From positions 50,895 to 114,894 of the IMG/VR virus record IMGVR_UViG_2706796139_000001: a DNA stretch of 64,000 nucleotides; one strand, given 5' to 3'. This stretch comes from Pseudotevenvirus miller. Its lineage: Duplodnaviria; Heunggongvirae; Uroviricota; Caudoviricetes; Straboviridae. Position numbers and translations under genes: made by a program. The notes under the pieces are model-generated. The model searched no databases. It was not told where the DNA came from and was given only the letters and a program-made list of their open reading frames with translations. This document shows, in pieces, positions 1 to 64,000 of this stretch (its first letter is position 1; each line of letters begins with the position of its first letter).

Positions 1-335
1 TGAAAGTAAAAGCATCTTTTGAATACGTGATTATCGAAGCAACTGCTCGACCGCAGGGTTCCGAAATCGTATCATCAACTGGCATTGTAGTAGGTGTGCG
101 TCAACACGGGGAACAACCGTATTTTGGTAAAGTTGTTTCTGTAGGGCCGGAAGTACCGGAAGAAAACGCAAAAGCCCTGTTGGGTAAAATGGTTCCGCTT
201 CCACATGCTCAAATGGCGAATGTTCCAGATCCAGACCTGGTTGCTGGCTACATTTCCGAAAAAGAAGCAAAAGAGAAAGAAAAGAAATACGTTTCTGCAC
301 ATTACAAAGCTGTTCAAGCAATTTACGAGATCTAA
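1..335 (+). CDS. 31: co-chaperonin gp31 (GroES-like), 5' end outside window
   Basis: Open frame from position 3 with no upstream stop in the window. The C-terminal segment (...KYVSAHYKAVQAIYEI) and glycine-rich mobile-loop region resemble T4 gp31. It is followed by an rIII-like gene and ligase 30, as in T4. Confidence 0.6.
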   Translation, partial: KVKASFEYVIIEATARPQGSEIVSSTGIVVGVRQHGEQPYFGKVVSVGPEVPEENAKALLGKMVPLPHAQMANVPDPDLVAGYISEKEAKEKEKKYVSAHYKAVQAIYEI

Positions 336-337
336 TC

Positions 338-589
338 ATGGCTAAATCAATTCAAAGCATTATCGCTGATACCGTCAGCAAGTCCAAAAAACTGTTCGAC
401 AAAGGCGATATCCTGGAAGCTCCGGCACGTATCGACGTGATGACAGCAATGATCATCGATGCGCATCAGGGTAAACTGAAATCTCGTGCCGATGAAGTCA
501 TGGCATATGTTGTCCAGTTTGAAGACGTATGCAAATACGCGAAGGGTGTAGACCCGCTGGTACAAGAGATCTACCGTAAGCAATTCTAA
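338..589 (+). CDS. rIII: rIII-like lysis-inhibition accessory protein
   Basis: 83 aa ORF immediately 3' of gene 31. Size and position match T4 rIII. The sequence-level match is weak and taken from memory. Confidence 0.4.
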   Translation: MAKSIQSIIADTVSKSKKLFDKGDILEAPARIDVMTAMIIDAHQGKLKSRADEVMAYVVQFEDVCKYAKGVDPLVQEIYRKQF

Positions 590-595
590 AAATTT

Positions 596-673
596 GGCCC
601 CTTAGCTCAATTGGTTAGAGCGAACCCCTCATAAGGGTGTGGTTTCCGGTTCGAGTCACGGAAGGGGCCACCA
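596..673 (+). tRNA. tRNA-Met (anticodon CAU; could be elongator Met or lysidine-Ile)
   Basis: Cloverleaf readable by eye. Acceptor stem GGCCCCT/AGGGGCC, D-stem GCTC/GAGC, anticodon loop CTCATAA (CAT), T-loop TTCGAGT, and an encoded CCA. The T-stem has one bulge or mismatch, and there is an A27-G43 mismatch. Confidence 0.6.
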
Positions 674-691
674 AACAAACGAAGCGTAATT

Positions 692-931
692 ATGAAATTT
701 GAAAAAATCAAATGTACCTATGCTTTTTATGATAATTACTGTGATACAATTTTTTACGCATTTGACACAGTACCCGTAATCGGACATGGTGAATGGGCAA
801 TATCGCGTGGTGGTGATGTTGCATATGATTTACAAACTGATAGGATTACACAAACTGGATTTCCGAATGAATTAATGAGTGTACTTAATTATATTACGGA
901 TGACATTGAAATTGATGGTTTAGAAGAATAA
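692..931 (+). CDS. hypothetical protein (79 aa)
   Basis: ORF in a + strand early cluster. No recognisable domain. Confidence 0.4.
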   Translation: MKFEKIKCTYAFYDNYCDTIFYAFDTVPVIGHGEWAISRGGDVAYDLQTDRITQTGFPNELMSVLNYITDDIEIDGLEE

Positions 932-1103
932 ACATCGTTATAAAAATTAGGGTGCTGGCGCAATGCCGTTAAATGGTTCCGAATATGCAACCGTATCTTA
1001 TGGGATCGGCTCTGTTGGTATCGGGTAATAGGTTCCCTGGAATGCAGGGTGAAGTAAAGAAACTCCCAGCCCACAAATTAAATTAAACTTAAAGAGAAAT
1101 GAA

Positions 1104-1532
1104 ATGAATACATCTGGTCTGATTACCCTGTTTAAACTGGCTCCGAAAATGCGTGATATTCTTGCGCATCCTCATGGACACTATAACGAAGAACTCATGC
1201 GACTATTTCAAGAAGAAATTCCTGATTTTGAACGCGTGTTTGGTGATGCGCTTACCGCATATTCTACACAGGGTTATCTTGCAGCACCGTTAGTAAACAA
1301 CCCCGAAGAATATCGACGGACTTATTTCAACTGGCAGATTATTACACTGATTAAGCGTAGCGGCATTACCCCGACAAACTACCAGCTTTTAACAGTTGAC
1401 GCGTCGAAATTTTTGATCCAATATATGATCACGGGTGGATTCAAAAACGAACTCGTACCAGTTGATAATGATGCGTTGCTGGAAGAATTCGACGACGCAA
1501 AACATTTAATCGATGCAATGAAATCTATGTGA
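1104..1532 (+). CDS. hypothetical protein (142 aa)
   Basis: ORF with an upstream AG-rich RBS (aaagagaaatgaaATG). No recognisable domain. Confidence 0.5.
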   Translation: MNTSGLITLFKLAPKMRDILAHPHGHYNEELMRLFQEEIPDFERVFGDALTAYSTQGYLAAPLVNNPEEYRRTYFNWQIITLIKRSGITPTNYQLLTVDASKFLIQYMITGGFKNELVPVDNDALLEEFDDAKHLIDAMKSM

Positions 1533-1539
1533 GGTTTAT

Positions 1540-1704
1540 ATGCAGTTTCGTGAAAAGATGCTATATCATCCAGACGGACATTTTGAGCAAGTATTTGTTC
1601 CGATGTCTCCGGTTAAATTCAAAGAACGCTACGGCGTTACTTTTAAAGAGTGGAAATCAAACCTCCATAAAGACGACTACCGGAAGAACTTTACGAATCT
1701 GTAA
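1540..1704 (+). CDS. small hypothetical protein (54 aa)
   Basis: ATG preceded by GAGG, 54 codons, ending just before a terminator hairpin. It is absent from the ORF track because it is under 60 aa. Confidence 0.35.
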   Translation: MQFREKMLYHPDGHFEQVFVPMSPVKFKERYGVTFKEWKSNLHKDDYRKNFTNL

Positions 1705-1732
1705 TAACCGCAGCATACGAAATTTAATCAAC

Positions 1733-1760
1733 AGGCTATCTTCGGATAGCCTTTTTTCTG
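1733..1760 (+). terminator. rho-independent terminator
   Basis: aggctatcTTCGgatagcct hairpin followed by a T-run. Confidence 0.55.
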
Positions 1761-1768
1761 GAGAAACT

Positions 1769-2335
1769 ATGCGCTATTTAAAATACGCAAGCTGGATCTT
1801 ACTGGTTCCGGTAGACATTATCACAGGTGTTCTTGCTATCCTGTTAGCCCCCTTTGTGGTTCCGTTCTATGATGAAAAAGTAGGACATCTGCCTAAAGGG
1901 TTCCGATGGATGGAAACCTATGATAACCCGATTGATGGTGACGGTGGACACATCGAACGCTGGAAAGATATTCGCAAATGGGGCGCTGTCGGTGTCTATG
2001 CTCAACGTGTGGCGTGGCTATGGCGTAACAAGGCGTATAACTTCGCGTATCATGTGCTGGGGCGTGAGTCTATATCACACACCTACTGGAAAGGAAACAA
2101 ACTGGTAGACAGCAGTTCAAGCGATCCTAAACATCATGGCTTCCTGGTGATGTGGAACGAATCTGCGTGGGGTGTATTCGGTTTCGTGCCGTGGCTACGT
2201 ATCCATAACATTCAATTCTGTCTGCGTGTCTATTGCGGGTGGAAACTGAAATCGGAAGTAAACAACCCAGACAATAAAGACCGTGTGATGCTGGCATTCC
2301 ACATCAACCCGTTCCGGTTCTATAAAATCAAGTAA
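1769..2335 (+). CDS. hypothetical protein, hydrophobic N-terminus (about 189 aa)
   Basis: Starts at M of MRYLKYASWILLVPVDIITGVLAILLAPFVV. The listed 1529..2335 ORF is an upstream read-through in the same frame. Confidence 0.5.
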   Translation: MRYLKYASWILLVPVDIITGVLAILLAPFVVPFYDEKVGHLPKGFRWMETYDNPIDGDGGHIERWKDIRKWGAVGVYAQRVAWLWRNKAYNFAYHVLGRESISHTYWKGNKLVDSSSSDPKHHGFLVMWNESAWGVFGFVPWLRIHNIQFCLRVYCGWKLKSEVNNPDNKDRVMLAFHINPFRFYKIK

Positions 2336-2344
2336 AGGTAATAT

Positions 2345-2707
2345 ATGAAAGCGTATCAAATTTTAGAAGGTTTACATACTGGTACTATCTATCTGGAAGA
2401 AGGAAACGATGTTCGGATCGTAGTATCAAAAACTCTCGAAATGGATTCAGTGATCGGAAAAGCTCGCGTTGTACCATTCGCAAAACGTGAAGTTGATATT
2501 GAGTTTCAACCGACTGTTAAAGTTGAAGGTGGACAGCACCTAAACGTGAATGTGCTACGTCGCGAAACCCTGGAAGATGCTGTGAAACATCCTGAGAAGT
2601 ACCCACAGTTAACGATCCGCGTTTCAGGTTATGCAGTTCGCTTTAATGCACTGACTCCAGAACAACAGCGCGACGTTATCGCCAGAACCTTTACGGAAAG
2701 CATGTAA
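2345..2707 (+). CDS. grcA: autonomous glycyl radical cofactor (GrcA/YfiD-like; T4 Y06I-like)
   Basis: The C-terminus [29 protein letters not shown] is the glycyl-radical motif of PflB/GrcA (RVSGY). Confidence 0.85.
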
Positions 2708-2988
2708 TGTCTATTGAAGATATCAAGGGGTATAAACCCCATACTGATGAAAAAATTACGATCGTGAATCGTATCAAAGCAGCAGAAAATGAACTGGGTG
2801 CTATCCTGGATGATCTTGATAAACGATATTCAGGTGATTACGCCTGTTCAGATCTGGAATCACACACAGAAAAAGAACTTGATGAAATGCTCGAACGTAC
2901 ACATCAAATTCAATTGGCAAAAGACCGACTGAAAGAAGCCTCTATGTGGGCGTGTCGTGCGGTGTTCCAGCCAGAAGAAAACTATTAA
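2707..2988 (+). CDS. hypothetical protein (93 aa)
   Basis: ORF translationally coupled to the grcA-like gene (ATGTAATG overlap). Confidence 0.5.
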   Translation: MSIEDIKGYKPHTDEKITIVNRIKAAENELGAILDDLDKRYSGDYACSDLESHTEKELDEMLERTHQIQLAKDRLKEASMWACRAVFQPEENY

Positions 2989-2994
2989 AATCAA

Positions 2995-3024
2995 GCCGTT
3001 GCCGAAAGGTGACGGCTTTTTTCG
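2995..3024 (+). terminator. rho-independent terminator
   Basis: agccgttgccGAAAggtgacggct hairpin followed by a T-run. Confidence 0.5.
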
Positions 3025-3113
3025 TTTATATCGAAAATAATGCTTGCGTTGAATCCGGCTTTCTTGTATCTTTAACCACGTAGGCAAGACAACTTAACTT
3101 TGAGGATGACATT

Positions 3114-3404
3114 ATGAAAACTTACAACATGAAAGACCTGGTTTGCTTCAAAACTCGTCGTGAAGCCCGTGCGTATGTTCTGGCGGCTGGTAAAAATACC
3201 TCTGCTGTAATCGACCTGGGTACTGATAAAGAGGTTGGTGCTCGTTGGGCCGCTGTTGTGGTTATCGCTGTCCCTGTTACCCCTGCTAAAACTCTGGTTC
3301 TGGGTGCTCGCAATAGCGAAACTTTGAACACCAGCACTTGCAATAACAGAGGCGTTCATAGTGTCAAAGTGTTCAAACGTCGCAGCATTGGTGCGAGGGC
3401 TTAA
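3114..3404 (+). CDS. hypothetical protein (96 aa)
   Basis: ORF with GAGG RBS. Ala/Val-rich. No recognised domain. Confidence 0.4.
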   Translation: MKTYNMKDLVCFKTRREARAYVLAAGKNTSAVIDLGTDKEVGARWAAVVVIAVPVTPAKTLVLGARNSETLNTSTCNNRGVHSVKVFKRRSIGARA

Positions 3405-3613
3405 TGATGGTAAATTTCAAAGCAGGTGATCTTATTTCACCAAAGAACCGAGAATGCATTAAAGAGTTCCCATATTGGGAAAATCTGGAGATTGTATCTT
3501 TCTGCTCTGATTTGTGTGAAGCGGTAGTACGTCAAAAGGATGGTTGGATGTGTAATCATTTTAACCTCGACCCAGAATTTGGTGAAGAGTTCGAAGTTGT
3601 TGGGAGTGTATGA
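3404..3613 (+). CDS. hypothetical protein (69 aa), Cys-containing
   Basis: ORF in a tight early-gene array. Confidence 0.35.
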   Translation: MMVNFKAGDLISPKNRECIKEFPYWENLEIVSFCSDLCEAVVRQKDGWMCNHFNLDPEFGEEFEVVGSV

Positions 3614-3615
3614 AA

Positions 3616-3821
3616 TGAGCAAAACCAAAGAATTAGAACAGAAAGTATTGGGGTTCATGAGTAACAGCGAAGATCGCTATGCGAAACACCTCATTGTTGA
3701 ACTGATCACCGAGTTACGCCGCCGTGACAAAGAGATTAAAGATCTGAAAGATGAAAAGCGTGTGGTTCGCGAGGTTGTTGTAGAACCAGTTGAATACAAC
3801 TTTGGCCCTGGTGGTGCATGA
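3616..3821 (+). CDS. hypothetical protein (68 aa)
   Basis: Starts MSKTKELEQK. The listed 3540..3821 ORF is an upstream extension. Confidence 0.4.
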
Positions 3822-4048
3822 TGCGATATGGTAAAAAAGACTATGTTCTTATAGTCGGTCAGCAATACGTAAAGCGTGATTTCTTCGGTGAACTGTTCCT
3901 TTCGAACAATCCTGAATTGATGTACTCATTCGAAACGGAAGAAGACGCGTATATTGCTAAGAACAACAGCAGAAATGCAGATATTCGTAACTTTGCTCGC
4001 GTATACGAGCGCAACACTTTAATAACTTACGAGGCATGTGATCAATGA
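3818..4048 (+). CDS. hypothetical protein (76 aa)
   Basis: ATGA overlap with the upstream gene. Confidence 0.4.
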   Translation: MMRYGKKDYVLIVGQQYVKRDFFGELFLSNNPELMYSFETEEDAYIAKNNSRNADIRNFARVYERNTLITYEACDQ

Positions 4049-4212
4049 AAAAATTTATCAACGCAGCATTACAAGAAATCTTCGACGCGCTGGAAGCCTG
4101 GAAGACACGCACAGACGTTTCTATCACTTCGGCATCCAATGGTACTACATACGACCGTTACGATCCTTCTCGTGGCTTACACAAGCCGTATGAGACTAAG
4201 GAATCAAAATGA
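4045..4212 (+). CDS. small hypothetical protein (55 aa)
   Basis: ATGA-coupled small ORF, not in the ORF track because it is under 60 aa. Confidence 0.3.
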   Translation: MKKFINAALQEIFDALEAWKTRTDVSITSASNGTTYDRYDPSRGLHKPYETKESK

Positions 4213-4361
4213 AGTATTACGGGTTTAAAACAAGTCATTACGGTAAAGCGTACCGCACTGACAACATCGATCGCAAACGTCCGTATTACGATTCTCTGGT
4301 ACGTGCAGGTCGTAAACGTGCTCGCCAGGAAGGGAAGAAGGAAGGAGAAGACCGTGGTTGA
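4209..4361 (+). CDS. small basic hypothetical protein (50 aa)
   Basis: ATGA-coupled ORF MKYYGFKTSHYGKAYRTDNIDRKRPYYDSLVRAGRKRARQEGKKEGEDRG. Confidence 0.3.
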   Translation: MKYYGFKTSHYGKAYRTDNIDRKRPYYDSLVRAGRKRARQEGKKEGEDRG

Positions 4362-4493
4362 TAATTCAGATCTGAATGAAGCACTTCGTTCTATTACTGC
4401 GAATACTAAACCGAAAAAGAGAACAGGAGAAATCATCTTTTTATGTGTATGGTATTTTGTGTTTAGCTTTGTTGTTGGCGCTGCATTTGCGAA

Positions 4494-4946
4494 ATGGTTC
4501 TTATAATGGATATCGGATCAGGTAGTCAATACCCATCATGCGCATTGAGCAACTTTGCTCCGCATCCGTTTACATTTGACGGGGTAGAATGTGCATCGAT
4601 GGAGGGCTTTTTACAAAGTCTGAAATTTAGCAATCCAGATATGCAAGCACATGTGTGTACTCTGGTCGGTAAGGCTGCAAAGTTCAAAGGCAAAAAGAAA
4701 AAATGGTGGACAACCCAAACCCTGTATTGGAAGGGTATTCCGATCCATCGTGAATCAGAAGCCTATCAGATCCTTATCGAAAACGCGTACAATGCGTTGT
4801 TCCTGAATGAAGGGTTTCGCCGTGCGTTGAAAGCAACCGGAAAAAGTACCTTGACTCATTCAATGGGAAAGAATAAGATGAATGAAACGGTGCTCACTGA
4901 ACGTGAGTTTGTGCGAAATTTAACCCGACTAAGGGATCTGCTATGA
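4494..4946 (+). CDS. NADAR / YbiA-like (DUF1768) domain protein
   Basis: SNFAPHPF...DG...S.E..FQ..KF pattern typical of the NADAR fold, 150 aa. Confidence 0.7.
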   Translation: MVLIMDIGSGSQYPSCALSNFAPHPFTFDGVECASMEGFLQSLKFSNPDMQAHVCTLVGKAAKFKGKKKKWWTTQTLYWKGIPIHRESEAYQILIENAYNALFLNEGFRRALKATGKSTLTHSMGKNKMNETVLTEREFVRNLTRLRDLL

Positions 4947-5161
4947 TTGGTTATTCAGTAGTTCAGATGTCTAACGGGAAATGGCGACTGTTTTATTATT
5001 TTCGTTGGTTTCCGTGGTATAAATGGACTCCGACCTTTGGTGATGGTTGCGGGAACGATACGGGTATTCCGGTTGAATACAAACAAAAGATTGATGTTAT
5101 TGATTGGCATCTTAAGAACGAACAATTAAAAGAAAGGTTGAAATTATTACAATGCTTATGA
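4943..5161 (+). CDS. hypothetical protein (72 aa), Trp-rich
   Basis: ATGA-coupled ORF. Confidence 0.35.
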   Translation: MIGYSVVQMSNGKWRLFYYFRWFPWYKWTPTFGDGCGNDTGIPVEYKQKIDVIDWHLKNEQLKERLKLLQCL

Positions 5162-5364
5162 TTTATTTCGCAATCGTAGTTGGTGTCTTGATATACCTTG
5201 CTATTGGTGTATACTGTGCAGCACGGTTTTCCTGGTGTTTTGGTGTAAGTCATAACGGCTACCATACATTCTGGGGTACTGTGTTACAATATACCATTTT
5301 CCCGTTGATTGTGTTGTTTTGGCCTTTCTTCGCGTTGTGGTTCATCTTTGCATTATTTGTCTGA
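5152..5364 (+). CDS. small membrane protein (70 aa)
   Basis: Two predicted TM helices (IYFAIVVGVLIYLAIGVY...FPLIVLFWPFFALWFIFALF). Confidence 0.4.
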   Translation: MLMIYFAIVVGVLIYLAIGVYCAARFSWCFGVSHNGYHTFWGTVLQYTIFPLIVLFWPFFALWFIFALFV

Positions 5365-5370
5365 GGTTAT

Positions 5371-5638
5371 TATGAGTGAAAATGAAAGAGTAGAATGCGC
5401 GTTCCTGTTCAAAGGCGCGATCAACCCATTGGCATTACTCCACGCACAAGGTGCATTGAGTTCTACAATAATCATGAGTGTTATCTACAAAGCTGGTGTG
5501 TATTACGTTACGATCGGCGCAAACAATATGCGCGTGATGGAAAGCTACGTTGAAAAATGCGGACACAGAGGTATTGTATTTAACCGTATTGATATGGATA
5601 TTCCACCATACGACGCAATTTATATGTACAGGGGTTGA
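5371..5638 (+). CDS. hypothetical protein (89 aa)
   Basis: Starts MSENERVECAF. The listed 5309 ORF is an upstream extension. Confidence 0.4.
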
Positions 5639-5862
5639 TGATGGAATATTGGATTTATTTTGATTGCTCTGACCTCGATCCTGGGGTGTTGAGTCTTGCA
5701 GCAGCATATCACCAGACTATAACGGGGATCTCCGTGACTAACGATGATATGCTGTGTATTGAGTTTTCTGGGTATCGTCGATTTGAACGTGATATGTTCC
5801 TTGCATATTTGAACGCGCACAAATCAGATGTGTTCTACGATCGTTATGAGGTTAAATCTTGA
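5635..5862 (+). CDS. hypothetical protein (75 aa)
   Basis: ATGA-coupled ORF. Confidence 0.4.
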   Translation: MMMEYWIYFDCSDLDPGVLSLAAAYHQTITGISVTNDDMLCIEFSGYRRFERDMFLAYLNAHKSDVFYDRYEVKS

Positions 5863-6476
5863 AACCAGTTATTCTTACCGATATTGACGGGATCGCCGTA
5901 AAATGGCAAAGCGGCCTCCCGTTCTTTTTGTCTAAACACAATATGCCTACTGATATTGCTCTGGACATGGTCACCGATGAAAGATTTCGTGATATGACCG
6001 AAATATTCGGGTGTGATCACCAACTGGCTAAAATCCTGATGGAAGAATATAACAACAGTTCGTTTATTCGCTATCTAAGCGCGTATGACGATGCGTTAGT
6101 TGTGATCAACCGTCTGAAAGCCAAATATGATTTCGTCGCTGTCACGGCGCTGGGAACCACTCCTACGGCAAGTCTGAACCGTATTGCAAACCTGAACACA
6201 TTGTTCCCGTCTGCATTCAAAGAAGTGATGGTCGTCGGACATGGTGAAACAAAAACACATCGTTACCTGGAAGCAAAAGCCAAATACGGATCGCGGTTGG
6301 TTTGCTTTGTTGATGACCTTGCGGTAAACTTAAACGAGTGTCATAACGTTATCAGTCAGTTGCCGTTATTTCACATGTTGCGTGGTGAACGTGAACAACC
6401 AAATGTTCCGCACAGTATCGTAAAATCATGGTTTGAAATTGAAGAGAAATTAGATGATCTTATCAATATTGAATGA
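5859..6476 (+). CDS. HAD-superfamily phosphatase, 5'(3')-deoxyribonucleotidase-like
   Basis: N-terminal ILTDIDGI (DxDx[TV] motif I), a later conserved K and a (F)VDD motif. 205 aa. Confidence 0.6.
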   Translation: MKPVILTDIDGIAVKWQSGLPFFLSKHNMPTDIALDMVTDERFRDMTEIFGCDHQLAKILMEEYNNSSFIRYLSAYDDALVVINRLKAKYDFVAVTALGTTPTASLNRIANLNTLFPSAFKEVMVVGHGETKTHRYLEAKAKYGSRLVCFVDDLAVNLNECHNVISQLPLFHMLRGEREQPNVPHSIVKSWFEIEEKLDDLINIE

Positions 6477-7977
6477 ACTTGCATCGACTCTGAAAACCTC
6501 AGAGAAGGAAGCAATTTTAAAACGTAATGCAAACAACCTATTGTTGAAAGAGATTTTCCGAATTACGTACACAAAACAGATTATGTTCTATGTGCGTAAA
6601 TTTCCCCAAATCCTGTACAATGATATGAACCCTCGCGATCTTGCGTGGGCTGTTGATGCTCTGGGTGTATTGTCTCGACGTGAAAAGACGGGCAACGATG
6701 CGAAAGAATATCTTCGTCGGGTTGTATCATCAGTAAACGAGAACGATCGCGAAGTGTTGCGCCGTATCATTAACCGCGATCTTGAATGTGGTGCGGGTAC
6801 AACTCTGCCAAACCGCGTATGGAAGAAACTTATTCCAGAACAGCCTCAATGCCTCGCTACGCCGTTTAGTGAAAAAGCCTTAAAACGTATTCGCTTCCCT
6901 GCTTACTCTCAGCTTAAAGCCGATGGTGCGCGTTGTATGTCGGATCTGTTAGAAGACCAGATTCGCAAAGCAACCCGCGCGGGAAATGAGTATACAGGTT
7001 TGGTTGATCTGGATAAGGACTTGAAAAAGATCCGCGAATATCTGGGTTATGATGTTGTGCTGGATGGAGAATTGATTTATGTCCCTACTGAAAAAGCTGT
7101 TATCGAACCTGCAAGCGGGATTCCTTTTAGTCTTGCTGGGTTTATGGATGATGACGACGATGATATTTCTGGTCTTGTGGCAGATGTTCGACGGGAAACT
7201 ACCGAGAACGAAACACTGGAAGAAGCGAAACGCGAAGAGGGCAACGGGATTGTAAACAAATCCCTGAAAGGCACTATTAGCGACGAAGAACAGCGCAACA
7301 TTGTATATGTTGTCTGGGACATCATACCGTATGAAGTTTATTATGGCGATGCTCCGAGTGTTCAACCGTATTGCGATCGTTTGTCTATCCTGGATGGTGC
7401 TCTGGCTGGTTCTGGGGTATCGTGTGTTAAGTTAATCCCTTCTCGCGTTGTGTATAACATTGCAGAAGCAAAACTGGATTACAACAACTATCGAAATGAC
7501 GGTAAAGAGGGTTCTATCCTGAAAAATACCGATTTCGTCTGGAAGGATTCACGCGTTGCTGATCAGGTTAAGTTGAAGAACAAAACCCCGATTGAACTAC
7601 GGATCATCGACGTATACGCACATACCAAAGAACCCCATAAAGTCGGGGGTTTTGTGGTTGAAGACTTATCAGGTGAAGCCAGGACAAACACAGGTTCCGG
7701 TCTGACTGATACAGACTACCGCTATGATGAAGATGGTATTACGCGTGTGTATATCCCGTTAGAAGAACGCGGAGAACTGGATCGCGAGTACATCATGGCG
7801 AACAAAGATGACTATATCGGCGCTATCGTCGAAATGGAAGTTGACGGACTCCAGAAGTCTAAGACGCGTAAGAAAGGGGAACCTGAATACAGTTTCTTCT
7901 TGCCAATCATCAAAAAGATTCGACGCGATAAGACGGAACCTGATGATATTCATGTGGTTTTTGCTGATCTGTTTTAA
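6454..7977 (+). CDS. 30: ATP-dependent DNA ligase (T4 gp30)
   Basis: Strong similarity to the T4 ligase, with N-terminal MILSILNELAS and the KADGARC adenylation motif. 507 aa, with an acidic insertion (FMDDDDDDISG). Confidence 0.95.
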   Translation: MILSILNELASTLKTSEKEAILKRNANNLLLKEIFRITYTKQIMFYVRKFPQILYNDMNPRDLAWAVDALGVLSRREKTGNDAKEYLRRVVSSVNENDREVLRRIINRDLECGAGTTLPNRVWKKLIPEQPQCLATPFSEKALKRIRFPAYSQLKADGARCMSDLLEDQIRKATRAGNEYTGLVDLDKDLKKIREYLGYDVVLDGELIYVPTEKAVIEPASGIPFSLAGFMDDDDDDISGLVADVRRETTENETLEEAKREEGNGIVNKSLKGTISDEEQRNIVYVVWDIIPYEVYYGDAPSVQPYCDRLSILDGALAGSGVSCVKLIPSRVVYNIAEAKLDYNNYRNDGKEGSILKNTDFVWKDSRVADQVKLKNKTPIELRIIDVYAHTKEPHKVGGFVVEDLSGEARTNTGSGLTDTDYRYDEDGITRVYIPLEERGELDREYIMANKDDYIGAIVEMEVDGLQKSKTRKKGEPEYSFFLPIIKKIRRDKTEPDDIHVVFADLF

Positions 7978-7993
7978 ATAGCACTTTTTGTTT

Positions 7994-8071
7994 AAAAAGC
8001 CCCTTGCGTAAGTGAGGGGCTTTTGTTATTGTACACACATCGAAACGAAACAGACAAAAGGAACTACGAAA
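7994..8071 (+). promoter_or_regulatory. PeSL-like cassette: terminator hairpin carrying a -35 (TTGCGT), a -10 (TATTGT) and a conserved leader
   Basis: aaaaagccccTTGCGTaagtgaggggcttttgtTATTGTacacacatcgaaacgaaacagacaaaaggaac...ATG. Unit repeated 10 or more times in the window. Confidence 0.55.
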
Positions 8072-8326
8072 ATGGCTAGAACAATCAAAGATTTCCACGA
8101 TGACCAGATTATTTCTCATGTGATGAATGGTCGTATGATTCTGGTTCAGGATGGTGAAGATACCACTCTGATTGTCGAAAACGTAGTTCACTACAGCAAC
8201 AGCAGTTTAGAAGGCATGTTCAAATGGTTGTTGCGCCAGCACAAAGCAGAGAAAAGCAGTCTCCCAGCACAGTGCAAAGCCCACGCAAAAAACCTGGTTG
8301 TCGTTACTAAAATGAGAATGCGTTAA
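8072..8326 (+). CDS. hypothetical protein (84 aa)
   Basis: ATG 8072 downstream of the conserved leader. The listed 8012 ORF is an upstream extension through the promoter. Confidence 0.5.
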   Translation: MARTIKDFHDDQIISHVMNGRMILVQDGEDTTLIVENVVHYSNSSLEGMFKWLLRQHKAEKSSLPAQCKAHAKNLVVVTKMRMR

Positions 8327-8418
8327 AAATTGCCCCTTCGGGGGCAAATAATAGTTGCATTAAATCCTGGTTGTGATACATTACACACATCGAAACGAAA
8401 CAGAGAAAGGAACATACC
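8326..8418 (+). promoter_or_regulatory. PeSL-like cassette (hairpin, early promoter, conserved leader)
   Basis: ttgccccttcgggggcaa hairpin, then ...cattacacacatcgaaacgaaacagagaaaggaacataccATG. Confidence 0.5.
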
Positions 8419-8688
8419 ATGAACATCGATAAAGAACTCGAAGGAAAAGTAATCAACCTGGCAGACCGTGCGCGTTTTGAAAAGCTGGCTAATGGTGGTG
8501 AATCTCTGGGTGATGCAGTAGCATTATTCGAAAGACTTCGTGTTAAACGTGTTGTAGATGGCTGGGTTATTGCTCTCCCTGTCGCAGATGAAGACAAAGC
8601 GGTATATGACCCAGTTGCCGATTCATGGGATATCGCAATCTGTCTGGTTAACATTGAAGTAGAACTTTGCTTCGAGGAAGAAAAATAA
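8419..8688 (+). CDS. hypothetical protein (89 aa)
   Basis: ORF behind a PeSL leader. Confidence 0.5.
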   Translation: MNIDKELEGKVINLADRARFEKLANGGESLGDAVALFERLRVKRVVDGWVIALPVADEDKAVYDPVADSWDIAICLVNIEVELCFEEEK

Positions 8689-8692
8689 TTGA

Positions 8693-8759
8693 TTAAACCC
8701 CTTGCACATCGCGAGGGGTTTTGATACAGTACACACATCGAAACGAAAGGAGAAACATC
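8693..8759 (+). promoter_or_regulatory. PeSL-like cassette
   Basis: aaaccccTTGCACatcgcgaggggttttgatacagtacacacatcgaaacgaaaggagaaacatcATG. Confidence 0.5.
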
Positions 8760-9083
8760 ATGAAAGTTATGCACACTGCGAATCAACTTCAAAACGGCAA
8801 CTACGCGATCCACGATGCTATCGGTGCGCTGGTTGGGGTTTATCTTCCTGGTAGCAAATACCTCGAAGTTAGTGGGAATACCTTTACTGATGTTGAAAAC
8901 ATCGAAGCAGCAATGGAAATCATCGGTGAAGATCCGAATCTTCGTTGGTGTTGTGCGAAAACTGGTTTTGATGCTGCATGGGGTGCTACTCCAGAACAGG
9001 CGCGAGAAAACTGGGAACATCAGCAAATGTTCTTTGCGCATAAAACCCCATTCAATTATGACGGGAGTCACATAGCAGCATGA
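8760..9083 (+). CDS. hypothetical protein (about 107 aa)
   Basis: Starts MKVMHTANQLQNG behind a PeSL leader. Confidence 0.5.
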   Translation: MKVMHTANQLQNGNYAIHDAIGALVGVYLPGSKYLEVSGNTFTDVENIEAAMEIIGEDPNLRWCCAKTGFDAAWGATPEQARENWEHQQMFFAHKTPFNYDGSHIAA

Positions 9084-9388
9084 AAGAGCTAAATCTATCA
9101 AAAGAAGAAGTTGAAAAGCGGATTACCGAAGGACTTGAAGTTATCAAGTCTATCGACTGGGGAAAGGTGATTGATTCAATGCCTGATATCCCTGATACGA
9201 TTTGCCTTAATTGTGGGCGATCCGTAATGGTTGGAAAGTGCTGTGATAATCAGAATATCGTTATCATGGACAGGAAAGAAGTTTCACCGGAAGTGTGGGA
9301 TCAGATTCAAGAAATCATCAAAAACCCACCGGAACCGACGAAACGTTTACGCGAACTTATGAGCAGGACACCACGTTATGAAAAATGA
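9080..9388 (+). CDS. hypothetical protein (102 aa) with CxxC...CC motif
   Basis: ATGA-coupled ORF containing ICLNCGRSVMVGKCCDN. Confidence 0.5.
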   Translation: MKELNLSKEEVEKRITEGLEVIKSIDWGKVIDSMPDIPDTICLNCGRSVMVGKCCDNQNIVIMDRKEVSPEVWDQIQEIIKNPPEPTKRLRELMSRTPRYEK

Positions 9389-9755
9389 ACCAAGTAAGAC
9401 TGTGCGCCTTATCCGTTGGGAAGGTAACGAACTCCGTTATGAAGACGGCGATCGTGAATTCGTTCATGAAATGCTGGCGCACAATCTGGGATTGAAAAAC
9501 GCTAACCTTGTGCAGATGCAGCAGACAGCAGATCCCGACACATGGCAATGCGTCATTGTTGAACTGAACCCTAACAAGGAATACACAGAAGATGAACTCT
9601 TTGTGCTTGTTCAGGACGTTCCAGCGCGTCAGAAATGCTTTATGATCGACATGCCACGGGAAAACTATGAGAACATCAAGAAAGCCCGTCAGAAGCCCAT
9701 ACACAACGTATTTGATTTGTTTATGGGCTATCATGAGGAACCGGAAACGGCCTAA
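9378..9755 (+). CDS. hypothetical protein (125 aa)
   Basis: Overlaps the upstream gene's stop. No recognised domain. Confidence 0.5.
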   Translation: MKNEPSKTVRLIRWEGNELRYEDGDREFVHEMLAHNLGLKNANLVQMQQTADPDTWQCVIVELNPNKEYTEDELFVLVQDVPARQKCFMIDMPRENYENIKKARQKPIHNVFDLFMGYHEEPETA

Positions 9756-10855
9756 GCCTCGCTTGTTTTGCTGTCGTCGTTAGTCGATGCCGCCACCTGT
9801 ACACATTCTAATGTTTGCAGGTGGAAATCTTTTGATACGTCACGAATACATTCAACAATAAGATACTTACCCGCATATTCATCACCCAATACTTCAATTA
9901 ATGCCCCCACTTTTACATCCATTCGACCTTGATTAATATCAAACTTAATCCGTTTTTCATAGCTGGACAGCAACTGACATTTAACCGCCTGGAATGGCTG
10001 GCCTTGTTTGTCTGGGTTCTGAAAGTTGGTATCATATACCGCGTTTCGGTTCATGGTGATCCACGCGTTCTCTATGTCTGTACTTGCGAGGATATCGCTA
10101 TACAGCTTTTTATCTGTCATTGAGAAGCTAAAGAAACTTGCATCACCTAATAATGTGGTGTTATCCTTATACGTAATGTATTCCGCTTTCGTGAATACCA
10201 AAGAATCACCTAAAAACGGGTTGCTGACGTTATACTTGTAAGCCTTGATCGGGGTTTGTGCGAGGATCTCCGTATTGCTTTTCATAAAGATACCGGAACC
10301 ATCTTCCCACAAATAACAGAAGTCGGACGAATCAACACTCTGACCGTTATCCCTGATGTAATCAAAAACGGTTTCATACGTCCCGCTAAGACATGCAGGA
10401 GGTATACGCACGTTTGATGCGTCTATGGTTGGCGTGATTAGTTTCTTATCATTGTATAGTGCCGTCATGCACTCTGTAATCGTCTGTACGGCGTTATTAC
10501 TGAACGAACGGGAAAACTTACGACGAAACACCGTATGCACCGGAGAAAGGTTTAGGCGCAATATAGAACGGTTCATATCATCCGTTTCTACGTTCGAATA
10601 CAACACACCATAGTAATGCTGTTCTAACGTCTGATTATACTGGAAGGATACCTGTATGATCGGTTTCTCTGTCAACTGATAGATTAACTGATTATCATAG
10701 ATCTGCATCAATGTTTCGGAAGTTCCATTGATTATGGTCTTCTCACTCATTGAGACAAGGGCAGGTAACAATTCAAGATAGACGTTATCAGCAAACTTTT
10801 CATATGTTGGATATAATTTAACCGATACGACGCGGTTTATAACTTTATTGGACAT
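9752..10855 (-). CDS. 27: baseplate hub protein gp27-like
   Basis: 367 aa. The N-terminus ...VSVKLYPTYEKFADNVYLEL resembles my recollection of the T4 gp27 N-terminus (recalled, not checked). Divergently transcribed from gp28 and gp29. Confidence 0.5.
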   Translation of the reverse strand: MSNKVINRVVSVKLYPTYEKFADNVYLELLPALVSMSEKTIINGTSETLMQIYDNQLIYQLTEKPIIQVSFQYNQTLEQHYYGVLYSNVETDDMNRSILRLNLSPVHTVFRRKFSRSFSNNAVQTITECMTALYNDKKLITPTIDASNVRIPPACLSGTYETVFDYIRDNGQSVDSSDFCYLWEDGSGIFMKSNTEILAQTPIKAYKYNVSNPFLGDSLVFTKAEYITYKDNTTLLGDASFFSFSMTDKKLYSDILASTDIENAWITMNRNAVYDTNFQNPDKQGQPFQAVKCQLLSSYEKRIKFDINQGRMDVKVGALIEVLGDEYAGKYLIVECIRDVSKDFHLQTLECVQVAASTNDDSKTSEA

Positions 10856-10915
10856 TAGACATCCTCCCTTTATTCTATTTACTAAATAGTAAATATCGGG
10901 ATACTTGAGGCGATT
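10856..10915. promoter_or_regulatory. divergent late-promoter-like region (TAAATA boxes in an imperfect palindrome)
   Basis: tatttactAAATAgTAAATAtcggg between divergent gp27 and gp28. Resembles the T4 late promoter TATAAATA. Confidence 0.35.
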
Positions 10916-11491
10916 ATGAAAAGAAAGAACACACTTGATAAATTTATGGTTACTCGTTTAAACATCAAGAACAGCAAGAACAAAGTTGTTACCTTGCCTA
11001 CTGGTGAAGAAGTCACGATCCCGCGTCTGGGTTATCGTCATTTCACCCAGATTAAAGCAATGAAAGACCCTATGCAATTACTTGATTATATCATCAACGA
11101 GATCAAACCGCGTGATTTGACAGCAGCAGAAACCGAATTTCTTCTGATTCATTTGCACTATCATAACGATGATAAAGCGATGGAAGCATTGAAAGAGATC
11201 GGGATTAACCTGGATGATATGAAAATCAGTGAGGCTAAGTATGAATACACTTTTGATAACATCAAATTGGTATTCAATAAACCGACCCTGATGCTGGATG
11301 AACTTTCATTACTGATTAAAGAAGCATACGACAACGGGAAACCGATCGAGCTTACGGACGAAAACCGGATTCAATTAATTAACAGCCTGTATCGTTATGA
11401 ATATGACGAGGTAAAACGTGGCGTACTCCAGGAAGTATATATTGTGCATGAGGGGAAAACCATCAAAGGGCTTAACATCATCGGTGAATGA
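10916..11491 (+). CDS. 28: baseplate hub distal subunit gp28-like
   Basis: 191 aa (T4 gp28 is 177 aa). Assigned from position between gp27-like and gp29-like genes. Confidence 0.4.
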   Translation: MKRKNTLDKFMVTRLNIKNSKNKVVTLPTGEEVTIPRLGYRHFTQIKAMKDPMQLLDYIINEIKPRDLTAAETEFLLIHLHYHNDDKAMEALKEIGINLDDMKISEAKYEYTFDNIKLVFNKPTLMLDELSLLIKEAYDNGKPIELTDENRIQLINSLYRYEYDEVKRGVLQEVYIVHEGKTIKGLNIIGE

Positions 11492-13221
11492 TAATGGCTA
11501 AAAATCCATATTACAGCGACGAACAACGTCGCAGGATGCAAAATCCACAACAGCCACAACCCACCGTTCGTAAGATTAACGCAACGTTGGATAAGGCTTC
11601 AATGAATGAATTGAAGGACATCAACAATAACACTCTTGAAACCGCGTTGAATACGCTGGATATCAAGGATGGTATGAAGTCCTTCGAAGACCGCTTTAAA
11701 GATAAATTTGCTGGGTTTAAAGAGCAATTCGAACAGGATCAGGAACCGCTTGCAGAACAGCTACCTGATTTTGTTGACCCCGCTCGACCATCATTAACCG
11801 ATAACAGCACAACCAGTGTTGATAACTCCGTTAGTGTATCAAACAACCCGTTTAGCAAGCTGGAAGAACATACAGGCACTATTGCAGAAGCAATAACCTC
11901 GTTCATTGCGCTGGCAAGCAAAAAGCCGGAACCCGCGCCAGAACCGGAACCCGTACCGGAAGAAGAACCAGAAGTTGATAAGAAGAAAAAGAAAATTCGG
12001 GATAAAGACAAAGACGAGAAGAAATTCAGTAAACGTGTGTTAGCATTGCTTGATTCAATCAAAAACAATACATCAGGTATACTGTCTCGCTTTATTGGTT
12101 ATTCTCTGGAAGCACTCGCCAAATTTGCTAAGTGGACATTGATTATCGGTAGTATCGTATTTGCGATCGACGTTCTGGCTAAGGTTGTTCAGAAATGGTT
12201 CCAGGACATTCTAAGCGAGGGTGAAGCCTCGAAAGAGTTGTTCGGTTCTTACTTCAAAAACATCAAAGCGCTGGCAGAGAAAATAAACGAAGGTTTGGAA
12301 AACTTCGATATGAGTAATCTGGGCGAATCGCTGAAAAATCTTTTCATGGAACCGTTTAAAGTTCTGGGTGATACGATTAAAACTGCTATCACTGAGGGTA
12401 TCGGTAATTTAATCTATGCTCTGGGTGAATATACTGGTTCAGAAACGATTACTGATGCAGGTCGCGGAATGAAAGTATCTGCGTTGCGCGACAAACAGAA
12501 ATACGGTTTGGAGATTGATCAGGATGACCTGATTATGCTCAAAGAGCAAGAAATCCAGGATCAGAAAGATAAAATCGTCGAAGCCCGTTCTAAATTGGTG
12601 GATCAGGTTAAAGCAACACAGGGCGCGTTCTCCTATGGATTCGGGCAGCAGACAGACGCACAAAAGGCGTTATCTAAACAACTCGAAGAAATGCGTAATC
12701 AAGTTGATCTCGAAGAACAGATTACGAAAGAAAAGGAAAAAGAACTACAGGCGTTGAAAGACAATCCTAATCTGCTTAAAGAACAGGTACAGAAGGAGAA
12801 CACCGAAAACCGCAAACGTGTTGATGATACCAAACAGATTGAAGCAGCACAAAAGCAAGCCAAACCAAAAGCAGAAAGTGAATTCGATCGTGGTGATGAA
12901 ATCCTGAATAAAGATGATATCACCGGAAAAGACAAAGAGTTGATGGAAAAGATTCTGGAATCTCTGGAAGAGAAGAACAATTCACAGAAACTCGATGAAG
13001 ATGATAAGGATCGTTATCGCTCGATGCTCGACCAGTGGCAAAACAAAATTGCGGTAGTTCCAGAAAGCAGCGCACCGATTGATAAACAACCCGAACCTGT
13101 AAGAGCACCAGTTGATGCGGTTGCTTCTAACAACGTCCAGGTAAACCAAAAAACAGTTAACAACATGGTACAACATTCAGTACAAAGAACTGAACGTAAG
13201 CCGTTGATTGCATTAGCATAA
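11488..13221 (+). CDS. 29: tail tube tape-measure / hub protein gp29-like
   Basis: 577 aa (T4 gp29 is 590 aa). Coiled-coil-rich with one TM-like helix (WTLIIGSIVFAIDVLAKVV) and a PEP/K-rich low-complexity stretch. Position is upstream of the gp48-like and gp54-like genes. Confidence 0.55.
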   Translation: MIMAKNPYYSDEQRRRMQNPQQPQPTVRKINATLDKASMNELKDINNNTLETALNTLDIKDGMKSFEDRFKDKFAGFKEQFEQDQEPLAEQLPDFVDPARPSLTDNSTTSVDNSVSVSNNPFSKLEEHTGTIAEAITSFIALASKKPEPAPEPEPVPEEEPEVDKKKKKIRDKDKDEKKFSKRVLALLDSIKNNTSGILSRFIGYSLEALAKFAKWTLIIGSIVFAIDVLAKVVQKWFQDILSEGEASKELFGSYFKNIKALAEKINEGLENFDMSNLGESLKNLFMEPFKVLGDTIKTAITEGIGNLIYALGEYTGSETITDAGRGMKVSALRDKQKYGLEIDQDDLIMLKEQEIQDQKDKIVEARSKLVDQVKATQGAFSYGFGQQTDAQKALSKQLEEMRNQVDLEEQITKEKEKELQALKDNPNLLKEQVQKENTENRKRVDDTKQIEAAQKQAKPKAESEFDRGDEILNKDDITGKDKELMEKILESLEEKNNSQKLDEDDKDRYRSMLDQWQNKIAVVPESSAPIDKQPEPVRAPVDAVASNNVQVNQKTVNNMVQHSVQRTERKPLIALA

Positions 13222-13232
13222 GGGAAATTTAT

Positions 13233-14318
13233 ATGAAAATCAAAGTATTACAAGACACTGTGCAATCATTTGCTGAAATAAAAAATGCGGGCATCCCCTC
13301 TGGGGGTGCTACAACCACAAAGAACGCATTAAGCCAGCCTATCGTAACAGCGGAATTTCCTTCCCAACGTGCAGCAGGTATTGATAACGCATATAACGCA
13401 TCAAGCCTGTATAATAACGGTTTGCTGTTTACTGCGTATGATTTCACAGGTGGACTTGCGCCAGGCAGTAAAGATAACTATCGTTCACTGCGTCAAGCAG
13501 CACAGAACGCAAAACAGATATTGAGCGCCAACACTGGGAACGTTCGATACAAACAGGTTTTGAATACCCGTACTATGGGTACATTGAACCCGATTTGTCA
13601 AATACTTTTACCACGAAGCCTGAACGATAACGAGGTCAACAGTCACCGTTACCAGGATGCAACCGATAGTATTGTTACTAAAGGTTTGTCCCGTGCGGTA
13701 TCTAACGTTATCTGGGGTGCGGTAGAATCCGTTTCTGGTGGTATTCTGGCAGACCGTAGGGAAGCAATAGACATTGGTACAAAAGCAGCGTTTCAAGGCT
13801 CCGATAAACGTACAAAGATGTATTACAATACATTCGTAATCGAAAGCCGTTATGACCTGCTTGAACTGATTAAAATCTATTACCTGTTCACTGTTCTGGG
13901 GTATGGTACAACGTCAGGCGGTACACCTGCTGAATTAGCCGGATTGGTTAAACAAGCATATAACAACACAGCGTCGAAAGTGGCAAACGTGTTTGCACCA
14001 TCCAGTAACCAGACAACAGCAAGCGATTTCAACGATAGCATCGGGGATCAGATTGTTGACTTCGTATCAAACGTTGAAGTTATCAAATCGCCTCCTGTGT
14101 GGTTTATTCGTGATTTCCAGACAGGTGATAGTCTACGCTTCCCGCATTCGACTTTCGGGCCAGCAGGTATTACCAGCGTTCGTTTTGGGCGTACTATGGA
14201 TAATATCGTAAATACATTAAGAGAGTCACCCAATACACCAATATCCGTTGAAATCGAAATTCAGTTTATGGAATTGATCGACATGCGTCAAGATTCTATT
14301 TTCGATGTTCAATACTAG
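13233..14318 (+). CDS. 48: baseplate tail-tube junction protein gp48-like
   Basis: 361 aa (T4 gp48 is 364 aa). Lies between the gp29-like and gp54-like genes, as in T4. Confidence 0.5.
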   Translation: MKIKVLQDTVQSFAEIKNAGIPSGGATTTKNALSQPIVTAEFPSQRAAGIDNAYNASSLYNNGLLFTAYDFTGGLAPGSKDNYRSLRQAAQNAKQILSANTGNVRYKQVLNTRTMGTLNPICQILLPRSLNDNEVNSHRYQDATDSIVTKGLSRAVSNVIWGAVESVSGGILADRREAIDIGTKAAFQGSDKRTKMYYNTFVIESRYDLLELIKIYYLFTVLGYGTTSGGTPAELAGLVKQAYNNTASKVANVFAPSSNQTTASDFNDSIGDQIVDFVSNVEVIKSPPVWFIRDFQTGDSLRFPHSTFGPAGITSVRFGRTMDNIVNTLRESPNTPISVEIEIQFMELIDMRQDSIFDVQY

Positions 14319-14326
14319 GGGGAATA

Positions 14327-15190
14327 ATGTTTTATAGCGTAGATGAATTCTTATCTGGAATGGCTAACAATGATTTTCAACGCAGCAACTTGTTTAGCGT
14401 TGTATTTGCCACGAGTCCAGCATCACGCATTCTTGATAGCACGATCGGGAGTATTCGAGATACGTTAATTGATGGTACAATGAGTTCCATTAACGCGAAC
14501 AACCCGAACGAGTTCATGAACGCTATCACGGGGGGTGTAAGCAAATTATTCAGCTATACAGTTGATAAAGCGATTATGTCCCTTAACAAAACAGGATTCA
14601 GTAAAATTATGGGGGCGTTAAGCCCTCGCCTTGTTACTTCCCTGTTTGGTGATAGCGTTTACGGACAACTGTTGACAGAATTCCGTGATAAAATGATGTA
14701 CAATATGGGGTTGAGTATCGTCGGTGTTCAGTTGCCCGGTAAAACACTGGGATATGAATATGTTTACAACGGCGGTGTACCCCAGATCCGATTTACCCGA
14801 CCGGAGAATGGAGAGCTATCTCTTACATTCCGTGTTGATTCAGAAGCACGTAACCTGAAAGTGTTTAACGAATGGATATCCGCTATTCGTGATGACATTA
14901 CAGGGCAGTTTGCTTTCATTGATGAAGTATCCAGCGCGATCCAGGTTAACTTACATAACCGTGATGGTGTTCCGCATAGCACATACGTATTCCAGAAGTG
15001 TTTACCTGTTAAGGTCAGCAGCCCTGAATTGAGCTATGAAACAAACAACGAAATCTGGACATTTACGGTTGACTTCGCATATAAAACGGCGTGGATCGTA
15101 GAAGCAGACAAAGAAGGTTGGGACGGATTCAAACAATCAATGATTGAAGGTGCAGCGGTTGCCCTTCGTGGTGTTGTATCAGGACAATAA
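14327..15190 (+). CDS. 54: baseplate tail-tube initiator gp54-like (gp19 tube family)
   Basis: N-terminal ...NDFQRSNLFSVVF matches the gp19/gp54 tube-family motif (FARPNLFQV). 287 aa. Confidence 0.65.
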   Translation: MFYSVDEFLSGMANNDFQRSNLFSVVFATSPASRILDSTIGSIRDTLIDGTMSSINANNPNEFMNAITGGVSKLFSYTVDKAIMSLNKTGFSKIMGALSPRLVTSLFGDSVYGQLLTEFRDKMMYNMGLSIVGVQLPGKTLGYEYVYNGGVPQIRFTRPENGELSLTFRVDSEARNLKVFNEWISAIRDDITGQFAFIDEVSSAIQVNLHNRDGVPHSTYVFQKCLPVKVSSPELSYETNNEIWTFTVDFAYKTAWIVEADKEGWDGFKQSMIEGAAVALRGVVSGQ

Positions 15191-15210
15191 GGGGCGTAAG
15201 CCCCTTTTGA
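15189..15210 (+). terminator. rho-independent terminator
   Basis: aaggggcGTAAgcccctttt. Confidence 0.5.
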
Positions 15211-15217
15211 GGTTAAT

Positions 15218-15961
15218 ATGATTGATGTAATTCGCGTCAAACTCCCTTGTGGGGTAAAACGTTTTCCTATGTTCACTGTACGCGATCAGTTGAGTTTCTT
15301 GCTCACCAGCGCGGATATGGAAGGGAAAACATTAACAGAACAGCAGCAGATCCTTGATGAAATTTTAGATATTCTTTATCCTGGGTATTCAAAAACCGAA
15401 CAGGAAAACATATTCACTAAGGTTTATTGTGTATCGTTTGGTAAGAACGTCATTAAGATCCGAATCAAAAACAAAGACAGTTACGCAGAAACATTCATGC
15501 AGGTCAAAGACTATGAATTGCAGAATGAATATGCTCTTGATGATTCTCTGACCCTGGGGTTCCGGTTCCCAAAACACAGAAAGAACAGTGAAGAATTGTT
15601 CCTTGAATGTATCCAGTATGTCAAGCAAAATGATACCCGTTATGAATGGGAAGCACTCGACGAAGACACGAAGAATGCTATACTTGATTTGGTATCTATC
15701 ACCGATATGGAAAACATTGTGAAGATGTTACGTAAATCCTGTCATGTTGTCGTTCGCGACCTTGAATTCAGTGATTTGCTTACCCTTTACAAGATCCTGT
15801 TTAACAAATCAGAATTGAATGAGTTCTTCAAGACAAACTATTTGTTAAATAAGAATGAAGTACATATTGAACCTATCATGAATGCAAGCCCGATGGAACG
15901 GTCAATTTACGTTGCAATACTGGCAGAAGATTTAAAACAGAGACAAAATACAAATGCGTAA
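15218..15961 (+). CDS. hypothetical protein (247 aa), possibly baseplate hub assembly (gp51-like?)
   Basis: Size and position next to gp25. No direct motif match. Confidence 0.3.
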   Translation: MIDVIRVKLPCGVKRFPMFTVRDQLSFLLTSADMEGKTLTEQQQILDEILDILYPGYSKTEQENIFTKVYCVSFGKNVIKIRIKNKDSYAETFMQVKDYELQNEYALDDSLTLGFRFPKHRKNSEELFLECIQYVKQNDTRYEWEALDEDTKNAILDLVSITDMENIVKMLRKSCHVVVRDLEFSDLLTLYKILFNKSELNEFFKTNYLLNKNEVHIEPIMNASPMERSIYVAILAEDLKQRQNTNA

Positions 15962-16511
15962 ACATACTCCAAAGCATATCCAAAAATATAATGTGACTTA
16001 TCGCCCGTTGACTATTGGTGATGTGAATGACACGGATAACTTCATTTTAGAAGGGAAGGTGTTTAAGCATCAACGCGATTATGTGTATCTTATGGCCTTG
16101 TTTGATTCAATCAATAAAGATACTGTCGATCTGCAAATCAAGTGTCCTGATTGCGGTGAACTGATTAAGTTCACGTTAAACCGTCATCATATCATGGTTG
16201 ACGAGTTCGAAGAAAAACTCTTCGGTAATGAAATTAAAATTGCGGTCAGCCCGTATGTTACCGGAAAAGAAGAATTACCGGATCTGATTAAGTTTGTTGT
16301 CATCGACGGCGAACAAATCTTATGGGAAGACTGCAAAGAGTCAGAAAAGGAAGCGGTATTAGATAGCATCGACTATCCGGTCTTTAAATCGATGAATACC
16401 GCGCTGGAAGCCCCAGCAATGGTCGCAAACATTCCGGTCGGGTGTTCGTGTGGCTATAAACACATAGTCTCTCTGCGTGGCTTAGAGGCGTTTTTAAAGG
16501 TGGTTGGATAA
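15954..16511 (+). CDS. hypothetical protein (185 aa), CxxC...CxC zinc-binding, possibly gp26-like
   Basis: CPDCGELIKF...CSCGYKH. Position immediately upstream of gp25. Confidence 0.3.
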   Translation: MRKHTPKHIQKYNVTYRPLTIGDVNDTDNFILEGKVFKHQRDYVYLMALFDSINKDTVDLQIKCPDCGELIKFTLNRHHIMVDEFEEKLFGNEIKIAVSPYVTGKEELPDLIKFVVIDGEQILWEDCKESEKEAVLDSIDYPVFKSMNTALEAPAMVANIPVGCSCGYKHIVSLRGLEAFLKVVG

Positions 16512-16904
16512 ATGGCTGTTAACCTTCGCTTACTATACAGCGATATCGATCCGAACCTTACGAAAGATTGGAATAAAGATGTTGCCGCCTCGAAAGGGGC
16601 GGCAGCAGTAAAGAACAGTCTGATCGGTATCGTTACTACCCAGAAAGGCACACGTCCTTTCGATAGCAATTTTGGATGTGAGATCGGGGAACAGATATTC
16701 GAAAACATGAACCCGCTAACAGCGGAATCAGTACGAACTTCGATTACCTCCGCAATACGAACCTACGAACCCCGCGTTTATAACCTTAATGTTGAAGTGA
16801 TCCCGCAGTATGACGAAAACGCGATTACTGTTACGATTTACTACAGCATCATTGATGAACCGGAAGAAGTAGAAAAAATCAAACTCCAGCTTTCATCCTC
16901 ATAA
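16512..16904 (+). CDS. 25: baseplate wedge protein gp25 (GPW/lysozyme-like fold)
   Basis: Near-collinear with T4 gp25: LYSDIDPNLTKDWNKDV...GTRPFDSNFGCEIGEQIFENMNPLTAESV...EPEEVEKIKLQLSSS. Confidence 0.9.
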   Translation: MAVNLRLLYSDIDPNLTKDWNKDVAASKGAAAVKNSLIGIVTTQKGTRPFDSNFGCEIGEQIFENMNPLTAESVRTSITSAIRTYEPRVYNLNVEVIPQYDENAITVTIYYSIIDEPEEVEKIKLQLSSS

Positions 16905-16941
16905 CAAAAAAGCCCCTTCCTTTCGGTTGGGGCTTTTCTTT
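16905..16941. terminator. bidirectional rho-independent terminator between convergent genes
   Basis: aaaaaagccccttcctttcggttggggcttttcttt. The same hairpin recurs at 55072..55104. Confidence 0.6.
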
Positions 16942-17419
16942 ACGCAAGGACAATGAATCCCATCAACGTTTGATATCTTAATTCAAAGGGGGTAATGAAC
17001 TGTGCGGCTGTTACAACCTTTGTACCCATGTACGTTGTAATTATTTCTTCGGTACGCAAGCGATATTGATACACAGTTTCAGAACCATCATAGACGGCTT
17101 CGGTGATTTCGAAACAGAAATTTGTATCATCAACAGCACCTAAAGCACCAATATAGTTCTTATCTTGAGAACCCTGGCGATCCAGTTCACGGATCGCAAT
17201 TCTGATGAAGATTGCAAGTGCTCGCATGAAATGGTCGCACTCCCATTCATAGCCGTTCATGGTAACAGAGCGGTATTTCTTACCGTCTGAATGGATATAG
17301 CCGATGTTTTCTCCACCGATACGAACGTTCCATACAGTACGACCGTCTTTCTGAGAACCGAAAGTAACCTCTTTCAGCAACATTGACATGATCCCGCACT
17401 TGACATAGTTCATATTCAT
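16940..17419 (-). CDS. hypothetical protein (159 aa)
   Basis: Last gene of the minus-strand early cluster. No recognised domain. Confidence 0.5.
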   Translation of the reverse strand: MNMNYVKCGIMSMLLKEVTFGSQKDGRTVWNVRIGGENIGYIHSDGKKYRSVTMNGYEWECDHFMRALAIFIRIAIRELDRQGSQDKNYIGALGAVDDTNFCFEITEAVYDGSETVYQYRLRTEEIITTYMGTKVVTAAQFITPFELRYQTLMGFIVLA

Positions 17420-17421
17420 AA

Positions 17422-17655
17422 TTAGCCCCTTTTAAGATTAACCAGCCATGAAGTTTGTGTTTCTAAGCCAACAGCTTTCCAATCATAGGCAACACTATAC
17501 CCTGAATAGGTTTGACACACAACAGCATTTTCGTTCAGAAACTTAACTTTGTGTTTCGCTTCCTCTTCGTTCAAAGCAGCGCACACGAAGTTCTTTTCAT
17601 ACACACCGCCATTAGGCTGGATAATGGTTTCTTCAATCAGATATACACAGTTCAT
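17422..17655 (-). CDS. hypothetical protein (77 aa)
   Basis: Tightly packed ORF. Confidence 0.45.
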   Translation of the reverse strand: MNCVYLIEETIIQPNGGVYEKNFVCAALNEEEAKHKVKFLNENAVVCQTYSGYSVAYDWKAVGLETQTSWLVNLKRG

Positions 17656-17864
17656 TTCATTTCCTTTTCGATTGCGTCGATGATATGGAGAACATAACCA
17701 TTCAATCTTTCGGCTTGTTCAGCGGCTTCGATCATACCGTAACGAGGAACTTCTAAAACGTCGAAACCTTCGATCGGGTTGCTTTCGATATCAACGATGA
17801 TATAGCTTTCACCGATTACCGCACCTTTTCTCCAGTCTTTTACGAATTTCATTTTAGCGTTCAT
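17652..17864 (-). CDS. hypothetical protein (70 aa)
   Basis: First ORF behind the PeSL at 17865..17944. Confidence 0.45.
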   Translation of the reverse strand: MNAKMKFVKDWRKGAVIGESYIIVDIESNPIEGFDVLEVPRYGMIEAAEQAERLNGYVLHIIDAIEKEMK

Positions 17865-17944
17865 TTTCTCGTTCCTTTTGTCTGTTCCGTTTCAACACCC
17901 CCAATATACAAAAACCCCTCGCGTTATGCAAGGGGTTTTTTCGA
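17865..17944 (-). promoter_or_regulatory. PeSL-like cassette (minus strand)
   Basis: Reverse complement reads aaaaaccccTTGCATaacgcgaggggtttttgTATATTgggggtgttgaaacggaacagacaaaaggaacgagaaaATG. Confidence 0.55.
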
Positions 17945-18595
17945 TTAACTGAATTTATTGTATAGGGTGAACTTAATACCCATATTATTCAGTGCTTTAC
18001 ATGTTGCTTCCAGGTCGCTAGGTGCAATCTCGACAACATACATTGCTTGTTTTAGCACAGGAACCGTTTCTGATTCTTCAAAAGATGTAAGGGTAGGTTT
18101 CACAACTTCCGGTTCCTTGACTACCTTTTTCTTCTGGTCGAACGATTCTTTGAACTTGTTGATGCGCACCAACATATCATCGATCAGTTCTGTATTCGCA
18201 CATTCAAACCGTTTGGTCTGTTCAAGCATACTTGTAATCTTTCCGTATGTTGTGCGTCTGGTAGTTTCCGTATACTTTGGATCTTCATAGCGATTGATAT
18301 TTTCGATAATCGCGTAAACATGCCCCAGGTTAGCACGGTCAAAATATGCGATAAGATGACCTCGCTTGAACACAAACATATACGGAACGTTGCCTACAAT
18401 ATAATGCGTTGCAGTTAACGCGCAATCCGAATCAAGCAGAAGATTAACCGCGTCGAAGTAAGGATAGATCTTGATATGAGTCTCAGGGATGCGAAAAACT
18501 TCTTCTTTGAAGTTCTTCGCACTTCTGTTGATCTCGTCCAGAGTCTTACCCATCATGGATGCAATGATTTCGATTTTTTTAGATACATAAGCCAT
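17945..18595 (-). CDS. hypothetical protein (216 aa)
   Basis: ORF with no recognised domain. Confidence 0.5.
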   Translation of the reverse strand: MAYVSKKIEIIASMMGKTLDEINRSAKNFKEEVFRIPETHIKIYPYFDAVNLLLDSDCALTATHYIVGNVPYMFVFKRGHLIAYFDRANLGHVYAIIENINRYEDPKYTETTRRTTYGKITSMLEQTKRFECANTELIDDMLVRINKFKESFDQKKKVVKEPEVVKPTLTSFEESETVPVLKQAMYVVEIAPSDLEATCKALNNMGIKFTLYNKFS

Positions 18596-18610
18596 ATTTC
18601 AAATTCTCTT

Positions 18611-18901
18611 TTAGTGCATGAAAGATTTTACGTACTTCAATATTTCTTCACGACATGTGTCAACGCTTGTGTTTTCGGCAATCATAGCATGACAAAGTAT
18701 CTCACCGTCAAGCCAAAACGTAAGCATGTATTGAATATCACGACCTTCTGTTGCTTCCTGATGATACTTGATTTTCGCGAAAGCAGTTTCGATACTTTCG
18801 GTTACTGTCAACATTTCGGAATCACCATCTACAGCAGCCATTTCTGCTGCATCGTCGTTATACGCGCTTTCCAGTTCTTCCCAGTATACTATCGTTATCA
18901 T
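18611..18901 (-). CDS. hypothetical protein (96 aa)
   Basis: ORF. Confidence 0.45.
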   Translation of the reverse strand: MITIVYWEELESAYNDDAAEMAAVDGDSEMLTVTESIETAFAKIKYHQEATEGRDIQYMLTFWLDGEILCHAMIAENTSVDTCREEILKYVKSFMH

Positions 18902-19034
18902 TGATTACCCCAAACATACTTTACATTTGCATAAAGGGCATTCAGCCTCTTTGATGCGTAGACGTTTCGTTGTTGTCTTCTTCGCCGTATTGTGATCATA
19001 TACATGAAGACAACGGAAGCAGATCACCCAACGT

Positions 19035-19502
19035 TTATCCGTCATAACCGCCACCGCACTTAACCTCACCTTCAATGAACAGTTCGCGGTTGTCTCTCAA
19101 AAGATTGTATTTCTTTTCGAGTTCCGGCCCGAATGCGTCAGCGTCTTCATAATAGCTATAATTATAACAACCGCATTCATCATCCCATTCAGGTTCATCA
19201 CCGCGTTCGTTGAAGTGTACGACTTTGAGATCGTCAACTCCAGACTCTTTCATTTTATCCCAGATATACCGGATGTCAACGCTATGGTAACTGAATGCTT
19301 CAAGGGTGATGTTATCACCATCGATTTGAGGGATACCCCATTTAGGACGTTGGTCATCGGTGATGATATCAAGCAAAGATTCTACGTTTTCGTGTCCGTA
19401 AATCTTCGCGACCTCTTCCTCTTTACCAGGACGAACAAGCCCGATCCCGATAATAAAGCTACTGCTTGAACTGTTACTTACAAAACCAGAACGGATCTTC
19501 AT
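19035..19502 (-). CDS. hypothetical acidic Cys-containing protein, paralog A with N-terminus MKIRSGFVSNSSSSSF
   Basis: 155 aa. The first 16 aa are identical to the 22913..23425 product, but encoded with different synonymous codons. Confidence 0.55.
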   Translation of the reverse strand: MKIRSGFVSNSSSSSFIIGIGLVRPGKEEEVAKIYGHENVESLLDIITDDQRPKWGIPQIDGDNITLEAFSYHSVDIRYIWDKMKESGVDDLKVVHFNERGDEPEWDDECGCYNYSYYEDADAFGPELEKKYNLLRDNRELFIEGEVKCGGGYDG

Positions 19503-19690
19503 CGTCTTGCCTCATATTTCGCGTTCTCAGCGATTTTTTCTTGATATATGTTATATGACATTACCAGAGGCGCAACCGCCACGATAAGCCCTATAAAGCA
19601 CACAGAGAACTCACGTTTATTGAAAGCCAGGAACGCAATTGCGCTCCCGACCACGAACACACCCAGTGCCAGTAAGAAGAATAACGTCAT
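19499..19690 (-). CDS. small membrane protein (63 aa)
   Basis: Two hydrophobic helices. Confidence 0.4.
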   Translation of the reverse strand: MTLFFLLALGVFVVGSAIAFLAFNKREFSVCFIGLIVAVAPLVMSYNIYQEKIAENAKYEARR

Positions 19691-20304
19691 TTCGGCAACG
19701 TGTCCATTTTGCGTGATTTTTCCAACAGGGTTTTGATTACCGTATCCATCGCCTGTTCTGTATCACCATCATGATAGATGATCGCGGTTTGATGCAAACC
19801 TTTCACCAGACGATTGATAATGTACGCCATTTCGGTCGGTAACAGTTTACCCGTTTTGTTGAATTTTTCAAACAGATTGAACAGTTCTTCGTTATTCCCT
19901 TTCTTACGGAAATTGAAGTTGTGCATCCCAGACAGAAGACTATCCAGATACAGAACTGTTTTGTTATCAGAGCGGAGGTGTCCACCGATTTTGTAGTAGT
20001 TGCTGAAAACGTATGGTGCTTCACGAACATCATCGATGTCGAAACCAGCATCATCGATATTGCCTACGTGGGAGAAGAAATCCGCATCGTTATCGAACAG
20101 ATTGATCGCGCCTTTCTTGTATGGGAATCCAGCCAGGTTAATGACTCCCTTTTCATACGCATCATCGTTATCAACGACAACGTATTCAGGAAGCATAGGG
20201 GCATATGGTTTGTTTTTGTCGTGGTTTTCGCGATACGCTAAAGGTTCAGCCAGATAGAGGATATCGCCTTGTTTGACTTCATCCCAAAAGATATTACGTG
20301 ACAT
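19687..20304 (-). CDS. hypothetical protein (about 205 aa) downstream of the vWA gene
   Basis: Starts MSRNIFWDEVKQGD with a GAGG RBS and an upstream gcccccTTTCgggggc hairpin. The listed 261 aa ORF is an extension into the vWA gene. Confidence 0.5.
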   Translation of the reverse strand: MSRNIFWDEVKQGDILYLAEPLAYRENHDKNKPYAPMLPEYVVVDNDDAYEKGVINLAGFPYKKGAINLFDNDADFFSHVGNIDDAGFDIDDVREAPYVFSNYYKIGGHLRSDNKTVLYLDSLLSGMHNFNFRKKGNNEELFNLFEKFNKTGKLLPTEMAYIINRLVKGLHQTAIIYHDGDTEQAMDTVIKTLLEKSRKMDTLPK

Positions 20305-20344
20305 ATTAAATTCCTCAACATGCCCCCTTTCGGGGGCTATATCA

Positions 20345-22564
20345 TTACAGTTTAACTTCTTTTTCTTCCAGGACGATTTCGCAATCGAATGTTGCACCTT
20401 CCCAGAACTTATGCGGGATAATGTCAGTCGCTTTAACCGATACTTTGGTTTCTTCGAAATCCATATCCGCAAACCATGCGTGGCCTACAACGATACCGTA
20501 CATTACACGGCTCAGGCGCTTGTTCAGTGCGCGTACTTCGTTGATGGTTGCCTTTGTTTCTTTATCAAGGTACTCGATTACCTTATCCTTGTCAAGCGCT
20601 GCGAGTTCAGCTTTAACAGCATCGTAAGCCCACAGGATGATCAGGTCGCCGTTGTTCAGTTTCTTCTTACCTTCGGCACGTTTCGCAACGGTTGCCGCTA
20701 CAGCAGGAAGGGAGGAAACACCCTTGATTTTCAGATTCAGTTCTTTCGACATATAAACATCAGTCGAATCGGTACGGGTTACTTTCGGGGAGAATCCATA
20801 ATCACGAATACCCTGTTCAGATAACCATTCACCAGCGGCTTCACCGTATTTCTGTTTCAGACCTTCGGCATTACGTAAACCGATCGCATCGTCACGGAAG
20901 AACTTCATCACCTTCTGGCGACCTTTCAGGATTTCCAGACGGATAGAGTCGTTTACATACTCTTTACCGGAGATCCCGCGAGTCATCGCACGGTTAACCA
21001 GAGGCAGACTTGTAAAGTCAACCAGAACCGACATACGGTCTTCACCGATTTTTGCCAGCGGCTTGATGGTCAAACCAGAAGCGCGGAGGTTTTTCAGTGT
21101 CGGAATATCAGTTTCCAGAGGCAGAACCTTAACGTTTACGATACCGTCTTTAACGATGGTAAAGTTACGCACCTGCTTAGTTTCGATCTGTTCAGGCAGT
21201 CCGAATTCTTTCTGCTTACTTTCTGGGATAGTTACGTAACCAGCCAGATCCGTGTTAATGGAAATGTTCGGACGTGAACTGTTACCGACCAGATGCTTAA
21301 CCGATACTTTGGTTGTAGTCTGGGTAAATTTCGGTGTCCAGATTTCGTGCGTTACCATTTGCGCGGCTAATGCTTTGCGTTCTTCCGGTGTTTTCGCATT
21401 TGCGATCTGTTCTGACAGTTGATCCAGAGTATCATCTTCTTTCTGTACTGTCTGACGGCCTGTACGGTTGTACGCCCAGTGTTCAGAAGACAGGTCGATC
21501 ACTGTGTCAGTTTCTGCCAACAGTTCGAGAGCATCAACCAGAGTGAATGCGTTTTCGTCTGGAACCATGTTGTAATCAACACCCTCAATCAGACGTTTAC
21601 CCGCATCAACTACCGCTTCCGCGATCAGGTCTTTGGCGTTGGAATAATCCTGCTTAGTAAAGCAGTTATCGTATGCCTTAATCAGACGAACGTCACCGAC
21701 TTTTTTCAGCACTTTCCATGCCAGATCAGGGTTCATGGTGTGCAGTGCATGATACAGCACCACGTACAGAACCTGTTCACCTTCCATCGTAGCCGGATCG
21801 AATCCGTCGATGTCGTTGATTGCGTTTTCACCCAGCGCCCAGATGTTTTTGATATGCTCAGGAACCAGCACAACACCGTTTGCAGCGTTAAGGACATACA
21901 CGCGCCCTTCGTCAATGTAGATCGCATGGGTAGCATCACCTACTTTAACTTCAACACGCGCTGATGTTTGAGCGGTAATGATTTCAGCAAATGCTGGCTC
22001 GTATGCGTCGAAACCTTCAACGAATTTATGCAATGCGTTGGTTGCTTCTGCCATTTTTTCCAGCAGAGGACGGTTAACATAGTAACCATATTCCAGGAAC
22101 GCAATGCTGTTAAACGTCAGCGGGAGAACCGCACACGCTTTCAGGATGTCATCGGTACGCCAGCAGTTATCATAACCATCCGTCAGGAAGATCAGGCTGT
22201 TCAGGTTTCCGTTTTCGGATTGCAGGTCAGTTGCAATCTCAGCAGCCAGATTCAGAGGTTCGACGAAACCAGTACAACCAGTAGGTTTCAGATAACGGTC
22301 GATCGCGGTGCAGATATTGGTCAGATCCGATACGTTGCTAACCTTCTCACCACGGAACACAGTACCGTAATCGCCTTTGCTGGAGAAGTACAGGATCGAA
22401 ACAGTATCATCCTGTTTAACCAGGCTTGCCAGATTCGCTTTCAGGTGCTTACGAATTTTCGGCAATTCACTGTACATTGAACCGGAAACGTCGCAAACGA
22501 AAACGTGGTTGGTCGGAGTCGGTTTAGATACTGCATTTTTGAATTCGATATTTGTAATTGACAT
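20345..22564 (-). CDS. von Willebrand factor A (vWA) domain protein, 739 aa
   Basis: N-terminal MIDAS motif VFVCDVSGSMYS ... LFLTDGYDN. The long C-terminal region has no recognisable domain. Not Alt-like or RIIA-like. Confidence 0.8.
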   Translation of the reverse strand: MSITNIEFKNAVSKPTPTNHVFVCDVSGSMYSELPKIRKHLKANLASLVKQDDTVSILYFSSKGDYGTVFRGEKVSNVSDLTNICTAIDRYLKPTGCTGFVEPLNLAAEIATDLQSENGNLNSLIFLTDGYDNCWRTDDILKACAVLPLTFNSIAFLEYGYYVNRPLLEKMAEATNALHKFVEGFDAYEPAFAEIITAQTSARVEVKVGDATHAIYIDEGRVYVLNAANGVVLVPEHIKNIWALGENAINDIDGFDPATMEGEQVLYVVLYHALHTMNPDLAWKVLKKVGDVRLIKAYDNCFTKQDYSNAKDLIAEAVVDAGKRLIEGVDYNMVPDENAFTLVDALELLAETDTVIDLSSEHWAYNRTGRQTVQKEDDTLDQLSEQIANAKTPEERKALAAQMVTHEIWTPKFTQTTTKVSVKHLVGNSSRPNISINTDLAGYVTIPESKQKEFGLPEQIETKQVRNFTIVKDGIVNVKVLPLETDIPTLKNLRASGLTIKPLAKIGEDRMSVLVDFTSLPLVNRAMTRGISGKEYVNDSIRLEILKGRQKVMKFFRDDAIGLRNAEGLKQKYGEAAGEWLSEQGIRDYGFSPKVTRTDSTDVYMSKELNLKIKGVSSLPAVAATVAKRAEGKKKLNNGDLIILWAYDAVKAELAALDKDKVIEYLDKETKATINEVRALNKRLSRVMYGIVVGHAWFADMDFEETKVSVKATDIIPHKFWEGATFDCEIVLEEKEVKL

Positions 22565-22574
22565 TTAAATTTTC

Positions 22575-22913
22575 TCAGTATTTGGTTGTTTTATGTGCGT
22601 TTAAAATGCTTTGGATTTTTTCGGAAATCGTTTGCTGGTCTGGTTCACATTCCAACTTACCGCCAATCGCCTTATAAAAATCTTCAACAGAGTTTACGTT
22701 AAAATCCTGCATATTGAAACCTAAAGAGTACATGTGTGGATTTTTGAATTCGTAAACATCTACATCATACTCGTTAAGGTCGAAACGTTCAATATATTTC
22801 TTCAAAGAAAATAAATCGAACGGTAGCGGGAGGTGCTGTTCAATCGTTACAGGTTCCCCCAGCTTATGCGCTTTTAGTGTTGCCGCTTTCGTATACGTCA
22901 TTTCTTCTTTCAT
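22575..22913 (-). CDS. hypothetical protein (112 aa)
   Basis: ORF between paralog B and the vWA gene. Confidence 0.45.
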   Translation of the reverse strand: MKEEMTYTKAATLKAHKLGEPVTIEQHLPLPFDLFSLKKYIERFDLNEYDVDVYEFKNPHMYSLGFNMQDFNVNSVEDFYKAIGGKLECEPDQQTISEKIQSILNAHKTTKY

Positions 22914-23425
22914 CAGTGGTGACTCTTTGATGTATGTTCAAGGTTGCGGAAAATGTTACCATGTTCCAGTTGGGTTCCGATAGGACCGCATTCATCGGAG
23001 TATGTGAACTCGTAGATAAACACGCCGCCCTGGTTCCCGTACTTCATGTTGTATTCTTCATACAACCACATCTTGATCAGAGCGTCTTTCTCTTCGGTTT
23101 CTAAATCGTACCAATCCCGACCATCATATGCAAGCGCAATTTTAGGATTTGAACGATAACGGGTTTCGGCGCTGTCTTCGGTTTCCCAATCATAACGCTT
23201 ATCATCATAAAACGATTCAAAGCTGTTACCCATATGACCGCCCAAATCACGGTGTACATGGTTGACCACTTCTTCGGATGTCAGCGACGGGGTATAGTAA
23301 CCGCACGTAGGATGACAGTCACCCATCATTTCGCGGAGGTTGTCGATATCAGTCGGATCTTTCGGGAACCGGACAATGAAACTACTTGATGAACTATTGC
23401 TAACAAAACCAGAACGAATTTTCAT
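22913..23425 (-). CDS. hypothetical acidic Cys-containing protein, paralog B with N-terminus MKIRSGFVSNSSSSSF
   Basis: 170 aa. N-terminal 16 aa identical to paralog A. Confidence 0.55.
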   Translation of the reverse strand: MKIRSGFVSNSSSSSFIVRFPKDPTDIDNLREMMGDCHPTCGYYTPSLTSEEVVNHVHRDLGGHMGNSFESFYDDKRYDWETEDSAETRYRSNPKIALAYDGRDWYDLETEEKDALIKMWLYEEYNMKYGNQGGVFIYEFTYSDECGPIGTQLEHGNIFRNLEHTSKSHH

Positions 23426-23670
23426 TTTATTTTCCTGAATTTAATTTCAGTGATACCACGATTAACCGTATAGCAAGACAAGCTGGTACGTTCTAATATA
23501 GTACCAGTGAATCCGTCAAAGACGCATACTGTATATGAGAAACATGCATCATCCAGCGGGTTATTGTTAATGTACGCGATAACAGTGTTTAAGTCCACAG
23601 TCGCGCATACACATGTACACGATTGGTCATAGTTGTCATCAAACTCTTTTTCAATAGTATAAATTTTCAC
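23422..23670 (-). CDS. hypothetical protein (82 aa), Cys-rich
   Basis: ORF. Confidence 0.4.
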   Translation of the reverse strand: MKIYTIEKEFDDNYDQSCTCVCATVDLNTVIAYINNNPLDDACFSYTVCVFDGFTGTILERTSLSCYTVNRGITEIKFRKIK

Positions 23671-23909
23671 GATGCTTTACCTTTTCTTTCAGATTTCAGG
23701 ACAATGTTACTGTAAGGATCTTTTGCTACCAGTTCCCACAGGTCGCCAGGATGTTCCCCGCTACGGTAAACTGACGAACGCATGATCTCATTAAACTTGC
23801 TTAGGGCTTCGTCGATATCGTCATACCCGCGTTTAAGGGGCTTACGGTTGCGACGTATGAAGAACATTTCTTTGGTCTTCTCCCAGCGTTCGGAGTTTTT
23901 AACCTTCAT
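23667..23909 (-). CDS. hypothetical protein (80 aa)
   Basis: ORF. Confidence 0.4.
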   Translation of the reverse strand: MKVKNSERWEKTKEMFFIRRNRKPLKRGYDDIDEALSKFNEIMRSSVYRSGEHPGDLWELVAKDPYSNIVLKSERKGKAS

Positions 23910-24180
23910 TAATTTGCACCATATTAGACATAATCTCTTCGAATGTCACGAGTTTTTCTTCATAAAAGTCTAAATCGTCGCTCCATTCTTCGCGGTTGCC
24001 TTTAATTTTGCTAACCGCGACCTTTTTATCGTTTTCCCACACGGTTACTTCAATGCGGTCGCCAATATAAGGAAAGCTGGGATGTTTGTTGATTACATCA
24101 ACACAGGTTAGCAGGGATTCGGATACGTGAACAACTTCACCGAAATCATAATCCCCATGACGTGCTAGAACATAGATCAT
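23899..24180 (-). CDS. hypothetical protein (93 aa)
   Basis: ORF. Confidence 0.4.
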   Translation of the reverse strand: MIYVLARHGDYDFGEVVHVSESLLTCVDVINKHPSFPYIGDRIEVTVWENDKKVAVSKIKGNREEWSDDLDFYEEKLVTFEEIMSNMVQINEG

Positions 24181-24365
24181 AGAACCCCCAAAGCGTGTCC
24201 CATTTTGCGCATAATATCAGCAAATAATGCTAAGTTGACAACAAACACAACGACAATGGAAACAATATATGTTACGTGATGTCCTCTTTTGGCGCACTTC
24301 ATAGAAAGAAACAACAATAGAAAAGAACAAGCTAGTATTAACCATATCATAATATAAACCCTCAC
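24177..24365 (-). CDS. small membrane protein (62 aa)
   Basis: Two TM helices. Confidence 0.4.
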   Translation of the reverse strand: MRVYIMIWLILACSFLLLFLSMKCAKRGHHVTYIVSIVVVFVVNLALFADIMRKMGHALGVL

Positions 24366-24391
24366 AAAAGCCCCTTTCGGGGCTTGATTAA

Positions 24392-24670
24392 TCAGTGTCC
24401 AAACACACCACGAATTGATTCAGCGAAAGCGTAAAATGCTGGGTTGTTTTCTTTCAGCATCGCTTCTGATTTCAGAAGATAATCGCTTTTGAACTTAGTA
24501 CCGAACAGGCAGTAAGAGAAAGAGCGATCCCACATGAAGCAATTGTAATACTCACCACAACGAACTTCTACCCAAACAGAGGCAGGATTAGAACCTTCGG
24601 CATACTCTTTCAGGAGGTTGTATTTCGCATCAGCACCAGGAAAACCAGCCAGCAAATCGTTGTAAGTCAT
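24392..24670 (-). CDS. hypothetical protein (92 aa)
   Basis: ORF behind a PeSL-variant leader (24671..24741). Confidence 0.45.
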   Translation of the reverse strand: MTYNDLLAGFPGADAKYNLLKEYAEGSNPASVWVEVRCGEYYNCFMWDRSFSYCLFGTKFKSDYLLKSEAMLKENNPAFYAFAESIRGVFGH

Positions 24671-24741
24671 GATGTGTTCCTTTTCGGTTTCGTTTCAACA
24701 AGGACACTGTATTATAATTCAATCATCATTGCAAGCACTTT
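24671..24741 (-). promoter_or_regulatory. PeSL-variant early promoter and leader (minus strand)
   Basis: Reverse complement: ...gaatTATAATacagtgtccttgttgaaacgaaaccgaaaaggaacacatcATG. Confidence 0.4.
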
Positions 24742-24996
24742 TTAAAAAAGATGCGTTAAATGCCCTGCATTGCTGGGATATTCTACGTAATCACCACGGA
24801 AGATGTTCAAATCTTTGTCAAATTTAAACCCTTGACCTTGAACATCTTCATGGCGCGACACATAAGAAACTCCATATTTTTCAAGGTCTTCCATATACAT
24901 TTCAGTGATTCTCTTCGCCTTATCCATCCCGCGCCCCTCGAATCGAGAACGTCGATAATGTGTAAGAAGAAACGCGTATAATTTTTCGTATGTCAT
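24742..24996 (-). CDS. hypothetical protein (84 aa)
   Basis: ORF. Confidence 0.4.
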   Translation of the reverse strand: MTYEKLYAFLLTHYRRSRFEGRGMDKAKRITEMYMEDLEKYGVSYVSRHEDVQGQGFKFDKDLNIFRGDYVEYPSNAGHLTHLF

Positions 24997-25904
24997 TTCA
25001 ACACCTTTCTGATTTGTTTTGCTATCGCTTCGATCACCGGAACCGATACAGAGTTACCAGCTTGTTTGTATGCCTGTTTCTTGCTTGTGGGGATCTGGAA
25101 TGTATCGGGGAATCCCTGCAAGCGAAAACATTCACGCGGGGTTAATCGTCGTGGGTTCTTCCCGTCCTGCAACACCAGACACTGAACACCATCCTTATAA
25201 TATTGCGCTGTGATGGTTCCTGTGTGCGTAGAATCGCTTGTGACGGCCTGATAACCAAACCCCTTACCATTCGCCTTGTTTCGTTCCTTACGCTCTCTAA
25301 AGCCTTTCCATGCGTTATCTGATAGGGTGTATGAATCATCAGCATCTTCGAGGATGTCGCCCACTCTCGTAGGGGTACGCGGGGGAACCGGAAACGAAAA
25401 GAATACATCTTCCAGGAAACAAACAATAAACACACGTTCACGTCGCTGGGGCAATCCGAAATCTTTTGTATTCAGTCGTTGATAGAATACGTTGTATCCT
25501 TCGGCCTCCAGAAGCCCGTAAATCGTTTTAAACGTCTTTCCCTTGTCATGGGTTAGTAGTTCAGGCACGTTCTCAAAGAACAGCACACGGGGCTTTTTAG
25601 CGCGTATGATGCGGAGTATTTCGAAGAACACCGTACCGCGAACATCATCGAACCCCAGTTTTAATCCTGCTTTACTGAATGCCTGACACGGGAACCCAGC
25701 CAACAGGATATCGTGATCAGGTACTTTGTTTTCGTCGATAGCGAACAAGTCACCTTCGAGATTATCACCGCCCCAGTTAGCGGCATATGTTTGTTGCGCG
25801 TATTTGTCAATCTCAGCAGTCAACGCACATTCAATACCATTGAACGCACGATCGAAGCCCAGACGAACACCGCCCACGCCAGCGCATAAATCAATTACTT
25901 TCAT
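24993..25904 (-). CDS. DNA (cytosine-5)-methyltransferase (Dcm-like)
   Basis: All canonical C5-MTase motifs present: I DLCAGVGG, IV GFPCQAFS, VI ENV, VIII QRRERVFIV, X GNSVSVPV. 303 aa. Confidence 0.9.
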   Translation of the reverse strand: MKVIDLCAGVGGVRLGFDRAFNGIECALTAEIDKYAQQTYAANWGGDNLEGDLFAIDENKVPDHDILLAGFPCQAFSKAGLKLGFDDVRGTVFFEILRIIRAKKPRVLFFENVPELLTHDKGKTFKTIYGLLEAEGYNVFYQRLNTKDFGLPQRRERVFIVCFLEDVFFSFPVPPRTPTRVGDILEDADDSYTLSDNAWKGFRERKERNKANGKGFGYQAVTSDSTHTGTITAQYYKDGVQCLVLQDGKNPRRLTPRECFRLQGFPDTFQIPTSKKQAYKQAGNSVSVPVIEAIAKQIRKVLK

Positions 25905-25931
25905 AAATATACCTAAAAAGAGGGATTTATT

Positions 25932-26633
25932 ATGCTAATATCAGCAGACAGTGTAGACGAACTCAATCAGAAGGTCAACCAACTATTAGATCAAGGTATG
26001 TATCTATGGGGTAGCCCTTTTGTTGTACCCAACAGCTATCACAACCAGACACGATTCTTCCAGCAGGTTTCAAACGTGAATCCATCAGGAGGCGGCGTTG
26101 ATGGTAAAAGCGCGTATCAGCTTTGGCTTGAACAACCAGGGAATGCAGGGAAACCAATAACAGATTTCTTTGCAGCGACTGCTGGCGTTCGTAAAAAATC
26201 AGAGGTGTTCTGGACGGGGTTAACTTTGGTCGTTCCAGAAGATACACCAACAAACTTAATCAACCTGCTTAAAACGATCGTACCAACAACGGGAACTCTT
26301 GAACCATTCTTTAAGATCACCGATAACAAATTGCATCCATTCAATGAAGATGCAACAGTTCAATTCAAGTTGAACCTGAAAGGTACTTTCACTGGTGCGG
26401 CAACAGCCCCACGAAGCGTAACACTGGATTTTGTCGGTACACAGGGAAATACCCTTGTATTGAACAGAAGCCAATCAGTAACAACCAGCACCCTTTCATT
26501 CGTCACTTTCTTTAGTGTCGATAAAAACGGTAATATGGCAACCAACGGAACCGCGATCAATATCTTCGCAAGCGGTAGTCCGTTCACATTGTCAGAAGTT
26601 TTACTGGTTGCAGAACAGCGCACCACTCAATAA
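25932..26633 (+). CDS. putative fiber-like or surface protein, 233 aa, Thr/Gly-rich
   Basis: The only + strand gene in the minus-strand region. Contains GKSAYQLWLEQPGNAG, a motif common in phage tail-fiber proteins. Preceded by cATAAATAta (late-promoter-like). Divergent from the MTase gene. Confidence 0.5.
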   Translation: MLISADSVDELNQKVNQLLDQGMYLWGSPFVVPNSYHNQTRFFQQVSNVNPSGGGVDGKSAYQLWLEQPGNAGKPITDFFAATAGVRKKSEVFWTGLTLVVPEDTPTNLINLLKTIVPTTGTLEPFFKITDNKLHPFNEDATVQFKLNLKGTFTGAATAPRSVTLDFVGTQGNTLVLNRSQSVTTSTLSFVTFFSVDKNGNMATNGTAINIFASGSPFTLSEVLLVAEQRTTQ

Positions 26634-26658
26634 AAAGCCCCTTTCGGGGCTTTTCTTT
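26632..26658. terminator. bidirectional rho-independent terminator
   Basis: aaaaagccccTTTCggggcttttcttt between convergent genes. Confidence 0.6.
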
Positions 26659-26920
26659 ATGCTTCAAAATCGATTTCGTCGATCTTGTAAGACTGTTCAT
26701 CAATGTCAGCCCACAGAGTGACTTTAATCGATTTACGATCTTCGTACAGCGGCTGTCCGTTGAGTCCACCAGTGTATTCACTGTGTGTATTTTCATCAAC
26801 TTCCAAACGCAGACTTTCACGAAGGATGTTAACAACGGCTTCCTGCAACGTTACCGCGCCGGACTCTTTACCTGTATTATCCAGGCACACATCTTTGATG
26901 CTCAAAATTAAATCAGACAT
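26657..26920 (-). CDS. hypothetical acidic protein (87 aa)
   Basis: ORF. Confidence 0.4.
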   Translation of the reverse strand: MSDLILSIKDVCLDNTGKESGAVTLQEAVVNILRESLRLEVDENTHSEYTGGLNGQPLYEDRKSIKVTLWADIDEQSYKIDEIDFEA

Positions 26921-27201
26921 CAGTAACTACCCCATGTATAAAAATCAAACTTTTCGGTTTCCGCTTCTTCAACACGAATTCTATAATCGCAACCTTCTTC
27001 TATGCGGTTAACGTGTTCGAAATCAACGTTATATATGCGATTAAACACAGAATATAAAGCATCACGGATCTTTTCTGCGATTACCTTATCTTCTTTTCCG
27101 ATATGCAAAGTAAGCATATCACGAATTGTATCTTCAATACGGCGAACATCGCGTTCATCGATGTATCCAGTATATAAATTGATTTCTTTCATTAGTGCCA
27201 C
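26920..27201 (-). CDS. hypothetical protein (93 aa)
   Basis: ORF. Confidence 0.4.
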   Translation of the reverse strand: MALMKEINLYTGYIDERDVRRIEDTIRDMLTLHIGKEDKVIAEKIRDALYSVFNRIYNVDFEHVNRIEEGCDYRIRVEEAETEKFDFYTWGSY

Positions 27202-27437
27202 TCCGTTTCAATACCGTGTTTGTATGCGTCAATACCCAGAGGGGTGATCAGAAGACACATATCAGTATTTTCTGTTGGTGATTTAAACGCCGTCATTGCG
27301 TACCCTTTTTCAATCAGGGCATTACGCCCTGCTTTACTGGGTACATCATTGAAGTCCAGATCCAGCACTTTTGATGCGTAGCTGTACAATTTGTAAAGCA
27401 CATCAATTTCAGCACCGGACAATTTAGGAAAACTCAT
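27192..27437 (-). CDS. hypothetical protein (81 aa)
   Basis: ORF. Confidence 0.4.
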   Translation of the reverse strand: MSFPKLSGAEIDVLYKLYSYASKVLDLDFNDVPSKAGRNALIEKGYAMTAFKSPTENTDMCLLITPLGIDAYKHGIETEWH

Positions 27438-28444
27438 TTGTAGTACCCCACAACATGATCACGATATACACGTTCAATAAAGTCGTCCCAGAACTCGCGA
27501 TCAACCTCTTTCGGATAGGTTGATACTGCTGCAAGTCGTTCGACTTCGCCCATAACTTCTTCCAGTTTTTCCTGAACAAAACTGAACGGTTTCGTTCCGG
27601 CTTTGACTTCTTTTAAAAGCTGGCTCTCTTCCAGAGGATATACGATATCACCATGTTTGTAAATGCTGATAAGCTGTAAGCCCCCGCGCAATGCGTGAGA
27701 AAGCGCTTTCCAGTCGATACCGTTGTTGGCTTCTGCCTGTCTTGCTCTTTCACCGTATTCATCCCAGAGTTTATACACGGATTTTTTCATTTCCGCAACT
27801 GTGATTGTCGATTGGAACTTACGCCCCAACACTTCGTAGAAGTCCTGACAACCCGCTTTCTGTGTTGTGTCGGTAACGAATCGACAGAACTCGTTGGTCG
27901 GGAACTTGTCTGACACTTCGCCAACTTTAACGCGGAATTCAGTTAATTGCGCCGCACGTCCAGAAGGATGACTAACCCACTCTTTACGAGTATCTTCAAG
28001 CCCCTGCAACACATCATAGATTTCACGCAGTGCAGCCAGGCGAGAACCTTTAACGCCATACTTCGCGGCTTGCTTACGAACATAACCGAACAGACCAGTT
28101 AATTCTGTAGTGTAGAAACGCCAACGGTTAGCGCGGATATACTGCCAGATTTCGGAGTTAGCGATCAGCTTACTATCTTCAGCATGAAGCATATCGAGCG
28201 CTACGGTATCACCATCACACGCAAGGCTAATGAACTTAGGCAGACTATACAACTGACGGTCAATGTCGTCTACGGTGTTTTTAGAGCTTTTATCGCCCGT
28301 GCTCGTGTCGATAGTCTTAGGGGCTTTACCCAGCAGAATATCGCGTGGATGCGGGAGAAAGATCCCTTTATAGTCTTTGTCGCTTGTCGGTGTGTTCAGT
28401 CCATACAGGTGAGAACCGAACACAGTTTCCATTACAATTTTCAT
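27434..28444 (-). CDS. pol-beta superfamily nucleotidyltransferase (YcgL/RlaP-like predicted NTase)
   Basis: ETVFGSHLYGLNTPTSDKDYKGIF matches the minimal NTase signature GS-x10-DxD. A third acidic cluster DGDTVALD follows, then a helical C-terminal domain. 336 aa. Confidence 0.65.
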   Translation of the reverse strand: MKIVMETVFGSHLYGLNTPTSDKDYKGIFLPHPRDILLGKAPKTIDTSTGDKSSKNTVDDIDRQLYSLPKFISLACDGDTVALDMLHAEDSKLIANSEIWQYIRANRWRFYTTELTGLFGYVRKQAAKYGVKGSRLAALREIYDVLQGLEDTRKEWVSHPSGRAAQLTEFRVKVGEVSDKFPTNEFCRFVTDTTQKAGCQDFYEVLGRKFQSTITVAEMKKSVYKLWDEYGERARQAEANNGIDWKALSHALRGGLQLISIYKHGDIVYPLEESQLLKEVKAGTKPFSFVQEKLEEVMGEVERLAAVSTYPKEVDREFWDDFIERVYRDHVVGYYK

Positions 28445-28869
28445 TCTTCACTCTCCGATGTATCAATACCTAACATCTTTGCAATATCTTTCAGTTGAAA
28501 AGTCGCGATTTCGGGAACACGAACACTATGAGAACCGAACTCTTTTCGAATTTTCTCAGACAGCATAACACGATATTGAATTTCATCATATACTGTTTTG
28601 CTGCGATACATGTAGAATCCACCCCATCCACCGCCAGTACCAGAAGTTAACCCGCACTTACGATCGACTTTCTCAACGTTCCAATCTTTTAAATCAGCAT
28701 TCTTATTCGGGGATGCGTACAAGTATTGACGAGCAACCTTGATTACATGGAACACGCGAGGATTCGCAGTTTTTCGATTGTTGTATTGACTTACGCCAGG
28801 ATCGTACAGGGTATCACCCACTTTCACATCAGACAAATCTCTTAAATCAGTCATTTCATTTTCCAACAC
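28441..28869 (-). CDS. hypothetical protein (142 aa)
   Basis: ORF immediately upstream of the NTase gene. Confidence 0.45.
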   Translation of the reverse strand: MLENEMTDLRDLSDVKVGDTLYDPGVSQYNNRKTANPRVFHVIKVARQYLYASPNKNADLKDWNVEKVDRKCGLTSGTGGGWGGFYMYRSKTVYDEIQYRVMLSEKIRKEFGSHSVRVPEIATFQLKDIAKMLGIDTSESEE

Positions 28870-29102
28870 TTTTTCTTTTCACAATAAAACACAGGGAGTT
28901 TAGACAATACCGGAGTAGTGACATTCTCACCAGTTTTCGTATTATGCACCAGTTCGATAGTAAGTGATTTACCCATCGCAGATTTCACAATATCCAGTTC
29001 CAGGATCTCACGATTACCCTTTGTGTTGATTTCCGCAACGTAGTAATCATTCCCGTTGATGTTAATAACATCACCCATCAAAACGCTTCTGGCATGTTTC
29101 AT
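28851..29102 (-). CDS. hypothetical protein (83 aa)
   Basis: ORF. Confidence 0.4.
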   Translation of the reverse strand: MKHARSVLMGDVININGNDYYVAEINTKGNREILELDIVKSAMGKSLTIELVHNTKTGENVTTPVLSKLPVFYCEKKKCWKMK

Positions 29103-29680
29103 TTAAACGTCACCTTCGTATACAGTGCAGACATCAGAGAACGGTCAACACCGTCAATAATAGCCATACCCTGATAAGAATCTTTATCTTTGCGGGAGTA
29201 CATACGACACACTAAAGAACCATCTTTCGCGATGTATTCAACCTGGTATGTACGACGTTCTGTTTTCAGAATATCACCAACAGAAACCGGACGTTCTACC
29301 TTTTCGCGAGTATTGAGCGCGAACGATAATACATGATCCCCATCAACAACGACCGTTGTATCTTTTGCAGAGACTTCGCGGCTATCAATGCTATGGATAT
29401 TCACAGAATACACACTATCGGAAATTAACATGTGTTCATCACCAGAACCGATTTTAGCGATGATAGTCGATCCCTTAGTACGTGTGTCAGAAGCAAACAC
29501 ATACACAGTAATCGGTGCGCCGCCTTGAGTGTCTTTCGCAACAGATTGAACAGTGAACGGTTCTTTGAGTCCGCGAGATTTCGAGTGATTGATATAGACG
29601 CTATCACCTGGGATCAGAGCGCGACGGACAACTTTCGATTCTTCTGTTTTGATAAATGCAGTTTTGTTCATTTTGTTCAT
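29099..29680 (-). CDS. hypothetical protein (193 aa)
   Basis: ORF. Confidence 0.45.
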   Translation of the reverse strand: MNKMNKTAFIKTEESKVVRRALIPGDSVYINHSKSRGLKEPFTVQSVAKDTQGGAPITVYVFASDTRTKGSTIIAKIGSGDEHMLISDSVYSVNIHSIDSREVSAKDTTVVVDGDHVLSFALNTREKVERPVSVGDILKTERRTYQVEYIAKDGSLVCRMYSRKDKDSYQGMAIIDGVDRSLMSALYTKVTFK

Positions 29681-29946
29681 AATGATTTCCTCTCAAATTC
29701 TTCATCAGATTTCCAATACACGTTAAAGTTACGGCAATCATGATCAGAAGTCAACGTATATTTTTCACTTGTTTTTTCATCGGTGATAACCATCGTTTCG
29801 TTTTCGATAGAGTCAACACCATACACAAACACTTTATCACCGCGCTTATTCAGGAACGCGTCACCTTTTTCAATCAACTGCCAACAGTTAACAGGTAAGC
29901 CACCCGCACAAATCGGACGACTTACCAAACAGTAAGGATGTTTCAT
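29677..29946 (-). CDS. hypothetical protein (89 aa), CxxG Cys-containing
   Basis: ORF. Confidence 0.4.
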   Translation of the reverse strand: MKHPYCLVSRPICAGGLPVNCWQLIEKGDAFLNKRGDKVFVYGVDSIENETMVITDEKTSEKYTLTSDHDCRNFNVYWKSDEEFERKSL

Positions 29947-30131
29947 TAATCAGCCAGCCTTATATTGTTTGGATCAGGAACGAATGTATCTTTCTGGGTA
30001 ATCATGAACACCAGGAAAGCAGCGACTTCGGGATCTTCAATCACATTGAATTTGCGATTACCTTTCCAACGTACCGCGATTTTACCATCATCGAGTTTTT
30101 TGATTTCGGCTACTTCTGATTTCTTGCTCAT
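29946..30131 (-). CDS. hypothetical protein (about 61 aa)
   Basis: Starts MSKKSEVAEIKK after the PeSL leader. The listed 92 aa ORF reads through the promoter cassette. Confidence 0.4.
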   Translation of the reverse strand: MSKKSEVAEIKKLDDGKIAVRWKGNRKFNVIEDPEVAAFLVFMITQKDTFVPDPNNIRLAD

Positions 30132-30200
30132 AATTACCTCCTTCGTTTCGATGTCCCTAATATAGCAAAAGCCCTCACGCGAACGCAAGGGCTTTTTAAT
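30120..30200 (-). promoter_or_regulatory. PeSL-like cassette (minus strand)
   Basis: Reverse complement: aaaaagcccTTGCGTtcgcgtgagggcttttgcTATATTagggacatcgaaacgaaggaggtaattATG. Confidence 0.55.
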
Positions 30201-30299
30201 CTTTTTTATCGGCAGAACGGACAACTAAACTTATCGCCGCTTCCACCATGACGAGGACAGCAAATTTTTTCGATTGGTGTCATTGTTAAAATTTTCATC

Positions 30300-31358
30300 T
30301 TAAATTCCCGTAAACGCTACGATAATCTGATAGTGGTCATCGAAGAACTCACCACGTTTCTGTTTGACTTCGTGCATTGGCATCCAGAAAGCCTCTGCTG
30401 CATCGTCAGCGCCTCCCATGATGCGGGGCAGACTTCCATCATTGTTAGGTTCTAACTTGATGTACTGCGCCACAGTCGGTTTTGAGAAGTGTACAGAACG
30501 CTTCGGATGGTCGAACAACATCGAATTGCGGATTGAACCACGAATAACCTTTTCAGGAACCTTGATCCGAACCTCTTCGAGCAATTCACGGATCGCACAA
30601 TCCAGGAATGATTCATTTGCGTTTTTGTGTCCACCTGGCAGGGCCAACGCGCCTTTACCTGGTGCAAACTTACGACGAATTACCAGAAGGTGATTGTTAC
30701 ACACAACCACGCTATCACCCGTACAGCAGTTTAACGCGTCTGGGTATGGGTAGTTTTTGAACTTCTCCAGTTCGTCTTCCCATTTTTCGAACTCGTAATA
30801 CAAACGCCAGAATGTATCGGTCATCATCCATGAATCAATATAATTCACCGTAGATTGCGGTGCGTATTGTGCGATTTTTTCATCCCATCCGTTTTTATGC
30901 AAAAAGATGGTCGGACGCAGATCGGTAGCAGACAAATCTTTACCATCAACTTTAACCGGATCTACAGGAACATGAGTCCATCCGAACGCTTTAAGCCAGT
31001 ACGAATCAGCATCCTTTTCGTAACCATAGATCGCGATGTTATCGCCTTTGGTTTCGTCGATTGCTGTACGAACAGAGGTTTTCCATTTTTCTTCATTGTA
31101 AAGGTAATCTGGAATAGGTTTGAATTGCACACGGGATACATCTTCGTATTTGAACTCAGACAGTAACCAGCTAGTGATCATGCGTTCCCGTTCGGTTGCC
31201 GTCAGCGGGTTTAAAACGTTAGGGTAAGCGTAAGCTGAACCCAGAAGGATGTAAACGGTCTTCGACTCTTCAAGTGCTTTACGCACCATCGCTGCATGAC
31301 CATTATGGAAGGGTTGGAATCTGCCAATTACGACAGCTTTATCAAATTTGAATTTCAT
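30300..31358 (-). CDS. natV: bifunctional NMN adenylyltransferase / Nudix ADP-ribose pyrophosphatase (NatV/NadM-like)
   Basis: N-terminal GRFQPFHNGH is the (H/T)xGH nucleotidyltransferase motif. The C-terminal Nudix box is GGHKNANESFLDCAIRELLEEV. Likely start at MKFKFDKAVV. Confidence 0.85.
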   Translation of the reverse strand: MKFKFDKAVVIGRFQPFHNGHAAMVRKALEESKTVYILLGSAYAYPNVLNPLTATERERMITSWLLSEFKYEDVSRVQFKPIPDYLYNEEKWKTSVRTAIDETKGDNIAIYGYEKDADSYWLKAFGWTHVPVDPVKVDGKDLSATDLRPTIFLHKNGWDEKIAQYAPQSTVNYIDSWMMTDTFWRLYYEFEKWEDELEKFKNYPYPDALNCCTGDSVVVCNNHLLVIRRKFAPGKGALALPGGHKNANESFLDCAIRELLEEVRIKVPEKVIRGSIRNSMLFDHPKRSVHFSKPTVAQYIKLEPNNDGSLPRIMGGADDAAEAFWMPMHEVKQKRGEFFDDHYQIIVAFTGI

Positions 31359-31386
31359 AACGTGCTCCACGTTTAAAGGGTAATCA

Positions 31387-31482
31387 TAAAACAGACGCAA
31401 TAATCAATACACCAAGCAAACCGCCAATAAAGCCGAAGAATGACGAAATGAAGATAGTTAGTATAGCCTGTTTTATGTTCAT
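31387..31482 (-). CDS. 32 aa hydrophobic peptide (MNIKQAILTIFISSFFGFIGGLLGVLIIASVL)
   Basis: Unlisted small ORF between the SPFH and natV genes. Single TM helix with a weak RBS. Speculative. Confidence 0.3.
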
Positions 31483-31535
31483 TATAGTATTCTCGTTTTA
31501 AGAATCAAGCCCCCAGGAGAGGGGGCTTTAAACCC

Positions 31536-32462
31536 TTATTTACGAGAATCGAAAATCACTTTGCCAGCGTAATCCGAACCCATGACAGTCTGAGGTACAC
31601 CACCTTTATAGCGGGTAGAGTAGTTCATCTGTACATCCAGTTCTTTCCAGCGGATCATTTCTGGGGTAATTGTGCGTTGCAGTACGGCGTTAGCCTCTGC
31701 TTCTTTCTTCGCCGCGTACAGTTTAGCATCAGCATCACGTTCGTTGGCGATTGCTTCGTTTTCACGCGCCTGACGATTTGCTTCCGCTTGTTTTACTGCT
31801 TGCTGTGAAGTCTGTTCGACTTTTGCCAGTTCCGCACGAGCGGCGTTAACCTGTTCTTCGCGGATCTTCGTGTTCGTTACCTGTTCCATGATAACATCAG
31901 GCAGGGTAATATCCTGCAAGAATACCTGTTTCACGGTGTAACCGTAAGGACGTGCATACTCTTCAACTTCCTGTTGAATCGCGGTCTGCAACTGGTTCTG
32001 GATCTTAGCATCGAACAGATCCTGTGCTTTCGGAACTGATTTACCGAACTCACGAACGGTAGACAGCAGTTTTTCGGTTACATATTTATCCAGCGCTTGT
32101 TCCTGATCTCCCGCGTTAATACGGTTGATCGGCGCTTTGTTACCGTCAAATTGCAGCATAACAGTCATATCCACGGTGGATTTAAACTTATCCTGTGAAG
32201 GAACCTGCAATTTATCGAATTTCTTCGCGATGTCTTTCGTGCTGAAAGTATCGAAATCAGCCAGCGGGTTTACGATATGGAAACCAGGCATTACAGGTTT
32301 CGGAGAAACCTTACCCATGAAGGTCTGGGTTTTGACCGTACCGTCCTGTACTACTGTAAAGGAGTTCGGGATCAGCCACAGTGCGGCTACTACGCCCAGA
32401 GCGATCAGAGTGGTTTTCTTCGGGTTGTTCAGGATAGCATTCATATTCATAGTATTTCTCAT
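31536..32462 (-). CDS. SPFH / band-7 (prohibitin/HflKC/stomatin-like) domain protein
   Basis: N-terminal TM anchor (LIALGVVAALWLI), an SPFH core, and a C-terminal Ala/Glu-rich coiled coil (ARAELAKVEQTSQQAVKQAEANRQARENEAIANE). 308 aa. Confidence 0.8.
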   Translation of the reverse strand: MRNTMNMNAILNNPKKTTLIALGVVAALWLIPNSFTVVQDGTVKTQTFMGKVSPKPVMPGFHIVNPLADFDTFSTKDIAKKFDKLQVPSQDKFKSTVDMTVMLQFDGNKAPINRINAGDQEQALDKYVTEKLLSTVREFGKSVPKAQDLFDAKIQNQLQTAIQQEVEEYARPYGYTVKQVFLQDITLPDVIMEQVTNTKIREEQVNAARAELAKVEQTSQQAVKQAEANRQARENEAIANERDADAKLYAAKKEAEANAVLQRTITPEMIRWKELDVQMNYSTRYKGGVPQTVMGSDYAGKVIFDSRK

Positions 32463-32524
32463 TTAAGGTTATGTTTCAATTCGATAGTTATTCTATCATC
32501 ACTTTTTCGCTTGTCAAACTCTTT

Positions 32525-32908
32525 TTAAGAAAGTTTTGTCAGCTTGTAAATCGTTTGATAGCACAAGCCTTTGATCTCGTCCAGGATGTTCTTCAATGAA
32601 CTGTCTACTGAATCATAGATTTCTTCGGCTTCGGTGACTATTTTACGGAGATACGCTACCGTGTCAAGCATATTTTCAACTTTTAATACGGGTTTATAAC
32701 GTCCTGTAATGCCTATATGGATCTCGGTGAATTTATCAACTAAATCCTGCATATCTTCGTAAAAACCCTCGTATGCCTTGTGTTGCGAATATGAACCAGT
32801 AGCAAAATGTGCGCTGTGCATATACGTAACGGACATCAGGCATCTGCCAATAAAGGCATCTATTTTACTTGCATTATCGCGATCGACAACTTCGTTAAAC
32901 GTTTGCAT
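32525..32908 (-). CDS. hypothetical protein (127 aa)
   Basis: ORF downstream of the rI-like gene. Confidence 0.45.
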   Translation of the reverse strand: MQTFNEVVDRDNASKIDAFIGRCLMSVTYMHSAHFATGSYSQHKAYEGFYEDMQDLVDKFTEIHIGITGRYKPVLKVENMLDTVAYLRKIVTEAEEIYDSVDSSLKNILDEIKGLCYQTIYKLTKLS

Positions 32909-32918
32909 CTTTCATCCC

Positions 32919-33203
32919 TTATGAACGGTGAATAGAAGCAAATTCAGTTGCTACCCTAAGCCCTAAACGTTTGCATTCAGGTTCGGATTTACACTGTTTC
33001 TGCTGCCATTTTCGTTCCATATAATTATAGAAAAGTTCACTGGTATTTACGCTGGGAGGGATGGTGTCTAGATACACCTGTAGCGCTGCATTGATGTAGT
33101 AGTCGAATTCTTTCGCGACAACAGAACGGTCGTCGGCTTGCGATGCTGGAGACAAGATTAACAAACCAAACATCAGCGCTTTTGATATGCGTTTAATGTT
33201 CAT
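32919..33203 (-). CDS. rI: antiholin RI-like (lysis inhibition), secreted
   Basis: Signal/SAR-like N-terminus. The C-terminal FYNYMERKWQQKQCKSEPECKRLG pattern resembles T4 RI (FYSFMRTTYKNDPCSSDFECIERG). An exact TATAAATA late promoter lies upstream at about 33238. Adjacent to tk as in T4. Confidence 0.6.
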   Translation of the reverse strand: MNIKRISKALMFGLLILSPASQADDRSVVAKEFDYYINAALQVYLDTIPPSVNTSELFYNYMERKWQQKQCKSEPECKRLGLRVATEFASIHRS

Positions 33204-33262
33204 AGCAATTCTCTAAGTGCTTACGGATCAACAATAGATCCATTCCTGTATATATTTATAGC

Positions 33263-33285
33263 AAAAAAGGGGCTAAAAGCCCCTT
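33263..33285 (-). terminator. rho-independent terminator (minus strand)
   Basis: Reverse complement aaggggcTTTTagcccctttttt, downstream of 33309..33701. Confidence 0.5.
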
Positions 33286-33308
33286 ATGTCAAATTAGTCT
33301 AAAAATAC

Positions 33309-33701
33309 TTACGTTATGTCATACCAGCATAAACCGCGTTCATAAGCGCGGATCTTGTTGGCGTTTTCGACATTTTCATCCCAACCAATCACACCAGCTT
33401 TCATCCGGCGCAATTCCTGACGCATTTTAGAACGTACTTTTGATTCAATACGTTTCTTTGCGATGTTGAGCATAGCGGAAATATCACCATGCGCCTTGTT
33501 ACCGTCACGATTCAAATTATTATCGAACCGGATATAATCACAACCTGATTTGTGTTTCCAGTTGGTTGAATACCAACGAAGACCATCAGGATCGCGACCG
33601 TTTTGCGCGTAATACTCAGAATACGCTTTTGTCTCTTCAATCTGTTCAATGGAAGAAAGGCCACGGACAGGAACATATTTGTTACGGTAAGTACGGCTCA
33701 T
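33309..33701 (-). CDS. hypothetical protein (130 aa), basic
   Basis: ORF between tk and rI (rI.1-like position). Confidence 0.45.
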   Translation of the reverse strand: MSRTYRNKYVPVRGLSSIEQIEETKAYSEYYAQNGRDPDGLRWYSTNWKHKSGCDYIRFDNNLNRDGNKAHGDISAMLNIAKKRIESKVRSKMRQELRRMKAGVIGWDENVENANKIRAYERGLCWYDIT

Positions 33702-33730
33702 AGATATCTCCTTTGTTGTCTGATTACACC

Positions 33731-34315
33731 TTAACAGTCTACGCCAACTTTATCAAGCACTTTTTCATGATAATGCTTACGACACAGCGAAACGTATTTG
33801 TCTTCGGCTCCGATTTCGACTTGCTCCCCTTCGGTTACGAAATTGCCTTGTGCGTCGATACGTGCGACCGTAGTTGCTTTACGCCCACAATGACACATTC
33901 CCCGAAGTTCTCGGATCTCGTCAGCCCAGGCAAGCAACCAGTAAGAACCCTCGAACAGATTCAACTGAAAGTCTGTGCGCAACCCGTAGCACATAACAGG
34001 AATTTCGAGTTCATCGACAACACGACAGAGGTCGAAAACGTTTCTCTTTGAAAGAAACTGTGCTTCATCAACAAAGATGCACGAAATGTTATTCCGGCGC
34101 TGGATATCCCAAAACAGATCCATATTAGGTGCAATCAATTCGCATGTTGCGCTTAACCCGACACGAGAAGCAACAGTGTGTGATGTGCGAGTATCAAGCA
34201 TAGGCTTGTAGATCACAACGTTCATACCGCGTTCTTTGTAGTTGTATGCGTCTGTAAGTAGTCGCGCACTTTTACCAGCGTTCATTGATGCGTAGTGATA
34301 ATACAGTTTAGCCAT
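33731..34315 (-). CDS. tk: thymidine kinase
   Basis: MAKLYYHYASMNAGKS Walker A. The C-terminal zinc ribbon CHCGRKATTVARID...VSLCRKHY is close to E. coli Tdk. Confidence 0.9.
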   Translation of the reverse strand: MAKLYYHYASMNAGKSARLLTDAYNYKERGMNVVIYKPMLDTRTSHTVASRVGLSATCELIAPNMDLFWDIQRRNNISCIFVDEAQFLSKRNVFDLCRVVDELEIPVMCYGLRTDFQLNLFEGSYWLLAWADEIRELRGMCHCGRKATTVARIDAQGNFVTEGEQVEIGAEDKYVSLCRKHYHEKVLDKVGVDC

Positions 34316-34520
34316 GTTTAGAACGTTCCTCTGCAATAGCATCTTCTACCGCGTCTTCAACTTCCTTTTCAACGAACGCGATAATGTCATCAACCATGTT
34401 ATTGATATATGTCATGTTCAGGTTGCGTGAATCTGGATCGTCTTCTGCTGCATAGTCCTGGTAAAGTTCTCCCAGTTCTTTCAGCTTATGTTTTAACACT
34501 TTTTCTTCTTGATGTCTCAT
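34308..34520 (-). CDS. hypothetical acidic protein (70 aa)
   Basis: ORF. Confidence 0.4.
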   Translation of the reverse strand: MRHQEEKVLKHKLKELGELYQDYAAEDDPDSRNLNMTYINNMVDDIIAFVEKEVEDAVEDAIAEERSKHG

Positions 34521-35005
34521 AATTCCACCTTGCGCATATCAACCGAAGGATCGAAGTGTACCACGATGATCGGATAGTCACCTGTACATTCATCAATGAT
34601 GCGTTTAATGTGTTCCCAATCTCCCCCAGCAAGTCCCGCGCCGATAAGAGGGGTAACTATAGGAAATTGTTTAGGACACGCCCTAGCGCTTTCCACTGCA
34701 CTTTCAAAGCAAGTTTTAATCGCATCGTAATCAACTTGCGGACCAGCACCCCAGAATTTAAACTGGGTATAGGCATTGAATACCATACGACCATCCTCTT
34801 GAACATAAACAGAGTTACGGCCCAACTTGTTCTGATTGCCTTTCATCGTCATTGCATCAGCTTTGAACGCATTAGGAATTTTATGTTTTACTTCTTTTGC
34901 GATACCCGCACCCATGTTACAGAAGCAGTTGCACCCGTGGATCAGGTGTACGTCACGACGAAGGAACAATTCAACCGCGTTCCCTTTAATCTCTTTGATA
35001 ATCAT
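34517..35005 (-). CDS. macro domain protein (ADP-ribose binding/processing, YmdB-like)
   Basis: HGCNCFCNMGAGIAKE ... TPLIGAGLAGGDWE motifs, 162 aa. Confidence 0.8.
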   Translation of the reverse strand: MIIKEIKGNAVELFLRRDVHLIHGCNCFCNMGAGIAKEVKHKIPNAFKADAMTMKGNQNKLGRNSVYVQEDGRMVFNAYTQFKFWGAGPQVDYDAIKTCFESAVESARACPKQFPIVTPLIGAGLAGGDWEHIKRIIDECTGDYPIIVVHFDPSVDMRKVEL

Positions 35006-35239
35006 TCTTTATTACCCATTTTATAGCCGATCCCTATGACCAGCCCCATCAAAATAACCGCGCCTATCAAAAGCGCGAATTGTAGACCTATGCTCATTTA
35101 AATTGATCATCCCATAGTTGCCATGCTTCCAGTTCATCATTGTATTCAGGAAGTGAACGTTCCCCTGGTTTCTTGACGTAGTACCAGATAATGATAGCAA
35201 CAGCGATAACAGTACCGTAAAAGATAATTAATCCCAACA

Positions 35240-35569
35240 TCAGTATAATCCTATTCCGGCGTTATATTCATCCACCAGATAAGTACGCAGTTTTTCACAA
35301 CGTTCCTTGTTTGGTGCGCGGGTACAGAGGTTCATCATTGGTTCAGACTGCAAAAACTCACGCTGTTTAGCCAGCTTTTGACGTTTGACTAAGTGCGCGT
35401 TTTCTTCTCCCCAGACATAAGCAGCGTCCAGTTGTTCCGCGATCACCTGGTAACATACCGAAGTATCTTTAATGTCGCGATGGTCGCAAAGTTCAGAAAG
35501 GCGGTTGTCTGAAATATCCGCATACGCGAAACCAGAAACTAAAGTCAACAGCAGCGCAAGTTTTTTCAT
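35240..35569 (-). CDS. secreted periplasmic Cys-containing protein (109 aa)
   Basis: Signal peptide MKKLALLLTLVSGFAYA plus 4 Cys. Confidence 0.45.
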   Translation of the reverse strand: MKKLALLLTLVSGFAYADISDNRLSELCDHRDIKDTSVCYQVIAEQLDAAYVWGEENAHLVKRQKLAKQREFLQSEPMMNLCTRAPNKERCEKLRTYLVDEYNAGIGLY

Positions 35570-35571
35570 GA

Positions 35572-35973
35572 TTACTCTCCCAACACGTAAACAAAGCGGT
35601 CTTCGATTGCATCGTTAACACATTCGTAAATTCCCCCAGCACGTACCGCTTTACGAATGCCAGATTTTACGATGTTCATGATCTCTATGTGGCTACCCCA
35701 TACATTCAGATTGAAGTATAGGTCACATTCGATCGGATAGTCGTCTACATCGCGATACACATCATCGCTTTCATACACAAACAGTTTGCGCTTTTCTTCA
35801 CCGTATTCGAAATAAATGTTAAATGCTTTCATACTGTCTTTATCAACAGTGATTTGGAGAATTTTAACATTAGGTTGATTTTTGAGTTCGGATAGAACTG
35901 ATTGGATAACACTCAATGCGTTTCGTTTAATGAGTCCGCATTTTCCGACAATAACTCGATGTGATGTACTCAT
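35572..35973 (-). CDS. hypothetical protein (133 aa)
   Basis: ORF. Confidence 0.45.
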   Translation of the reverse strand: MSTSHRVIVGKCGLIKRNALSVIQSVLSELKNQPNVKILQITVDKDSMKAFNIYFEYGEEKRKLFVYESDDVYRDVDDYPIECDLYFNLNVWGSHIEIMNIVKSGIRKAVRAGGIYECVNDAIEDRFVYVLGE

Positions 35974-36006
35974 GATTTAATCCTCAATAGTTGGTATACC
36001 CATAAT

Positions 36007-36040
36007 AAAAAAGCCCCTGCAAAAATGCAAGGGCTTTTGA
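36007..36040 (-). terminator. rho-independent terminator (minus strand)
   Basis: aaaaaagcccctgcaaaaatgcaagggctttt hairpin downstream of 36041..36688. Confidence 0.5.
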
Positions 36041-36688
36041 TCAAATAATTTGCTTTTCTTCTAACAGTTTCGCGGTATGGTTAACCATGCGAGCATACTC
36101 ACGGGCTTCTTTCTTAGTATACTTGAAGCCAGCATTGTAACTCGCGAGCGCCTTTTTCAAGTCGCCTTTGTGGTAATCAAGCCAGTATTCCAGTTCATGA
36201 ATGGCAAACTTAGAACCTCCCCGAAGGGATTCGAGCTTATTGATTACTACGCGTTTGGAATATGATTTATCCATCCGTGCGGAAGCACTGTTTACAGTGA
36301 CTTGCCAACAGCCATAAGCATGATGACCTTTTTTGCCCTTTCCGGTGTTCTCACATGCGCGAGACTCGATCCAGGCAATAGCCGCTAAATGATATCCCAA
36401 ACGTTTCGATTTTTCCGTTTCAACAGGCTTTGCAGTTTTTAGATCATAGTCGTTTCCAACTCTGAAAGCATACTCCAAAACCTTTTTCTGCTTTGGTGTA
36501 ATTTCATCCAATTCCTTGACATATGCAGGGGCATTGGCTGGCGCTTTCTTGATCACTGTTGCTTGTTGTAGCGGTAGTGTTGACTTTACAGCAGGAAGTT
36601 CTTCAATAAATTTTCCAAGCGGATCAGTCGTTGCGTGACCAGAAAAAGAGCATAAGAAAATGCTGGTCGCTAAAATAATTTTCTTCAT
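36041..36688 (-). CDS. secreted lytic transglycosylase (SLT/lysozyme-like domain)
   Basis: Signal peptide MKKIILATSIFLCSFSGHA. The catalytic Glu motif is HLAAIAWIESRACENTG. 215 aa. Confidence 0.55.
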   Translation of the reverse strand: MKKIILATSIFLCSFSGHATTDPLGKFIEELPAVKSTLPLQQATVIKKAPANAPAYVKELDEITPKQKKVLEYAFRVGNDYDLKTAKPVETEKSKRLGYHLAAIAWIESRACENTGKGKKGHHAYGCWQVTVNSASARMDKSYSKRVVINKLESLRGGSKFAIHELEYWLDYHKGDLKKALASYNAGFKYTKKEAREYARMVNHTAKLLEEKQII

Positions 36689-36748
36689 TGTTTAATACCT
36701 TTTGTAACAAGAGAGGGCAATGATACCCTCACCTTATTATTTATGCAA

Positions 36749-37312
36749 CTAAAATTCTGGTTCTTCCGACTCACCCAGTTTATTGATGATGAATTCAGCA
36801 ACGTTATAATTTGAAATAGACTTATTGGAATCGTACAGGGAAACAAGTTCTTCGAACGATACTTGTACTACTTTCTTAAAGTGAACACCCCAGTTAGTAA
36901 ACAGGATCTCGTTACTGTCAAAACCGCAATCAGGGCTGGACAAAGCGCGATACTTGTACCCGCTATAACCTTTCAGTCGGCTACCATGATGCGCGTTACT
37001 GGTGAGAAGGAAACGCCCATGATGCGTTTCGACGACATAAAAGAAACTAAATCGTTCTTTATCATCAAATATCGCATTGAATTTACGATGCTTTTCCTCT
37101 CGGTCAACACGAGTTTCAATAGCTTTCCATGTTGGTTCGTATTCAGGCCAATCATGCTCAACAACAACAGCCGCGAATTCGTCTTTGCCTTGTTCTTTAC
37201 GATAGCGTTCAACTTTGCTCAGGATCGCAGAGAGAAGCAATTTATCGCTATCAGACAGTGCTGAATCAATATCTGTATGTTTCATCACAACATACATATT
37301 TTTACGTTCCAT
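36749..37312 (-). CDS. hypothetical protein (187 aa)
   Basis: ORF. Confidence 0.45.
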   Translation of the reverse strand: MERKNMYVVMKHTDIDSALSDSDKLLLSAILSKVERYRKEQGKDEFAAVVVEHDWPEYEPTWKAIETRVDREEKHRKFNAIFDDKERFSFFYVVETHHGRFLLTSNAHHGSRLKGYSGYKYRALSSPDCGFDSNEILFTNWGVHFKKVVQVSFEELVSLYDSNKSISNYNVAEFIINKLGESEEPEF

Positions 37313-37319
37313 AATAACC

Positions 37320-37517
37320 TCAGTTCAGATTTAAATTTACTTTACTACCACATTTCGGGCAAGTAATGAACTTCTTCACGATATAGTCAGCAGGAGTATA
37401 AAACCCTTTATAGATGGTTTTTGTTTTGCGCTGAATGTCGTCGAGTTCGTATGCTAACCCAGTTCGACAAGATTCGCAAACAGTAATCAGCTTTGGCGAA
37501 ACAATAATATTGATCAT
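37320..37517 (-). CDS. zinc-ribbon protein (65 aa)
   Basis: CESCRTG...CPKCGSK. Confidence 0.4.
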   Translation of the reverse strand: MINIIVSPKLITVCESCRTGLAYELDDIQRKTKTIYKGFYTPADYIVKKFITCPKCGSKVNLNLN

Positions 37518-37526
37518 ATAAACCTC

Positions 37527-37551
37527 ACAAAAAAGGGGCCGAAGCCCCTTA
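37527..37551 (-). terminator. rho-independent terminator (minus strand)
   Basis: aaaaaaggggccGAAGcccctt hairpin downstream of the PhoH-like gene. Confidence 0.5.
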
Positions 37552-37553
37552 GA

Positions 37554-38897
37554 TTAAAAGTTGTCTTCGACGAATGCAGCCAGGCGTCCACGATACACAG
37601 TATTCAGGATTATGTGACTAGCATGGTCATATTCTTTAAGTTTTTCAACAGCATACACAAAGCCGTTGTTAACCGCAGTGTTTCGCGGGTTGTCAATCTG
37701 CTTAATGTTCCCGCATAGTATCAGAAGTGTGTTCTCACCGCAACGGGAAATAATGGATTTTATTTCATGGTTGCTCAAGTTTTGACATTCGTCAACAATC
37801 AGCACGGAACCTTTGCCTGGATCTGGATGTCCGATTGAACGCCCACGGAAGTAATACAGGCTAGGGAACTGCACCACACCTTTTTCCAGAAGTCCTTCAA
37901 CGTACTTGTCAACTTCCGGTTGATCCTTAAACAGAATGTTCAGGCTCGTGATACAAGGCTCAACAGACGGTCGGAGTTTTTCGCCCAGAGTGCCAGGCAA
38001 GAAACCGATTTCACCAGACAGCGGACTATCAGCCTTGACATACATCAGGTTTGCGAAGTGTCCCGCGTTTACCATGTGCATCGCACCAGCAACCGCCAGC
38101 ATTGTTTTACCGGAACCAGCCGCACCCATGATGGTCACAACGTCATTGTTTTTGTCCAGAATAGCATCAACGAATGACGCTTGCAGAGCATCGCGAGGCT
38201 GAATTGTTTTCATCAGCTTACGCTTTAATGCTTGCTCGTGCTTAATAGGCAATACTTCAAGCTGAAACTCTCCAGCAGCAACCACACGCCCCACAATCTC
38301 ACCATGTGACAGAATGTATTGGTTTGGGTAGAAATCTGCGTCAGGAAGCGATGAATACGTTATAATGGCATATGGCCCGACATACTCCAGAACTTCGACG
38401 GTTTCCCAGAACAAAGGCAGTTCGATATAGCCAGAATACAACACATCACTATCTTTCAGCGAGTCATCGCCAGTGTATTGCAGAACCGGACAGCCTTTAG
38501 ACATCGCAATCAACAGCATGTTAATATCGCGAGTCACCAGCGTTGCGCCCTGTTGAATACAAGTTGCAATGATCCGAGCATCTTGTTTATCAAGCGGGAA
38601 TTCTTCTTCACCGACATAATCGACGATTTTAAGCGTTACGCTTTCCGGTACTGCTGGGTTTGACAGGTTTAACGAAACCCCTGTTTGGGTAATTGCTTCA
38701 TAATTTTGTCCCAGGATTGCTTTGGACAATAACCGGATCGCCAGTCTTGCTTCATGAGCGGTTCGCTCTTTGCTTTTCAGGTGATCCAGTTCTTCCATCG
38801 TCGCAGCAGCGATAATGATTTCACTACCCGATTCGATGTAAGAATAGATTGAATATGGGTTCGAGATTAAAACGTTGGTATCTAGAACATATTTCAT
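37554..38897 (-). CDS. phoH: PIN-domain / PhoH-like ATPase fusion (PhoH2/YlaK-like)
   Basis: N-terminal PIN (MKYVLDTNVLISNP...), then Walker A IMGAAGSGKT and Walker B LIVDECQN. About 448 aa from the MKYV start. Confidence 0.8.
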   Translation of the reverse strand: MKYVLDTNVLISNPYSIYSYIESGSEIIIAAATMEELDHLKSKERTAHEARLAIRLLSKAILGQNYEAITQTGVSLNLSNPAVPESVTLKIVDYVGEEEFPLDKQDARIIATCIQQGATLVTRDINMLLIAMSKGCPVLQYTGDDSLKDSDVLYSGYIELPLFWETVEVLEYVGPYAIITYSSLPDADFYPNQYILSHGEIVGRVVAAGEFQLEVLPIKHEQALKRKLMKTIQPRDALQASFVDAILDKNNDVVTIMGAAGSGKTMLAVAGAMHMVNAGHFANLMYVKADSPLSGEIGFLPGTLGEKLRPSVEPCITSLNILFKDQPEVDKYVEGLLEKGVVQFPSLYYFRGRSIGHPDPGKGSVLIVDECQNLSNHEIKSIISRCGENTLLILCGNIKQIDNPRNTAVNNGFVYAVEKLKEYDHASHIILNTVYRGRLAAFVEDNF

Positions 38898-38951
38898 AGA
38901 AGTTTTCCTGTTAATTGCGGGGTACGCGGATTCGCACCCCGCGCACTGCAA

Positions 38952-39419
38952 TTACATACCCAAACGGATAATATGAATGTATGGGAACGGATGTAAATGA
39001 CTGCTACGCATACACAGAGTAAGTGTGCGCACCAGTTCGTAACGTTCGTCCCTTGTTGTATCACATTCATCAAAAATCAGGTTGATCGCCTGATACTCAA
39101 TTGTACGTCCTCGAAATATCGAACGTAGATCTTGTTTAGCAGACAACAGGATCACGTTATCGCCATTTTTGAGTTCGTTTTGTGTAGCGTTGTCAATTGC
39201 AGCGCACTTATTCTGTGCAATGTAGATATTCAACACGCCTTGTGATTGCTTGATGATATCAAACGCCGCTTTTGTTTTCCCACTCATACGACCCATATCC
39301 AGAGCGGTTTCAAAAATTGATACTGCTCCGCATTGTTCGCCCCATCGACCCTCAATGATGCGTGACAGGTGCATATTGCGTGACTGCTTTACAGCGTCAA
39401 CATAAAATTGTGAAATCAT
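38952..39419 (-). CDS. hypothetical protein (155 aa) with a degenerate P-loop-like GRMSGKT and LIFDECD
   Basis: ORF immediately upstream of phoH. The motifs are weak. Confidence 0.4.
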   Translation of the reverse strand: MISQFYVDAVKQSRNMHLSRIIEGRWGEQCGAVSIFETALDMGRMSGKTKAAFDIIKQSQGVLNIYIAQNKCAAIDNATQNELKNGDNVILLSAKQDLRSIFRGRTIEYQAINLIFDECDTTRDERYELVRTLTLCMRSSHLHPFPYIHIIRLGM

Positions 39420-39428
39420 GTTATCGCC

Positions 39429-39824
39429 TTATGCAAGTTCAATATGCGGTGCATCGATGAATTTAGTTTCAATTGGAAGGTTTGGATCATTCTTCCAGTT
39501 GATACCGAAACGCAGTTTCACGCCCAGTTCATCGCCAGCTTTTTTCATTGCTTCCAGGACAGGCAACCACACTTTCGGGTTTTTCTGCCAGCCATCAGGC
39601 AGTTTGCTAGGATACAGATCCACAGCATCACCAGTGATATGCTTTGATGCCATTGTCTGAGAAACACCCTGTCGCACATATTCGCGCTGTTGCTCTACAG
39701 TACGCAGACCTTCACGCACACCGAAATCAACGGTTGAGAGTTCCAGAGCACGGTTTACAACTTTAACCAGTTCAGGCTTAACACCTTTCAGGTTATTGAT
39801 ACTCTTTTGACTAAATTTAAACAT
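39429..39824 (-). CDS. peptidase M15 (L-alanyl-D-glutamate peptidase / VanY-like), candidate endolysin
   Basis: Zn-binding motifs SKHITGDAVD and DAPHIEL. 131 aa. It sits where T4 carries lysozyme e, relative to nudE/tk. Confidence 0.7.
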   Translation of the reverse strand: MFKFSQKSINNLKGVKPELVKVVNRALELSTVDFGVREGLRTVEQQREYVRQGVSQTMASKHITGDAVDLYPSKLPDGWQKNPKVWLPVLEAMKKAGDELGVKLRFGINWKNDPNLPIETKFIDAPHIELA

Positions 39825-39891
39825 ATGTACCTCTATTATGAAAATACCCTATGGGCTACACAGGGTATTTACGGTTTAAGAGGCGCAACAG

Positions 39892-40287
39892 TTACATTCC
39901 CCAGAGAGCATCTTCCGCTCTACGGACGATCCATTCTCTGTGCATTTTACGACTTTCTTCTCTGAGTTCAGGAGGCAGATTATCGTTGTTGATTTGGTCA
40001 ACATATTCCTTTGCATCTTTCTCGCTAAGGAAAAACGCATGGAAGTTATAACCGTTACGCCCCACTACATTTCGATCCATCAATGAAAAATGACTATGGT
40101 TTTCCCAGTCATTGTAAATGGTAATGCCGTTAACAAACAACCCGATTCCACGATGGTTGTACGGGAACCCAGTGATGATATGTTTACGACCCATTTCAGC
40201 TTTAACCCCGTTGATGCTAAACACTTCATACAGAACAGCACCAGGTTTAATGTCTTTCAGTTGAGCACGTTTTTCGAAAGCATTCAT
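39892..40287 (-). CDS. hypothetical protein (about 131 aa)
   Basis: Starts MNAFEKRAQ. Confidence 0.45.
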   Translation of the reverse strand: MNAFEKRAQLKDIKPGAVLYEVFSINGVKAEMGRKHIITGFPYNHRGIGLFVNGITIYNDWENHSHFSLMDRNVVGRNGYNFHAFFLSEKDAKEYVDQINNDNLPPELREESRKMHREWIVRRAEDALWGM

Positions 40288-40342
40288 AATATATTCCTCA
40301 CAATTAGTTTTCATATACAGATTATCATAATCTGTTTTAGTG

Positions 40343-40663
40343 TCAACAAGGTTTATCGTTTTTTGATGGAAAAGTTAACTGGAACAGGCGATCATGTAGT
40401 GCGTCGATGCGTTCACATGCCTGTTTCAGTATGACTTTATCACCCGCGCTTGTTGTCTCAATGCAGCCTAATTCGTCTGCGTCGATCGCTATAACGTCAT
40501 CCATCAGTGAAGCGAATATGTTCACGTCAGGGTGTGTCAACTCCTTTATCTCCGCTTGCATCCCGTCATGTTGGGATAACAGTTCAATGATATCTCTTTG
40601 CAGATCTCCCTGGTATGGGAAGCCTGTTTGAAGATGGTTAATGATTCTTTCCGCTTTGGTCAT
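40343..40663 (-). CDS. hypothetical protein (106 aa)
   Basis: ORF. Confidence 0.4.
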   Translation of the reverse strand: MTKAERIINHLQTGFPYQGDLQRDIIELLSQHDGMQAEIKELTHPDVNIFASLMDDVIAIDADELGCIETTSAGDKVILKQACERIDALHDRLFQLTFPSKNDKPC

Positions 40664-40674
40664 ATTTCACCTAC

Positions 40675-40695
40675 AAAAAAGCCCCTTTCGGGGCT
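40675..40695 (-). terminator. rho-independent terminator (minus strand)
   Basis: aaaaaagccccTTTCggggct. Confidence 0.5.
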
Positions 40696-40700
40696 GGGAA

Positions 40701-40964
40701 TTAAAGGTCTTTACACTGACAAACACCGTATTTGCTGAAAGGTTCTTCACCGCTCAAGTAAGACCAGAAGTCGCAAGCCTGTTCAGCAGTTTCGAAGATT
40801 GCAGCATCATAGAAGCCGTGTTCTTCGTTGCCCTGTTCATTGAGGAACACAGGAAGCCAGCTTTGCGGTTTGAAGCAGTCAGTAACAACTACCCAACCTT
40901 CTTTCGCTTTCATTGCTTCTTTGTTCGCTTCAACCATTTCCAGCATTTCGTTCAGTAAGTTCAT
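40701..40964 (-). CDS. hypothetical acidic protein (87 aa)
   Basis: ORF. Confidence 0.4.
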   Translation of the reverse strand: MNLLNEMLEMVEANKEAMKAKEGWVVVTDCFKPQSWLPVFLNEQGNEEHGFYDAAIFETAEQACDFWSYLSGEEPFSKYGVCQCKDL

Positions 40965-41036
40965 TTTAATCCCCTTGTTTATCCGTTTCGTTGTCTACGA
41001 GAGAGATATTATCACAATGGGGATTAGTGTCAACAC

Positions 41037-41300
41037 TTATTCGAAACGAATTGTGCTATTTTTGAAAAACATTCCAGAACACACAGCACCAGCGATCGGT
41101 TTACCGTTTACACCCGTAGCCGTAAATCCGGTTGCGTATGTGTCTTTTTCGGAACATGAGAACCAGCTATAGCCAGTGAATTCAATGTTCTCATACCCTT
41201 GTGCTTCCAGGATACGTTGCGCTTCTCGTTCGTCGGTACAACTCGATTGCAGGAATACACAGACGACGACCAACAGGATACATCCAATTACTTTTAACAT
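41037..41300 (-). CDS. secreted/lipoprotein-like small protein (87 aa)
   Basis: Signal peptide MLKVIGCILLVVVCVFLQSSC. Confidence 0.45.
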   Translation of the reverse strand: MLKVIGCILLVVVCVFLQSSCTDEREAQRILEAQGYENIEFTGYSWFSCSEKDTYATGFTATGVNGKPIAGAVCSGMFFKNSTIRFE

Positions 41301-41301
41301 G

Positions 41302-41736
41302 TTACACTCTTTTTAAGTTAGTTTTGCTTGCTTTGACCCAGCTAACGCCAGGATATGCGTTAACATTACCAAGACACACAGTTGTGTGACTGAAAGTGTT
41401 AGGCAAATCGATTTTATGATCTGGACTGATACCCAAATCATGTACGCTTACGTCAGTTGCATACAGATAACCACCGGACATATACAAAGAATTAATAGAT
41501 CCAAAAGCATCGTTAGGCCATTTGAAACGGTATTTTTCTCCCCACAATTCGACTTCATACACATCGTATTCATCGAAAAGCGGATCGTTACCCTTCGTTG
41601 CTTTATACAAAGCACTTCGCCATTCATACAGCTTTGCTTCAATGTCGCTAACATTGATTTCTTTACCAGCGCTCAAATCATCAAGCACCTGTTCAATGGT
41701 GCGGATCGCACCGCTTAACTCACGTTCAAGATTCAT
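41302..41736 (-). CDS. hypothetical protein (144 aa)
   Basis: ORF. Confidence 0.45.
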   Translation of the reverse strand: MNLERELSGAIRTIEQVLDDLSAGKEINVSDIEAKLYEWRSALYKATKGNDPLFDEYDVYEVELWGEKYRFKWPNDAFGSINSLYMSGGYLYATDVSVHDLGISPDHKIDLPNTFSHTTVCLGNVNAYPGVSWVKASKTNLKRV

Positions 41737-42080
41737 TCTATACCTTCCTCTTTTAACACTTCCCAGATCAGCTTATCCATGTGCATGAGATTCCACATAA
41801 CGGAATCATGAGAACCCAGAGATCGAGAGTAGATCACTCCCCATGAACGATACGCCTTTTGGAATTCTGCTGCATTGGTTGCATCATACGGCATATCATC
41901 ACCAGAAGCAATCAACAGTTTAAGAATCATTAAACTATTCAACAATTTTGCGCTGGCATCTTGTGCCTGTATTTTCGAGCAATAATTTTCAATAATTGCC
42001 CTTACCTTTGGTTCAGTAATGCGAGCATTTTCACAACGTTCCCGATATACGTACATGAGTTCATCGATTATTTCTTGCAT
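41733..42080 (-). CDS. hypothetical protein (115 aa)
   Basis: ORF. Confidence 0.45.
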   Translation of the reverse strand: MQEIIDELMYVYRERCENARITEPKVRAIIENYCSKIQAQDASAKLLNSLMILKLLIASGDDMPYDATNAAEFQKAYRSWGVIYSRSLGSHDSVMWNLMHMDKLIWEVLKEEGIE

Positions 42081-42405
42081 ACATTTCCTCTCTTTCTTCC
42101 ATTGACAATCCGCGAATATAGTTCTGTGATTGTCTTTCTGCTTTAGAAACCTCTTGTGCCGTTCGCTGTGAAGAAAGAATATGCGTCACAACTTCATTAC
42201 GAATATGCCACAGATAATCCATCATTGCAAGGTCTTCTTGCGTATGAAAACCTTTAGCATCGCATTCATAACAGATAGCCTCTCTTTCAGCTAATGCCAG
42301 TTGTGCAGATTGCGCGTTGATTGGCATCATACTGTACTTGTCGATCAAACTATCGAGAGTTCGAGGTTTTGCAATATCTATCACTATAGGAACTGGACGT
42401 ATCAT
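42061..42405 (-). CDS. hypothetical protein (114 aa)
   Basis: ORF. Confidence 0.4.
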   Translation of the reverse strand: MIRPVPIVIDIAKPRTLDSLIDKYSMMPINAQSAQLALAEREAICYECDAKGFHTQEDLAMMDYLWHIRNEVVTHILSSQRTAQEVSKAERQSQNYIRGLSMEEREEMYARNNR

Positions 42406-42698
42406 AAGTGACTAATCTCAGCAGATTTCATTTTCATCTGGATAGCCTGAACAGCAAGGTCGCGCTGTTCTTCGGTTTCGTATCCAGCCCACGTTACAGA
42501 ATCTTTATGAACGAAGTGAAACACAATAGCAGGTTTCCACACGTTACCAGGACACGGAACAGTAGCATCAGTTTGTATCCAAGAAACGTGGTCTGTGTTT
42601 ACCGGATAATTGGTACATTCAACACTACCACTATCAACAAACATTGTATGCGGTGCGTACAAACGTGTATATTTTTTGATTCTGGATATAATCAACAT
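42402..42698 (-). CDS. hypothetical protein (98 aa)
   Basis: ORF immediately downstream of the radical SAM gene. Confidence 0.4.
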   Translation of the reverse strand: MLIISRIKKYTRLYAPHTMFVDSGSVECTNYPVNTDHVSWIQTDATVPCPGNVWKPAIVFHFVHKDSVTWAGYETEEQRDLAVQAIQMKMKSAEISHL

Positions 42699-43852
42699 TA
42701 TTTCAACTCCACCGCGTATACATCAGTTTCGGGGGCTTTGTGTACGCGCATATCTTTACCGCATACTGCATAAGCCGGACAGTTACGACAACCGTTATGA
42801 TCCTTATTACCGATCAGTTCATTACGGAACTGTTTGGTTTTCGGATGTTCCCAGATATCCTTAATGAAATCGTTCGCTTCCAGGACATTCAAACCTTCTT
42901 CCCAACCACCTTCAACCCAGCGTTCGGTAAACGAACAAGGGAAGAACTCGCCTTTCTCGTTGATGTACGAGCTAAACATGGTTGCTTCACAATCTTCGGC
43001 ATACTGTTTGTACTGTTCGAAGTTTGGGTGTCCTTCCATCGCTTCAACGAAAGCGGGGGCTGAACAGCTATCGAAACCAAATCCTACACCAGAATCAAGG
43101 CAGTATTCAACAAGTTTTTTGTATTGTTCGCGGGTAACAGTATCCCAGTTCTTACCGCGTCCCTTTTGTTTCAGCCCCAGGAACACAATCGCATTGACTT
43201 GTTTCAGGCGCGGATCATTCTTCACAGCGTCAACCACGTTAAACGCGTCATCATAGGTTTTAGAGCTAACCATGAAATGAAGGTTGATCTGCTGTTGTCC
43301 TGCTTCTGACAGGTTCGCTACCGAGTCGAAAGCGACATCGAAGCCAGCATGTTTATAAACCGATACCGCAACAGCCCCAGCAACCGCAGCCAAACGCGCT
43401 GCAACGTCTTTTGATACATCGGCAATGGTAAGGTTCGGCACAATGCCTTTAGAACGCGCATAGGCCATCATATCGAACATATCAGGGTTTGTTTGTCCCT
43501 GTGCATCAGCACCGAGGGCGCATTGAGTCAACCAGGGCATTTTATCAATGATAGATTTGAACGATTTCAGATCCATATTGTAGCCGTTAGGGTTGTTAGA
43601 CTTGTAACAGAAACCGCATAGCTTACCAGCGGGGCCATTACATTTCGTGGTGATCTCAATATCGAGAATTTCAGGGAAAGGCGCGTATGTCGGATCGCTT
43701 GCAAAGGTTGTACCCCAACGAGCGAATTCGCCAGTGTCAACATTGAAATTGTAGTTGTACCACTTAGAGCGAGCAAAGCGCATATTACCCTGCTGGTAAA
43801 TCATCAGCGAAGGGGCTTTCATTACAGTTTGTGCGCGGTCAATAATATCCAT
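42698..43852 (-). CDS. radical SAM-like enzyme with C-terminal Cys-rich (SPASM/twitch-like) domain
   Basis: DIEITTKCNGPAGKLCGFCY resembles the radical SAM core (T..CN..C.YC) but with Cx7Cx2C spacing. The C-terminal half has 7 Cys, including GCRNCPAYAVCG. Start uncertain (MDIIDRAQ or upstream). Confidence 0.55.
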   Translation of the reverse strand: MDIIDRAQTVMKAPSLMIYQQGNMRFARSKWYNYNFNVDTGEFARWGTTFASDPTYAPFPEILDIEITTKCNGPAGKLCGFCYKSNNPNGYNMDLKSFKSIIDKMPWLTQCALGADAQGQTNPDMFDMMAYARSKGIVPNLTIADVSKDVAARLAAVAGAVAVSVYKHAGFDVAFDSVANLSEAGQQQINLHFMVSSKTYDDAFNVVDAVKNDPRLKQVNAIVFLGLKQKGRGKNWDTVTREQYKKLVEYCLDSGVGFGFDSCSAPAFVEAMEGHPNFEQYKQYAEDCEATMFSSYINEKGEFFPCSFTERWVEGGWEEGLNVLEANDFIKDIWEHPKTKQFRNELIGNKDHNGCRNCPAYAVCGKDMRVHKAPETDVYAVELK

Positions 43853-43862
43853 GATATAGTTC

Positions 43863-44069
43863 TCAAAATTTAACGTGGGATTGGAAAACAGCACGAGCAA
43901 GGTTTTCGCTATCGAACGGGATTGATGTTCCATGGTCTTTGCTGTCAATGTTAACGCGCCAGAACTCACTAGACCCGTTTTTGGTGGAGTAATGCATCAG
44001 CGTTACCGTCTTATTCTTTTCCAGGAAGGTGCGTTTATCAATCTCTGTTTTTATTTCGTGCTGCATCAT
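43863..44069 (-). CDS. hypothetical protein (68 aa)
   Basis: ORF upstream of the radical SAM gene. Confidence 0.35.
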   Translation of the reverse strand: MMQHEIKTEIDKRTFLEKNKTVTLMHYSTKNGSSEFWRVNIDSKDHGTSIPFDSENLARAVFQSHVKF

Positions 44070-44326
44070 TTTACACTCCGTTTCAGTTTACGTTCGTCAG
44101 CCAGTTCTTTTTTGTACGTTTTGATGTACTTCCCGTTAAGGATTCGAAGCTGTTGGAAAACTTTGTTGCACAAAGCACGTTTCGCTTTGTATTCCGGCGT
44201 ATTGCGGATTGATTCGATCGTCATACCCATTTCGTTTTTAGGGTAAGCGCTCAACTCCCTGCCGATCTCTCTATGCCAGTTGCTTAACTGGTCACGCTTT
44301 GCTTTGTACTCTTCAAAAGTTAACAT
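44066..44326 (-). CDS. hypothetical basic protein (86 aa)
   Basis: ORF. Confidence 0.4.
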   Translation of the reverse strand: MLTFEEYKAKRDQLSNWHREIGRELSAYPKNEMGMTIESIRNTPEYKAKRALCNKVFQQLRILNGKYIKTYKKELADERKLKRSVK

Positions 44327-44391
44327 AACAATCTCCGGTTTCGTTTCTATGGGTGTAAGATAACATCATCCCACACCCAGCGCAAGCGATT

Positions 44392-44592
44392 TTATTTTCC
44401 GTAAAGAACACAATATTCTTTATATTTTTCACGGGCTTTTTCTTCATTACTAAAGGAAACTCCCATTCCAAAATCAGAACCTTCGAACGTAACATCCCAC
44501 GATTCACACCCATCTTCCGAATAATAGGAAAGTGTTATTTTACGATCTTCAAGAACAAGTTGTTCAACAACAATATCAATTTCAGTAGTCAT
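44392..44592 (-). CDS. hypothetical protein (66 aa)
   Basis: ORF. Confidence 0.35.
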   Translation of the reverse strand: MTTEIDIVVEQLVLEDRKITLSYYSEDGCESWDVTFEGSDFGMGVSFSNEEKAREKYKEYCVLYGK

Positions 44593-44731
44593 AGTTCATT
44601 TCCATAATCTTTCGCTGCATCTTCGGGGGTTGCGTCCAGTCGATAAAGCTCAACGGCTAACGGACTGGGTTTGATTTCGCGGTTCAGGATCTCACTGATA
44701 CCGCGAAGGAATTCGATATAAGGACGGAATC

Positions 44732-44983
44732 TCATTTGATACGTACCGCGTTAAAAGCCTGGTTGCGCAGTTCATAAGCCTGTTCAAGCTGTTCAGTAGT
44801 GAACAGAGGACTATCGGTGTTAGTGGTGAAACTGCAAATGGTTTTGTTGTCGGCGTTGACTTCTTCGACAACGATTTCATAACCCCAGATCCCGCTATAT
44901 TCACATTTCACGTTCCGGTACTTGATGTAAACTGCTGCAACATCTTCTTTTTTGTAGTTCCGGCTTTTGTAGATGATTTCCAT
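44732..44983 (-). CDS. hypothetical protein (83 aa)
   Basis: ORF behind a PeSL-type leader at 44984..45054. Confidence 0.4.
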   Translation of the reverse strand: MEIIYKSRNYKKEDVAAVYIKYRNVKCEYSGIWGYEIVVEEVNADNKTICSFTTNTDSPLFTTEQLEQAYELRNQAFNAVRIK

Positions 44984-45054
44984 GATATCCTCCTTCGTTT
45001 CGATGTGTGTACAATAACAGATCAGGGTTATCGAGTTTTAGCAATTCGTGCTAA
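44984..45054 (-). promoter_or_regulatory. PeSL-type promoter/leader (no obvious hairpin)
   Basis: Reverse complement: ...tgttATTGTAcacacatcgaaacgaaggaggatatcATG. Confidence 0.4.
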
Positions 45055-45333
45055 TTATGACATTTTCTTAGCGATTTTCCAGGCGGCTTTGAACGCCGGA
45101 ACATCTTCAATATCAACCCAGAAACCAGAACCGAAACCATCATTGTAGCAAGGGCAACCGTCGCAGTAGTTTTCCCAGGTCATCACTTTACCACCAACAG
45201 AAGCACCAGTTTCCATCGCACGTAATGCATCTTCAACCTTTTCCAGTTTTTCTGCGTTGTCGTCATAAATGATGAAGTACCATTTGCCGTTGTATTCGTT
45301 ACCAAGTTTGATTGCTTCGCGAACAAGTTTCAT
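45055..45333 (-). CDS. hypothetical protein (about 92 aa)
   Basis: Starts MKLVREAIKLGNEY behind a PeSL leader. The listed 119 aa ORF reads through the promoter cassette. Confidence 0.45.
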   Translation of the reverse strand: MKLVREAIKLGNEYNGKWYFIIYDDNAEKLEKVEDALRAMETGASVGGKVMTWENYCDGCPCYNDGFGSGFWVDIEDVPAFKAAWKIAKKMS

Positions 45334-45424
45334 GATGATTTCCTTTCTCTGTTTCGTTTCGATGTGTGTAATATAACAAAAGCCCTCACCATAGGCAAGG
45401 GGTTTCTTTAACAAAAAGTGCTAT
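45334..45424 (-). promoter_or_regulatory. PeSL-like cassette (minus strand)
   Basis: Reverse complement: aaagaaaccccTTGCCTatggtgagggcttttgTTATATTacacacatcgaaacgaaacagagaaaggaaatcatcATG. Confidence 0.55.
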
Positions 45425-46027
45425 TTAATAGTATCCAGGATCTTTGAAGTGTGCTTTCACATATCGCAGAATTTCATGCAACATCTGCGTTTGCTCATGC
45501 CCTCGTTGTGAAGCCATATCGATCATGACGCGAGTCATTTCGACGTTCTCCAGGCTGGCTATACGATGTTTTAAGGCTTCGTTTTCCTTTTCCAACTCAA
45601 CCATACGGTCATATGCTTTGATGCGCTCCAGAGGCATATCAGGGCGCTGTTTGAGGACACGGGCGCGTGACACTTCGCATTCGTGATTTGCTTTCCAGTG
45701 ATCACGTTCACCAGCAATTTTATCGTTCTCCTGGTGTAGACGTACAATCTCTTTAAGGAGGCGTTCAGTGGTATCGGGATCAAACGAAACCATGTATTGC
45801 ATCAGGGATTGCAGCCACAGATCCTCTTGTACCGCCTGTAACGCTTTAGGCCCAATAATGGTAAACGCGCGTTTCTTCATGTTGCTACCGCAACCGTAGT
45901 TAACGTTACCCGTAATCGAACCTGGTTGATTCGTACCATCCCATTTGTCACCGATAACAGGTTTTACTTGCTGAATAGCACGATTCAGCATTTCGAATTC
46001 TTCATCTAAAATCATTTCATATCCCAT
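45425..46027 (-). CDS. hypothetical protein (200 aa), coiled-coil C-terminus
   Basis: ORF. Confidence 0.45.
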   Translation of the reverse strand: MGYEMILDEEFEMLNRAIQQVKPVIGDKWDGTNQPGSITGNVNYGCGSNMKKRAFTIIGPKALQAVQEDLWLQSLMQYMVSFDPDTTERLLKEIVRLHQENDKIAGERDHWKANHECEVSRARVLKQRPDMPLERIKAYDRMVELEKENEALKHRIASLENVEMTRVMIDMASQRGHEQTQMLHEILRYVKAHFKDPGYY

Positions 46028-46416
46028 AATTCATATTGTGAGCGAAGGATAGCGTAAAGACTACCGATATGGATTGTATCTACCGGACACTGGAACAGAT
46101 CCCCGCGCATCATGTTAAACTCGATATCGTTACGTTCAACATAGTTACCGATCATCGATGTCCATCCCATCACCAGGTTGTAACCATCTTCCGATAACCC
46201 ATAAGCCAGCTTAACAAGAATGCAACGCTTATCAGCCAGTTCTACGCGCATATGGGTACTGGTATGAGTGACCTTGTTCGGGAATCTGCGAAACATTTTA
46301 GTAAGGAGTTTGGCGGTTTCAATATTGAACGCCAGTTCTTGATCCTTACTGGTCTGGTTATCATGACGACGATCCAGATATTTCTTCATTTTCGGATTCA
46401 GATTCACATGTTGCAT
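46012..46416 (-). CDS. hypothetical protein (134 aa)
   Basis: ORF. Confidence 0.45.
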   Translation of the reverse strand: MQHVNLNPKMKKYLDRRHDNQTSKDQELAFNIETAKLLTKMFRRFPNKVTHTSTHMRVELADKRCILVKLAYGLSEDGYNLVMGWTSMIGNYVERNDIEFNMMRGDLFQCPVDTIHIGSLYAILRSQYELWDMK

Positions 46417-46598
46417 AATATATCCCTCACAGGTTTATAACGTTCTTTTCCAGTGCCGTTGCATGAACTGCATTTTGGCGATCCGTGGTTATCATATCGC
46501 CCAGACCCATTACATGCAACACATTTCCGTAATTTCCAGCCATACACGAACCGCATGTAATAATCGGTTCGTGCTGCCTTGCGTTCGTGGAAGTTCAT
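46404..46598 (-). CDS. zinc-ribbon protein (64 aa)
   Basis: CVACNGSG...CSSCNGTG. Confidence 0.4.
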   Translation of the reverse strand: MNFHERKAARTDYYMRFVYGWKLRKCVACNGSGRYDNHGSPKCSSCNGTGKERYKPVRDILCNM

Positions 46599-46819
46599 CA
46601 GTTTGCTTCTTTGTAAACAGCAACCATCCAGTAACCCATAGATTCAGTGTAGTACACGTCAACCCGTGGCATGTTACGATAAACGTAAGCGGCTTTGTAC
46701 GCTTCCAGTTCAGTTTTCACACCGAAAGAGAACCCAGTGAGATAGCTGGAATATTCCAGGACTTCACAACCAACAACTTTAGACAGACGTTTAGAAGCAA
46801 CCGCGCTTGAAATACCCAT
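46598..46819 (-). CDS. hypothetical protein (73 aa)
   Basis: ORF behind a PeSL leader. Confidence 0.4.
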   Translation of the reverse strand: MGISSAVASKRLSKVVGCEVLEYSSYLTGFSFGVKTELEAYKAAYVYRNMPRVDVYYTESMGYWMVAVYKEAN

Positions 46820-46899
46820 TTTTGAATCCCCTTTCTGTGTTTCGTTTCGATGTGTGTAATATACAAAAAAGCCCCCTGCATTGCAAGAGGCTTTTTGAA
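46820..46899 (-). promoter_or_regulatory. PeSL-like cassette (minus strand)
   Basis: Reverse complement: aaaaagcctctTGCAATgcagggggcttttttgTATATTacacacatcgaaacgaaacacagaaagggg...ATG. Confidence 0.55.
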
Positions 46900-47859
46900 T
46901 TATTTTGGTAATTTTTTGATTAATGCTTGTAAGTCGTTGATTTTAGAAAACAGTTCATCGCTATATCGCATCAATTCCTGTCTGCGTTTTGCAGCCCATG
47001 AAACCAATGTTTTTGCATCATCAACACCATAAGTGTATCCATCAGCGGATAGACGAATGATCGCACGAGAACCGTAGTCAACATTTGCATGTTCGATTAA
47101 AAACTTCACCGCTTCGAGAAGTTCGGAATCTTCCTTACTGACTAGAACACCGTTATCATCAGGAAATTCGTTTTCATCATGAACACTCGCAAAATCAAGG
47201 TCGATATAATCATCCTGATTCACCTGGCGGCGCGTGTTGTCTTCGAGACTTTCAATCTGTGAAACCATAGTTTCTACCGGATCTCTTTCAATTGGTTCTC
47301 TGTCGGTTCCTACTTCTTCCAGGAACATCAACAACCAACCAGGGATCAACGAATCAAAAGAACGCTGAATAGGGCTTGCATGGTCACTACCCAGTATTTT
47401 CAACGCACAACCGTCTTTAGTAGCGGTGTGGATATAAATGACGTTACGGTCACGCATACGGCGGCTACCATGAGAAAGGAAGCGACGTAACGAGGTGTTA
47501 TGTCCATAGCGACTCAGATCCAGATTACACAGAGAATCGATAGCCCCACGGTTAGCAATCCGGTAGCGCTTGAATGTTTCAAATCGCAGATTTTCGGTAG
47601 TTACTGGCTTAAATTCTTCGTAAAGAATATAATATTCTTTCGGAATCTCGCGATGGAGAACTCGCAATTCACCATTTTCCGAAGGAGTGAGCACAGAACG
47701 AACATTACCGTTCGCATCACAATGTACCTGCATGACTTGAGGATAATAGAACCCATTAGCCTTTATGGTGTAGTCGGGTACGCGACTCAGGCGCTTTCTG
47801 TAGTACCATTTACCAGTAACAAACGGGGTTGCAGATCCTGCTAAACTAATTGGTTTCAT
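46900..47859 (-). CDS. hypothetical protein (319 aa) downstream of the DUF262 gene
   Basis: ORF overlapping the DUF262 gene by 4 nt (operon). No confident domain. Contains HCDANGN. Confidence 0.5.
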   Translation of the reverse strand: MKPISLAGSATPFVTGKWYYRKRLSRVPDYTIKANGFYYPQVMQVHCDANGNVRSVLTPSENGELRVLHREIPKEYYILYEEFKPVTTENLRFETFKRYRIANRGAIDSLCNLDLSRYGHNTSLRRFLSHGSRRMRDRNVIYIHTATKDGCALKILGSDHASPIQRSFDSLIPGWLLMFLEEVGTDREPIERDPVETMVSQIESLEDNTRRQVNQDDYIDLDFASVHDENEFPDDNGVLVSKEDSELLEAVKFLIEHANVDYGSRAIIRLSADGYTYGVDDAKTLVSWAAKRRQELMRYSDELFSKINDLQALIKKLPK

Positions 47860-48386
47860 TTTGTGGCCTTATACATTTCAATTACGCGTTTCATGTGCTC
47901 TTGTGATTGAGGCACACCAGCGAAGTTCAATTTAATGAAGAATTCAAGACGATCCTTTTTATTACATTCATCCAGCCCCAGGGCAGGTAATGACAGGTTT
48001 TCAAAGGCTCGTTGTTCATGTCGTTGCATATCATCCCAGAACAGACGGGAACCATCCGGCATAGGAATCCCAATCTCACCCTCATAGACTTTGATGATAG
48101 TCGTCAGGCGTTGTTTCCCGTCGATTACTTCTACCCAATGGGATTCGTTGAATTCACTATCAACAGCAATCGCGATAATACCACACGGGAAACCAGTGAT
48201 CAACGTAGTCAGGAATTCATCTTGTTCTTTCTGCGTCCACACATAGGGGCGCTGATAGGATGGATTCAGATCCAGATCTTTGTTTTTCCACCAGTGGATA
48301 TAACTTCCAACCATGATCGCATGTTCGCGACTTCTGAAAGTTATCCGTTCACGAATCCGGTTACGGACTACGATTTCATCAGCCAT
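47856..48386 (-). CDS. DUF262 (ParB/Srx-like, GmrS N-domain-like) protein
   Basis: YQRPYVW and DGKQRLTT (the DGQQR motif). 176 aa. Confidence 0.7.
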   Translation of the reverse strand: MADEIVVRNRIRERITFRSREHAIMVGSYIHWWKNKDLDLNPSYQRPYVWTQKEQDEFLTTLITGFPCGIIAIAVDSEFNESHWVEVIDGKQRLTTIIKVYEGEIGIPMPDGSRLFWDDMQRHEQRAFENLSLPALGLDECNKKDRLEFFIKLNFAGVPQSQEHMKRVIEMYKATK

Positions 48387-48708
48387 GATAAACCACCATC
48401 CAGATCAAACCAGTTACAACAACCGCAACAGTGAAACACATAGCAGCATACACACGCGCATTATGAACCTGCGTTTTCATTTCTGCGATCTCTTGATCCT
48501 TTTCGCTTTCGAATTCGTCGCGGGTTCCGTAGTAGCCAGGATCAGCAGGGGTAGCGATACGCACCGCATCTTTTTCTACAATAGTCGCATAACCATTGTT
48601 TACATTTGTTGCGCCGTACCAATCACCACGATCGTTGTTAATGATCAGGTGTTGCCCCTTTTCATTGTGCTTTGATTCACCAATGACAACTACACGTTTA
48701 CCATTCAT
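48379..48708 (-). CDS. C-terminally membrane-anchored protein (109 aa)
   Basis: C-terminal TM helix AAMCFTVAVVVTGLIWMVVY. Confidence 0.4.
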   Translation of the reverse strand: MNGKRVVVIGESKHNEKGQHLIINNDRGDWYGATNVNNGYATIVEKDAVRIATPADPGYYGTRDEFESEKDQEIAEMKTQVHNARVYAAMCFTVAVVVTGLIWMVVYHG

Positions 48709-48711
48709 AAT

Positions 48712-48969
48712 TTAATCCTTCACATGTTGTAACAGGAATTCTAACAGCTTTCCTTCGGCTTGCATAGCATAAACTTTATTAAGTTTTGCGATGTTTTGAA
48801 AATCAGAGGTTTCTGGATATTCCCAAGCACCATCATCAGAAACAACTGCACCTACTGATATACCAGAAGGATCGCGGGTTAACGCCAGCCCCAGCGGGTG
48901 CAATATTTCTTTGTTGATTTTCCAGATCAGCCCCATATCGGACAGAGTATTGAAATCAACGATTTTCAT
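48712..48969 (-). CDS. hypothetical protein (about 85 aa)
   Basis: Starts MKIVDFNTLSD. Confidence 0.4.
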   Translation of the reverse strand: MKIVDFNTLSDMGLIWKINKEILHPLGLALTRDPSGISVGAVVSDDGAWEYPETSDFQNIAKLNKVYAMQAEGKLLEFLLQHVKD

Positions 48970-48970
48970 G

Positions 48971-49357
48971 TTATGCCTTTGGGACAACACCGAATGCCAG
49001 AAGACCCATACGATGATCGTTATCTGCACCGTCACGGAAGAAGTAGTATTGATTGTCGGAAATATCGGTTACGGTGATACCCTCTTTCAGATACGGCAAC
49101 AGATATAACGGGATCAGCATCAAATCAGATTCACTGCTCCACTTACGGAAACCCAGATTTTTCATTTCTTCCAGTGTCAACTCGTTAGGATCGACGGGAG
49201 AAAAATCAGGTGACCCGATCAGGCGATTAGGAAGGTCGCGAATATGCTTGATTGCGAATTCAGAATCCCACGAACTGTAAGCGATAGGTTCAGCGGCACG
49301 GGTTGCTGTAGCCAGCATAATCATTTGACAGATTTGAAAAGTTGTTGATTTGCTCAT
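48971..49357 (-). CDS. hypothetical protein (128 aa)
   Basis: ORF. Confidence 0.4.
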   Translation of the reverse strand: MSKSTTFQICQMIMLATATRAAEPIAYSSWDSEFAIKHIRDLPNRLIGSPDFSPVDPNELTLEEMKNLGFRKWSSESDLMLIPLYLLPYLKEGITVTDISDNQYYFFRDGADNDHRMGLLAFGVVPKA

Positions 49358-49767
49358 GATGTATATCCCACAATTTTAGTCAGAAGGTGTCCCATAGTTT
49401 TACGCGCATGATCGCGGATTTCGCTATAAGGAACATATTTGAAACCATCCATTTCTGTAATGGTTCGACCATTCTTAACGAAGGTTGACGCACAGAAACA
49501 TTTTTCGGCTTCGGGGTAAGTATCGCCTTTATAGACAAACAATGCAAGTTTTTTCTTGCTTGTATAGTCCAAAACACCCAGGCTGATCAGTTGGTCTGGG
49601 AACACTTCAAAACCAGTTTCTTCGAAGCATTCACGAATAGCAGCATCAATATGGGCTTCGCCTTTTTCAACATGCCCCTTTGGGATATCCCAGTGGGGCG
49701 TTTCGGTAGCGTGACCCATTAGAATGCTGCCGTTATTCAGAAAGAGAATACCAGCAGACAATTCCAT
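49354..49767 (-). CDS. nudE: Nudix hydrolase (NudE-like)
   Basis: Nudix box GHVEKGEAHIDAAIRECFEETG. About 137 aa from MELSAGILF. Confidence 0.75.
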   Translation of the reverse strand: MELSAGILFLNNGSILMGHATETPHWDIPKGHVEKGEAHIDAAIRECFEETGFEVFPDQLISLGVLDYTSKKKLALFVYKGDTYPEAEKCFCASTFVKNGRTITEMDGFKYVPYSEIRDHARKTMGHLLTKIVGYTS

Positions 49768-49768
49768 A

Positions 49769-49996
49769 TTATACCCCTTTAGAGGTAAACTGTTCGTCAT
49801 ATGCGGCAAGCGCATTATCTGCACGTTTTTTCGCTTCGGTATGTCCACGACTATCATTGATAGCGCGACGATACATTTCGACCCAGAACACGCGACGTGT
49901 ATCTTCGTTCGCTTCAAACAGTTTAATATCGCGGTATACGTTTTGCTCGTTGATCATTTGAGCAAGTTGCAGGTCATGTTCAGATTGGAAAGTCAT
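49769..49996 (-). CDS. hypothetical protein (75 aa)
   Basis: ORF. Confidence 0.4.
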   Translation of the reverse strand: MTFQSEHDLQLAQMINEQNVYRDIKLFEANEDTRRVFWVEMYRRAINDSRGHTEAKKRADNALAAYDEQFTSKGV

Positions 49997-50256
49997 AATT
50001 CACCTATTTCTTTCAGTTCAGTTTTGAGTTTATCGAGGGTCGATTGGTATTGTATCATATTTGTTCCGTCAGCGAAACGGTAATAATACAGTGTACGGGT
50101 TTCGTTGATGTCTGCCAGCACTTGCTGATCAAGCGTTGCAGGGTCAATCCCGAACGCCATTTTGAACATCATTTCGGCGCTGTCGGCAAAACCGTGCGCG
50201 TAGAAAGCGAAACCCAGCTTAGGATCGAACTGCAACAAGGATACTTTAGCCATAAT
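49993..50256 (-). CDS. hypothetical protein (about 87 aa)
   Basis: Starts MAKVSLLQFDPK. Confidence 0.4.
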   Translation of the reverse strand: MMAKVSLLQFDPKLGFAFYAHGFADSAEMMFKMAFGIDPATLDQQVLADINETRTLYYYRFADGTNMIQYQSTLDKLKTELKEIGEL

Positions 50257-50539
50257 ATTCTTCGTAGTCCTCGCAGTCTGGGAGATACGTTTCACAGAAC
50301 ATGCACAGCGTGAAGAAAGTAGGCTGGCGAATCCCTGGGTTATCCGGTAGATACATCCAGAACGTGTTAGCAAACACGATGAAGGTTTTCAGGTTTTCGA
50401 CAGTGATTTCGCTGATACCGTCATAACCGGATTGAGCAATTGCACGTTCCAGGGGAACAGGGTATTGCTCGCAATATTCGGCGTAATGTTCACTCAATAA
50501 CATTGAGTTAGCCGCTTTTACAAGATCGATGATTTTCAT
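50246..50539 (-). CDS. hypothetical protein (97 aa)
   Basis: ORF. Confidence 0.4.
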   Translation of the reverse strand: MKIIDLVKAANSMLLSEHYAEYCEQYPVPLERAIAQSGYDGISEITVENLKTFIVFANTFWMYLPDNPGIRQPTFFTLCMFCETYLPDCEDYEEYYG

Positions 50540-51006
50540 GCTTTGACATATTCCACTTTAACAGGTTTGGCGATAAGGTGATCTTTGGTGTAACCTTGTC
50601 CGTCGCAAACATCACAAACGATTTTGAAATCTTCCATTTGGTCGACCCATCCAGAATCAGGCAATCCAGAAGGGTACGTGTTGAAGGTTTTAACACTGTA
50701 TCCTTTTCCATCACACTTAGGGCATTTATACGGGTATTTCGATTTGATCGCACTATACAATTGACCCAGTGTGGTCGAATGATCAAAGTGTATAACAAGT
50801 GCTTCAACGTCAGCAATGCGCAATTCGTTTGGCTTGATCACAGTAAACACATTTGAAGGTATGTTTGGACGCATAATATATTTCTCACTTAAAGAATTTT
50901 TTGATGAAAGAGAGGAACAATCCACCGCCGAACATGATCCAGTATCCCGCGCCGTCACCGTGAAACAGGACGTAAACCGCGACACCATAACAAAAGATTT
51001 CTGCAA
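50536..51006 (-). CDS. protein with two DnaJ-type CxxCxGxG zinc-finger motifs
   Basis: CPKCDGKGY and CDVCDGQGY. Start uncertain. Confidence 0.4.
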   Translation of the reverse strand: MQKSFVMVSRFTSCFTVTARDTGSCSAVDCSSLSSKNSLSEKYIMRPNIPSNVFTVIKPNELRIADVEALVIHFDHSTTLGQLYSAIKSKYPYKCPKCDGKGYSVKTFNTYPSGLPDSGWVDQMEDFKIVCDVCDGQGYTKDHLIAKPVKVEYVKA

Positions 51007-51114
51007 TATTCAGTAAGTTTCTCATAACTCCCTCCTTTGTCTACACCAGGTATTTTACCAGAAAATAGACTACTGTCAACAACAAAGTTTTATCAACCCA
51101 CTTATCACCAGTCA

Positions 51115-51252
51115 TTAGTAATCCCCTACAGGTTGAGAAGATGCAACGCTCAGGATACGGAAAGAGCATTCATTCCACTTGCAATAAGTTTTCGCACAGT
51201 GAACACTACCTTTCATCACAAACCCGTTTGAGAACACCAGCCAGTAAAGTTT
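51115..51252 (-). CDS. small hypothetical protein (about 45 aa)
   Basis: Starts MKLYWLVF behind a PeSL leader. The listed 80 aa ORF reads through the promoter cassette. Confidence 0.3.
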   Translation of the reverse strand, partial: KLYWLVFSNGFVMKGSVHCAKTYCKWNECSFRILSVASSQPVGDY

Positions 51253-51320
51253 CATGATTGTCTCCTTTGTTTCGACACCCCTAATATAACAAAAGCCCCT
51301 GCACGAATGCAAGGGTTTTT
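51253..51320 (-). promoter_or_regulatory. PeSL-like cassette (minus strand)
   Basis: Reverse complement: aaaaacccTTGCATtcgtgcaggggcttttgTTATATTaggggtgtcgaaacaaaggagacaatcATG. Confidence 0.55.
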
Positions 51321-51860
51321 TCAAATATTTTTCAACATACGTAGTTGAGGTGGACAATCAGGAGAAGCAATCAGACGATCCAGACGAGACATAACGCGAC
51401 GGTATCCGTCATACTCAAACTTGATTTTAGGCGGTACGTAGTTCACGTTAATTGCGTTGCGCGTGTTAATGTTTGCTTCGTACTCAGGGATCACAGTTCG
51501 TAAGCGTAGCGCGATCACTGGCTTTTCTTCACCATCAAACAACTGGACGGTACAAACACACGCAAACACCTTACCATTAACGCGACGATAAGCAATAAGC
51601 TCTTGTGCGCCACCACCTTTCGTTTTAACTGCATGGTGTAGAACGTTACACGAATAATGTTTCGCAAGGCTAATCAAGATATCTCGATACAGTTCGAAAT
51701 CTTTCTTGATAGAAGAAGAACGGTCAATAAAACGATCTGCAATATGATCTCGTGTTGCAGATACCTTGACAGTATAGAAATCACCAAGAACAATATTAAA
51801 CAAGTCGTTTATTTCTTTCCGTACATCATTGATACGAGACATCAATCGTGTTCTGTTCAT
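51321..51860 (-). CDS. hypothetical protein (179 aa)
   Basis: ORF. Confidence 0.45.
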   Translation of the reverse strand: MNRTRLMSRINDVRKEINDLFNIVLGDFYTVKVSATRDHIADRFIDRSSSIKKDFELYRDILISLAKHYSCNVLHHAVKTKGGGAQELIAYRRVNGKVFACVCTVQLFDGEEKPVIALRLRTVIPEYEANINTRNAINVNYVPPKIKFEYDGYRRVMSRLDRLIASPDCPPQLRMLKNI

Positions 51861-51863
51861 AAA

Positions 51864-52487
51864 TCACCCATTACGCTTAAAGTATTCGATCTGGCGTAAG
51901 CGTTTTTCCGCAGCCTCTTTCGAATCATATTCACCAAGTTCTTTCGTGCGGTCTTGATTCAGGATAACCCATTTATCGCCGCGATGTTCGATGTGCTCCG
52001 TGATATCTTCAACAGTTTTATCAAGATCCAGCGGTTCAGCATCTTCCTCGATAATAGTCAAATCTACGGGCAGTGTCAACAGTCTTTTCACTCCGCTGAT
52101 ATCTTCTATACGGGAATCATATGCAAGCGTAACATGCGGTTTGTAATCGTCGTAATCATAGGTTGCTCCGGCATCCATCGCATCTTTAAACCGACTATGA
52201 AGATAATCCGATTCCAGAACACCGACGATTGTATTGCCATACTTCGTTTCCCACTTTTCAACATCAACCAAACGGGCAGGTTCAGAGATACCGGAAGCAG
52301 GGAACAGATCAACAGTTTTACGACTATACACAATCGTTGTATGCAGTTTTTCAGCAGAAACAGGATTCTCTACACCCAGAAGTTTTTGCACTTGAGCAAG
52401 CGCTTCACAGGAAGCCTGGTCGAACTTCGCACACATATAGATCCCTGGATCTTTCACAGGTTTCGCAATTTCAATAAAACTTTTCAT
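51864..52487 (-). CDS. 2H phosphoesterase superfamily protein (LigT-like); candidate Acb1/gp57B-like cyclic-nucleotide phosphodiesterase
   Basis: Two H-x-T/S motifs (HTTIVYS and HVTLAY). Sits 57B-like, after gene 1 and a 57A-like coiled-coil ORF. Confidence 0.6.
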   Translation of the reverse strand: MKSFIEIAKPVKDPGIYMCAKFDQASCEALAQVQKLLGVENPVSAEKLHTTIVYSRKTVDLFPASGISEPARLVDVEKWETKYGNTIVGVLESDYLHSRFKDAMDAGATYDYDDYKPHVTLAYDSRIEDISGVKRLLTLPVDLTIIEEDAEPLDLDKTVEDITEHIEHRGDKWVILNQDRTKELGEYDSKEAAEKRLRQIEYFKRNG

Positions 52488-52502
52488 GTGTACTCCAAAT
52501 GA

Positions 52503-52521
52503 AAAAGGGGCTTTCGCCCCC
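52503..52521 (-). terminator. rho-independent terminator (minus strand)
   Basis: Reverse complement gggggcGAAAgccccttttt. Confidence 0.45.
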
Positions 52522-52539
52522 AGGTTAAACGCCTAAGCG

Positions 52540-52794
52540 TTATTCTTTTTCGGTTGATTCTGCTTCATCAGGTTCCGGCAGGAGGGCGCGGATTGCACCC
52601 AAGAGGGCATCAGGAGATACACCTTGAGAACCGTCGATTTCCAGCAGTTGGCAAATCTGGCCTACGAGTTGACGATGGCTAGTCAGTTCGTTTTCTTTAC
52701 CTTGAAGGATTTCATTCAGGTCGAAAACACGGGCTTTCAGGATCAGTACATCGTTTTGCAGTTGCTGGGTTTGGTTTTGGGTTTGTTCAGTCAT
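52540..52794 (-). CDS. small coiled-coil protein, gp57A-like by position
   Basis: 84 aa, Gln/Leu-rich coiled coil, immediately downstream of gene 1, as T4 57A is. Confidence 0.35.
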   Translation of the reverse strand: MTEQTQNQTQQLQNDVLILKARVFDLNEILQGKENELTSHRQLVGQICQLLEIDGSQGVSPDALLGAIRALLPEPDEAESTEKE

Positions 52795-52805
52795 TGTTTA
52801 CACTC

Positions 52806-53468
52806 TTAAAAGTTAAATACATTCAGCACGTCAGCTTTCAATTCACTAAGCGTACCATTATTTAGGATGATAATATCATTGGGTTGAGGTTTCAAGCCTT
52901 TCTCAGTTGAATGGCTATCATCTTCACCAGTTTCACGTTCGATGAATACAAATTTAGCTCCGAACTTGCTCAGATATTTATATTCATGTTTTTGTCGAAC
53001 ATCCGTAATGATAAAGTTATCTTTGTCGGATTTCAACATTTTCTTCAATACAATATCAGTCCATACAGAATCGTTATTATTACACACGATATCCGTACCG
53101 AAAACCTGCATCAGACGGCGTATTGTCCAGGGCTGTTTGTTGTTTCTGCAAATCTCAAAAGCAGCAATATCAGCATTTCTGAGAGAATAACCTTGTTTGG
53201 TCAACGCTTTAACACCAAAGCTAAACAATACTCGCGCATCCTCGTTAGACATCAACAAGGGGGCTTCACGATCGCCTGAATAGAATGGGTTTGTTTTAGA
53301 AAGTTCACACAGATAGCGATTGTCTACTGATGACTCCATTCCGTTTCTCAGGATACGTTTAATTTCATCAGCAAGCGCCAGCGTTTCAACGTTCTCGTAG
53401 TTCATCGTAACGAATTGCGCAACAGTATCTTTGCCCGTTCGTTTTTTACCACAAATGCAATAAATCAT
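52806..53468 (-). CDS. 1: deoxynucleoside monophosphate kinase (T4 gp1)
   Basis: P-loop CGKKRTGKDT. WTIRRLMQVFGTDIVCNNND, TDVRQKHE and HSTEKGL match the T4 gp1 blocks. Confidence 0.9.
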   Translation of the reverse strand: MIYCICGKKRTGKDTVAQFVTMNYENVETLALADEIKRILRNGMESSVDNRYLCELSKTNPFYSGDREAPLLMSNEDARVLFSFGVKALTKQGYSLRNADIAAFEICRNNKQPWTIRRLMQVFGTDIVCNNNDSVWTDIVLKKMLKSDKDNFIITDVRQKHEYKYLSKFGAKFVFIERETGEDDSHSTEKGLKPQPNDIIILNNGTLSELKADVLNVFNF

Positions 53469-54004
53469 GATTCTTTTTTCCGTGGAGTCGGCACGATCAC
53501 CCGTCCATCAATTTCAATCTCCATGTGAGTGAAGTTGAACATAGCCATACAGGAAACGGCTTCATCCGAATCGTTTGTATACATAAGCTCAAGCTCTCCG
53601 AGGTTGGAGGGCCAAGCACCATAAAAGCGAAACGTCGCTACAGTTTTTGATTGCGAGTTATCGAGGATATGCAAAGCCATAGCTTGCTGTGATTCACTCC
53701 ATCGAACTGATTCAAAGGTGTTGTAATCAACAGTCCCAAGCATCCACAGGTAAACACCAAGATAAGATCGCAATTCTTCATCAACAGCAAATCGAATGGT
53801 TAACGGATCGAACTCCATTGCTGAACCAGGGATCTTACTTCGGATCATTGGGTTCAGAGGTACATCCGTAATCGGTATGTTGATAGAAGGTAGTGTAACA
53901 CCCTGAACTTGTAGTTTCAACCCTTTCATGTAGTCATTATCAGGAATATCCAATAGAAAGTTGGTTGGTGAAATTTGGTTCAGGATCATAGCAGTAGTGT
54001 TCAT
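53465..54004 (-). CDS. hypothetical structural protein, gp3 (tail completion)-like by size and position
   Basis: 179 aa (T4 gp3 is 176 aa), adjacent to gene 1. Late-promoter-like ATAAATA lies upstream. No motif confirmation. Confidence 0.3.
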   Translation of the reverse strand: MNTTAMILNQISPTNFLLDIPDNDYMKGLKLQVQGVTLPSINIPITDVPLNPMIRSKIPGSAMEFDPLTIRFAVDEELRSYLGVYLWMLGTVDYNTFESVRWSESQQAMALHILDNSQSKTVATFRFYGAWPSNLGELELMYTNDSDEAVSCMAMFNFTHMEIEIDGRVIVPTPRKKES

Positions 54005-54276
54005 TTATGATCTCCATTTTATAGATATTTATGTAGACCGTGAGCGAAGCGAACACACGAACGAAGTGAGTGTTTTTGACTCAACTACATAATTATATAT
54101 TTATATTTTATATATAGAGAAAAATGTAGTTTTTGGTATGGTTTTTAACCAGATGTAAACTATCCGTCTTCGCTTCGCTTGACGGAACTCGCTTCGCTCG
54201 TAACCTTGAATAATTTACTTGATCCTTTCAATAAATAGGTATATCATACCCATACTTTCAAAAGAGATTGAAAACA
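54005..54276. repeat. AT-rich divergent-promoter region with nested inverted repeats
   Basis: The outer repeat gagcgaagcgaa ... ttcgcttcgctc and the inner repeat aactacat ... atgtagtt flank the core aattatatatttatattttatatatagagaaaa. ATAAATA late-promoter-like boxes face both ways. Confidence 0.5.
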
Positions 54277-55067
54277 TGAAATCATTCAAAGAACTACTTT
54301 CTGAATCCACTCAGAACAAAAAATTTGCAAAGACCGTTGAACTGGTTGACCGTAATGGTGTTGCTCCATCAAAAGGCCAGATAGGTTTCCTTCATTTTGC
54401 ACACGGTGCTGATTACGATGTGTATGCGCCGGATTCTCATGACCTGGCTTACTTCGGTAAAGGCGTTGTTCGTCTGAAAGGGAAAACCACTGGTAAAACT
54501 CAGGCTGCATACGTTGACTGGGCTAAGGGTACGGTTTCCTTCTACAGCGGTGATCCTGCTGATGACCTGAAATTCGACAAACCGTTAAAATTCAAAGGTG
54601 CTTCCCTGTACAAAGAAGCCGAAGAAAATCTGGATCTGTACAATCAGTTAGCGGAAGATTTCGAAATCGAACTTCCGTTAGATGAATCACTGGTTAAGGG
54701 TGCTATTTACAAATTGCCAAGCAATGATATGCGCCTGATGTACACTGGGCGTTCAAAGACAAAAGCAACTGGTGAATACGCTGTCTTTACCGTTGTAGAT
54801 GCTTCTGGTAAGCCTCGTCTGGTTTCTGGTAAACGTTTTACCCAAGAATATAAAGGCGATATTCTGTCTAAGCTGGTTCTCGCTGAATCGGAAGACCTGA
54901 ATGAAGCGGCTAAAGACATTCGCGAAAAAGTTATTGCGGTGTTGGTGAAACGCGGGTTTAACGAAAAAGATGCAGAAAAGATGGTTGACAAAAACCTGAA
55001 AGATGCGATGAAAGTTAGACCTGGTGCGACCCCTGGCAAACTTGCAGAAATCGTGAGTACCCTGTAA
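54277..55067 (+). CDS. internal head protein (IP) with a T4-type capsid targeting sequence
   Basis: N-terminal MKSFKELLSE|STQ matches the T4 IP CTS MKTYQEFIAE, cleaved after LxE by the prohead protease. Lys-rich, 263 aa. Lies in the ipI-like neighbourhood (near genes 1, 2 and 3). AATAAATA lies upstream. Confidence 0.55.
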
Positions 55068-55071
55068 AAAT

Positions 55072-55104
55072 AAAGCCCCTTCCTTTCGGTTGGGGCTTTT
55101 TGTT
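55072..55104. terminator. bidirectional rho-independent terminator
   Basis: aaagccccttcctttcggttggggctttttgtt, the same hairpin as at 16911..16934. Confidence 0.6.
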
Positions 55105-55957
55105 AATATCTGTTCCAGACTTTTTTCGCAGAGAAAGGTTTCCCTTTCGATACAAACGCCTGTGTAGGCAACCAGACAGCTTTCGCCCAATCTTTCGGGG
55201 CAATTTCTGCAAGTGGTGATCGCAAATGGGCTGGTAGGTAGGCTTTGATCATTTGATCCGCACCTCGCATCCCTTTTACGTTGTTCCAGTTGATTTTCAA
55301 TCTGGTTTTGTTTGAAAGTCGATCCGTTGATCCGTAACCACGTTTCAAAAGTTCTTCTAAAAACTCCTGTCGTGCTTTCGGTGGCGCATAGTGCAAGTTC
55401 AGCCCATACAGAACCACGTTACCCGCTTTAGAACGTCCTGAACCCAGGAAGATGATTAGCGGGAACCGATCCCAGTATGGTAAGGTGTCTTTGTACTTCG
55501 CATCATACACGAACGTATACAGACGACCTGTTGCTGGTTTTGCTACTCTGTGCGTTTTAATACTGGTTTTGATGAAATCACCAAACCATTCAGTAGATTC
55601 TTTCTGACGTTTCGCAGCGGGAACACCAACTGTAATTTTCCGTAAACTATTTCGGAAATCGTTGATTATATCAACCGTGTGTTTTTTGCGATAGTCATTA
55701 CGCTTTCGTCGGGCTTCGGTTTCTGCTGTACGTCTTGCGATCTCGTCGTCGATCTGTTGCTTGTAACGGTGCATAGACTTCGTGAACGTCGCGTATGCAA
55801 TTCCGTTTTCGTCTGCGAATTTTTTGGCAGTCATGCCTTTTAATTTTGCGCGTCGGAATTTAATACCAAGTTCTACCCATTCACCCAACTTTCGCTTCGG
55901 TGGCGGTTTTGGCTTGTCTTCTTCTGCGATGATCTCGAACTCAAATATAAAACTCAT
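55103..55957 (-). CDS. 2: gp2-like DNA end-protector protein
   Basis: 284 aa basic protein (T4 gp2 is 274 aa), downstream of the gp4-like gene on the minus strand, as in T4. Confidence 0.45.
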   Translation of the reverse strand: MSFIFEFEIIAEEDKPKPPPKRKLGEWVELGIKFRRAKLKGMTAKKFADENGIAYATFTKSMHRYKQQIDDEIARRTAETEARRKRNDYRKKHTVDIINDFRNSLRKITVGVPAAKRQKESTEWFGDFIKTSIKTHRVAKPATGRLYTFVYDAKYKDTLPYWDRFPLIIFLGSGRSKAGNVVLYGLNLHYAPPKARQEFLEELLKRGYGSTDRLSNKTRLKINWNNVKGMRGADQMIKAYLPAHLRSPLAEIAPKDWAKAVWLPTQAFVSKGKPFSAKKVWNRY

Positions 55958-55978
55958 AATTCCCTCCGTTTAGGGTAT

Positions 55979-56446
55979 TTATTGCCCTTTCCATCCGAAT
56001 ACACGTTTCAACGTATCTTCTGTGATGATCTTGAACTCCCAGCCTTTTTGTTTTGCTGCTGCATTCGCGGCTTTCCATTTGTCTATGTTTACTGCATAAG
56101 TATACAGTGCATCAACAAATTTCTTTTTGTTGTGAACGTTGTTGTTCGCTGGCTTAGGTGGGGGCAATGTTTCTTTCATCGGTTTGACTTCCCATAGGTA
56201 GGTCACACCGTTATCCATCTCAACATAAAAATCCATGAAGTAACGCCGTCTTTTACCGTCTGCGTTGCTGAAATAAGGTATCACAACCTCTTCACTGTTC
56301 CAGCGTTTCACATGCGGATTCCTGTCAAGCCAGTTCATTATATATTTTTCCCAGCTTGACCGATACGTTATCTTTCGAGGATCGCCTTTATATTTTGTTA
56401 TGTTCTGGGGCATAAAAGACCCCTTGTACGTCTGTCTTCCAGCCAT
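55979..56446 (-). CDS. 4: head completion protein gp4-like
   Basis: 155 aa (T4 gp4 is 150 aa). Position adjacent to gp2 and gp53. Confidence 0.45.
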   Translation of the reverse strand: MAGRQTYKGSFMPQNITKYKGDPRKITYRSSWEKYIMNWLDRNPHVKRWNSEEVVIPYFSNADGKRRRYFMDFYVEMDNGVTYLWEVKPMKETLPPPKPANNNVHNKKKFVDALYTYAVNIDKWKAANAAAKQKGWEFKIITEDTLKRVFGWKGQ

Positions 56447-56490
56447 TATAGATCCTAAATATAGTAAACATTAGATAGGGGAAATTACAA

Positions 56491-57045
56491 ATGTTATTCT
56501 CGTTCTTTCCACCAGTTGATTACAAAGGCACACCGACTACTGATATTTTTCGGGATTATCGTTTTTACTTTAATCGCGTTATCAGAAATTATAAGCCACG
56601 TACTTATCAACTGACCGGATCACTAAGACCCGAACAATTAGCTGAAACGCTATACGGAAACCAACAATATTATTGGGTTATCCTGATGCTCAATGATAAC
56701 TATGACCCGTTTTACGGATGGATTACAGATCAGGAAACCGCTTATCAATGCGCGGTGCAGCGTTATTCAAAAGTAGGTGGTGAACAGGTTCTTTATCATA
56801 TGGATGGGAAAAACAACCGATATTACAATCTGGTTGAAGATCCTAACAACCCTGGTCATTGGTATGACAAAGGTGATAAAGATATGCGGTATTTGCAATA
56901 TCAAGGAACATTAGTCCCTATTGATATTTATGAAGATGCAGTGTTGAAAAATGAATCAATGCGAACCATCAAAATTATTAACCCTTCGGATATTCAATCG
57001 TTTGTAAGCGATTATATCAAGGAAATGGAAAAGGCAAACACATGA
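56491..57045 (+). CDS. 53: baseplate wedge protein gp53
   Basis: N-terminal MLFSFFPPVDYKG matches T4 gp53 MLFTFFDPIEY. 184 aa, upstream of gp5. Confidence 0.7.
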   Translation: MLFSFFPPVDYKGTPTTDIFRDYRFYFNRVIRNYKPRTYQLTGSLRPEQLAETLYGNQQYYWVILMLNDNYDPFYGWITDQETAYQCAVQRYSKVGGEQVLYHMDGKNNRYYNLVEDPNNPGHWYDKGDKDMRYLQYQGTLVPIDIYEDAVLKNESMRTIKIINPSDIQSFVSDYIKEMEKANT

Positions 57046-58802
57046 GATACGGTGGAAACCCATATTCCCCTTACTTCGAAGGGGTGGTCGAAAACGTCGA
57101 TGATCCTCGTTATCTGGGGCGCGTACAGGTACGTGTGTTCGGTGAACATCCGGCGCAAAAACAAAAATCTGAAACTATCGGTATTCCTGTTGAAGAATTG
57201 CCGTGGATGATCCCTATCCAGGACATCACTAGCGCTGCTGTATCGGGTGTGGGTTTCTCTCCTACTGGTATTGTAAGGGGTTCATTCGTATTCGGCGTAT
57301 GGCGCGATAAATGGCATCAGGACGGGCTTATACTGGGAACCTTTGCAGGACAGTACACCGAAAAACCAGACACACAGAAAGGCTTCTGTGACCCTCTGGG
57401 TGAATATCCTCGCTATGTGGGTAATGATGTCAACGTTCTGGCTCGCGGTGGTTTAGAGGGTAAAGGTTCGTCAAGCGTTATCATTCGTAACACAAACAGT
57501 TCAATTGCAGTAAATCCAGACGATCGACCTCTTGACGATATACCGGAAGATAACCGACCGGATACTGGGGGCTTTACAATTGAAACAATGCTCAAACAGG
57601 ATGAAGGTATTCGCACACGCTGGTATATTGACAGTGAAGGATATCCGACTATCGGGATCGGACATTTGCTTATCATGGAGAAAACCCGTGATACGGCTAA
57701 GATTAACGCAGCAATCAGTAATGCGGTTGGTCGAGAAGTAACCAATGGAACAATAACAGCAGAAGAAGTATCAACTCTGTTTGCTCAGGATCTGGCGAAA
57801 GTTCGTCAGGGTATTTCGAATACACCAAGTGTTCGTGAAGTCTATGTTGATTTAAACCGTCCTCGTCAAATGGCTATTGAAAATATGTGCTTTCAGATGG
57901 GCGTTGGCGGTGTTGCCAAATTCCGTAATGCTCTTGCAGCAATGAAAGCGAAAGATTGGCAAACCGCGTATAATGAATTGCGTAATTCAACATGGGCTAA
58001 TCAAACTCCTGGGCGTTCTTCTCGTGTGTCTAAAATTGTTCTGGTGGGTAACTTAGAATCATATGGTGTTCAGGTTCCAGATCCAGAAGGGCGTAGTTTA
58101 AGTGCTGCATATAATCCGGTATTACTCGCAGCAAGCAACCCAGAAGATCCTTTTGTTCCTGGTGATACCCGCGTTATGTTTGAAGAACCAAAGTCTTCGT
58201 ATAATGCTGAATATCCTTACAACATGGTATTTGAATCACGTTCAGGCCATATTCAGGAATTCGACGATACGCCAGGCTATGAACGATATAACCGAGTACA
58301 TCCAGCAGGGTCATACGAAGAAATTCGTCCTGATGGAACCCGTGTTGTTAAAATCGTTGGTGATGATTATCTGATTGTTCAACAGGGAAGAAAGGTAAAC
58401 ATCAAAGGTAATTTGCAAGTAGTGATCGAAGGTGACGCGTTCATTTACAATATGGGTAACGTCCAACAAACTGTTGATGGTAATGTGACCGAGTTCGTGC
58501 GCGGGAACGTAAACCAGACTGTTGAGGGTGAATATGTGGGGCGCATTAAAGGCAACGCAGAATTAACTGTCGAAAAAGATGCTACCGTAAACGTTGATCA
58601 AAATTTAATGGCTAACGTGAAACAAAACGCAACTGTTAATGTCACCGAAGATGCACTCGTTACTGCGAAAAATGCAATGATGGATATAGAGCAAGATTTC
58701 GATGTTAACGCAGAAAATATCACGATGATTGCGCGACAAAATACACTAATCGATTCCGGTTCTCTGACTAAGATTACTGGCGGGACAGTCCAGGTAGGTT
58801 AA
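57042..58802 (+). CDS. 5: baseplate central hub / tail lysozyme gp5
   Basis: An N-terminal OB-like region, a T4 lysozyme-family domain (EGYPTIGIGHLL...NMCFQMGVGGVAKF...WANQTPGRSSRV) and a C-terminal VxVxxN beta-helix repeat. 586 aa. Confidence 0.9.
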   Translation: MRYGGNPYSPYFEGVVENVDDPRYLGRVQVRVFGEHPAQKQKSETIGIPVEELPWMIPIQDITSAAVSGVGFSPTGIVRGSFVFGVWRDKWHQDGLILGTFAGQYTEKPDTQKGFCDPLGEYPRYVGNDVNVLARGGLEGKGSSSVIIRNTNSSIAVNPDDRPLDDIPEDNRPDTGGFTIETMLKQDEGIRTRWYIDSEGYPTIGIGHLLIMEKTRDTAKINAAISNAVGREVTNGTITAEEVSTLFAQDLAKVRQGISNTPSVREVYVDLNRPRQMAIENMCFQMGVGGVAKFRNALAAMKAKDWQTAYNELRNSTWANQTPGRSSRVSKIVLVGNLESYGVQVPDPEGRSLSAAYNPVLLAASNPEDPFVPGDTRVMFEEPKSSYNAEYPYNMVFESRSGHIQEFDDTPGYERYNRVHPAGSYEEIRPDGTRVVKIVGDDYLIVQQGRKVNIKGNLQVVIEGDAFIYNMGNVQQTVDGNVTEFVRGNVNQTVEGEYVGRIKGNAELTVEKDATVNVDQNLMANVKQNATVNVTEDALVTAKNAMMDIEQDFDVNAENITMIARQNTLIDSGSLTKITGGTVQVG

Positions 58803-58804
58803 TA

Positions 58805-60877
58805 ATGATCATGGATTATGAATCCATCATTGATGGAATTATGCAAGATTTTCAGCATCCGTGTGATGCTGAAATACCTGCTGGATCGTACAGACGTATT
58901 ATCTGGCAGGGACATACAGAAGACTACCCCGCTGTCGGGGTAGAATGGGATACTGAAATAATTCCGATCGGGGCGCATCTTTACACACAATCCCCTTTCG
59001 GACAGAAAAGCGATCCGCTTCCGGTAGTTAACTCCCCTGGAACCGATCCAGGAACTGGGGAAGCAACTGGGATTCTGGTAGAAAAGATAGGTTATTATTT
59101 CGCCACACAACAGGAGATTGATGACTATATCACTTCTATCGGGGCAACAAAACTAACTGGTAATGATTGGTACGGCGCGGATCTGACAAAAGCAAACCTG
59201 TATAAAAACCCTGGGGAACTCGCGATGTATAAGGTCGAGAACTCTGGAGGTTATTTGCTTACTTCTGGCCCACGTTGCGATCAACGCATCAGACAGGCAT
59301 ATAATGAGGACACAGGCGCGTTTACAAGCATTGATTACTATTGGAATGGCAATCGTATTGCCTACATGAAACACGACGACACAGGGGCGCACAATTGCAA
59401 ATACGTGGGTATGGTGGTTAACACCAACGCAGATACAAGCATACCTCCGATCCCTCCGGCTATGCCGTCAATATACGGGGCTTTGCCTAGCGAAATCTCT
59501 ATGATGCGATCCGGTTTGGGTTGTGTTCCTGCAACAGTAGGATTTGCCTATACAAACATCAGCGATGCGATGCTTTCTGCATGGAACGAAACACGCAAAT
59601 CATTCAAACTGGTATTTGATATGTTATCCGGTATCACAAAAACGGGTTCCGGTGGTATATCGACGATGTATGATGGTTTGTGTATTGCTATGGAAGAAAT
59701 CACAGCGGGTGCGCTGGCGCTGTCACAACAGGCATGGCAAGCCGCGATAAAGGTATTCAAAGATATTATGTCTTCTGCGCTGAACATCGTAGGCGGTGCA
59801 TGGAACATGATAATGAGTTTTTTACCGACTGTTACAATTCTGGGTGTTTCTATAAACATCTATGATCTGATTTTCGGTGATAACTCCGTACAGACTTTGA
59901 AGGATTCGTTTCAGGCGATCATTGATGCGGGTACAGAAACCTATGAGAACGTCATAAACGCAATATACAGCGCTATAGGCAGCGCATACAATTATACCGT
60001 GGAATATGTCAAGGCTGGCGCTCGCGACCTTGTAGACGCTTGCAGCACGTTATTTGATTGGTGTATTACGATGTTCCAGAATGGTTGTGTTGCTCTGGTG
60101 GATCTGTACGGACGGATAATGCAAATTTGGGCTATGCCTCCAACGGTTCCAAACCCGTTATGGGCTGCTGTGTTGGCTATCCGTAACATTATGATGCAAA
60201 TTAAACCACTTGATGTAATTCTGGGAGGAAATTTCCCTGGGTTTACGGCAATGGATTTGTACCAAATGGCACAGGAGAAAGTAAAAGAGTTTATTGATCA
60301 GTCATATGCACAGATTCGTGTGTATTATGATCAGGTTAAGGATCTTTATAACACATTGACTTCCCAGACACAAGAAAGGGATTCGATCAAACGTAAGTTC
60401 GAACAGTACCTTAACTGGATGTGGGGCGCTGTTACCGAAGAAGCAACTGCTGCATATCAGGCTGCATTAGATGCGGCAAACGCTGCAATTGATCAGACAA
60501 AAGCAATGATTGCGAGTGTTAAAGCACAGATAGCCTCTCTGCAAGACGCAATGAAAGATACTTACAGCCTGGCGATGGAAGAACTTAAAAAACTTCCTCT
60601 GATGCAACAGATTAATGAATTCTTAGGGTTCTGCGGTATCGCTTTTGATGATCTGCTGAAAACTTATGATAACGCGGTTACTGGTGCAAAATCTTTATAT
60701 AAAAACTTTGTTGATAGTTCCCGTTCGTTCAAGGACACATGCAAAGTCATATATAACCAGATATGCACACTTGCTCTAAGTAAGGTGACTCAATACGTGA
60801 ATAAACTGTTGTCTCTAATCGGACTCGCGATCACTTTTGCATCAATCAATATTTGCGTTCCGATGATCCAACTATAA
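58805..60877 (+). CDS. large unknown protein (690 aa) between gp5 and gp6; Gly/Pro-rich N-terminal domain, Ala-rich helical and hydrophobic C-terminal region
   Basis: Lies in the slot where T4 has the small 5.1/5.3/5.4 (PAAR spike tip) genes. Hydrophobic segments TVTILGVSINIYDLIF and LIGLAITFASINICVPMIQL. No PAAR motif recognised. Confidence 0.6.
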   Translation: MIMDYESIIDGIMQDFQHPCDAEIPAGSYRRIIWQGHTEDYPAVGVEWDTEIIPIGAHLYTQSPFGQKSDPLPVVNSPGTDPGTGEATGILVEKIGYYFATQQEIDDYITSIGATKLTGNDWYGADLTKANLYKNPGELAMYKVENSGGYLLTSGPRCDQRIRQAYNEDTGAFTSIDYYWNGNRIAYMKHDDTGAHNCKYVGMVVNTNADTSIPPIPPAMPSIYGALPSEISMMRSGLGCVPATVGFAYTNISDAMLSAWNETRKSFKLVFDMLSGITKTGSGGISTMYDGLCIAMEEITAGALALSQQAWQAAIKVFKDIMSSALNIVGGAWNMIMSFLPTVTILGVSINIYDLIFGDNSVQTLKDSFQAIIDAGTETYENVINAIYSAIGSAYNYTVEYVKAGARDLVDACSTLFDWCITMFQNGCVALVDLYGRIMQIWAMPPTVPNPLWAAVLAIRNIMMQIKPLDVILGGNFPGFTAMDLYQMAQEKVKEFIDQSYAQIRVYYDQVKDLYNTLTSQTQERDSIKRKFEQYLNWMWGAVTEEATAAYQAALDAANAAIDQTKAMIASVKAQIASLQDAMKDTYSLAMEELKKLPLMQQINEFLGFCGIAFDDLLKTYDNAVTGAKSLYKNFVDSSRSFKDTCKVIYNQICTLALSKVTQYVNKLLSLIGLAITFASINICVPMIQL

Positions 60878-60900
60878 ATACCCGATAAAGAGGGGTAATA

Positions 60901-62814
60901 ATGGCTACCGTAAAGAAACAAATTAATCAGATCCCCGATATTTTTGTCGGGGCTACTTTTGATGAAATCAAATCCGATTTAATTAACTGGCTTCGAGGTC
61001 AGGAAGAATTCAAAGATTATGATTTCTCCGGCTCGCGTATGAACGTTCTTGTTGACCTGTTGTCTTACGCGACTTTGTATATTCAACAAATGGGTAACAG
61101 TGCTCTATTTGAATCGTTTATTCGAACTGCGGCGCTTCGTAGTTCTGTTGTGCAACATGCTCAGGATTTCGGATATATGCCGGATTCCCGAACCGCTGCA
61201 AACACTTCGATCATGATTACTGCAAAGAACCCACTAAACCCGACATCCATTCGTATTCCTCGCGGTACGAAGTTTATCGGTACGGTAAAAGATACAAACA
61301 GCTTCCCGTTCGTCGTGTCTGATGACGTGGTAATCGTCCGTGATACGAACAACAACTATGTGTCGATGCTGAACATCGTTCAAGGTCGTTTGGTTCGTAC
61401 AGAAGTAATCTATGATGGTTCTACCATTTTGATTCGTGATCCGAATATTGACCGTAGTCAGGTTCGTGTTACGATTAACGGCGCACAGTGGGACGATTGG
61501 ACAAACGAGAGTATCGTTAACGCAACGGGCGCAAGTACCATATTCTACATGCGCGAAACTGTAGACGGACACACTGAGGTTTATTTTGGTGAAGGTGAAA
61601 CAAGTCAACAGGTAGCGGGTGGTGCTCTTACTGCTGACTACATCGGGGGCTTAAAACCTGCAAACGGTTCTGTCGTTGTTATTGAATACATTTCAACCAA
61701 CGGCGAAGAAGCAAACGGTGCGGAAAACTTTGTTTACGTGGATACGTTGACAAACATCAGCATTACCAGTATTGTAGAGAACCCGACCAACTCCGCTGAT
61801 TACGTTGGCGCTGATGGTGGTGGTGAACCAGAAAACATTGAACGTATTCGAGAGTTAGCACCGATCATGCGCGAAACGCAGCGTCGTTGTGTTACTGCAT
61901 CGGATTATGAATCATTCCTGTCGCATCGCTTCGGTTCGGTGATTCAGGCGGTTCAGTGCTTTACTGATAGCGAAAAACCTGGATATGCGTTCATTGCGGT
62001 TAAACCGAAGTCAGGGTTGCGCCTAACCTCTGTACAGAAAGAGGATATGCAAAACTATCTGGCTAAGTACAACCTTGCGACGATCACACCGTCGATTCTC
62101 GACCCTAACTATCTGTATATCGTACAAAGTATCAAAGTAACGTATGATATCAGTAAGTTGATTGAGTCTGAGGAATGGCTTCGTGGTCAGGTTATCAATG
62201 AAATCGACAAATACTATACAGATAACGTTGAAATTTTCAACAAATCTTTCAGTAAATCGAAAATGTTGACTTATGTCGATAACGCTGATGTGTCAATCAT
62301 TGGTTCCTCTGCAACAATCAGTCTGTTGCGTGAACTGGACAACTATTACAGTGCGCCGATGTCTGGTATTCACTTCTTAAACCAGGTTGCATCAAGATCT
62401 GTTGTCTCCAACGGGTTCAAGTATACCAATGCGGATAATGATTCATATGATGTTCGATATGCGTCAACCGATATGGATACGACGACCGGACGTGCTAAGA
62501 TTGTAATTGGCCCGTTTAAGGATGGTGATATTTCAATAACTCCGTATGCTGGGGATGATTTTGATAAATACCCAGGGGTGACGGACAGAACGAAATATTA
62601 TGAGGTTGGTTATATTGAACACTATAGCGACTTCATCAGCTTCGATCTGGGTGTTCTTAACGTACCGTCAGAACGCTTTAGCGCTGCATATATCGAACTG
62701 ACTGCTAAACCGTTAGAGGAAACTATCTTTACTCGTGATGGTTCTCTGATTGTGTTTGAAAATGACTTACGTCCTCAGTATACCACTCTGACGATGAATC
62801 CAATCAGTCAATAA
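60901..62814 (+). CDS. 6: baseplate wedge protein gp6
   Basis: Near-collinear with T4 gp6 (IFVGATFDEIK..., CVTASDYESF..., FTRDGSLIVFENDLRPQY). 637 aa. Confidence 0.9.
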   Translation: MATVKKQINQIPDIFVGATFDEIKSDLINWLRGQEEFKDYDFSGSRMNVLVDLLSYATLYIQQMGNSALFESFIRTAALRSSVVQHAQDFGYMPDSRTAANTSIMITAKNPLNPTSIRIPRGTKFIGTVKDTNSFPFVVSDDVVIVRDTNNNYVSMLNIVQGRLVRTEVIYDGSTILIRDPNIDRSQVRVTINGAQWDDWTNESIVNATGASTIFYMRETVDGHTEVYFGEGETSQQVAGGALTADYIGGLKPANGSVVVIEYISTNGEEANGAENFVYVDTLTNISITSIVENPTNSADYVGADGGGEPENIERIRELAPIMRETQRRCVTASDYESFLSHRFGSVIQAVQCFTDSEKPGYAFIAVKPKSGLRLTSVQKEDMQNYLAKYNLATITPSILDPNYLYIVQSIKVTYDISKLIESEEWLRGQVINEIDKYYTDNVEIFNKSFSKSKMLTYVDNADVSIIGSSATISLLRELDNYYSAPMSGIHFLNQVASRSVVSNGFKYTNADNDSYDVRYASTDMDTTTGRAKIVIGPFKDGDISITPYAGDDFDKYPGVTDRTKYYEVGYIEHYSDFISFDLGVLNVPSERFSAAYIELTAKPLEETIFTRDGSLIVFENDLRPQYTTLTMNPISQ

Positions 62815-62818
62815 TTTT

Positions 62819-62847
62819 AAACCCCTGTCTTATGGCAGGGGTTTTTT
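62819..62847 (+). terminator. rho-independent terminator
   Basis: aaacccctgtcTTATggcaggggtttttt. Confidence 0.55.
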
Positions 62848-62893
62848 GTTTGCTAAATATGGGATATAAGTAACGCAAATTTGGAGAAACATA

Positions 62894-64000
62894 ATGATTA
62901 AAGCGCCATCAATTACCAGTTTGCGCGTTGATAAACTGGCTGCTAACTTCGTTTATTTGAAGTGGGATAGCGTCGGCATGGATTTTTACTATGTCGTAGA
63001 AATGGCTGAAACTCGCGGCGCGGGTGGTGCAGTGATTCCAGATGCGGATTTAACATGGTTTCAGTTAGGCTATGCGTATGTGAACGAATGGTTCTCTACG
63101 GATGTGCAGCCTGATAGCTTCTATAAATTCCGTATTAAGGTTACGCATCAGGGCTTTGAACCGTCTGATTGGGTTTACAGTGATGAACTCTGGACGTTCA
63201 ACCTCAACGCCTATACATATTCAACCATGCGCGAATTTACACCAAGTGACGCATTTATAAACGAAAAATTCGCAAAAAATAATCAGAACTATGTGAATTT
63301 TAACAACGATGTTATTATGGCAGCGCTGATGAAAGAAGACTTTGTTTTCTCTCCGCTGTATACGGACGTATCCCAGATCAGTGATAAAATTCTCACACAG
63401 GAAAACTATCACGAGATCCAGGATCATATTGAACACGTTTGTAATGACATTAACAGAACTTTTCTGGTTGCGTCAAACGGTTTGTTATACCTGTTTGAAC
63501 GTTTTCAGAACATGGCTAAGGTATCAAATGATAAGGGGCAAACATGGCATTACTACAAGGCGTTTAACGACCGCGTAGGAAACCCTGTATCGCGTTCTGT
63601 CGCGTACCAAAGCACAAACACAACATATGTACTGGGTTACGACCGGATCTTCTACGGGCGCACCTCAACGGATATTCGCTGGTCTGCTGACGATGTGCGA
63701 TTCTCTGCTGACGATATCACCTTTGCAAAACTGGGGAACCAGACAGGGTTAGATTTTGATGTTGACTCATACAATACCTTTGCAAAACTTCCTGGTGATG
63801 TATCGAAATATGCAGAAGCAATGGCATGTTCCGACGATTGGCTTTATGTTGCAGCGAAAAACATAGTTCGTCGTATTGCTCTGAAACAAACACCGATCGA
63901 CACCGATCCGAGTTCTCCAACTTTTGGGGAAAAGATTTTCGACGAAACAAGCTATACCATTGTTCCAGGCAATGATAAAATTGTTGTTAAGAAAATGGAT
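62894..64000 (+). CDS. 7: baseplate wedge protein gp7-like, 3' end outside window
   Basis: ATG 62894 with a GGAG RBS. The frame stays open to the window end (369 codons). Follows gp6 as in T4. Confidence 0.6.
   Translation, partial: MIKAPSITSLRVDKLAANFVYLKWDSVGMDFYYVVEMAETRGAGGAVIPDADLTWFQLGYAYVNEWFSTDVQPDSFYKFRIKVTHQGFEPSDWVYSDELWTFNLNAYTYSTMREFTPSDAFINEKFAKNNQNYVNFNNDVIMAALMKEDFVFSPLYTDVSQISDKILTQENYHEIQDHIEHVCNDINRTFLVASNGLLYLFERFQNMAKVSNDKGQTWHYYKAFNDRVGNPVSRSVAYQSTNTTYVLGYDRIFYGRTSTDIRWSADDVRFSADDITFAKLGNQTGLDFDVDSYNTFAKLPGDVSKYAEAMACSDDWLYVAAKNIVRRIALKQTPIDTDPSSPTFGEKIFDETSYTIVPGNDKIVVKKMD

Follow-up and report, generated by a model that had tools for sequence, protein, structure and literature searches.

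Source phage and gene content

The stretch of DNA analysed here, a window of 64,000 nucleotides, matches at 100% identity the genome of Citrobacter phage vB_CfrM_CfP1 (hereafter CfP1), an already published RB43-like T4-type phage with a 180-kb genome; positions in the CfP1 record equal window positions plus 50894. A sequence-only reading of the window had grouped five ORFs as a dispersed NAD+/ADP-ribose toolkit. All five are present, and each corresponds to an annotated CDS of CfP1, although the end given for that grouping, 49767, leaves out one of its own members, the 2H phosphoesterase gene at 51864-52487. Profile searches bore out the macro, NatV, Nudix and 2H domain calls, whereas the NADAR call was recovered through a predicted structure and not by direct HMM matches.

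Comparisons of CfP1 with T4 30.3, tk.4, nudE, 57B and vs.4 revealed full-length orthology at 36–55% identity, with synteny kept. The five listed genes are complemented by a sixth, an Acb2 homolog overlooked in the earlier reading, and by NadV, which is encoded outside the window. What we establish directly is which phage the window comes from, the domain and fold assignments, orthology, conservation at catalytic positions and the existence of a NadV gene; the enzymatic activities and defence-evasion phenotypes proposed for the CfP1 proteins are carried over from their orthologs. Identity to the characterised orthologs is low, at only 36–42%, and NatV and NadV share 41–49% with their counterparts from KVP40-like phages.

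The NADAR-fold protein

The gene at 4506..4946 on the plus strand encodes an ortholog of T4 gp30.3/AdfN; its Phage_30_3 domain, orthology, synteny and fold point to a DNA (guanine) ADP-ribosylglycohydrolase of the NADAR fold that would counter DarTG1. The NADAR assignment and the end of the gene had been given correctly, but its start, formerly placed at 4494, is likely 4506, because the annotated start lies there and most homologs are 146 aa long with MDIGSG at the N-terminus. Pfam Phage_30_3 matches the 4494-4946 ORF at 2.7e-56. NADAR HMMs gave no direct match to it, the only signal being TIGR02464 at 0.0034, and sequence HMMs by themselves fail to link the protein to NADAR. The connection came from an AlphaFold2 model (pLDDT 89), whose top three PDB matches were the three solved NADAR proteins, namely YbiA (E 1.4e-4, TM 0.61), G. 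lovleyi NADAR and P. nicotianae NADAR; matches ranked under these were noise. At the level of the model, the NADAR fold of the 4506-4946 product is confirmed.

T4 gp30.3 aligns with the CfP1 protein over its full length (42% identity, E 1e-35), and the gene occupies the same syntenic position as in T4, upstream of 30.2 and ligase. Conservation extends beyond the fold to the key residues and the C-terminal helix: E33, K40 and H118 align with the catalytic Glu (E36) and Lys (K43) of T4 and with the AdfN-specific His, and are invariant across 27 homologs of the CfP1 protein. T4 gp30.3 is aligned right through to its final residue, and a helix is modelled at 132-145 of the CfP1 protein; it is this C-terminal helix that has been lost in the inactive RB69 allele of AdfN. 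T4 AdfN is both necessary and sufficient against DarTG1 (Johannesman et al., 10.1101/2024.07.11.602962, Nat Commun 2025), and it and some other phage NADARs are known to remove guanine-linked ADP-ribose from DNA and to rescue phage on DarTG1 hosts. Hence, the suggestion that the NADAR protein reverses DarT-type ADP-ribosylation is supported by analogy with its T4 ortholog.

The stand-alone macrodomain protein

A Pfam Macro match, orthology, synteny and fold identify the 162-aa product of 34517..35005 (minus strand) as the CfP1 ortholog of T4 Tk.4/AdfM. It consists of a macrodomain alone, belongs to the TARG1/DarG/Poa1p class and probably counters DarTG2. The macrodomain call was correct (31.2 bits against a cutoff of 22), and the fold agrees: the structure model (pLDDT 94) resembles the macrodomains of TARG1, Poa1p and T. 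aquaticus DarG at TM ~0.7. T4 Tk.4 has the same size, falls into the same macrodomain subclass and is 36% identical (E 1e-29), and the CfP1 gene lies between tk and vs, in synteny with T4 tk.4. The ADP-ribose-binding Asn and the Gly-rich loop are present, and N26, G122-A123-G124, G128 and W130 are invariant.

CfP1 N26 is equivalent to DarG N22, but the CfP1 protein is closer by sequence profile to BT1257 (5.5e-17) and SCO6735 (7e-15) than to Mtb DarG (3e-11), covers only positions 15-151 of the 338-position DarG model, and is missing the C-terminal DarT-binding domain. Status as a DarG equivalog was ruled out, both by a score of 34 bits against the NCBIfam DarG cutoff of 250 and by replacement of the catalytic Lys K80 by Q81. 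In the profile alignment this Q81 ('YTQ') faces the 'PTK' of DarG (T. aquaticus K80); a Gln is invariant here throughout the Tk.4-type family, T4 AdfM included, at the site of the catalytic Lys of DarG and TARG1.

When T4 was screened with transposon insertions, tk.4 alone reached significance on DarTG2 hosts, and a clean tk.4 knockout was sensitised to DarTG2; de-ADP-ribosylation of DNA by T4 Tk.4 was deduced there from genetics (HIDEN-SEQ preprint, 10.1101/2025.11.20.689424). Since the CfP1 protein is orthologous to this factor needed for DarTG2 resistance, the proposal that it reverses DarT-type ADP-ribosylation is supported. It likely shares its substrate class, thymine-linked ADP-ribose on DNA, with the DarG antitoxin macrodomain and the PhiKZ-type AdfM (PMC13309987). 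If such adducts are indeed stripped, the chemistry would be distinct from that of DarG, because the invariant Gln replaces the catalytic Lys. We put forward only tentatively, at well under even odds, that Tk.4-type macrodomains either use catalytic chemistry unlike that of DarG or protect against DarTG2 via another substrate.

NatV, NadV and the NARP2 pathway

NatV, encoded at 30300..31358 on the minus strand, was correctly recognised as an NMNAT-Nudix protein: it combines the Pfam CTP_transf_like and NUDIX domains, matches NadM-type NCBIfam models at 5.5e-78, and retains both the H/TxGH motif (HNGH at aa 18) and a RELLEE Nudix core. This bifunctional NMN adenylyltransferase and Nudix hydrolase forms one half of NARP2, and its gene is flanked by annotated terminators (30171-30192 and 31509-31526). 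The other half, the Nampt enzyme NadV (NAMPT_N 6.9e-24, NAPRTase 2.5e-39), is encoded at 152140-153573 of the CfP1 record, ~38 kb past the window end and ~70 kb from NatV. The two CfP1 proteins are ~41% (NatV) and ~49% (NadV) identical to those of KVP40-like Vibrio phages. No PRPS-like Adps partner, the sign of NARP1, was found among the RefSeq-annotated CfP1 products, and the neighbours of NadV are too small. Work by Lee, Li and Miller in 2017 reportedly dealt with the NadV and NatV of KVP40.

The enzymes and their domain architectures are the same as in the NARP2 of KVP40; the difference lies in gene arrangement, as the KVP40 pair was tested as an operon. That pair defeats Thoeris I and DSR2, abolishing defence (Osterman et al., 10.1101/2024.02.11.579819). 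The earlier claim that NatV rebuilds NAD+ is consequently sound insofar as NatV belongs to a validated pathway, but NatV is unable to do so alone because NadV is its obligate partner.

Predicted CBASS-directed genes

The 2H phosphoesterase at 51864..52487 (minus strand) was placed in the right family. Its identity is, however, Acb1, an ortholog of T4 57B predicted to be a 2H-family phosphodiesterase for CBASS cyclic nucleotides, and it does not belong among NAD/ADP-ribose enzymes; we know of no role for Acb1 in NAD or ADP-ribose metabolism. The Pfam Acb1 domain is matched at 3.3e-49 (166.8 bits against a cutoff of 27) and the Acb1 structure PDB 7t26 at 8e-26, both HxT/S motifs are present (H49-T-T and H118-V-T), and the gene is 42% identical to T4 57B and syntenic with 57A, gene 1 and gene 3. 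Unlike T4 57B, the CfP1 protein has an extra C-terminal segment of ~50 aa; of 1,487 phage records that match CfP1 Acb1, only 210 span 80% or more of it, and the segment occurs in only ~210 records. T4 transposon screens showed that 57B/Acb1 acts against CBASS, cleaving cyclic nucleotides (10.1101/2025.11.20.689424).

The overlooked Acb2 homolog, at 2707..2988 on the plus strand, is predicted to be a cyclic-nucleotide sponge against CBASS. It matches T4 Vs.4 at 55% identity (tblastn, E 2.4e-24) and Pfam Acb2_Tad1_hairpin at 1.2e-18 (67.5 bits, cutoff 27), and adjoins a vs.6/GrcA homolog at 2345-2707.

The stand-alone Nudix hydrolase

The Nudix hydrolase at 49354..49767 (minus strand) was likewise called correctly (Pfam NUDIX 3.9e-13, Nudix box intact), and is the NudE.1 ortholog of CfP1, with 41% identity to T4 NudE (E 4e-27). 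As in T4 NudE.1, the Nudix box, GHVEKGEAHIDAAIRECFEETG, and the catalytic Glu-Glu pair are kept: E49/E50 correspond to the catalytic E64/E65 of T4 within the core RECFEETG. The T4 gene adjoins the endolysin gene, whereas that of CfP1 does not; the CfP1 endolysin is of the VanY type and is encoded elsewhere. In vitro, T4 NudE.1 acts on NAD, NAD-capped RNA, ADP-ribose, FAD and Ap3A (Xu et al. 2002; 10.1101/2024.04.04.588121), and a mutant shows only delayed lysis. Because NAD is among these substrates, NudE.1 degrades rather than rebuilds NAD in vitro, which speaks against its proposed part in NAD+ rebuilding; any role in counter-defence would be hypothetical.

Distribution and proposed roles

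The combination of these genes in one phage had been thought noteworthy. The four T4-type genes are instead standard across the T4 superfamily, each occurring in between 1,269 and 2,755 phage records. Possession of NARP2 in addition characterises entire clades, amounting to roughly 200 sequenced genomes. That Macro, NADAR and Nudix domains occur together in large phages was itself published in 2022.

The explanation we favour, at a probability of about 0.78, is that CfP1 carries scattered accessory genes that work independently of one another, each orthologous to a characterised phage enzyme that disarms one class of bacterial immunity. Under this model, the gp30.3/AdfN ortholog would most likely take DarT1-placed ADP-ribose off guanine in phage DNA, and the Tk.4/AdfM ortholog DarT2-placed ADP-ribose off thymine. 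NadV would convert nicotinamide and PRPP to NMN, and the NMNAT domain of NatV would join NMN and ATP into NAD+, such that NARP2 could refill the NAD+ pool drained by Thoeris, DSR or SIR2-type NADases; for the Nudix domain of NatV, the probable role is cleavage of ADP-ribose or restraint of NAD+ levels. CBASS cyclic-nucleotide signals would be cleaved by Acb1 and sequestered by Acb2, and NudE.1 is expected to be a broad-specificity Nudix enzyme. The original NAD/ADP-ribose interpretation is thus supported for the AdfN and AdfM orthologs and for the NARP2 pathway, and not for NatV alone, the 2H protein, whose predicted target is CBASS, or the stand-alone Nudix; none of the listed genes lends support to the removal of ADPR-derived signals.

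Alternative explanations

The strongest competing view, which we nonetheless consider unlikely, is that these are housekeeping or metabolic genes. NadV and NatV would then boost NAD+ for rapid replication, and a purely metabolic benefit is conceivable because NARP2 increases NAD+ also without any defence system; the same study nevertheless showed that NARP2 abolishes Thoeris and DSR2 defence (10.1101/2024.02.11.579819). NudE.1 would serve in NAD-RNA decapping or in cleaning the nucleotide pool, consistent with its in vitro decapping of NAD-RNA and the merely late lysis of the mutant. The macro protein would be a Poa1p-like ADP-ribose-1''-phosphate phosphatase clearing by-products of tRNA/RNA repair by Pnk and RNA ligases: CfP1 encodes Pnk and RNA ligases, the protein is about equally close to Poa1p and DarG, and an A1pp phosphatase motif is noted in the annotation of T4 Tk.4. 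Against this stand the DarTG2 phenotypes of T4 tk.4 described above and the finding that T4 30.3 is dispensable on E. coli K-12, with insertions in it lost only on DarTG1 hosts (10.1101/2025.11.20.689424). The metabolic and counter-defence roles are not mutually exclusive.

A host-takeover circuit, in which the macro, NADAR and Nudix hydrolases regulate or reverse the phage's own ADP-ribosyltransferases of the Alt, ModA and ModB type, might be suggested by the early expression of NADAR genes together with such transferases in several T4-like phages, and by the proximity of T4 alt to gene 30 and the 30.x genes. It is highly improbable, and for CfP1 largely refuted: tblastn (E <= 1e-3) found no homolog of T4 Alt, ModA or ModB in the whole 180-kb genome, which nevertheless retains the hydrolases, so that these do not service ADP-ribosyltransferases of that kind. 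Least credible of all is a single coordinated, co-regulated toolkit with interdependent parts, since, despite the functional coupling of NatV and NadV and the above-chance co-occurrence of Macro, NADAR and Nudix domains in DNA-virus genomes, the genes lie scattered across 47 kb of the window (with NadV ~50 kb past Acb1) on both strands, with many annotated terminators and unrelated genes between them, differ widely in phyletic distribution (NatV in 439 records, the macro protein in 2,755), and have T4 orthologs that each act alone against different defence systems (10.1101/2025.11.20.689424). The listed genes are independent, dispersed transcription units and not one system.

Our preferred reading of CfP1, as a carrier of separate anti-immunity genes, leaves the earlier finding right in outline, yet ordinary, because its five genes are scattered orthologs of phage anti-immunity enzymes that had been characterised before; the idea behind it is already covered by published work. 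T4 AdfN reportedly works best in a hydroxymethyl-cytosine (hmC) DNA context and appears adapted to hmC-DNA (10.1101/2024.07.11.602962). The hmC genes of T4 are missing in CfP1, which encodes neither dCMP hydroxymethylase nor glucosyltransferase, so the substrate context of its AdfN ortholog differs: in contrast to T4 AdfN, the CfP1 protein would have to act on non-hmC DNA.

Genomic context and the five genes

Over a 7-kb segment, the window shows 100% identity to Citrobacter phage vB_CfrM_CfP1 (CfP1; KX245890.1/NC_031057.1), an RB43-like T4-type phage of the Straboviridae (Pseudotevenvirus miller; 180,219 bp), and positions in the viral record are obtained by adding 50,894 to those of the window. 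The window preserves the classic T4 map order, with gene 31 followed by the 30.x genes and ligase and then by the baseplate genes; beyond these lie a long block on the minus strand, made up of early accessory genes (rI, tk, vs, 57B, 57A, 1, 3, 2, 4), and finally 53 and 5. A single annotated tRNA-Met gene (597-670, plus strand) occurs amid small hypothetical ORFs downstream of the homolog of gene 31 (co-chaperonin).

The sequence-only reading had proposed a dispersed toolkit of NADAR, macro, NatV, Nudix and 2H phosphoesterase proteins directed at NAD+ and ADP-ribose. All five ORFs are present, and each coincides with an annotated CDS. Profile searches recovered Phage_30_3 (T4 gp30.3) in ORF 4494-4946 (plus strand; 2.7e-56) and, on the minus strand, Macro in ORF 34517-35005 (31.2 bits, cutoff 22), cytidylyltransferase-like and NUDIX domains in ORF 30300-31358 (NCBIfam NadM-type bifunctional NMNAT/Nudix models, 5.5e-78), NUDIX in ORF 49354-49767 (3.9e-13) and Acb1 in ORF 51864-52487 (3.3e-49). 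These searches bear out the macro, NatV, Nudix and Acb1 domains, whereas no NADAR HMM reached threshold and support for that domain comes from the predicted fold. The span originally drawn around the set stopped short of the 2H gene that it included by name. Sequence comparison revealed full-length T4 orthologs for 4506-4946, 34517-35005, 49354-49767 and 51864-52487.

A NADAR-fold ortholog of AdfN

The product of 4506-4946 (plus strand), CfP1 gp090, is an ortholog of T4 gp30.3 (42% identity, E 1e-35), and its gene is syntenic with T4 30.3, with 30.2 and ligase nearby. T4 30.3 encodes AdfN, a DNA ADP-ribosylglycohydrolase of the NADAR type, which T-even phages need in order to overcome DarTG1 and which suffices for this; the E36A and K43A mutants are inactive, and so is the C-terminally truncated RB69 allele (10.1101/2024.07.11.602962). 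NADAR was the weakest of the five domain calls: the NCBIfam match was sub-threshold (0.0034), Pfam returned Phage_30_3 only, and no solved NADAR protein was matched by sequence, whether the query was the protein itself or a profile of 27 sequences. As no sequence search reached NADAR, the structure was predicted from an alignment of homologs. The top three PDB matches of the resulting model (pLDDT 89) are solved NADARs, namely E. coli YbiA (E 1.4e-4, TM 0.61), the DarT-associated NADAR of Geobacter lovleyi and a Phytophthora NADAR, and those ranked below them are merely noise; the predicted fold thus confirms the assignment. The CfP1 protein also retains E33, K40, the AdfN-specific histidine (H118) and the C-terminal helix. 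Of the two in-frame ATGs at 4494-4506, the first, originally taken as the start, is probably four codons too early, because 4506 is the annotated start, overlaps the stop codon of the preceding ORF and yields the 146 residues typical of most homologs.

T4 AdfN is apparently adapted to hydroxymethyl-cytosine (hmC) DNA (10.1101/2024.07.11.602962). In contrast, the whole CfP1 genome contains no dedicated dCMP hydroxymethylase and no homologs of beta-glucosyltransferase, Dmd or T4 AdfA (61.2). CfP1 probably does not use glucosyl-hmC DNA, given the lack of beta-glucosyltransferase and a dedicated dCMP hydroxymethylase and the presence of a gp56 dCTPase homolog and several DNA methyltransferases. 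How AdfN functions on non-hmC DNA is hence a mechanistic loose end.

A macrodomain orthologous to T4 Tk.4

The macrodomain protein (34517-35005, minus strand), CfP1 gp144, is an ortholog of T4 Tk.4 (36% identity, E 1e-29), and its gene occupies the same position as tk.4, between tk and vs. In T4, tk.4, named AdfM, was the single significant hit of a transposon screen on DarTG2 hosts, and its clean knockout rendered the phage DarTG2-sensitive (10.1101/2025.11.20.689424). The structural model (pLDDT 94) matched the macrodomains of TARG1, Poa1p and DarG at TM about 0.7. Profile alignment pairs an invariant YTQ in the Tk.4-type family with the PTK of DarG, which indicates that the catalytic lysine is replaced by Q81. 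The Tk.4-type profile scores BT1257 (about 1e-17) and SCO6735 (about 1e-15) better than DarG (1e-11), and the CfP1 protein differs from DarG in falling below its NCBIfam cutoff and in lacking a DarT-binding domain. Tk.4-type macrodomains may work like DarG; judged by this substitution, the profile scores, the failed cutoff and the missing DarT-binding domain, they are not members of the DarG family. The PhiKZ-type AdfM, for which DNA de-ADP-ribosylation is proven biochemically, retains the lysine (PMC13309987), whereas the T4 type is characterised through DarTG2 genetics. The glutamine-for-lysine active site is a second mechanistic loose end.

Acb1 and Acb2 homologs probably directed at CBASS

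The gene described as a 2H phosphoesterase is real and can be named more precisely. The product of 51864-52487 (minus strand) is an ortholog of T4 57B (42% identity, E 3e-35), its gene is syntenic with 57B, with 57A and gene 1 nearby, and both HxT/S motifs are present. T4 57B is Acb1, an anti-CBASS nuclease (10.1101/2025.11.20.689424; PDB 7t26).

A homolog of Acb2 (T4 vs.4), a predicted cyclic-nucleotide sponge, is encoded at 2707-2988 (plus strand; 55% identity; Pfam Acb2_Tad1_hairpin, 1.2e-18). The gene, deposited as a hypothetical protein, was overlooked in the sequence-only reading and is directly preceded by a vs.6/GrcA-like gene (2345-2707) labelled 'pyruvate formate lyase'. By analogy, the targets of Acb1 and Acb2 would be CBASS cyclic nucleotides and not ADP-ribose derivatives; the sequence-only reading had misassigned Acb1.

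CfP1 Acb1 bears a C-terminal extension of about 50 residues (aa 158-207; window 51864-52020, minus strand) that is absent from T4 57B and has no Pfam match. Of the 1,487 phage records with a match, only 210 align over 80% or more of the protein, and the extension is clade-restricted; in Klebsiella phage KP6 the match is confined to the extension (aa 161-206). This segment is a third mechanistic loose end. The portal protein of cyanophage Pam3 (PDB 8hds) has an Acb1-like segment at residues 486-592 (E 9e-5 to CfP1 Acb1), in line with reported fusions of such enzymes to virion proteins.

Predicted NAD+ reconstitution and NudE.1

NatV (30300-31358, minus strand) cannot by itself make NAD+ from nicotinamide. 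Its obligate partner NadV, the nicotinamide phosphoribosyltransferase (Nampt), with NAMPT_N and NAPRTase domains, is encoded outside the window at 152140-153573 of the CfP1 record, where it adjoins DNA methyltransferase and thioredoxin genes, about 70 kb from natV and sharing no operon with it. Together, NadV and NatV constitute the NARP2 pathway; the two KVP40 enzymes raise NAD+ and eliminate defence by type I Thoeris and DSR2 (10.1101/2024.02.11.579819). CfP1 NatV shares about 41% and NadV about 49% identity with their counterparts in KVP40-like Vibrio phages. NARP3 (PnuC and NadR) is a different pathway and is unannotated in the CfP1 genome.

The Nudix protein (49354-49767, minus strand) is an ortholog of T4 NudE (NudE.1; 41% identity, E 4e-27) and retains the catalytic Glu-Glu. 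The T4 enzyme is a broad Nudix hydrolase acting in vitro on NAD, NAD-capped RNA, ADP-ribose, FAD and Ap3A, and its catalytic mutant shows delayed lysis and nothing more (10.1101/2024.04.04.588121); the literature on it holds no known defence-related role.

Other domains in the window

A Pfam scan of 95 more ORFs in the window (20 larger hypothetical and 75 small) recovered RlaP, VWA, SPFH, GmrSD_N, ProQ_C-like, SLT, PhoH, radical SAM/SPASM, PIN and DUF domains; no further NAD/ADP-ribose domains were found among them, and Acb2 was the sole relevant addition. On the minus strand, 20345-22564 encodes a hypothetical protein of 739 aa that begins with a von Willebrand factor A domain and is otherwise devoid of Pfam matches, and 27434-28432 encodes an RlaP-family nucleotidyltransferase orthologous to T4 nrdC.11 (51% identity), followed by a phage ProQ C-terminal-like protein (28441-28854). 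A 176-aa protein (47856-48386, minus strand) contains a GmrSD_N (DUF262) domain alone (E 3.1e-20). This domain forms the N-terminal half of a type IV restriction enzyme, whose nuclease half is missing here; the protein could be a decoy, inhibitor or remnant. The small ORFs include one with similarity to PIN domain families (best 2.6e-15) and one with similarity to a TacA1-like antitoxin family (8.7e-4).

Phyletic distribution and alternative roles

Protein matches were counted among 50,697 phage records: 2,755 for the Tk.4-type macrodomain, 2,019 for the NadV/Namat family, 1,508 for AdfN, 1,487 for Acb1, 1,269 for NudE and 439 for NatV. On these counts the four T4-type genes belong to the usual complement of the T4 superfamily. 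Among the matches listed, NatV ranges over RB43-like, KP15-like and Aeromonas and Vibrio T4-like phages and some jumbo phages; only 10 Escherichia phage records carry it. As a rough estimate, the full set occurs in about 200 sequenced genomes, all of related clades, in agreement with the 210 records of long-form Acb1. The combination, which had been regarded as noteworthy, is therefore typical of its clade, and the general idea was already in print: a 2022 publication reported that Macro, NADAR and Nudix domains co-occur statistically in large phages and proposed a counter-defence role.

A role in metabolism or RNA repair is on the whole unlikely, although it may apply to NudE.1 and in part to NARP2 and the macrodomain protein, the last of which is also similar to Poa1p; the T4 genetics, however, are defence-specific (10.1101/2025.11.20.689424). 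It is very improbable that the hydrolases service the phage's own ADP-ribosyltransferases, since the whole CfP1 genome contains no homologs of T4 Alt, ModA or ModB. That the genes form a single coordinated system is hardly credible given their scattered layout (47 kb of the window, with NadV about 50 kb beyond Acb1, and on both strands with annotated terminators and unrelated genes between) and differing phyletic distributions; their T4 orthologs each act alone, each against a different defence system (10.1101/2025.11.20.689424).

Conclusions

The proposal of a multi-pronged counter-defence was largely right in spirit, but the set consists of orthologs of counter-defence genes that had already been characterised, carried by a published phage in a combination typical of the clade. 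No new mechanism is revealed, and the loose ends are modest. The chief value lies in annotation, as genes deposited for CfP1 as "hypothetical protein", "RNA ligase", "cytidyltransferase" and "ADP-ribose pyrophosphatase" can now be named AdfN, AdfM, Acb1, Acb2, NatV and NudE.1. By analogy with their characterised counterparts, RB43-like phages would bring together in a single genome activities against DarTG1, DarTG2 and CBASS with the capacity to reconstitute NAD+, which is of use in predicting host range and in selecting phages for therapy against strains of Citrobacter, Klebsiella and Enterobacter with those defences.

Follow-up and report, generated by a model that had tools for sequence, protein, structure and literature searches.

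The repeats described here, in Citrobacter phage vB_CfrM_CfP1 (RB43-like, T4-type, Pseudotevenvirus), are probably PeSL-type cassettes that stand ahead of small genes and join a terminator hairpin to an early promoter of host type, with transcription starting at a fixed position. The window that we analysed is a stretch of 64,000 nucleotides, 100% identical to positions 50895-114894 of the phage record. Anchoring on the -10 hexamer, we count 12 cassettes of a single architecture within 7976-51325 (Table 1) and 20 genome-wide, in agreement with the original prediction of at least 10 copies; an ATG lies on the same strand 21-33 nt downstream of every predicted transcript start, and the orientation always matches an ORF. 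Searching the window for CACACATCGAAACGAAAC with up to 3 mismatches returns seven matches of 0-2 mismatches each, against 0.07 expected from shuffles (0 of 100 shuffles reach seven), and a profile from these seven copies also recovers three variants. PeSLs as a kind of element are already known (definition and experiments: Arbiol 2010, PMC2839356; Comeau 2014, PMC4122927), and every one of their sequence-level features is found in this repeat family, whose likeness to PeSLs had been predicted; what appears to be new is the sharing of such cassettes across phage families.

Table 1. The 12 cassettes of the window (window coordinates). Promoter elements and +1 are predicted; (s), hairpin found by scan; the last column gives matches to CACACATCGAAACGAAAC, or, with an E value, to the profile made from them.
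Cassette	Strand	Type and upstream features	Hairpin	-35	TGn and -10	Discriminator	Predicted +1 (leader)	ATG (gene)	Match
7976..8074	+	cassette 1; downstream of DNA ligase; stop/AT block TTAAATAGCACTTTTTGTTTAAA	7995-8024 (s); annotated terminator 7999-8020	TTGCGT 8004-8009	TGT + TATTGT 8027-8032	ACACAC	8039 (AUCGAAACGAAAC); SD AAGGAA	8072 (gp253)	8034
8325..8421	+	cassette 2	8330-8347, no T-run, displaced upstream	TTGCAT 8354-8359	TGA + TACATT 8377-8382		8389	8419 (gp251)	8384
8690..8762	+	cassette 3	~8698-8718, containing the -35	TTGCAC 8702-8707	TGA + TACAGT 8725-8730		8737 (AUCGAAACGAAAGGAG)	8760 (gp250)	8732
17862..17945	-	variant	17935-17915	TTGCAT 17931-17926	TATATT 17908-17903	GGGGGU	G 17896 (GUUGAAACGGAAC)	17864	17937 (E 0.011)
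24668..24745	-	hairpin-less variant		TTGCAA 24734-24729	TACAGT 24711-24706		G 24699 (GUUGAAACGAAAC)	24670	
30129..30200	-	variant	30192-30171	TTGCGT 30188-30183, 18-nt spacer	TGC + TATATT 30164-30159	AGGGAC	30152 (AUCGAAACGAAGGAGG)	30131	~30194 (E 1e-6)
35971..36040	-	without GAAAC leader	36034-36012; annotated terminator	TTGCAT	TATTAT 36007-36002		35995 (ACCAACUAUUGAGG)	35973	
44324..44395	-	variant	weak stem-loop only	TTGCGC 44385-44380	TGT + TATCTT 44362-44357	ACACCC	44350 (AUAGAAACGAAAC); SD GGAG	44326	44355
44981..45058	-	T1-type; block TAATTAGCACGAATTGCTAAAA 22 nt from -10	no terminator hairpin		TGT + TATTGT 45016-45011		45004 (AUCGAAACGAAGGAGG)	44983	45009
45331..45432	-	full; block TAAATAGCACTTTTTGTTAAAGAA	45401-45383 (s)	TTGCCT 45398-45393	TGT + TATATT 45375-45370		45363	45333 (gp181, DUF5417/Frd.1-like)	45368
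46817..46900	-		46896-46866 (s), 14 pairs	TTGCAA 46886-46881	TATATT 46863-46858		46851	46819 (gp177)	46856
51253..51325	-	variant	51315-51296 (s)	TTGCAT, 18-nt spacer	TGT + TATATT 51288-51283	AGGGGU	G 51276 (GUCGAAACAAAGGAG)	51255	51318 (E 0.1)

Each cassette contains some or all of the same parts in the same order: an AT-rich block with a stop codon, a GC hairpin that includes a -35-like TTGCnn, a T-tract contributing the TGn before the -10 hexamer, six nucleotides (ACACAC, with variants such as GGGGGU and AGGGAC), and the start block (A/G)U(C/U)GAAACGAAAC, followed by the SD and the ATG. Terminators were annotated by the depositors at 8 cassette sites, and the 63-nt upstream segment holding the hairpin folds with an energy of -13 to -22.5 kcal/mol in 9/12 cassettes. 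The expected -35-like TTGC within a hairpin is present in most copies, the exceptions being those starting at 8389 (hairpin upstream of the -35), 45004 and 24699 (no hairpin of this kind) and 44350 (weak hairpin); a terminator-grade hairpin is missing from several cassettes. Other elements of the predicted layout are likewise general only in part: TGn, forming an extended -10, is found in 8/12 cassettes and is absent from the remainder, and GGAG occurs in 5/12 SDs, the others being GGAA, which had also been predicted, GGGG or GAGG. The cassette at 35995 has hairpin and promoter and entirely lacks the GAAAC leader. CfP1 also contains a second family of early promoters, whose start (GUAGACAACGAAA) differs, and the depositors of KP27 labeled the elements described here "putative middle promoters," so that their early class is tentative.

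We propose that the GC hairpin and T-run would terminate transcription arriving from upstream, while the same DNA doubles as a promoter, with TTGCnn, which sits in either the 5' arm or the loop, acting as the -35 and the T-run as spacer and TGn of the extended -10. Since the -35, spacer, and TGn lie within terminator DNA, host sigma70 RNA polymerase would restart immediately. The upstream block TAAATAGCACTTTTTGTTAAA appears to end the preceding ORF, its TAA being the stop codon and TAG following in a second frame, and its AT-rich tract looks UP-element-like. Transcription would begin at the A or G seven nucleotides past the -10, making ACACAC an untranscribed 6-nt discriminator and the conserved RNA only 5'-AUCGAAACGAA(AC). 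We read ACACAC in this way by analogy with mapped starts in T7 (NC_001604), where A1 starts at the A in GATACT-TACAGCC-A-TCGAGAGG and A3 at the A in TACGAT-GTACCAC-A-TGAAACGACAG; the PeSLs of phi1/RB49 have CATAAT-ACACCC-ATCGAAACGAAAC, and Nolan 2006 describes C-rich positions -3 to -1 as well as agreement with RB49 5'-end mapping. The conserved leader of the original prediction is thus likely to be shorter than supposed, with AUCGAAACGAAAC as the leader RNA and the preceding ACACAC outside it.

The U-poor, purine-rich, non-pairing start AUCGAAACGAA, as initial transcribed sequence, would itself be part of the promoter module, most likely aiding the choice of the start site (C-1 A+1) and helping the polymerase to leave the promoter efficiently. 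The initial transcribed sequence is known to modulate escape, with purines and GA/GG near +6 favourable and YG unfavourable (PMC5961368); the CG steps at +3/+4 and +8/+9 are not obviously optimal for escape. The exact 13-19-nt identity between copies exceeds the need of a compositional constraint, and part of it may come from concerted evolution or an additional binding factor.

The start block is shared by RB49/phi1 PeSLs and by ~160 cassettes of T1-like phages (Drexlerviridae), and its exact register to the -10 is kept in phi1, Aeromonas, Vibrio, and T1-like phages, including a Vibrio phage that does not belong to the T4-type family. From 160 unique T1-like cassettes, picked by the upstream block alone and independently of the start motif, the same motif emerges: C-1 84%, A+1 92%, U+2 66%, C+3 71%, G+4 72%, A+5 to A+7 72-81%, C+8 60%, G+9 56%, and A+10 and A+11 ~70%, with 0.84 T across +3..+15 where 3.4 would be expected, and an SD and start codon in 146/160. 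The T1-like copies degenerate position by position (CAACGAAAC, CATCAACAAC, CATAGAAAC) and retain the U-depletion. We found no literature report of PeSL-type cassettes common to different phage families.

These data also bear on whether the block is a DNA operator, at which a phage or host protein binds the tandem GAAAC-GAAAC at +4..+13 and turns the promoter class off or on in an early-to-later transition, standing in for the MotA system missing from RB43-type phages. Such a site would suit the near-perfect identity of the block (more than a purely compositional need), the tandem pentamer, the overlap with +1..+13 typical of repressor sites, the absence of MotA and middle promoters from RB43 and RB49 (PMC1524935), and the second CfP1 promoter family, which would permit class-specific control. 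We regard it as very unlikely, because the same factor would be needed in all the unrelated phage families that share the motif and no candidate protein was found, a 5-bp repeat period is unusual for dimeric DNA binders, and the decay with U-depletion in T1-like copies looks like a graded preference and not a discrete operator. The motif was also unmatched in 5,426 E. coli genomes, which indicates that no host regulon uses it.

The predicted modular gene shuffling is borne out by the junctions observed at cassettes. One ORF (gp253) and one cassette (cassette 2) are absent from RB43 relative to CfP1 as a 350-bp unit, whose indel junction lies inside the shared leader/SD, in the common "AAAGGAAC"; in comparisons with Miller and RB16, mosaic breakpoints coincide with the edges of cassettes, and blastn homology to RB16 begins ~20 nt upstream of cassette 46817..46900 (window 46918). 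CfP1 45440-44965 is collinear with a T1-like Klebsiella phage (Webervirus phiwza) over a cassette, a DUF5417 ORF, and a second cassette, at whose start region the homology stops, and the T1-type subtype (as in 44981..45058) also stands behind the DUF5417 gene in Webervirus phages. Judging from these alignments, the cassettes mark sites of gene swapping, apparently also with unrelated T1-like phages; because it is repeated, the block could serve as recombination homology between cassettes, by which small ORFs would be moved, deleted, or replaced, across phage families too.

Such exchange raises the question of whether leader identity is functionless and simply follows from whole cassettes having undergone recent duplication, gene conversion, and horizontal spread (concerted evolution), the sequence after the -10 being arbitrary. 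This would account for the identity over 18-19 nt among class-A copies, the indel junction inside the leader, the crossovers mapped between -10 and ATG by Arbiol 2010 (PMC2839356), the movement of cassette-flanked modules between families, and the wide occurrence of a 41-nt promoter and leader query (at least 99% identity in 167 phage records and at least 80% coverage in 231). We nevertheless consider it unlikely, since the same start follows very different -35, spacer, and hairpin sequences (8389 vs. 8039, and a copy at genome TSS 12944, outside the window), the hairpin changes in orthologous cassettes (CfP1/KP27/RB43 and CfP1/Miller/RB16) while -10 through +13 stay fixed, and both the exact -10 register and the emergence of the motif from the independently selected T1-like set speak against an arbitrary sequence.

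The predicted leaders fold with an MFE of ~0, and the only conserved structure in the copies is the terminator. The start block would thus give any ORF behind it an unstructured 21-33-nt leader, allowing context-independent translation, and the native start exceeds random 13-mers in accessibility of the ribosome-binding site in 12/14 cassettes and fails in 2/14, with a modest gain (0.646 vs. 0.592). The motif is single-stranded in every predicted leader and hence accessible to a regulator, which would suit the RNA operator originally suggested, in which a phage RNA-binding protein, similar to the translational repressor RegA, to the GGAG endonuclease RegB, or of another kind, would recognise AUCGAAACGAAAC/GGAG on early mRNAs and co-regulate them post-transcriptionally. 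RegA is annotated in CfP1 ("early gene translational repressor," record 27969-28331), and GGAG is present in 5/12 SDs. Known RegA sites, however, are AU-rich and overlap the AUG, most SDs lack GGAG, the leader shows no structure, and the motif is locked to the -10 and the start, with anything from 21 to 33 nt between it and the AUG. T4 RegB gave nothing better than E = 1.7 by tblastn against the whole CfP1 genome, the genes adjoining vs (the T4 regB position) carry no RegB Pfam domain, and no Rfam family matches the motif. Moreover, the motif is abundant in T1-like siphoviruses and present in the Vibrio phage, in neither of which RegA or RegB would be expected, and T7 A1/A3 have a start region related to it. 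An RNA operator is therefore highly improbable, and we favor the promoter-module reading of the start block.

The closest known elements are the RB49/phi1 PeSLs (PMC2839356), which likewise combine a sigma70-type early promoter with a GC stem-loop, an AT-rich upstream region, and a 3' SD/ATG, occur in many copies before small ORFans in plastic regions, and bound indels and replacements, with crossovers from -10 to ATG; the phi1 elements share the start block, ACACCC-ATCGAAACGAAAC. In contrast to these, the dominant CfP1 class has its -35 (TTGCnn, not TTGACA) inside the hairpin, uses the terminator T-run as spacer and TGn, and possesses the block TAAATAGCACTTTTTGTTAAA; experiments have demonstrated promoter, terminator, and mini-circle activity for RB49/phi1, whereas the CfP1 cassettes are known from sequence. 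The PeSL/PmSL elements of T4/PST and KVP40/nt-1 (PMC4122927) follow the same concept, with hyperplastic regions and ORF swaps, but have other stem sequences and consensuses (TTTACW…TAYWAT; TTGYVH…TAWWAT). That study shows each T4-like lineage to have a PeSL flavor of its own, and in the text consulted neither a conserved transcribed block nor elements beyond T4-like phages are mentioned. T7 A1/A3 (NC_001604) are strong host-RNAP early promoters with mapped starts CC-A-UCGAGAGG and CAC-A-UGAAACGACAG, thus the same CA(U) start and U-poor, purine-rich initial transcript, but they have no fused terminator hairpin and are not repeated ahead of individual ORFs; the likeness, limited to ~10-12 nt, may be convergent. 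For T5 N25, PMC5961368 (citing Kammerer 1986) describes that +1 to ~+20 alters output >10-fold via escape kinetics and that, as would apply here, a purine-rich initial sequence favors productive synthesis. That work concerned single promoters and synthetic variants, whereas here one 12-13-nt block is conserved over dozens of promoters in several phage families. Lambdoid morons, promoter-gene-terminator units with accessory genes that are inserted between neighboring genes and horizontally exchanged, are similarly self-contained transcription units, but they have no shared repeated boundary sequence, while in CfP1 the boundaries themselves form the conserved repeat family.

The window matches Citrobacter phage vB_CfrM_CfP1 (NC_031057/KX245890; Straboviridae, Pseudotevenvirus, RB43-like) with 100% identity over record positions 50895-114894. 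A census anchored on the -10 hexamer identified 12 cassettes in the window (7976-51325) and 20 in the whole genome, counted over the full 180,219-bp CfP1 sequence assembled from the record, bearing out the original prediction of at least 10 repeated copies of a terminator hairpin and early promoter. A search for CACACATCGAAACGAAAC with up to 3 mismatches allowed returned seven window matches with no more than 2 mismatches apiece (0.07 in shuffles), and a profile of these seven also recovered three "GGGG/GGGA…GAAAC" variants. The window copies, named here by their inferred transcription start (+1), sit before short hypothetical ORFs and include a tandem trio (8039, 8389, and 8737) and four copies within 44350-46851.

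Upstream of the cassettes lie A-runs or a block, TAAATAGCACTTTTTGTTAAA, with which the fullest cassettes open and whose TAA is the stop codon of the upstream ORF, a TAG following in a second frame. In the common plan TTGCnn is located in the 5' arm or loop of a GC hairpin, and the hairpin T-run is the source of the 17-18-nt spacer and, in 8/12 copies, of a TGn extended -10. TTGCnn stands at this spacing from a TAnnnT -10 (TATATT, TATTGT, TACAGT, or TACATT) in 11 of the 12; in the 45004 copy an extended -10 stands without a -35. There follow a 6-nt discriminator between -10 and start (ACACAC or a G-rich variant), then (A/G)U(C/U)GAAACGAAAC, a Shine-Dalgarno sequence (SD), and an ATG, the last two present in all 12 cassettes and the ATG lying 21-33 nt past the inferred start. 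A GC stem occurs in nine copies, the 63-nt upstream segment with the stem folding at -13 to -22.5 kcal/mol, and eight of these nine have a T-run after it; the three copies in which the stem is absent or only weak match the "degraded" PeSLs (promoter-early stem-loops) of Comeau 2014 (PMC4122927). The hairpins were called terminators independently by a scan tool and by the depositors' annotation; generic promoter and terminator scans gave totals without enrichment over shuffles and are informative solely for individual cassette hits.

The original prediction, which gave the copies a hairpin with TTGC, an extended -10, the conserved leader, and a GGAG/GGAA SD, needs qualifying in detail. Most copies have the hairpin, but three lack a good one and that at 8330-8347 is displaced upstream, with no T-run; TGn is confined to the eight copies; the GAAAC block is shared, but the hairpin-promoter copy 35995 is without the GAAAC leader; and GGAG accounts for five of the 12 SDs, the others being GGAA, GGGG, or GAGG. 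On the + strand an A-run precedes the 8330-8347 hairpin and no T-run follows, so that it looks like a terminator for the opposite strand only. An annotated ORF, gp252 (39 aa), runs antisense across this hairpin and the promoter of the second cassette, and is probably a spurious call.

The conserved block holds a constant register to the -10, with GAAAC invariably beginning 10 nt after the hexamer, and its distance to the AUG varies, a second GAAAC being overwritten by the SD in short leaders. We infer that +1 is the A or G seven nucleotides past the -10, because in the T7 reference record the A1 start is the A in GATACT-TACAGCC-A-TCGAGAGG and the A3 start the A in TACGAT-GTACCAC-A-TGAAACGACAG, because phi1 PeSLs read CATAAT-ACACCC-ATCGAAACGAAAC, and because Nolan 2006 described C-rich positions -3 to -1 with an RB49 consensus that agrees with 5'-end mapping. 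With +1 so placed, ACACAC would be untranscribed discriminator and the conserved RNA therefore 5'-AUCGAAACGAA(AC). The alternative that the block is a DNA operator for early shut-off has, in our estimate, little chance of being correct.

Beyond CfP1, the 41-nt promoter plus leader reaches 99% identity or more in 167 phage records and 80% coverage or more in 231, with 5-9 sites in each RB43-, KP15/KP27-, and Cronobacter/Enterobacter-type genome among the matches listed; many 44-52-kb T1-like siphoviruses also have full-length cassette matches. The same query is unmatched in 5,426 complete E. coli genomes, and we rejected host origin or mimicry. We aligned 14 sequences from Pseudotevenvirus, Slopekvirus, Krischvirus, an Aeromonas T4-like phage, four Drexlerviridae genera, and Vibrio phage helene, and the sole run of invariant columns is CATCGAAAC, directly past the -10 plus 5 nt. 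Because this alignment had been gathered by a query containing the motif, a second set was made independently of it, using the upstream block AATAGCACTTTTTGTTAAA alone, which is found in at least 119 IMG/VR stretches, mostly on contigs of ~50 kb (181 occurrences, 170 unique sequences). A -10 is present in 160 of these cassettes, at one offset in 147, and the start recurs: C-1 84%, A+1 92%, U+2 66%, C+3 71%, G+4 72%, A+5 81%, A+6 72%, A+7 81%, C+8 60%, G+9 56%, A+10 69%, and A+11 72%, with a 4-fold depletion of T at +3..+15. An SD and start codon follow in 146/160 (median leader 26 nt), and 85% of the 151 at the common offset have a stem-loop between block and start (mean MFE -11.1 kcal/mol, compared with -4.6 for shuffles).

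This block-selected set therefore indicates that PeSL-like elements exist in T1-like phages too, sharing the boundary block and the start. The T1-like Drexlerviridae have many cassettes per genome, on both strands, composed of AATAGCACTTTTTGTTAAA, stem-loop, -10, and CAUCGAAACGAA; their block stands 22 nt away from the -10, which is nearer by one helical turn than in the CfP1 hairpin cassettes, and a recognizable -35 is absent from them. Directly upstream of the first cassette of the T1-like early region of Escherichia phage tunus is ~600 bp of non-coding repeat-rich DNA with AT-rich tracts and CCGC/GCGG motifs, which could be an origin or control region.

Coordinates of cassettes and associated features (window positions unless stated)
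Feature	Location	Strand	Remarks
Cassette	8039	+	inferred +1; leader 8039-8051
Cassette	8389	+	inferred +1
Cassette	8737	+	inferred +1
Cassette	17896	-	inferred +1
Cassette	24699	-	inferred +1
Cassette	30152	-	inferred +1
Cassette	35995	-	inferred +1
Cassette	44350	-	inferred +1
Cassette	45004	-	inferred +1
Cassette	45363	-	inferred +1
Cassette	46851	-	inferred +1
Cassette	51276	-	inferred +1
Second promoter family	~40319, ~41006, ~51052	-	-10 ends; genome also 21594-, 151393+
T1-like cassettes	L021-L139; L014 1160-1630; L015 1498-1930; L143 603-1060		L021-L139: IMG/VR, ~50 kb
Repeat-rich DNA, phage tunus	L014 540-1150
tRNA-Met (CAT)	596-673	+
gp252	8307-8426	-
gp205 and gp201 loci	34517-35005, 36041-36688	-
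Module shared with phiwza	45440-44965
Start of RB16 homology	46918		blastn, 43800-47300
"RIIA" CDSs	record 900-3149, 3149-5398		outside window; promoter-like matches at 952, 3201

The leader had been proposed as an RNA-level operator of RegA/RegB type, a reading that we now hold to be very improbable. RegA operators are AU-rich and overlap or adjoin the AUG at a fixed position, and regA is annotated in CfP1; the block occupies +1..+13, is U-poor, and is separated from the AUG by a variable 8-20 nt or more, which does not support a RegA operator. For RegB, tblastn with the T4 protein against the whole CfP1 genome gave a best E of 1.7, and the RegB Pfam domain was not found in the ORFs of the vs neighborhood, though a very divergent RegB may have gone undetected. 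The slot of T4 regB is taken by gp200 (187 aa), with no Pfam match; gp201 matches T4 vs.1 in position and carries an SLT transglycosylase domain, and gp205 resembles T4 Tk.4 in its Macro domain (E 2e-7).

A structured leader fared no better: single-sequence folds are essentially unstructured (MFE 0 to -2 kcal/mol), the conserved structure in an alifold of an 8-copy alignment is the terminator only, and no Rfam family matched the window at gathering score, and a riboswitch, structured leader, or thermometer was rejected. The Rfam scan missed even tRNA, though ARAGORN finds the annotated tRNA-Met. We likewise rejected a translational enhancer role through pairing with 16S rRNA, the longest exact complement being 7 nt and the duplex of the leader AUCGAAACGAAAC with E. 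coli 16S rRNA (-5.9 kcal/mol) weaker than that of all 500/500 mononucleotide shuffles (mean -9.6); this non-complementarity may be selected inertness or a consequence of odd composition. Swapping +1..+13 for random genomic 13-mers lowers the predicted accessibility of the ribosome-binding site in 12/14 cassettes; the mean falls from 0.646 to 0.592. A MotA middle promoter, with its box (a/t)(a/t)(a/t)TGCTTtA near -30, does not fit either, since the cassettes have TTGCnn at sigma70 spacing and no TGCTT box; in RB43 neither MotA nor middle promoters were found (PMC1524935). The KP27 depositors' label "putative middle promoter" derives from MEME only and is probably wrong.

Comparison with related phages gives direct evidence for the predicted modular gene shuffling. 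Between the ligase gene and the gp251 homolog, RB43 has one cassette and CfP1 has cassette–gp253–cassette, RB43 being without a 350-bp unit of gp253 plus one cassette. The RB43 sequence follows the left CfP1 copy as far as AAAGGAAC and agrees with the right one from AT(A/C)CCATGAAC on, which places the junction inside the repeated leader; we read it directly from the sequences, MAFFT having placed the RB43 tail on the left copy. Breakpoints also fall at cassette edges in Miller, where a replaced segment ends at the upstream block of the 45363 cassette, and in RB16, whose homology starts ~20 nt upstream of the 46851 cassette and whose extra ORF adjoins the 45004 cassette. That pure concerted evolution accounts for the leader identity is unlikely in our view. 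Elsewhere in the record, two adjacent "RIIA" CDSs of equal length, preceded by identical ~90-nt promoter-like stretches, suggest either an exact tandem duplication of 2,249 bp or an artifact of assembly at the record start.

The sequences further suggest cassette-bounded exchange across phage families. CfP1 gp181 (DUF5417/Frd.1-like) has Klebsiella Webervirus homologs with 63-65% amino-acid identity, and CfP1 is collinear with phage phiwza over cassette, DUF5417 ORF, and cassette, the first being of the AGCAC(T/A)TTTTTGT(T/C)AAA type and the last of the AGCACGAATTGCTAAA type. Homology ends right after the second start region (…CATCGAAAC…AGGA), with none upstream of the first block, and the same slot holds a different ORF in the Webervirus IMGroot than in phiwza. 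A limited literature search found no prior report of cross-family cassette exchange, and for the strings CGAAACGAAAC and AGCACTTTTTG returned unrelated matches only.

In the mechanism that we favor, the hairpin would terminate transcripts arriving from upstream, and host sigma70 polymerase would restart at the promoter overlapping it. The promoter module would include the fixed CA start and the initial transcribed sequence, U-poor and purine-rich, both plausibly helping start-site choice and escape; initial transcribed sequences are known to alter output by more than 10-fold, purines and GA/GG near +6 being favorable (PMC5961368). The block would supply a non-pairing leader to any ORF behind it and, being repeated, could also serve as recombination homology. 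A joint reading, possible rather than probable, is that of a pan-family mobile unit of enterobacterial phages that is at once a gene-exchange "plug" and a 12-nt functional start signal. The cassette would then not be a T4-lineage feature; T4-like (Straboviridae) and T1-like (Drexlerviridae) phages would swap small early genes through a module of stop/UP block AGCAC(TTTTTGTT/GAATTGCT)AAA, optional stem-loop, -10, and start CA-UCGAAACGAA; and the 12-nt start would be a specific signal for conserved host machinery, beyond mere favorable composition, read by RNA polymerase in initial transcription or by some factor at the 5' end.

The apparent conservation of the start and sharing across families are, to us, the most interesting aspects of these cassettes. 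For annotation, these units of ~100 bp point to early transcription units and terminators in phages of the RB43, KP15, and T1 types, among them many candidates for therapy; for evolution, they offer base-pair-level cases of ORFan insertion, deletion, and swapping, and the same boundary repeat across phage families suggests an exchange that would widen the PeSL model. A natural standard unit that combines a terminator and a strong promoter with a fixed U-poor start and an unstructured leader, as predicted here, is also a test case for initial transcribed sequence effects, and could become a compact insulated expression cassette.

PeSLs were first defined in RB49/phi1 as early promoters of sigma70 type that are fused to a stem-loop, preceded by an AT-rich region, and completed by SD/ATG at the 3' end; they cluster among ORFans, act as promoters and terminators in experiments, and recombine between -10 and ATG. 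Promoter/terminator activity and mini-circle formation were shown for RB49/phi1 only (PMC2839356). They were found later in T4/PST and KVP40/nt-1 (PMC4122927), and RB43 receives a passing mention in the PeSL literature. Sequence comparison supports assigning the CfP1 elements to this known kind, as predicted, every sequence-level PeSL feature being present: a sigma70-like promoter (-35/-10, 16-18-bp spacer) facing an ORF, a stable stem-loop beside or overlapping it as potential terminator or attenuator, repeated copies among small non-conserved ORFs (hyperplastic regions), and indels or replacements bounded by the elements, with crossover between -10 and ATG. The early promoters of CfP1 also include a second family, which reads aaaGTTGTTGACA-N16-TAATAT; an inverted repeat (e.g., CGGGTAGTCA…TGACTCCCG) spans its -10, and its start resembles GUAGACAACGAAA(C/G). 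The two families might be differently timed, and the second is the closer to the TTGACA-type PeSLs of RB49/phi1.

What the first reader, a model, noticed from the sequence alone, without database searches (positions are those of the whole stretch)
19035..23425. 739 aa vWA-domain protein module bracketed by two paralogs sharing an identical 16 aa N-terminus
A 739 aa protein with an N-terminal vWA/MIDAS domain (DVSGSM...T...D) and about 550 aa of unrecognisable sequence sits in the hyperplastic early region. A 205 aa partner and a small membrane protein lie downstream. The module is flanked by two acidic Cys-containing paralogs (19035..19502 and 22913..23425) that both begin MKIRSGFVSNSSSSSF. 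T4 has no vWA protein. Phage vWA proteins usually pair with a MoxR/CobS-type AAA+ ATPase, which is absent here. This looks like an unusual, possibly new, accessory module that may be injected or act against the host.
Basis: partly seen in the sequence, partly recalled or inferred. Interest (0 to 1): 0.7.

Follow-up and report, generated by a model that had tools for sequence, protein, structure and literature searches.

The report
Phage proteins tagged for radical-SAM maturation
The vWA gene is an ordinary, already catalogued phage gene, but its two flanking genes belong to a very large, undescribed phage protein family whose near-invariant 16-residue start is genetically tied to a radical-SAM enzyme that probably modifies it.

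Summary
The window comes from Citrobacter phage CfP1, an RB43-like T4 relative. The 739 aa protein has a real vWA domain with an intact metal-binding (MIDAS) site.

The "module bracketed by paralogs" reading does not hold.
- **The vWA protein stands alone.** It is catalogued as phrog_2426 and occurs in about 500 phage isolates. One of them is Salmonella phage Vi01, which has neither flanking-type gene.
- **The two flanking proteins share only their start.** Residues 1-18 match 17/18 and a profile comparison aligns only the first 36 columns. Their bodies are otherwise unrelated.

That start, MK(I)RxGFVSNSSSSSF ("SNS"), opens proteins in at least 14,452 sequence clusters. These are mostly small, very diverse proteins in tandem arrays on phage contigs.

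SNS genes are linked to one radical-SAM (rSAM) family with a SPASM/twitch domain.
- 84 of 200 motif-seeded loci contain the enzyme gene, at a median distance of 432 bp and always on the same strand.
- 68 of 80 enzyme-seeded loci contain SNS genes, 248 in total, all on the enzyme's strand.
- Isolate phages carry both genes or neither.
- The motif variant tracks the enzyme subfamily.

CfP1's own copy lies at window 42698-43852.

Best reading: the SNS start is the recognition and modification site of a phage-encoded rSAM protein maturase. The chemistry and the biological role are unknown.

The parts
22913..23425 (-). SNS-A: 170 aa protein of the SNS family, in the subfamily with C-terminal motifs YSDExG...EHGNIFRN...SHH
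23378..23425 (-). SNS motif of SNS-A, MKIRSGFVSNSSSSSF (residues 1-16): the predicted recognition and modification site for the rSAM maturase
22575..22913 (-). 112 aa hypothetical protein (phrog_7677). Its start overlaps the SNS-A stop.
   Evidence: No Pfam hit. Unrelated to the gene upstream of the vWA gene in Dickeya phage RC-2014.
20345..22564 (-). 739 aa stand-alone vWA protein (phrog_2426): a vWA domain, then a beta-sandwich, then about 450 aa with no structural match
21965..22513 (-). vWA/MIDAS domain (about residues 18-200) with D25-x-S27-x-S29, T98 and D129
19687..20304 (-). 205 aa hypothetical protein (phrog_7309), restricted to RB43-like phages
   Evidence: No Pfam, NCBIfam, PADLOC or PDB-sequence match.
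19499..19690 (-). 63 aa protein with two hydrophobic segments (phrog_7160)
   Evidence: Only weak, sub-threshold membrane-protein Pfam hits.
19035..19502 (-). SNS-B: 155 aa acidic protein of the SNS family, in the subfamily ending ...GGGYDG / GAGRNG
   Evidence: Shares only columns 1-36 with the SNS-A family. The phrog_132 'head-tail adaptor' hit covers residues 64-147.
19455..19502 (-). SNS motif of SNS-B, MKIRSGFVSNSSSSSF (residues 1-16)
42698..43852 (-). Radical SAM enzyme with a SPASM/twitch-type auxiliary-cluster domain (384 aa): the predicted maturase of the two SNS proteins. It lies outside the reported interval.
   Evidence: tblastn gives 41% identity and E 4e-71 to the SNS-linked rSAM family. 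Pfam SPASM scores 26 bits against a cutoff of 21.5. NCBIfam hits are to rSAM peptide maturases and fall below family cutoffs. Invariant Cys are C52/C56/C59 plus C240, C265, C283 and C332. Annotated 'radical SAM protein' in KX245890.

Best explanation
The interval lies in the leftward, tightly packed accessory region of the RB43-like phage CfP1. It holds two unrelated things that happen to be neighbours.

**(1) The 739 aa protein.** It is a stand-alone member of a widespread phage family. It has a vWA domain with a complete metal-ion-dependent adhesion site, then a beta-sandwich, which is the arrangement seen in ArnB, Sec23/24 and PDB 4fx5. About 450 residues follow with no recognisable relative. 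It most likely acts inside the infected cell as a metal-dependent protein-binding adaptor. Its target is unknown.

**(2) The two flanking proteins.** These are two of the phage's substrates for its own radical SAM enzyme at window 42698-43852.
- Their near-invariant N-terminal 16-mer MK(I)RxGFVSNSSSSSF is a flexible tail ahead of the first beta-strand.
- The enzyme recognises this tail and modifies it after translation.
- The variable bodies carry different functions.

**Shown:** the genetic coupling, the protein-level selection on the motif, its strictly N-terminal position and the enzyme class.

**Inferred:**
- The motif is both the docking site and the modification site.
- The chemistry is unknown. 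Candidates are oxidation of a Ser to an aldehyde as in anSME/BtrN-type dehydrogenases, or a carbon-carbon cross-link on the F-V-S triplet as in three-residue cyclophane maturases.
- The products are host-takeover or counter-defence factors.
For: **SNS family**
- The same start is present 12 times in one 8 kb stretch of a metagenomic phage contig.
- 14,452 clusters at 50% identity match the family profile.
- 192 unique proteins fall into 69 BLAST clusters once the N-terminus is trimmed.

**Selection acts on the protein**
- There are 576 distinct gene starts.
- Met sits exactly 6 residues before F7 in 537 of them.
- All six Ser codons and all six Arg codons are used.

**Coupling to the rSAM enzyme**
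- The rSAM gene was the only strongly recurrent neighbour.
- 84 of 200 motif-seeded loci contain it, at a median 432 bp and on the same strand in 84/84.
- In the reverse test, 68 of 80 rSAM-seeded loci hold 248 SNS genes, all on the rSAM strand, 206 of them downstream. Some of the 12 'negatives' carry variant motifs.
- Among 50,697 isolate phages the rSAM gene (174 records) and SNS-A (175 records) have near-identical genus counts.
- The one outlier, Vibrio phage D479, has 5 SNS genes upstream of its rSAM gene.
- Vi01 has neither gene.
- Bacterial chromosomes carry a cassette of a ~135 aa gene, an SNS gene and an rSAM gene in several phyla.
- The motif variant co-varies with the enzyme subfamily.

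**Enzyme class**
- Pfam Radical_SAM and SPASM hits.
- The nearest solved relatives are SkfB, BtrN and SuiB.

**N-terminal tail**
- Residues 1-10 have pLDDT below 50 in an otherwise confident model.

**vWA protein**
-.
- It is independent of SNS and rSAM.
Against: - No biochemical evidence exists that any SNS protein is modified.
- In CfP1 the rSAM gene is 19-24 kb from the two SNS genes, so adjacency does not apply in this genome.
- Most SNS loci were found with a pattern that demanded the motif. Its apparent invariance in those sets is therefore partly built in. The rSAM-seeded set is the less biased sample.
- Many loci are short fragments, so absence of the rSAM gene in 116 of 200 motif-seeded loci cannot be interpreted.
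- Co-location could partly reflect shared residence in hypervariable accessory regions.
- No RiPP-recognition element was detected in the enzyme, and I did not test for one rigorously.
- vWA-type genes of three different families occur in 20 of 281 SNS/rSAM loci. One is a 27%-identical homologue of the 739 aa protein in a 307 kb contig. A loose functional link between vWA proteins and SNS arrays is therefore not excluded.
Confidence: 0.65

Rival explanations
1. The shared N-terminus is a targeting peptide. It would work like the capsid-targeting sequence of T4 internal proteins, or like a secretion or injection signal. It would load many different cargo proteins into the virion or export them, and the radical SAM gene would be an unrelated neighbour.
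For: The architecture is a conserved short N-terminal peptide plus polymorphic cargo, in tandem arrays within hyperplastic regions. This resembles the T4 internal-protein locus (from my own knowledge of T4 biology). The N-terminal 10 residues are predicted to be flexible.
Against: - The motif is almost invariant across very different phage and bacterial lineages. A capsid-targeting peptide would co-evolve with its own scaffold.
- No conserved protease site follows it; positions 19 onward are variable.
- There is no hydrophobic signal-peptide core.
- It occurs in bacterial chromosomal cassettes with no virion genes nearby.
- This reading does not explain the strict rSAM linkage, the same-strand rule or the motif-enzyme co-variation.
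Confidence: 0.1
2. SNS proteins are enzymes of one very divergent fold. The Ser-rich N-terminal loop would be part of the active site. The radical SAM protein would be their activating enzyme, as anSME is for sulfatases or an activase is for glycyl-radical enzymes.
For: - In the SNS-A subfamily the N-terminal motif co-occurs with invariant D144, E154, H155 and terminal His residues. That looks like a catalytic constellation.
- Many subfamilies have an acidic D/E-x-x-G motif after a strand, plus a conserved extreme C-terminus.
- 'R-x-G-F' faintly recalls the glycyl-radical motif.
Against: - The bodies fall into at least 69 unrelated BLAST clusters, including Zn-ribbon types and 72-100 aa proteins.
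- The profile comparison of the two window families finds nothing beyond column 36.
- The sulfatase motif (C/S)xPxR is absent.
- Glycyl-radical sites are C-terminal and use PFL-AE-type activases, not SPASM/twitch enzymes (from my own knowledge).
- No fold match was found in the PDB.
Confidence: 0.15
3. One reading: SNS-A, the 112 aa gene, the vWA gene, the 205 aa gene, the TM gene and SNS-B form one functional accessory module built around the vWA protein.
For: - The arrangement is conserved in about 175 RB43-like isolates.
- The genes are tightly packed with overlapping stops and starts.
- vWA-type genes occur near SNS arrays in 20 of 281 loci, including one distant homologue of this vWA.
Against: - Those isolates are close relatives (at least 82% DNA identity), so shared gene order among them carries little weight.
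- The vWA family is present in more than 300 Ackermannviridae and other phages without SNS, rSAM, the 205 aa gene or the 112 aa gene.
- About 93% of SNS/rSAM loci have no vWA gene.
Confidence: 0.08
4. The repeated start is a nucleic-acid element, such as a recombination cassette or a translational operator, and not a protein feature.
For: T4-type genomes do carry mobile regulatory cassettes at gene starts (from my own knowledge).
Against: - The two window copies differ at 9 synonymous positions in 18 codons and have unrelated upstream sequence.
- Across 547 copies every Ser and Arg codon family is used while the amino acids stay fixed.
Confidence: 0.01

Closest known systems
Radical SAM/SPASM-twitch peptide and protein maturases with linked precursor genes (RiPP-type systems; solved examples SkfB, SuiB; QhpD and PqqE as concepts)
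   Same: - The enzyme has a CxxxCxxC radical SAM core and a C-terminal Cys-rich auxiliary-cluster domain.
- The enzyme gene lies in the same operon orientation as one to many genes that share a conserved short sequence but differ elsewhere.
   Different: - The conserved sequence is the extreme N-terminus itself and is Ser-rich with no Cys.
- The 'precursors' are folded proteins of 70-300 aa, not short peptides.
- There are at least 14,452 clusters, mostly on phage contigs.
- No RRE domain, protease or exporter is linked.
- The enzyme scores far below every NCBIfam family cutoff.
HXS antiphage system (HxsB/HxsC rSAM enzymes maturing the HxsA protein effector; PMC13128918)
   Same: rSAM enzymes mature a full-size protein effector on a short Ser-containing motif, in the context of phage-host conflict.
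   Different: - HXS is bacterial and defensive, with two rSAM enzymes plus HxsD.
- Its His-Xaa-Ser repeats are internal, and HxsA is periplasmic and N-terminally processed.
- Here the system is mainly phage-encoded, with one enzyme and an N-terminal F-V-S-N-S-S-S-S-S motif.
- No sequence relationship was tested or implied.
Anaerobic sulfatase-maturating enzyme (anSME/AtsB) and BtrN-type rSAM dehydrogenases
   Same: These are SPASM/twitch rSAM enzymes that can oxidise a Ser side chain in a protein substrate. BtrN is among the nearest solved sequences.
   Different: The sulfatase target motif (C/S)xPxR is absent from SNS proteins. No sulfatase fold is present. The rSAM enzyme does not reach any anSME model cutoff.
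T4 internal proteins with a shared capsid-targeting sequence
   Same: Diverse small proteins in a hyperplastic locus of T4-type phages share a short N-terminal peptide.
   Different: There is no sequence similarity and no gp21-type cleavage site. The SNS motif is conserved far beyond T4-type phages and in bacteria, and it is coupled to an rSAM enzyme.
ArnB / Sec23-Sec24 / 4fx5-type vWA plus beta-sandwich proteins (for the 739 aa protein)
   Different: - Sequence identity is only 12-17%.
- About 450 extra C-terminal residues have no match.
- No FHA/kinase partner (ArnA-type) or coat partner is present.
- The protein is phage-encoded and stand-alone.
MoxR/CobS AAA+ with vWA pairs (CobT, BatA/B, NorD, TerY/TerF)
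   Different: No AAA+ ATPase, Ter, kinase or phosphatase gene appears among the annotated neighbours in three phage families.

Membership tests
vWA (von Willebrand factor A) domain, MIDAS-containing | Sequence match to the vWA profiles above the curated threshold | tested here: met
   VWA_3 scores 29.7 against 27, and VWA 26.2 against 23.8. VWA_2 at 26.6 is just under its cutoff of 27.
vWA (von Willebrand factor A) domain, MIDAS-containing | MIDAS residues DxSxS...T...D | tested here: met
   D25-V-S27-G-S29, T98 and D129. All are invariant or at least 90% conserved in 63 homologues.
vWA (von Willebrand factor A) domain, MIDAS-containing | Rossmann-like alpha/beta fold that superposes on solved vWA domains | tested here: met
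MoxR/CobS AAA+ with vWA (CobT, BatA, NorD) or TerY-type systems | A partner AAA+ ATPase, or Ter/PP2C/kinase genes, adjacent to the vWA gene | tested here: not met
   No such gene is annotated within about 5-6 kb in phage Miller, within about 5 kb in Dickeya RC-2014, or within the 50 kb stretch around the gene in Vi01. This rests on annotation and Pfam scans of the immediate neighbours, not on an exhaustive scan of the genome.
ArnB/Sec23-24-type vWA plus beta-sandwich core | A vWA domain followed by a beta-sandwich that superposes as one unit | tested here: met
ArnB/Sec23-24-type vWA plus beta-sandwich core | A cognate partner (FHA protein ArnA plus kinases, or coat subunits) | tested here: not met
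   None appears among the neighbours. The resemblance is structural only.
Radical SAM / SPASM-twitch peptide-protein maturase system | A CxxxCxxC radical SAM cluster motif in the enzyme | tested here: met
   Canonical in relatives (Pfam Radical_SAM E 5e-11 and 2e-10). C52, C56 and C59 are conserved. The window copy has an insertion giving C-x8-C-x2-C and gave no Pfam Radical_SAM hit at E<=0.01.
Radical SAM / SPASM-twitch peptide-protein maturase system | A C-terminal auxiliary Fe-S cluster domain | tested here: met
   Pfam SPASM scores 26 bits against a cutoff of 21.5 on the window protein. There are four invariant C-terminal Cys, which fits one auxiliary cluster (twitch-like) better than two.
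Radical SAM / SPASM-twitch peptide-protein maturase system | Genetically linked substrate genes that share a recognition sequence | tested here: met
Radical SAM / SPASM-twitch peptide-protein maturase system | A demonstrated post-translational modification of the substrate | not testable with these tools
   Needs mass spectrometry or in-vitro reconstitution.
Radical SAM / SPASM-twitch peptide-protein maturase system | Membership of a named maturase family (anSME, MftC, PqqE, sactisynthase and others) | tested here: not met
   The best NCBIfam scores are 28-34 bits, against family cutoffs of 170-650.
T4-type capsid-targeting sequence (internal proteins) | A short N-terminal peptide ending in a prohead-protease site (L/I-x-E), specific to the phage lineage | tested here: not met
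   No conserved residue follows position 18. The motif is shared by unrelated phages and by bacterial cassettes. Virion presence was not tested.
Sulfatase / anSME substrate | The (C/S)-x-(P/A)-x-R motif | tested here: not met
   Absent from the SNS motif.

The most novel reading that the evidence does not exclude
SNS proteins form a vast polymorphic arsenal of phage effectors, with a smaller bacterial branch. Each receives the same radical-SAM-installed modification on its N-terminal 16-mer. This would be a virus-encoded, protein-level counterpart of RiPP maturation, in which one enzyme arms dozens of unrelated cargo domains per genome for host takeover or counter-defence.
Probability: 0.4. 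Interest if true: 0.9.

Novelty: new variant of a known kind. Interest (0 to 1): 0.72.

Why it matters
**The SNS-rSAM pair.** If the coupling is functional, it would define a new kind of substrate for radical SAM maturases: whole proteins tagged by one almost invariant N-terminal peptide.
- It would attach one shared, testable hypothesis (a common N-terminal modification) to more than 14,000 clusters of 'hypothetical' proteins. These are mostly from large virulent phages, plus a cassette found in several bacterial phyla.
- A single enzyme and a 16-residue tag that tolerates arbitrary cargo would also be attractive as a protein-engineering handle.
- The question is directly testable with two clones from an ordinary coliphage relative (RB43, RB16, CfP1).

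**The vWA gene.** The result is mainly a clean-up.
- It is a known, widespread, stand-alone family and not a new module.
- Current automatic labels such as 'minor tail protein' for it, and 'head-tail adaptor' for SNS-B, are unsupported.

Tried and rejected
- **Paralogy beyond the N-terminus.** BLASTP and hhalign of the two family alignments found none.
- **DNA-level repeat.** Rejected by synonymous differences.
- **Known families for the SNS proteins.**
  - Pfam and NCBIfam and PADLOC gave nothing for the two window proteins.
  - Pfam on 53 diverse members gave nothing.
  - Full-text search for the motif string found 0 papers.
  - The Aravind-lab jumbo-phage survey mentions neither the motif nor radical SAM.
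- **A 675 aa + 218 aa gene pair near SNS genes in L002.** Tested as possible vWA/205 aa analogues; unrelated.
- **A conserved gene upstream of the vWA gene.** The window's 112 aa protein and the Dickeya 180 aa protein are unrelated.
- **The 205 aa protein.** No hit in the PDB sequence search.
- **Promoter and terminator scan of the interval.** Uninformative: promoter-like hits were no more than the shuffled expectation and there were 0 terminators.
- **The search for related loci with the 18-sequence rSAM alignment.** Failed because no conserved stretch was available. It worked with a 5-sequence alignment. The single-protein version returned only RB43-like contigs.
- **'Flagellimonas marina' locus with the same SNS-vWA-SNS bracket.** This looked like independent evidence, but the contig is 178 kb and its vWA is 89% identical. 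It is most likely a contaminating RB43-like phage.
Full report
**Origin and anatomy**

The window is 100% identical over the query interval (window 18500-24000) to Citrobacter phage vB_CfrM_CfP1 (KX245890), a Pseudotevenvirus of the RB43/RB16/Miller group. Window position 1 corresponds to record position 50895.

The interval 19035-23425 holds six tightly packed genes on the - strand.

| Gene | Coordinates | Size | PHROG |
|---|---|---|---|
| SNS-A | 22913-23425 | 170 aa | phrog_7397 |
| hypothetical | 22575-22913 | 112 aa | phrog_7677 |
| vWA protein | 20345-22564 | 739 aa | phrog_2426 |
| hypothetical | 19687-20304 | 205 aa | phrog_7309 |
| two-segment hydrophobic protein | 19499-19690 | 63 aa | phrog_7160 |
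| SNS-B | 19035-19502 | 155 aa | partial hits only (phrog_132, phrog_7397) |

The first five match an existing PHROG family of unknown function over their full length; SNS-B has only partial hits. All are 'hypothetical' in the deposited records. Stops and starts overlap at 23422-23425, at 22913, at 19687-19690 and at 19499-19502. A consensus scan found no convincing internal promoter or terminator.

The vWA call is sound. Two Pfam vWA models pass their thresholds. A profile of 63 homologues hits vWA structures in the PDB. The MIDAS residues D25, S27, S29, T98 and D129 are invariant or nearly so.

The two flanking proteins do begin with the same 17 of 18 residues. The underlying DNA differs at nine synonymous positions and the upstream sequence is unrelated.

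**The vWA protein**

Full-length relatives of 700-770 aa are abundant, with 277 hits at E<=1e-3 among the 8,000 candidates scored. They occur in 504 isolate phages:
- RB43-like phages
- essentially all Ackermannviridae (Vi01, Limestonevirus, Serratia 3M, Erwinia Bue1)
- Shewanella phage Thanatos
- Vibrio phage VmeM-32
- Rhizobium phages of the Pootjesviridae
- some Bacillus phages

No neighbour is conserved with it outside the RB43-like clade.
- In Dickeya phage RC-2014 and in Vi01 it sits between unrelated small genes and an acyl carrier protein.
- The upstream genes are unrelated.
- The 205 aa 'partner' is restricted to the 174 RB43-like records.
- No AAA+ partner is annotated nearby.

In a Vi01-like phage the VWA protein gave one spectrum in a virion preparation (PMC10892097). 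It is therefore unlikely to be a significant structural or injected protein.

This gene is best described as a known, stand-alone, conserved phage protein. It is probably an intracellular MIDAS-dependent adaptor, and its function is unknown.

**The flanking genes are not a bracket**

BLASTP and profile-profile comparison show that SNS-A and SNS-B share only the first 18-36 positions. The relatives of SNS-A first suggested what this means. Proteins of 154-274 aa at about 30% identity keep MKIRSGFVSNSSSSSF unchanged, together with a C-terminal YSDxxG...EHGNIFRN...SHH, around a variable middle.

Scanning fetched contigs then showed 12 genes in 8 kb of one metagenomic phage contig that all start with the motif and continue differently.

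The family is very large.
- The same pattern found 93 stretches in GTDB genomes. Most are MAG contigs, and a few are cultured Firmicutes.
- A profile search of 1.84 billion representatives found 14,452 clusters at E<=1e-3.
- Complete SNS proteins have a median length of 130 aa.
- With the N-terminus trimmed, 192 unique sequences fall into 69 BLAST clusters. These include Zn-ribbon types and groups ending GGY(N/D)G, SEGGY, GTRxC or SHH.

The motif behaves as a protein feature. Among 576 distinct gene starts the initiator Met lies exactly six residues before F7 in 537. All Ser and Arg codon families are used, which shows selection on the peptide and not on the nucleic acid.

No library or paper describes it.
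- Pfam, NCBIfam and PADLOC have no model for it.
- In that model residues 1-10 are the only low-confidence segment.
- A full-text search for the motif found nothing.

**The link to a radical SAM enzyme**

I clustered all other ORFs in the motif-seeded loci. One neighbour stood out: a ~345 aa protein with CxxxCxxC and a Cys-rich C-terminus, present in 45 of the 120 motif-seeded IMG/VR loci.
- It matches Pfam Radical_SAM and SPASM.
- Its nearest solved relatives are SkfB, BtrN and SuiB.
- It has four invariant C-terminal cysteines, which fits a twitch-like single auxiliary cluster.
- It falls far below every named NCBIfam maturase family.

The window carries a homologue at 42698-43852, with 41% identity and E 4e-71.

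The association holds in every direction I could test.

| Test | Result |
|---|---|
| Motif-seeded loci (200) | 84 contain the enzyme gene; median 432 bp from the nearest SNS start; same strand in 84/84 |
| Enzyme-seeded loci (80; SNS genes found with a relaxed motif pattern) | 68 contain 248 SNS genes; all on the enzyme's strand; 206 downstream |
| Enzyme-seeded 'negatives' (12) | several carry variant motifs, e.g. GFVANSSSSDF and GFVSNSSSISF |
| 50,697 isolate phages | enzyme in 174 records and SNS-A in 175, with near-identical genus counts |
| Vibrio phage D479 (257 kb), the one extra record | 5 SNS genes upstream of its enzyme gene, same strand |
| Vi01, complete genome | neither gene |
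| CfP1 (894 bp unscanned) | exactly two SNS genes |
| CfP1, 64 kb window only | one enzyme gene (tblastn was run on the window only) |

Bacterial chromosomes carry a compact cassette: a ~135 aa gene, an SNS gene, an rSAM gene, and in Firmicutes a further ~300 aa gene. It occurs in Acetatifactor muris, Veillonella parvula and Lachnobacterium, and in MAGs of Verrucomicrobia, Sulfuricurvum and Terriglobales.

That bacterial enzyme subfamily pairs with the motif variants GFVTNSSSTSF or GFVSNSSSTSF, and the SNS gene lies upstream of the enzyme gene. The phage subfamily pairs mainly with GFVSNSSSSSF, and the SNS genes lie downstream.

**Interpretation**

The simplest account is that the SNS 16-mer is the docking and modification site of this maturase. 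Phages have attached it to many unrelated small domains. In CfP1 the two substrates and the enzyme have drifted about 20 kb apart within the same leftward region.

Three points remain inferred.
- **That a modification occurs at all.**
- **Its chemistry.** Ser oxidation in the anSME/BtrN manner, or an aromatic-to-C-beta cross-link on F-V-S, are the two precedents I consider most plausible. This rests on general knowledge of SPASM/twitch enzymes.
- **The role of the products.** The tandem, fast-diverging arrays in accessory regions of large virulent phages suggest host takeover or counter-defence. The bacterial cassette next to a trypsin-NACHT gene suggests a role in biological conflict. The rSAM-matured HxsA effector of the HXS defence system is the closest functional precedent (PMC13128918).

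**Rivals**

- **Targeting peptide.** This fits the 'constant head, variable cargo' design. It does not fit the cross-lineage invariance, the absence of a cleavage site, the bacterial cassettes or the enzyme linkage.
- **Common catalytic fold with an activating enzyme.** This is possible for individual subfamilies such as SNS-A. It is hard to reconcile with the diversity of the bodies.
- **One vWA-centred module.** This is contradicted by the distribution of the vWA gene. I note, however, that vWA genes of three different families lie in 20 of 281 SNS/rSAM loci. One is a 27%-identical homologue in a 307 kb contig. A loose association cannot be excluded.

**Caveats**

- Motif-seeded sets overstate the invariance of the motif.
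- Loci are fragments, so absences within them mean little.
- MAG taxonomy cannot be trusted for host assignment.
- At least one 'bacterial' contig (Flagellimonas marina, 178 kb) is most likely a contaminating RB43-like phage.

**Verdict**

The described features are real. The vWA gene is an ordinary, known hypothetical family and not a new module. The shared N-terminus leads to a large protein family coupled to a radical SAM enzyme that I could not find described anywhere. It deserves experimental follow-up.

Noticed in passing
window 42698-43852 (-): Radical SAM / SPASM-twitch gene, annotated only as 'radical SAM protein'. Its cluster motif carries an insertion (CNGPAGKLCGFC) compared with CxxxCxxC in relatives.
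   Followed up: yes
L004 3636-5168 and 13589-14510 (JGI 3300033075 Ga0364574_11282): A phage contig with 12 SNS genes also encodes a DUF2828/DUF7788 (TROVE-like vWA) protein. It also encodes a protein of at least 831 aa with Vault_3 and MVP_shoulder domains, that is, a major-vault-protein-like gene on a phage contig.
   Followed up: no
L134 1061-7997 (Acetatifactor muris DSM 23669) and L164 5009-7757 (Veillonella parvula): A conserved bacterial cassette: a ~140 aa gene, then an SNS gene (137 aa, MKIRNGFVTNSSSTSF), then an rSAM gene, then a ~300-330 aa gene with a PF21648 'integron cassette protein' domain. In A. muris it sits next to a 984 aa trypsin-NACHT protein and an MBL-fold protein. The ~135 aa partner recurs in about 14 genome loci from several phyla.
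   Followed up: partly
L013 (rSAM ORF, - strand): One rSAM homologue appears to be interrupted by an intein-like insertion right after the cluster motif region (CSPAG...VHNC).
   Followed up: no
L143 (NZ_JBHSCL010000010.1, 'Flagellimonas marina', 178,077 bp contig): The contig has the size of an RB43-like genome. It carries the same SNS-vWA-SNS arrangement, with a vWA protein 89% identical to the window's. It is most likely phage contamination of a Bacteroidota assembly.
   Followed up: partly
window 19035-19502 and 20345-22564, in other records (e.g. PV425437, PP889466, PQ657829): Automatic annotations call a gene in this interval (probably SNS-B) 'head-tail adaptor', via a partial phrog_132 hit to residues 64-147. 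They call the vWA protein 'minor tail protein'. Nothing found here supports either label.
   Followed up: partly
L238 8440-10446: Downstream of an rSAM homologue lie five tandem paralogues of 132-146 aa with a different shared start (M..K....LH..LK). They are followed by two proteins with variant SNS starts (MKIRLGFVANSSSSDF and MKHRLRHVANSSSSGF). This may be a second substrate class or a diverged motif.
   Followed up: no
SNS/rSAM loci in general (clusters): Recurrent but much rarer neighbours of SNS arrays:
- NAD-salvage genes: nicotinamide phosphoribosyltransferase (NAMPT), a PncA-like isochorismatase, ribose-phosphate pyrophosphokinase (PRPP synthetase) and a PP-loop NAD synthetase
- a macro-domain protein
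- a nucleotidyltransferase

This is typical cargo of accessory regions. The function labels come from reading the sequences, not from a profile search.
   Followed up: no
window 24993-25904 (-): A C-5 cytosine DNA methyltransferase gene lies 1.5 kb from SNS-A. It is annotated as such in phage Miller.
   Followed up: no
KX245890 record positions 1-5398 (outside the window): Three consecutive CDSs are all annotated 'rIIb protein' in the CfP1 record. This is probably an annotation error for rIIA/rIIB.
   Followed up: no
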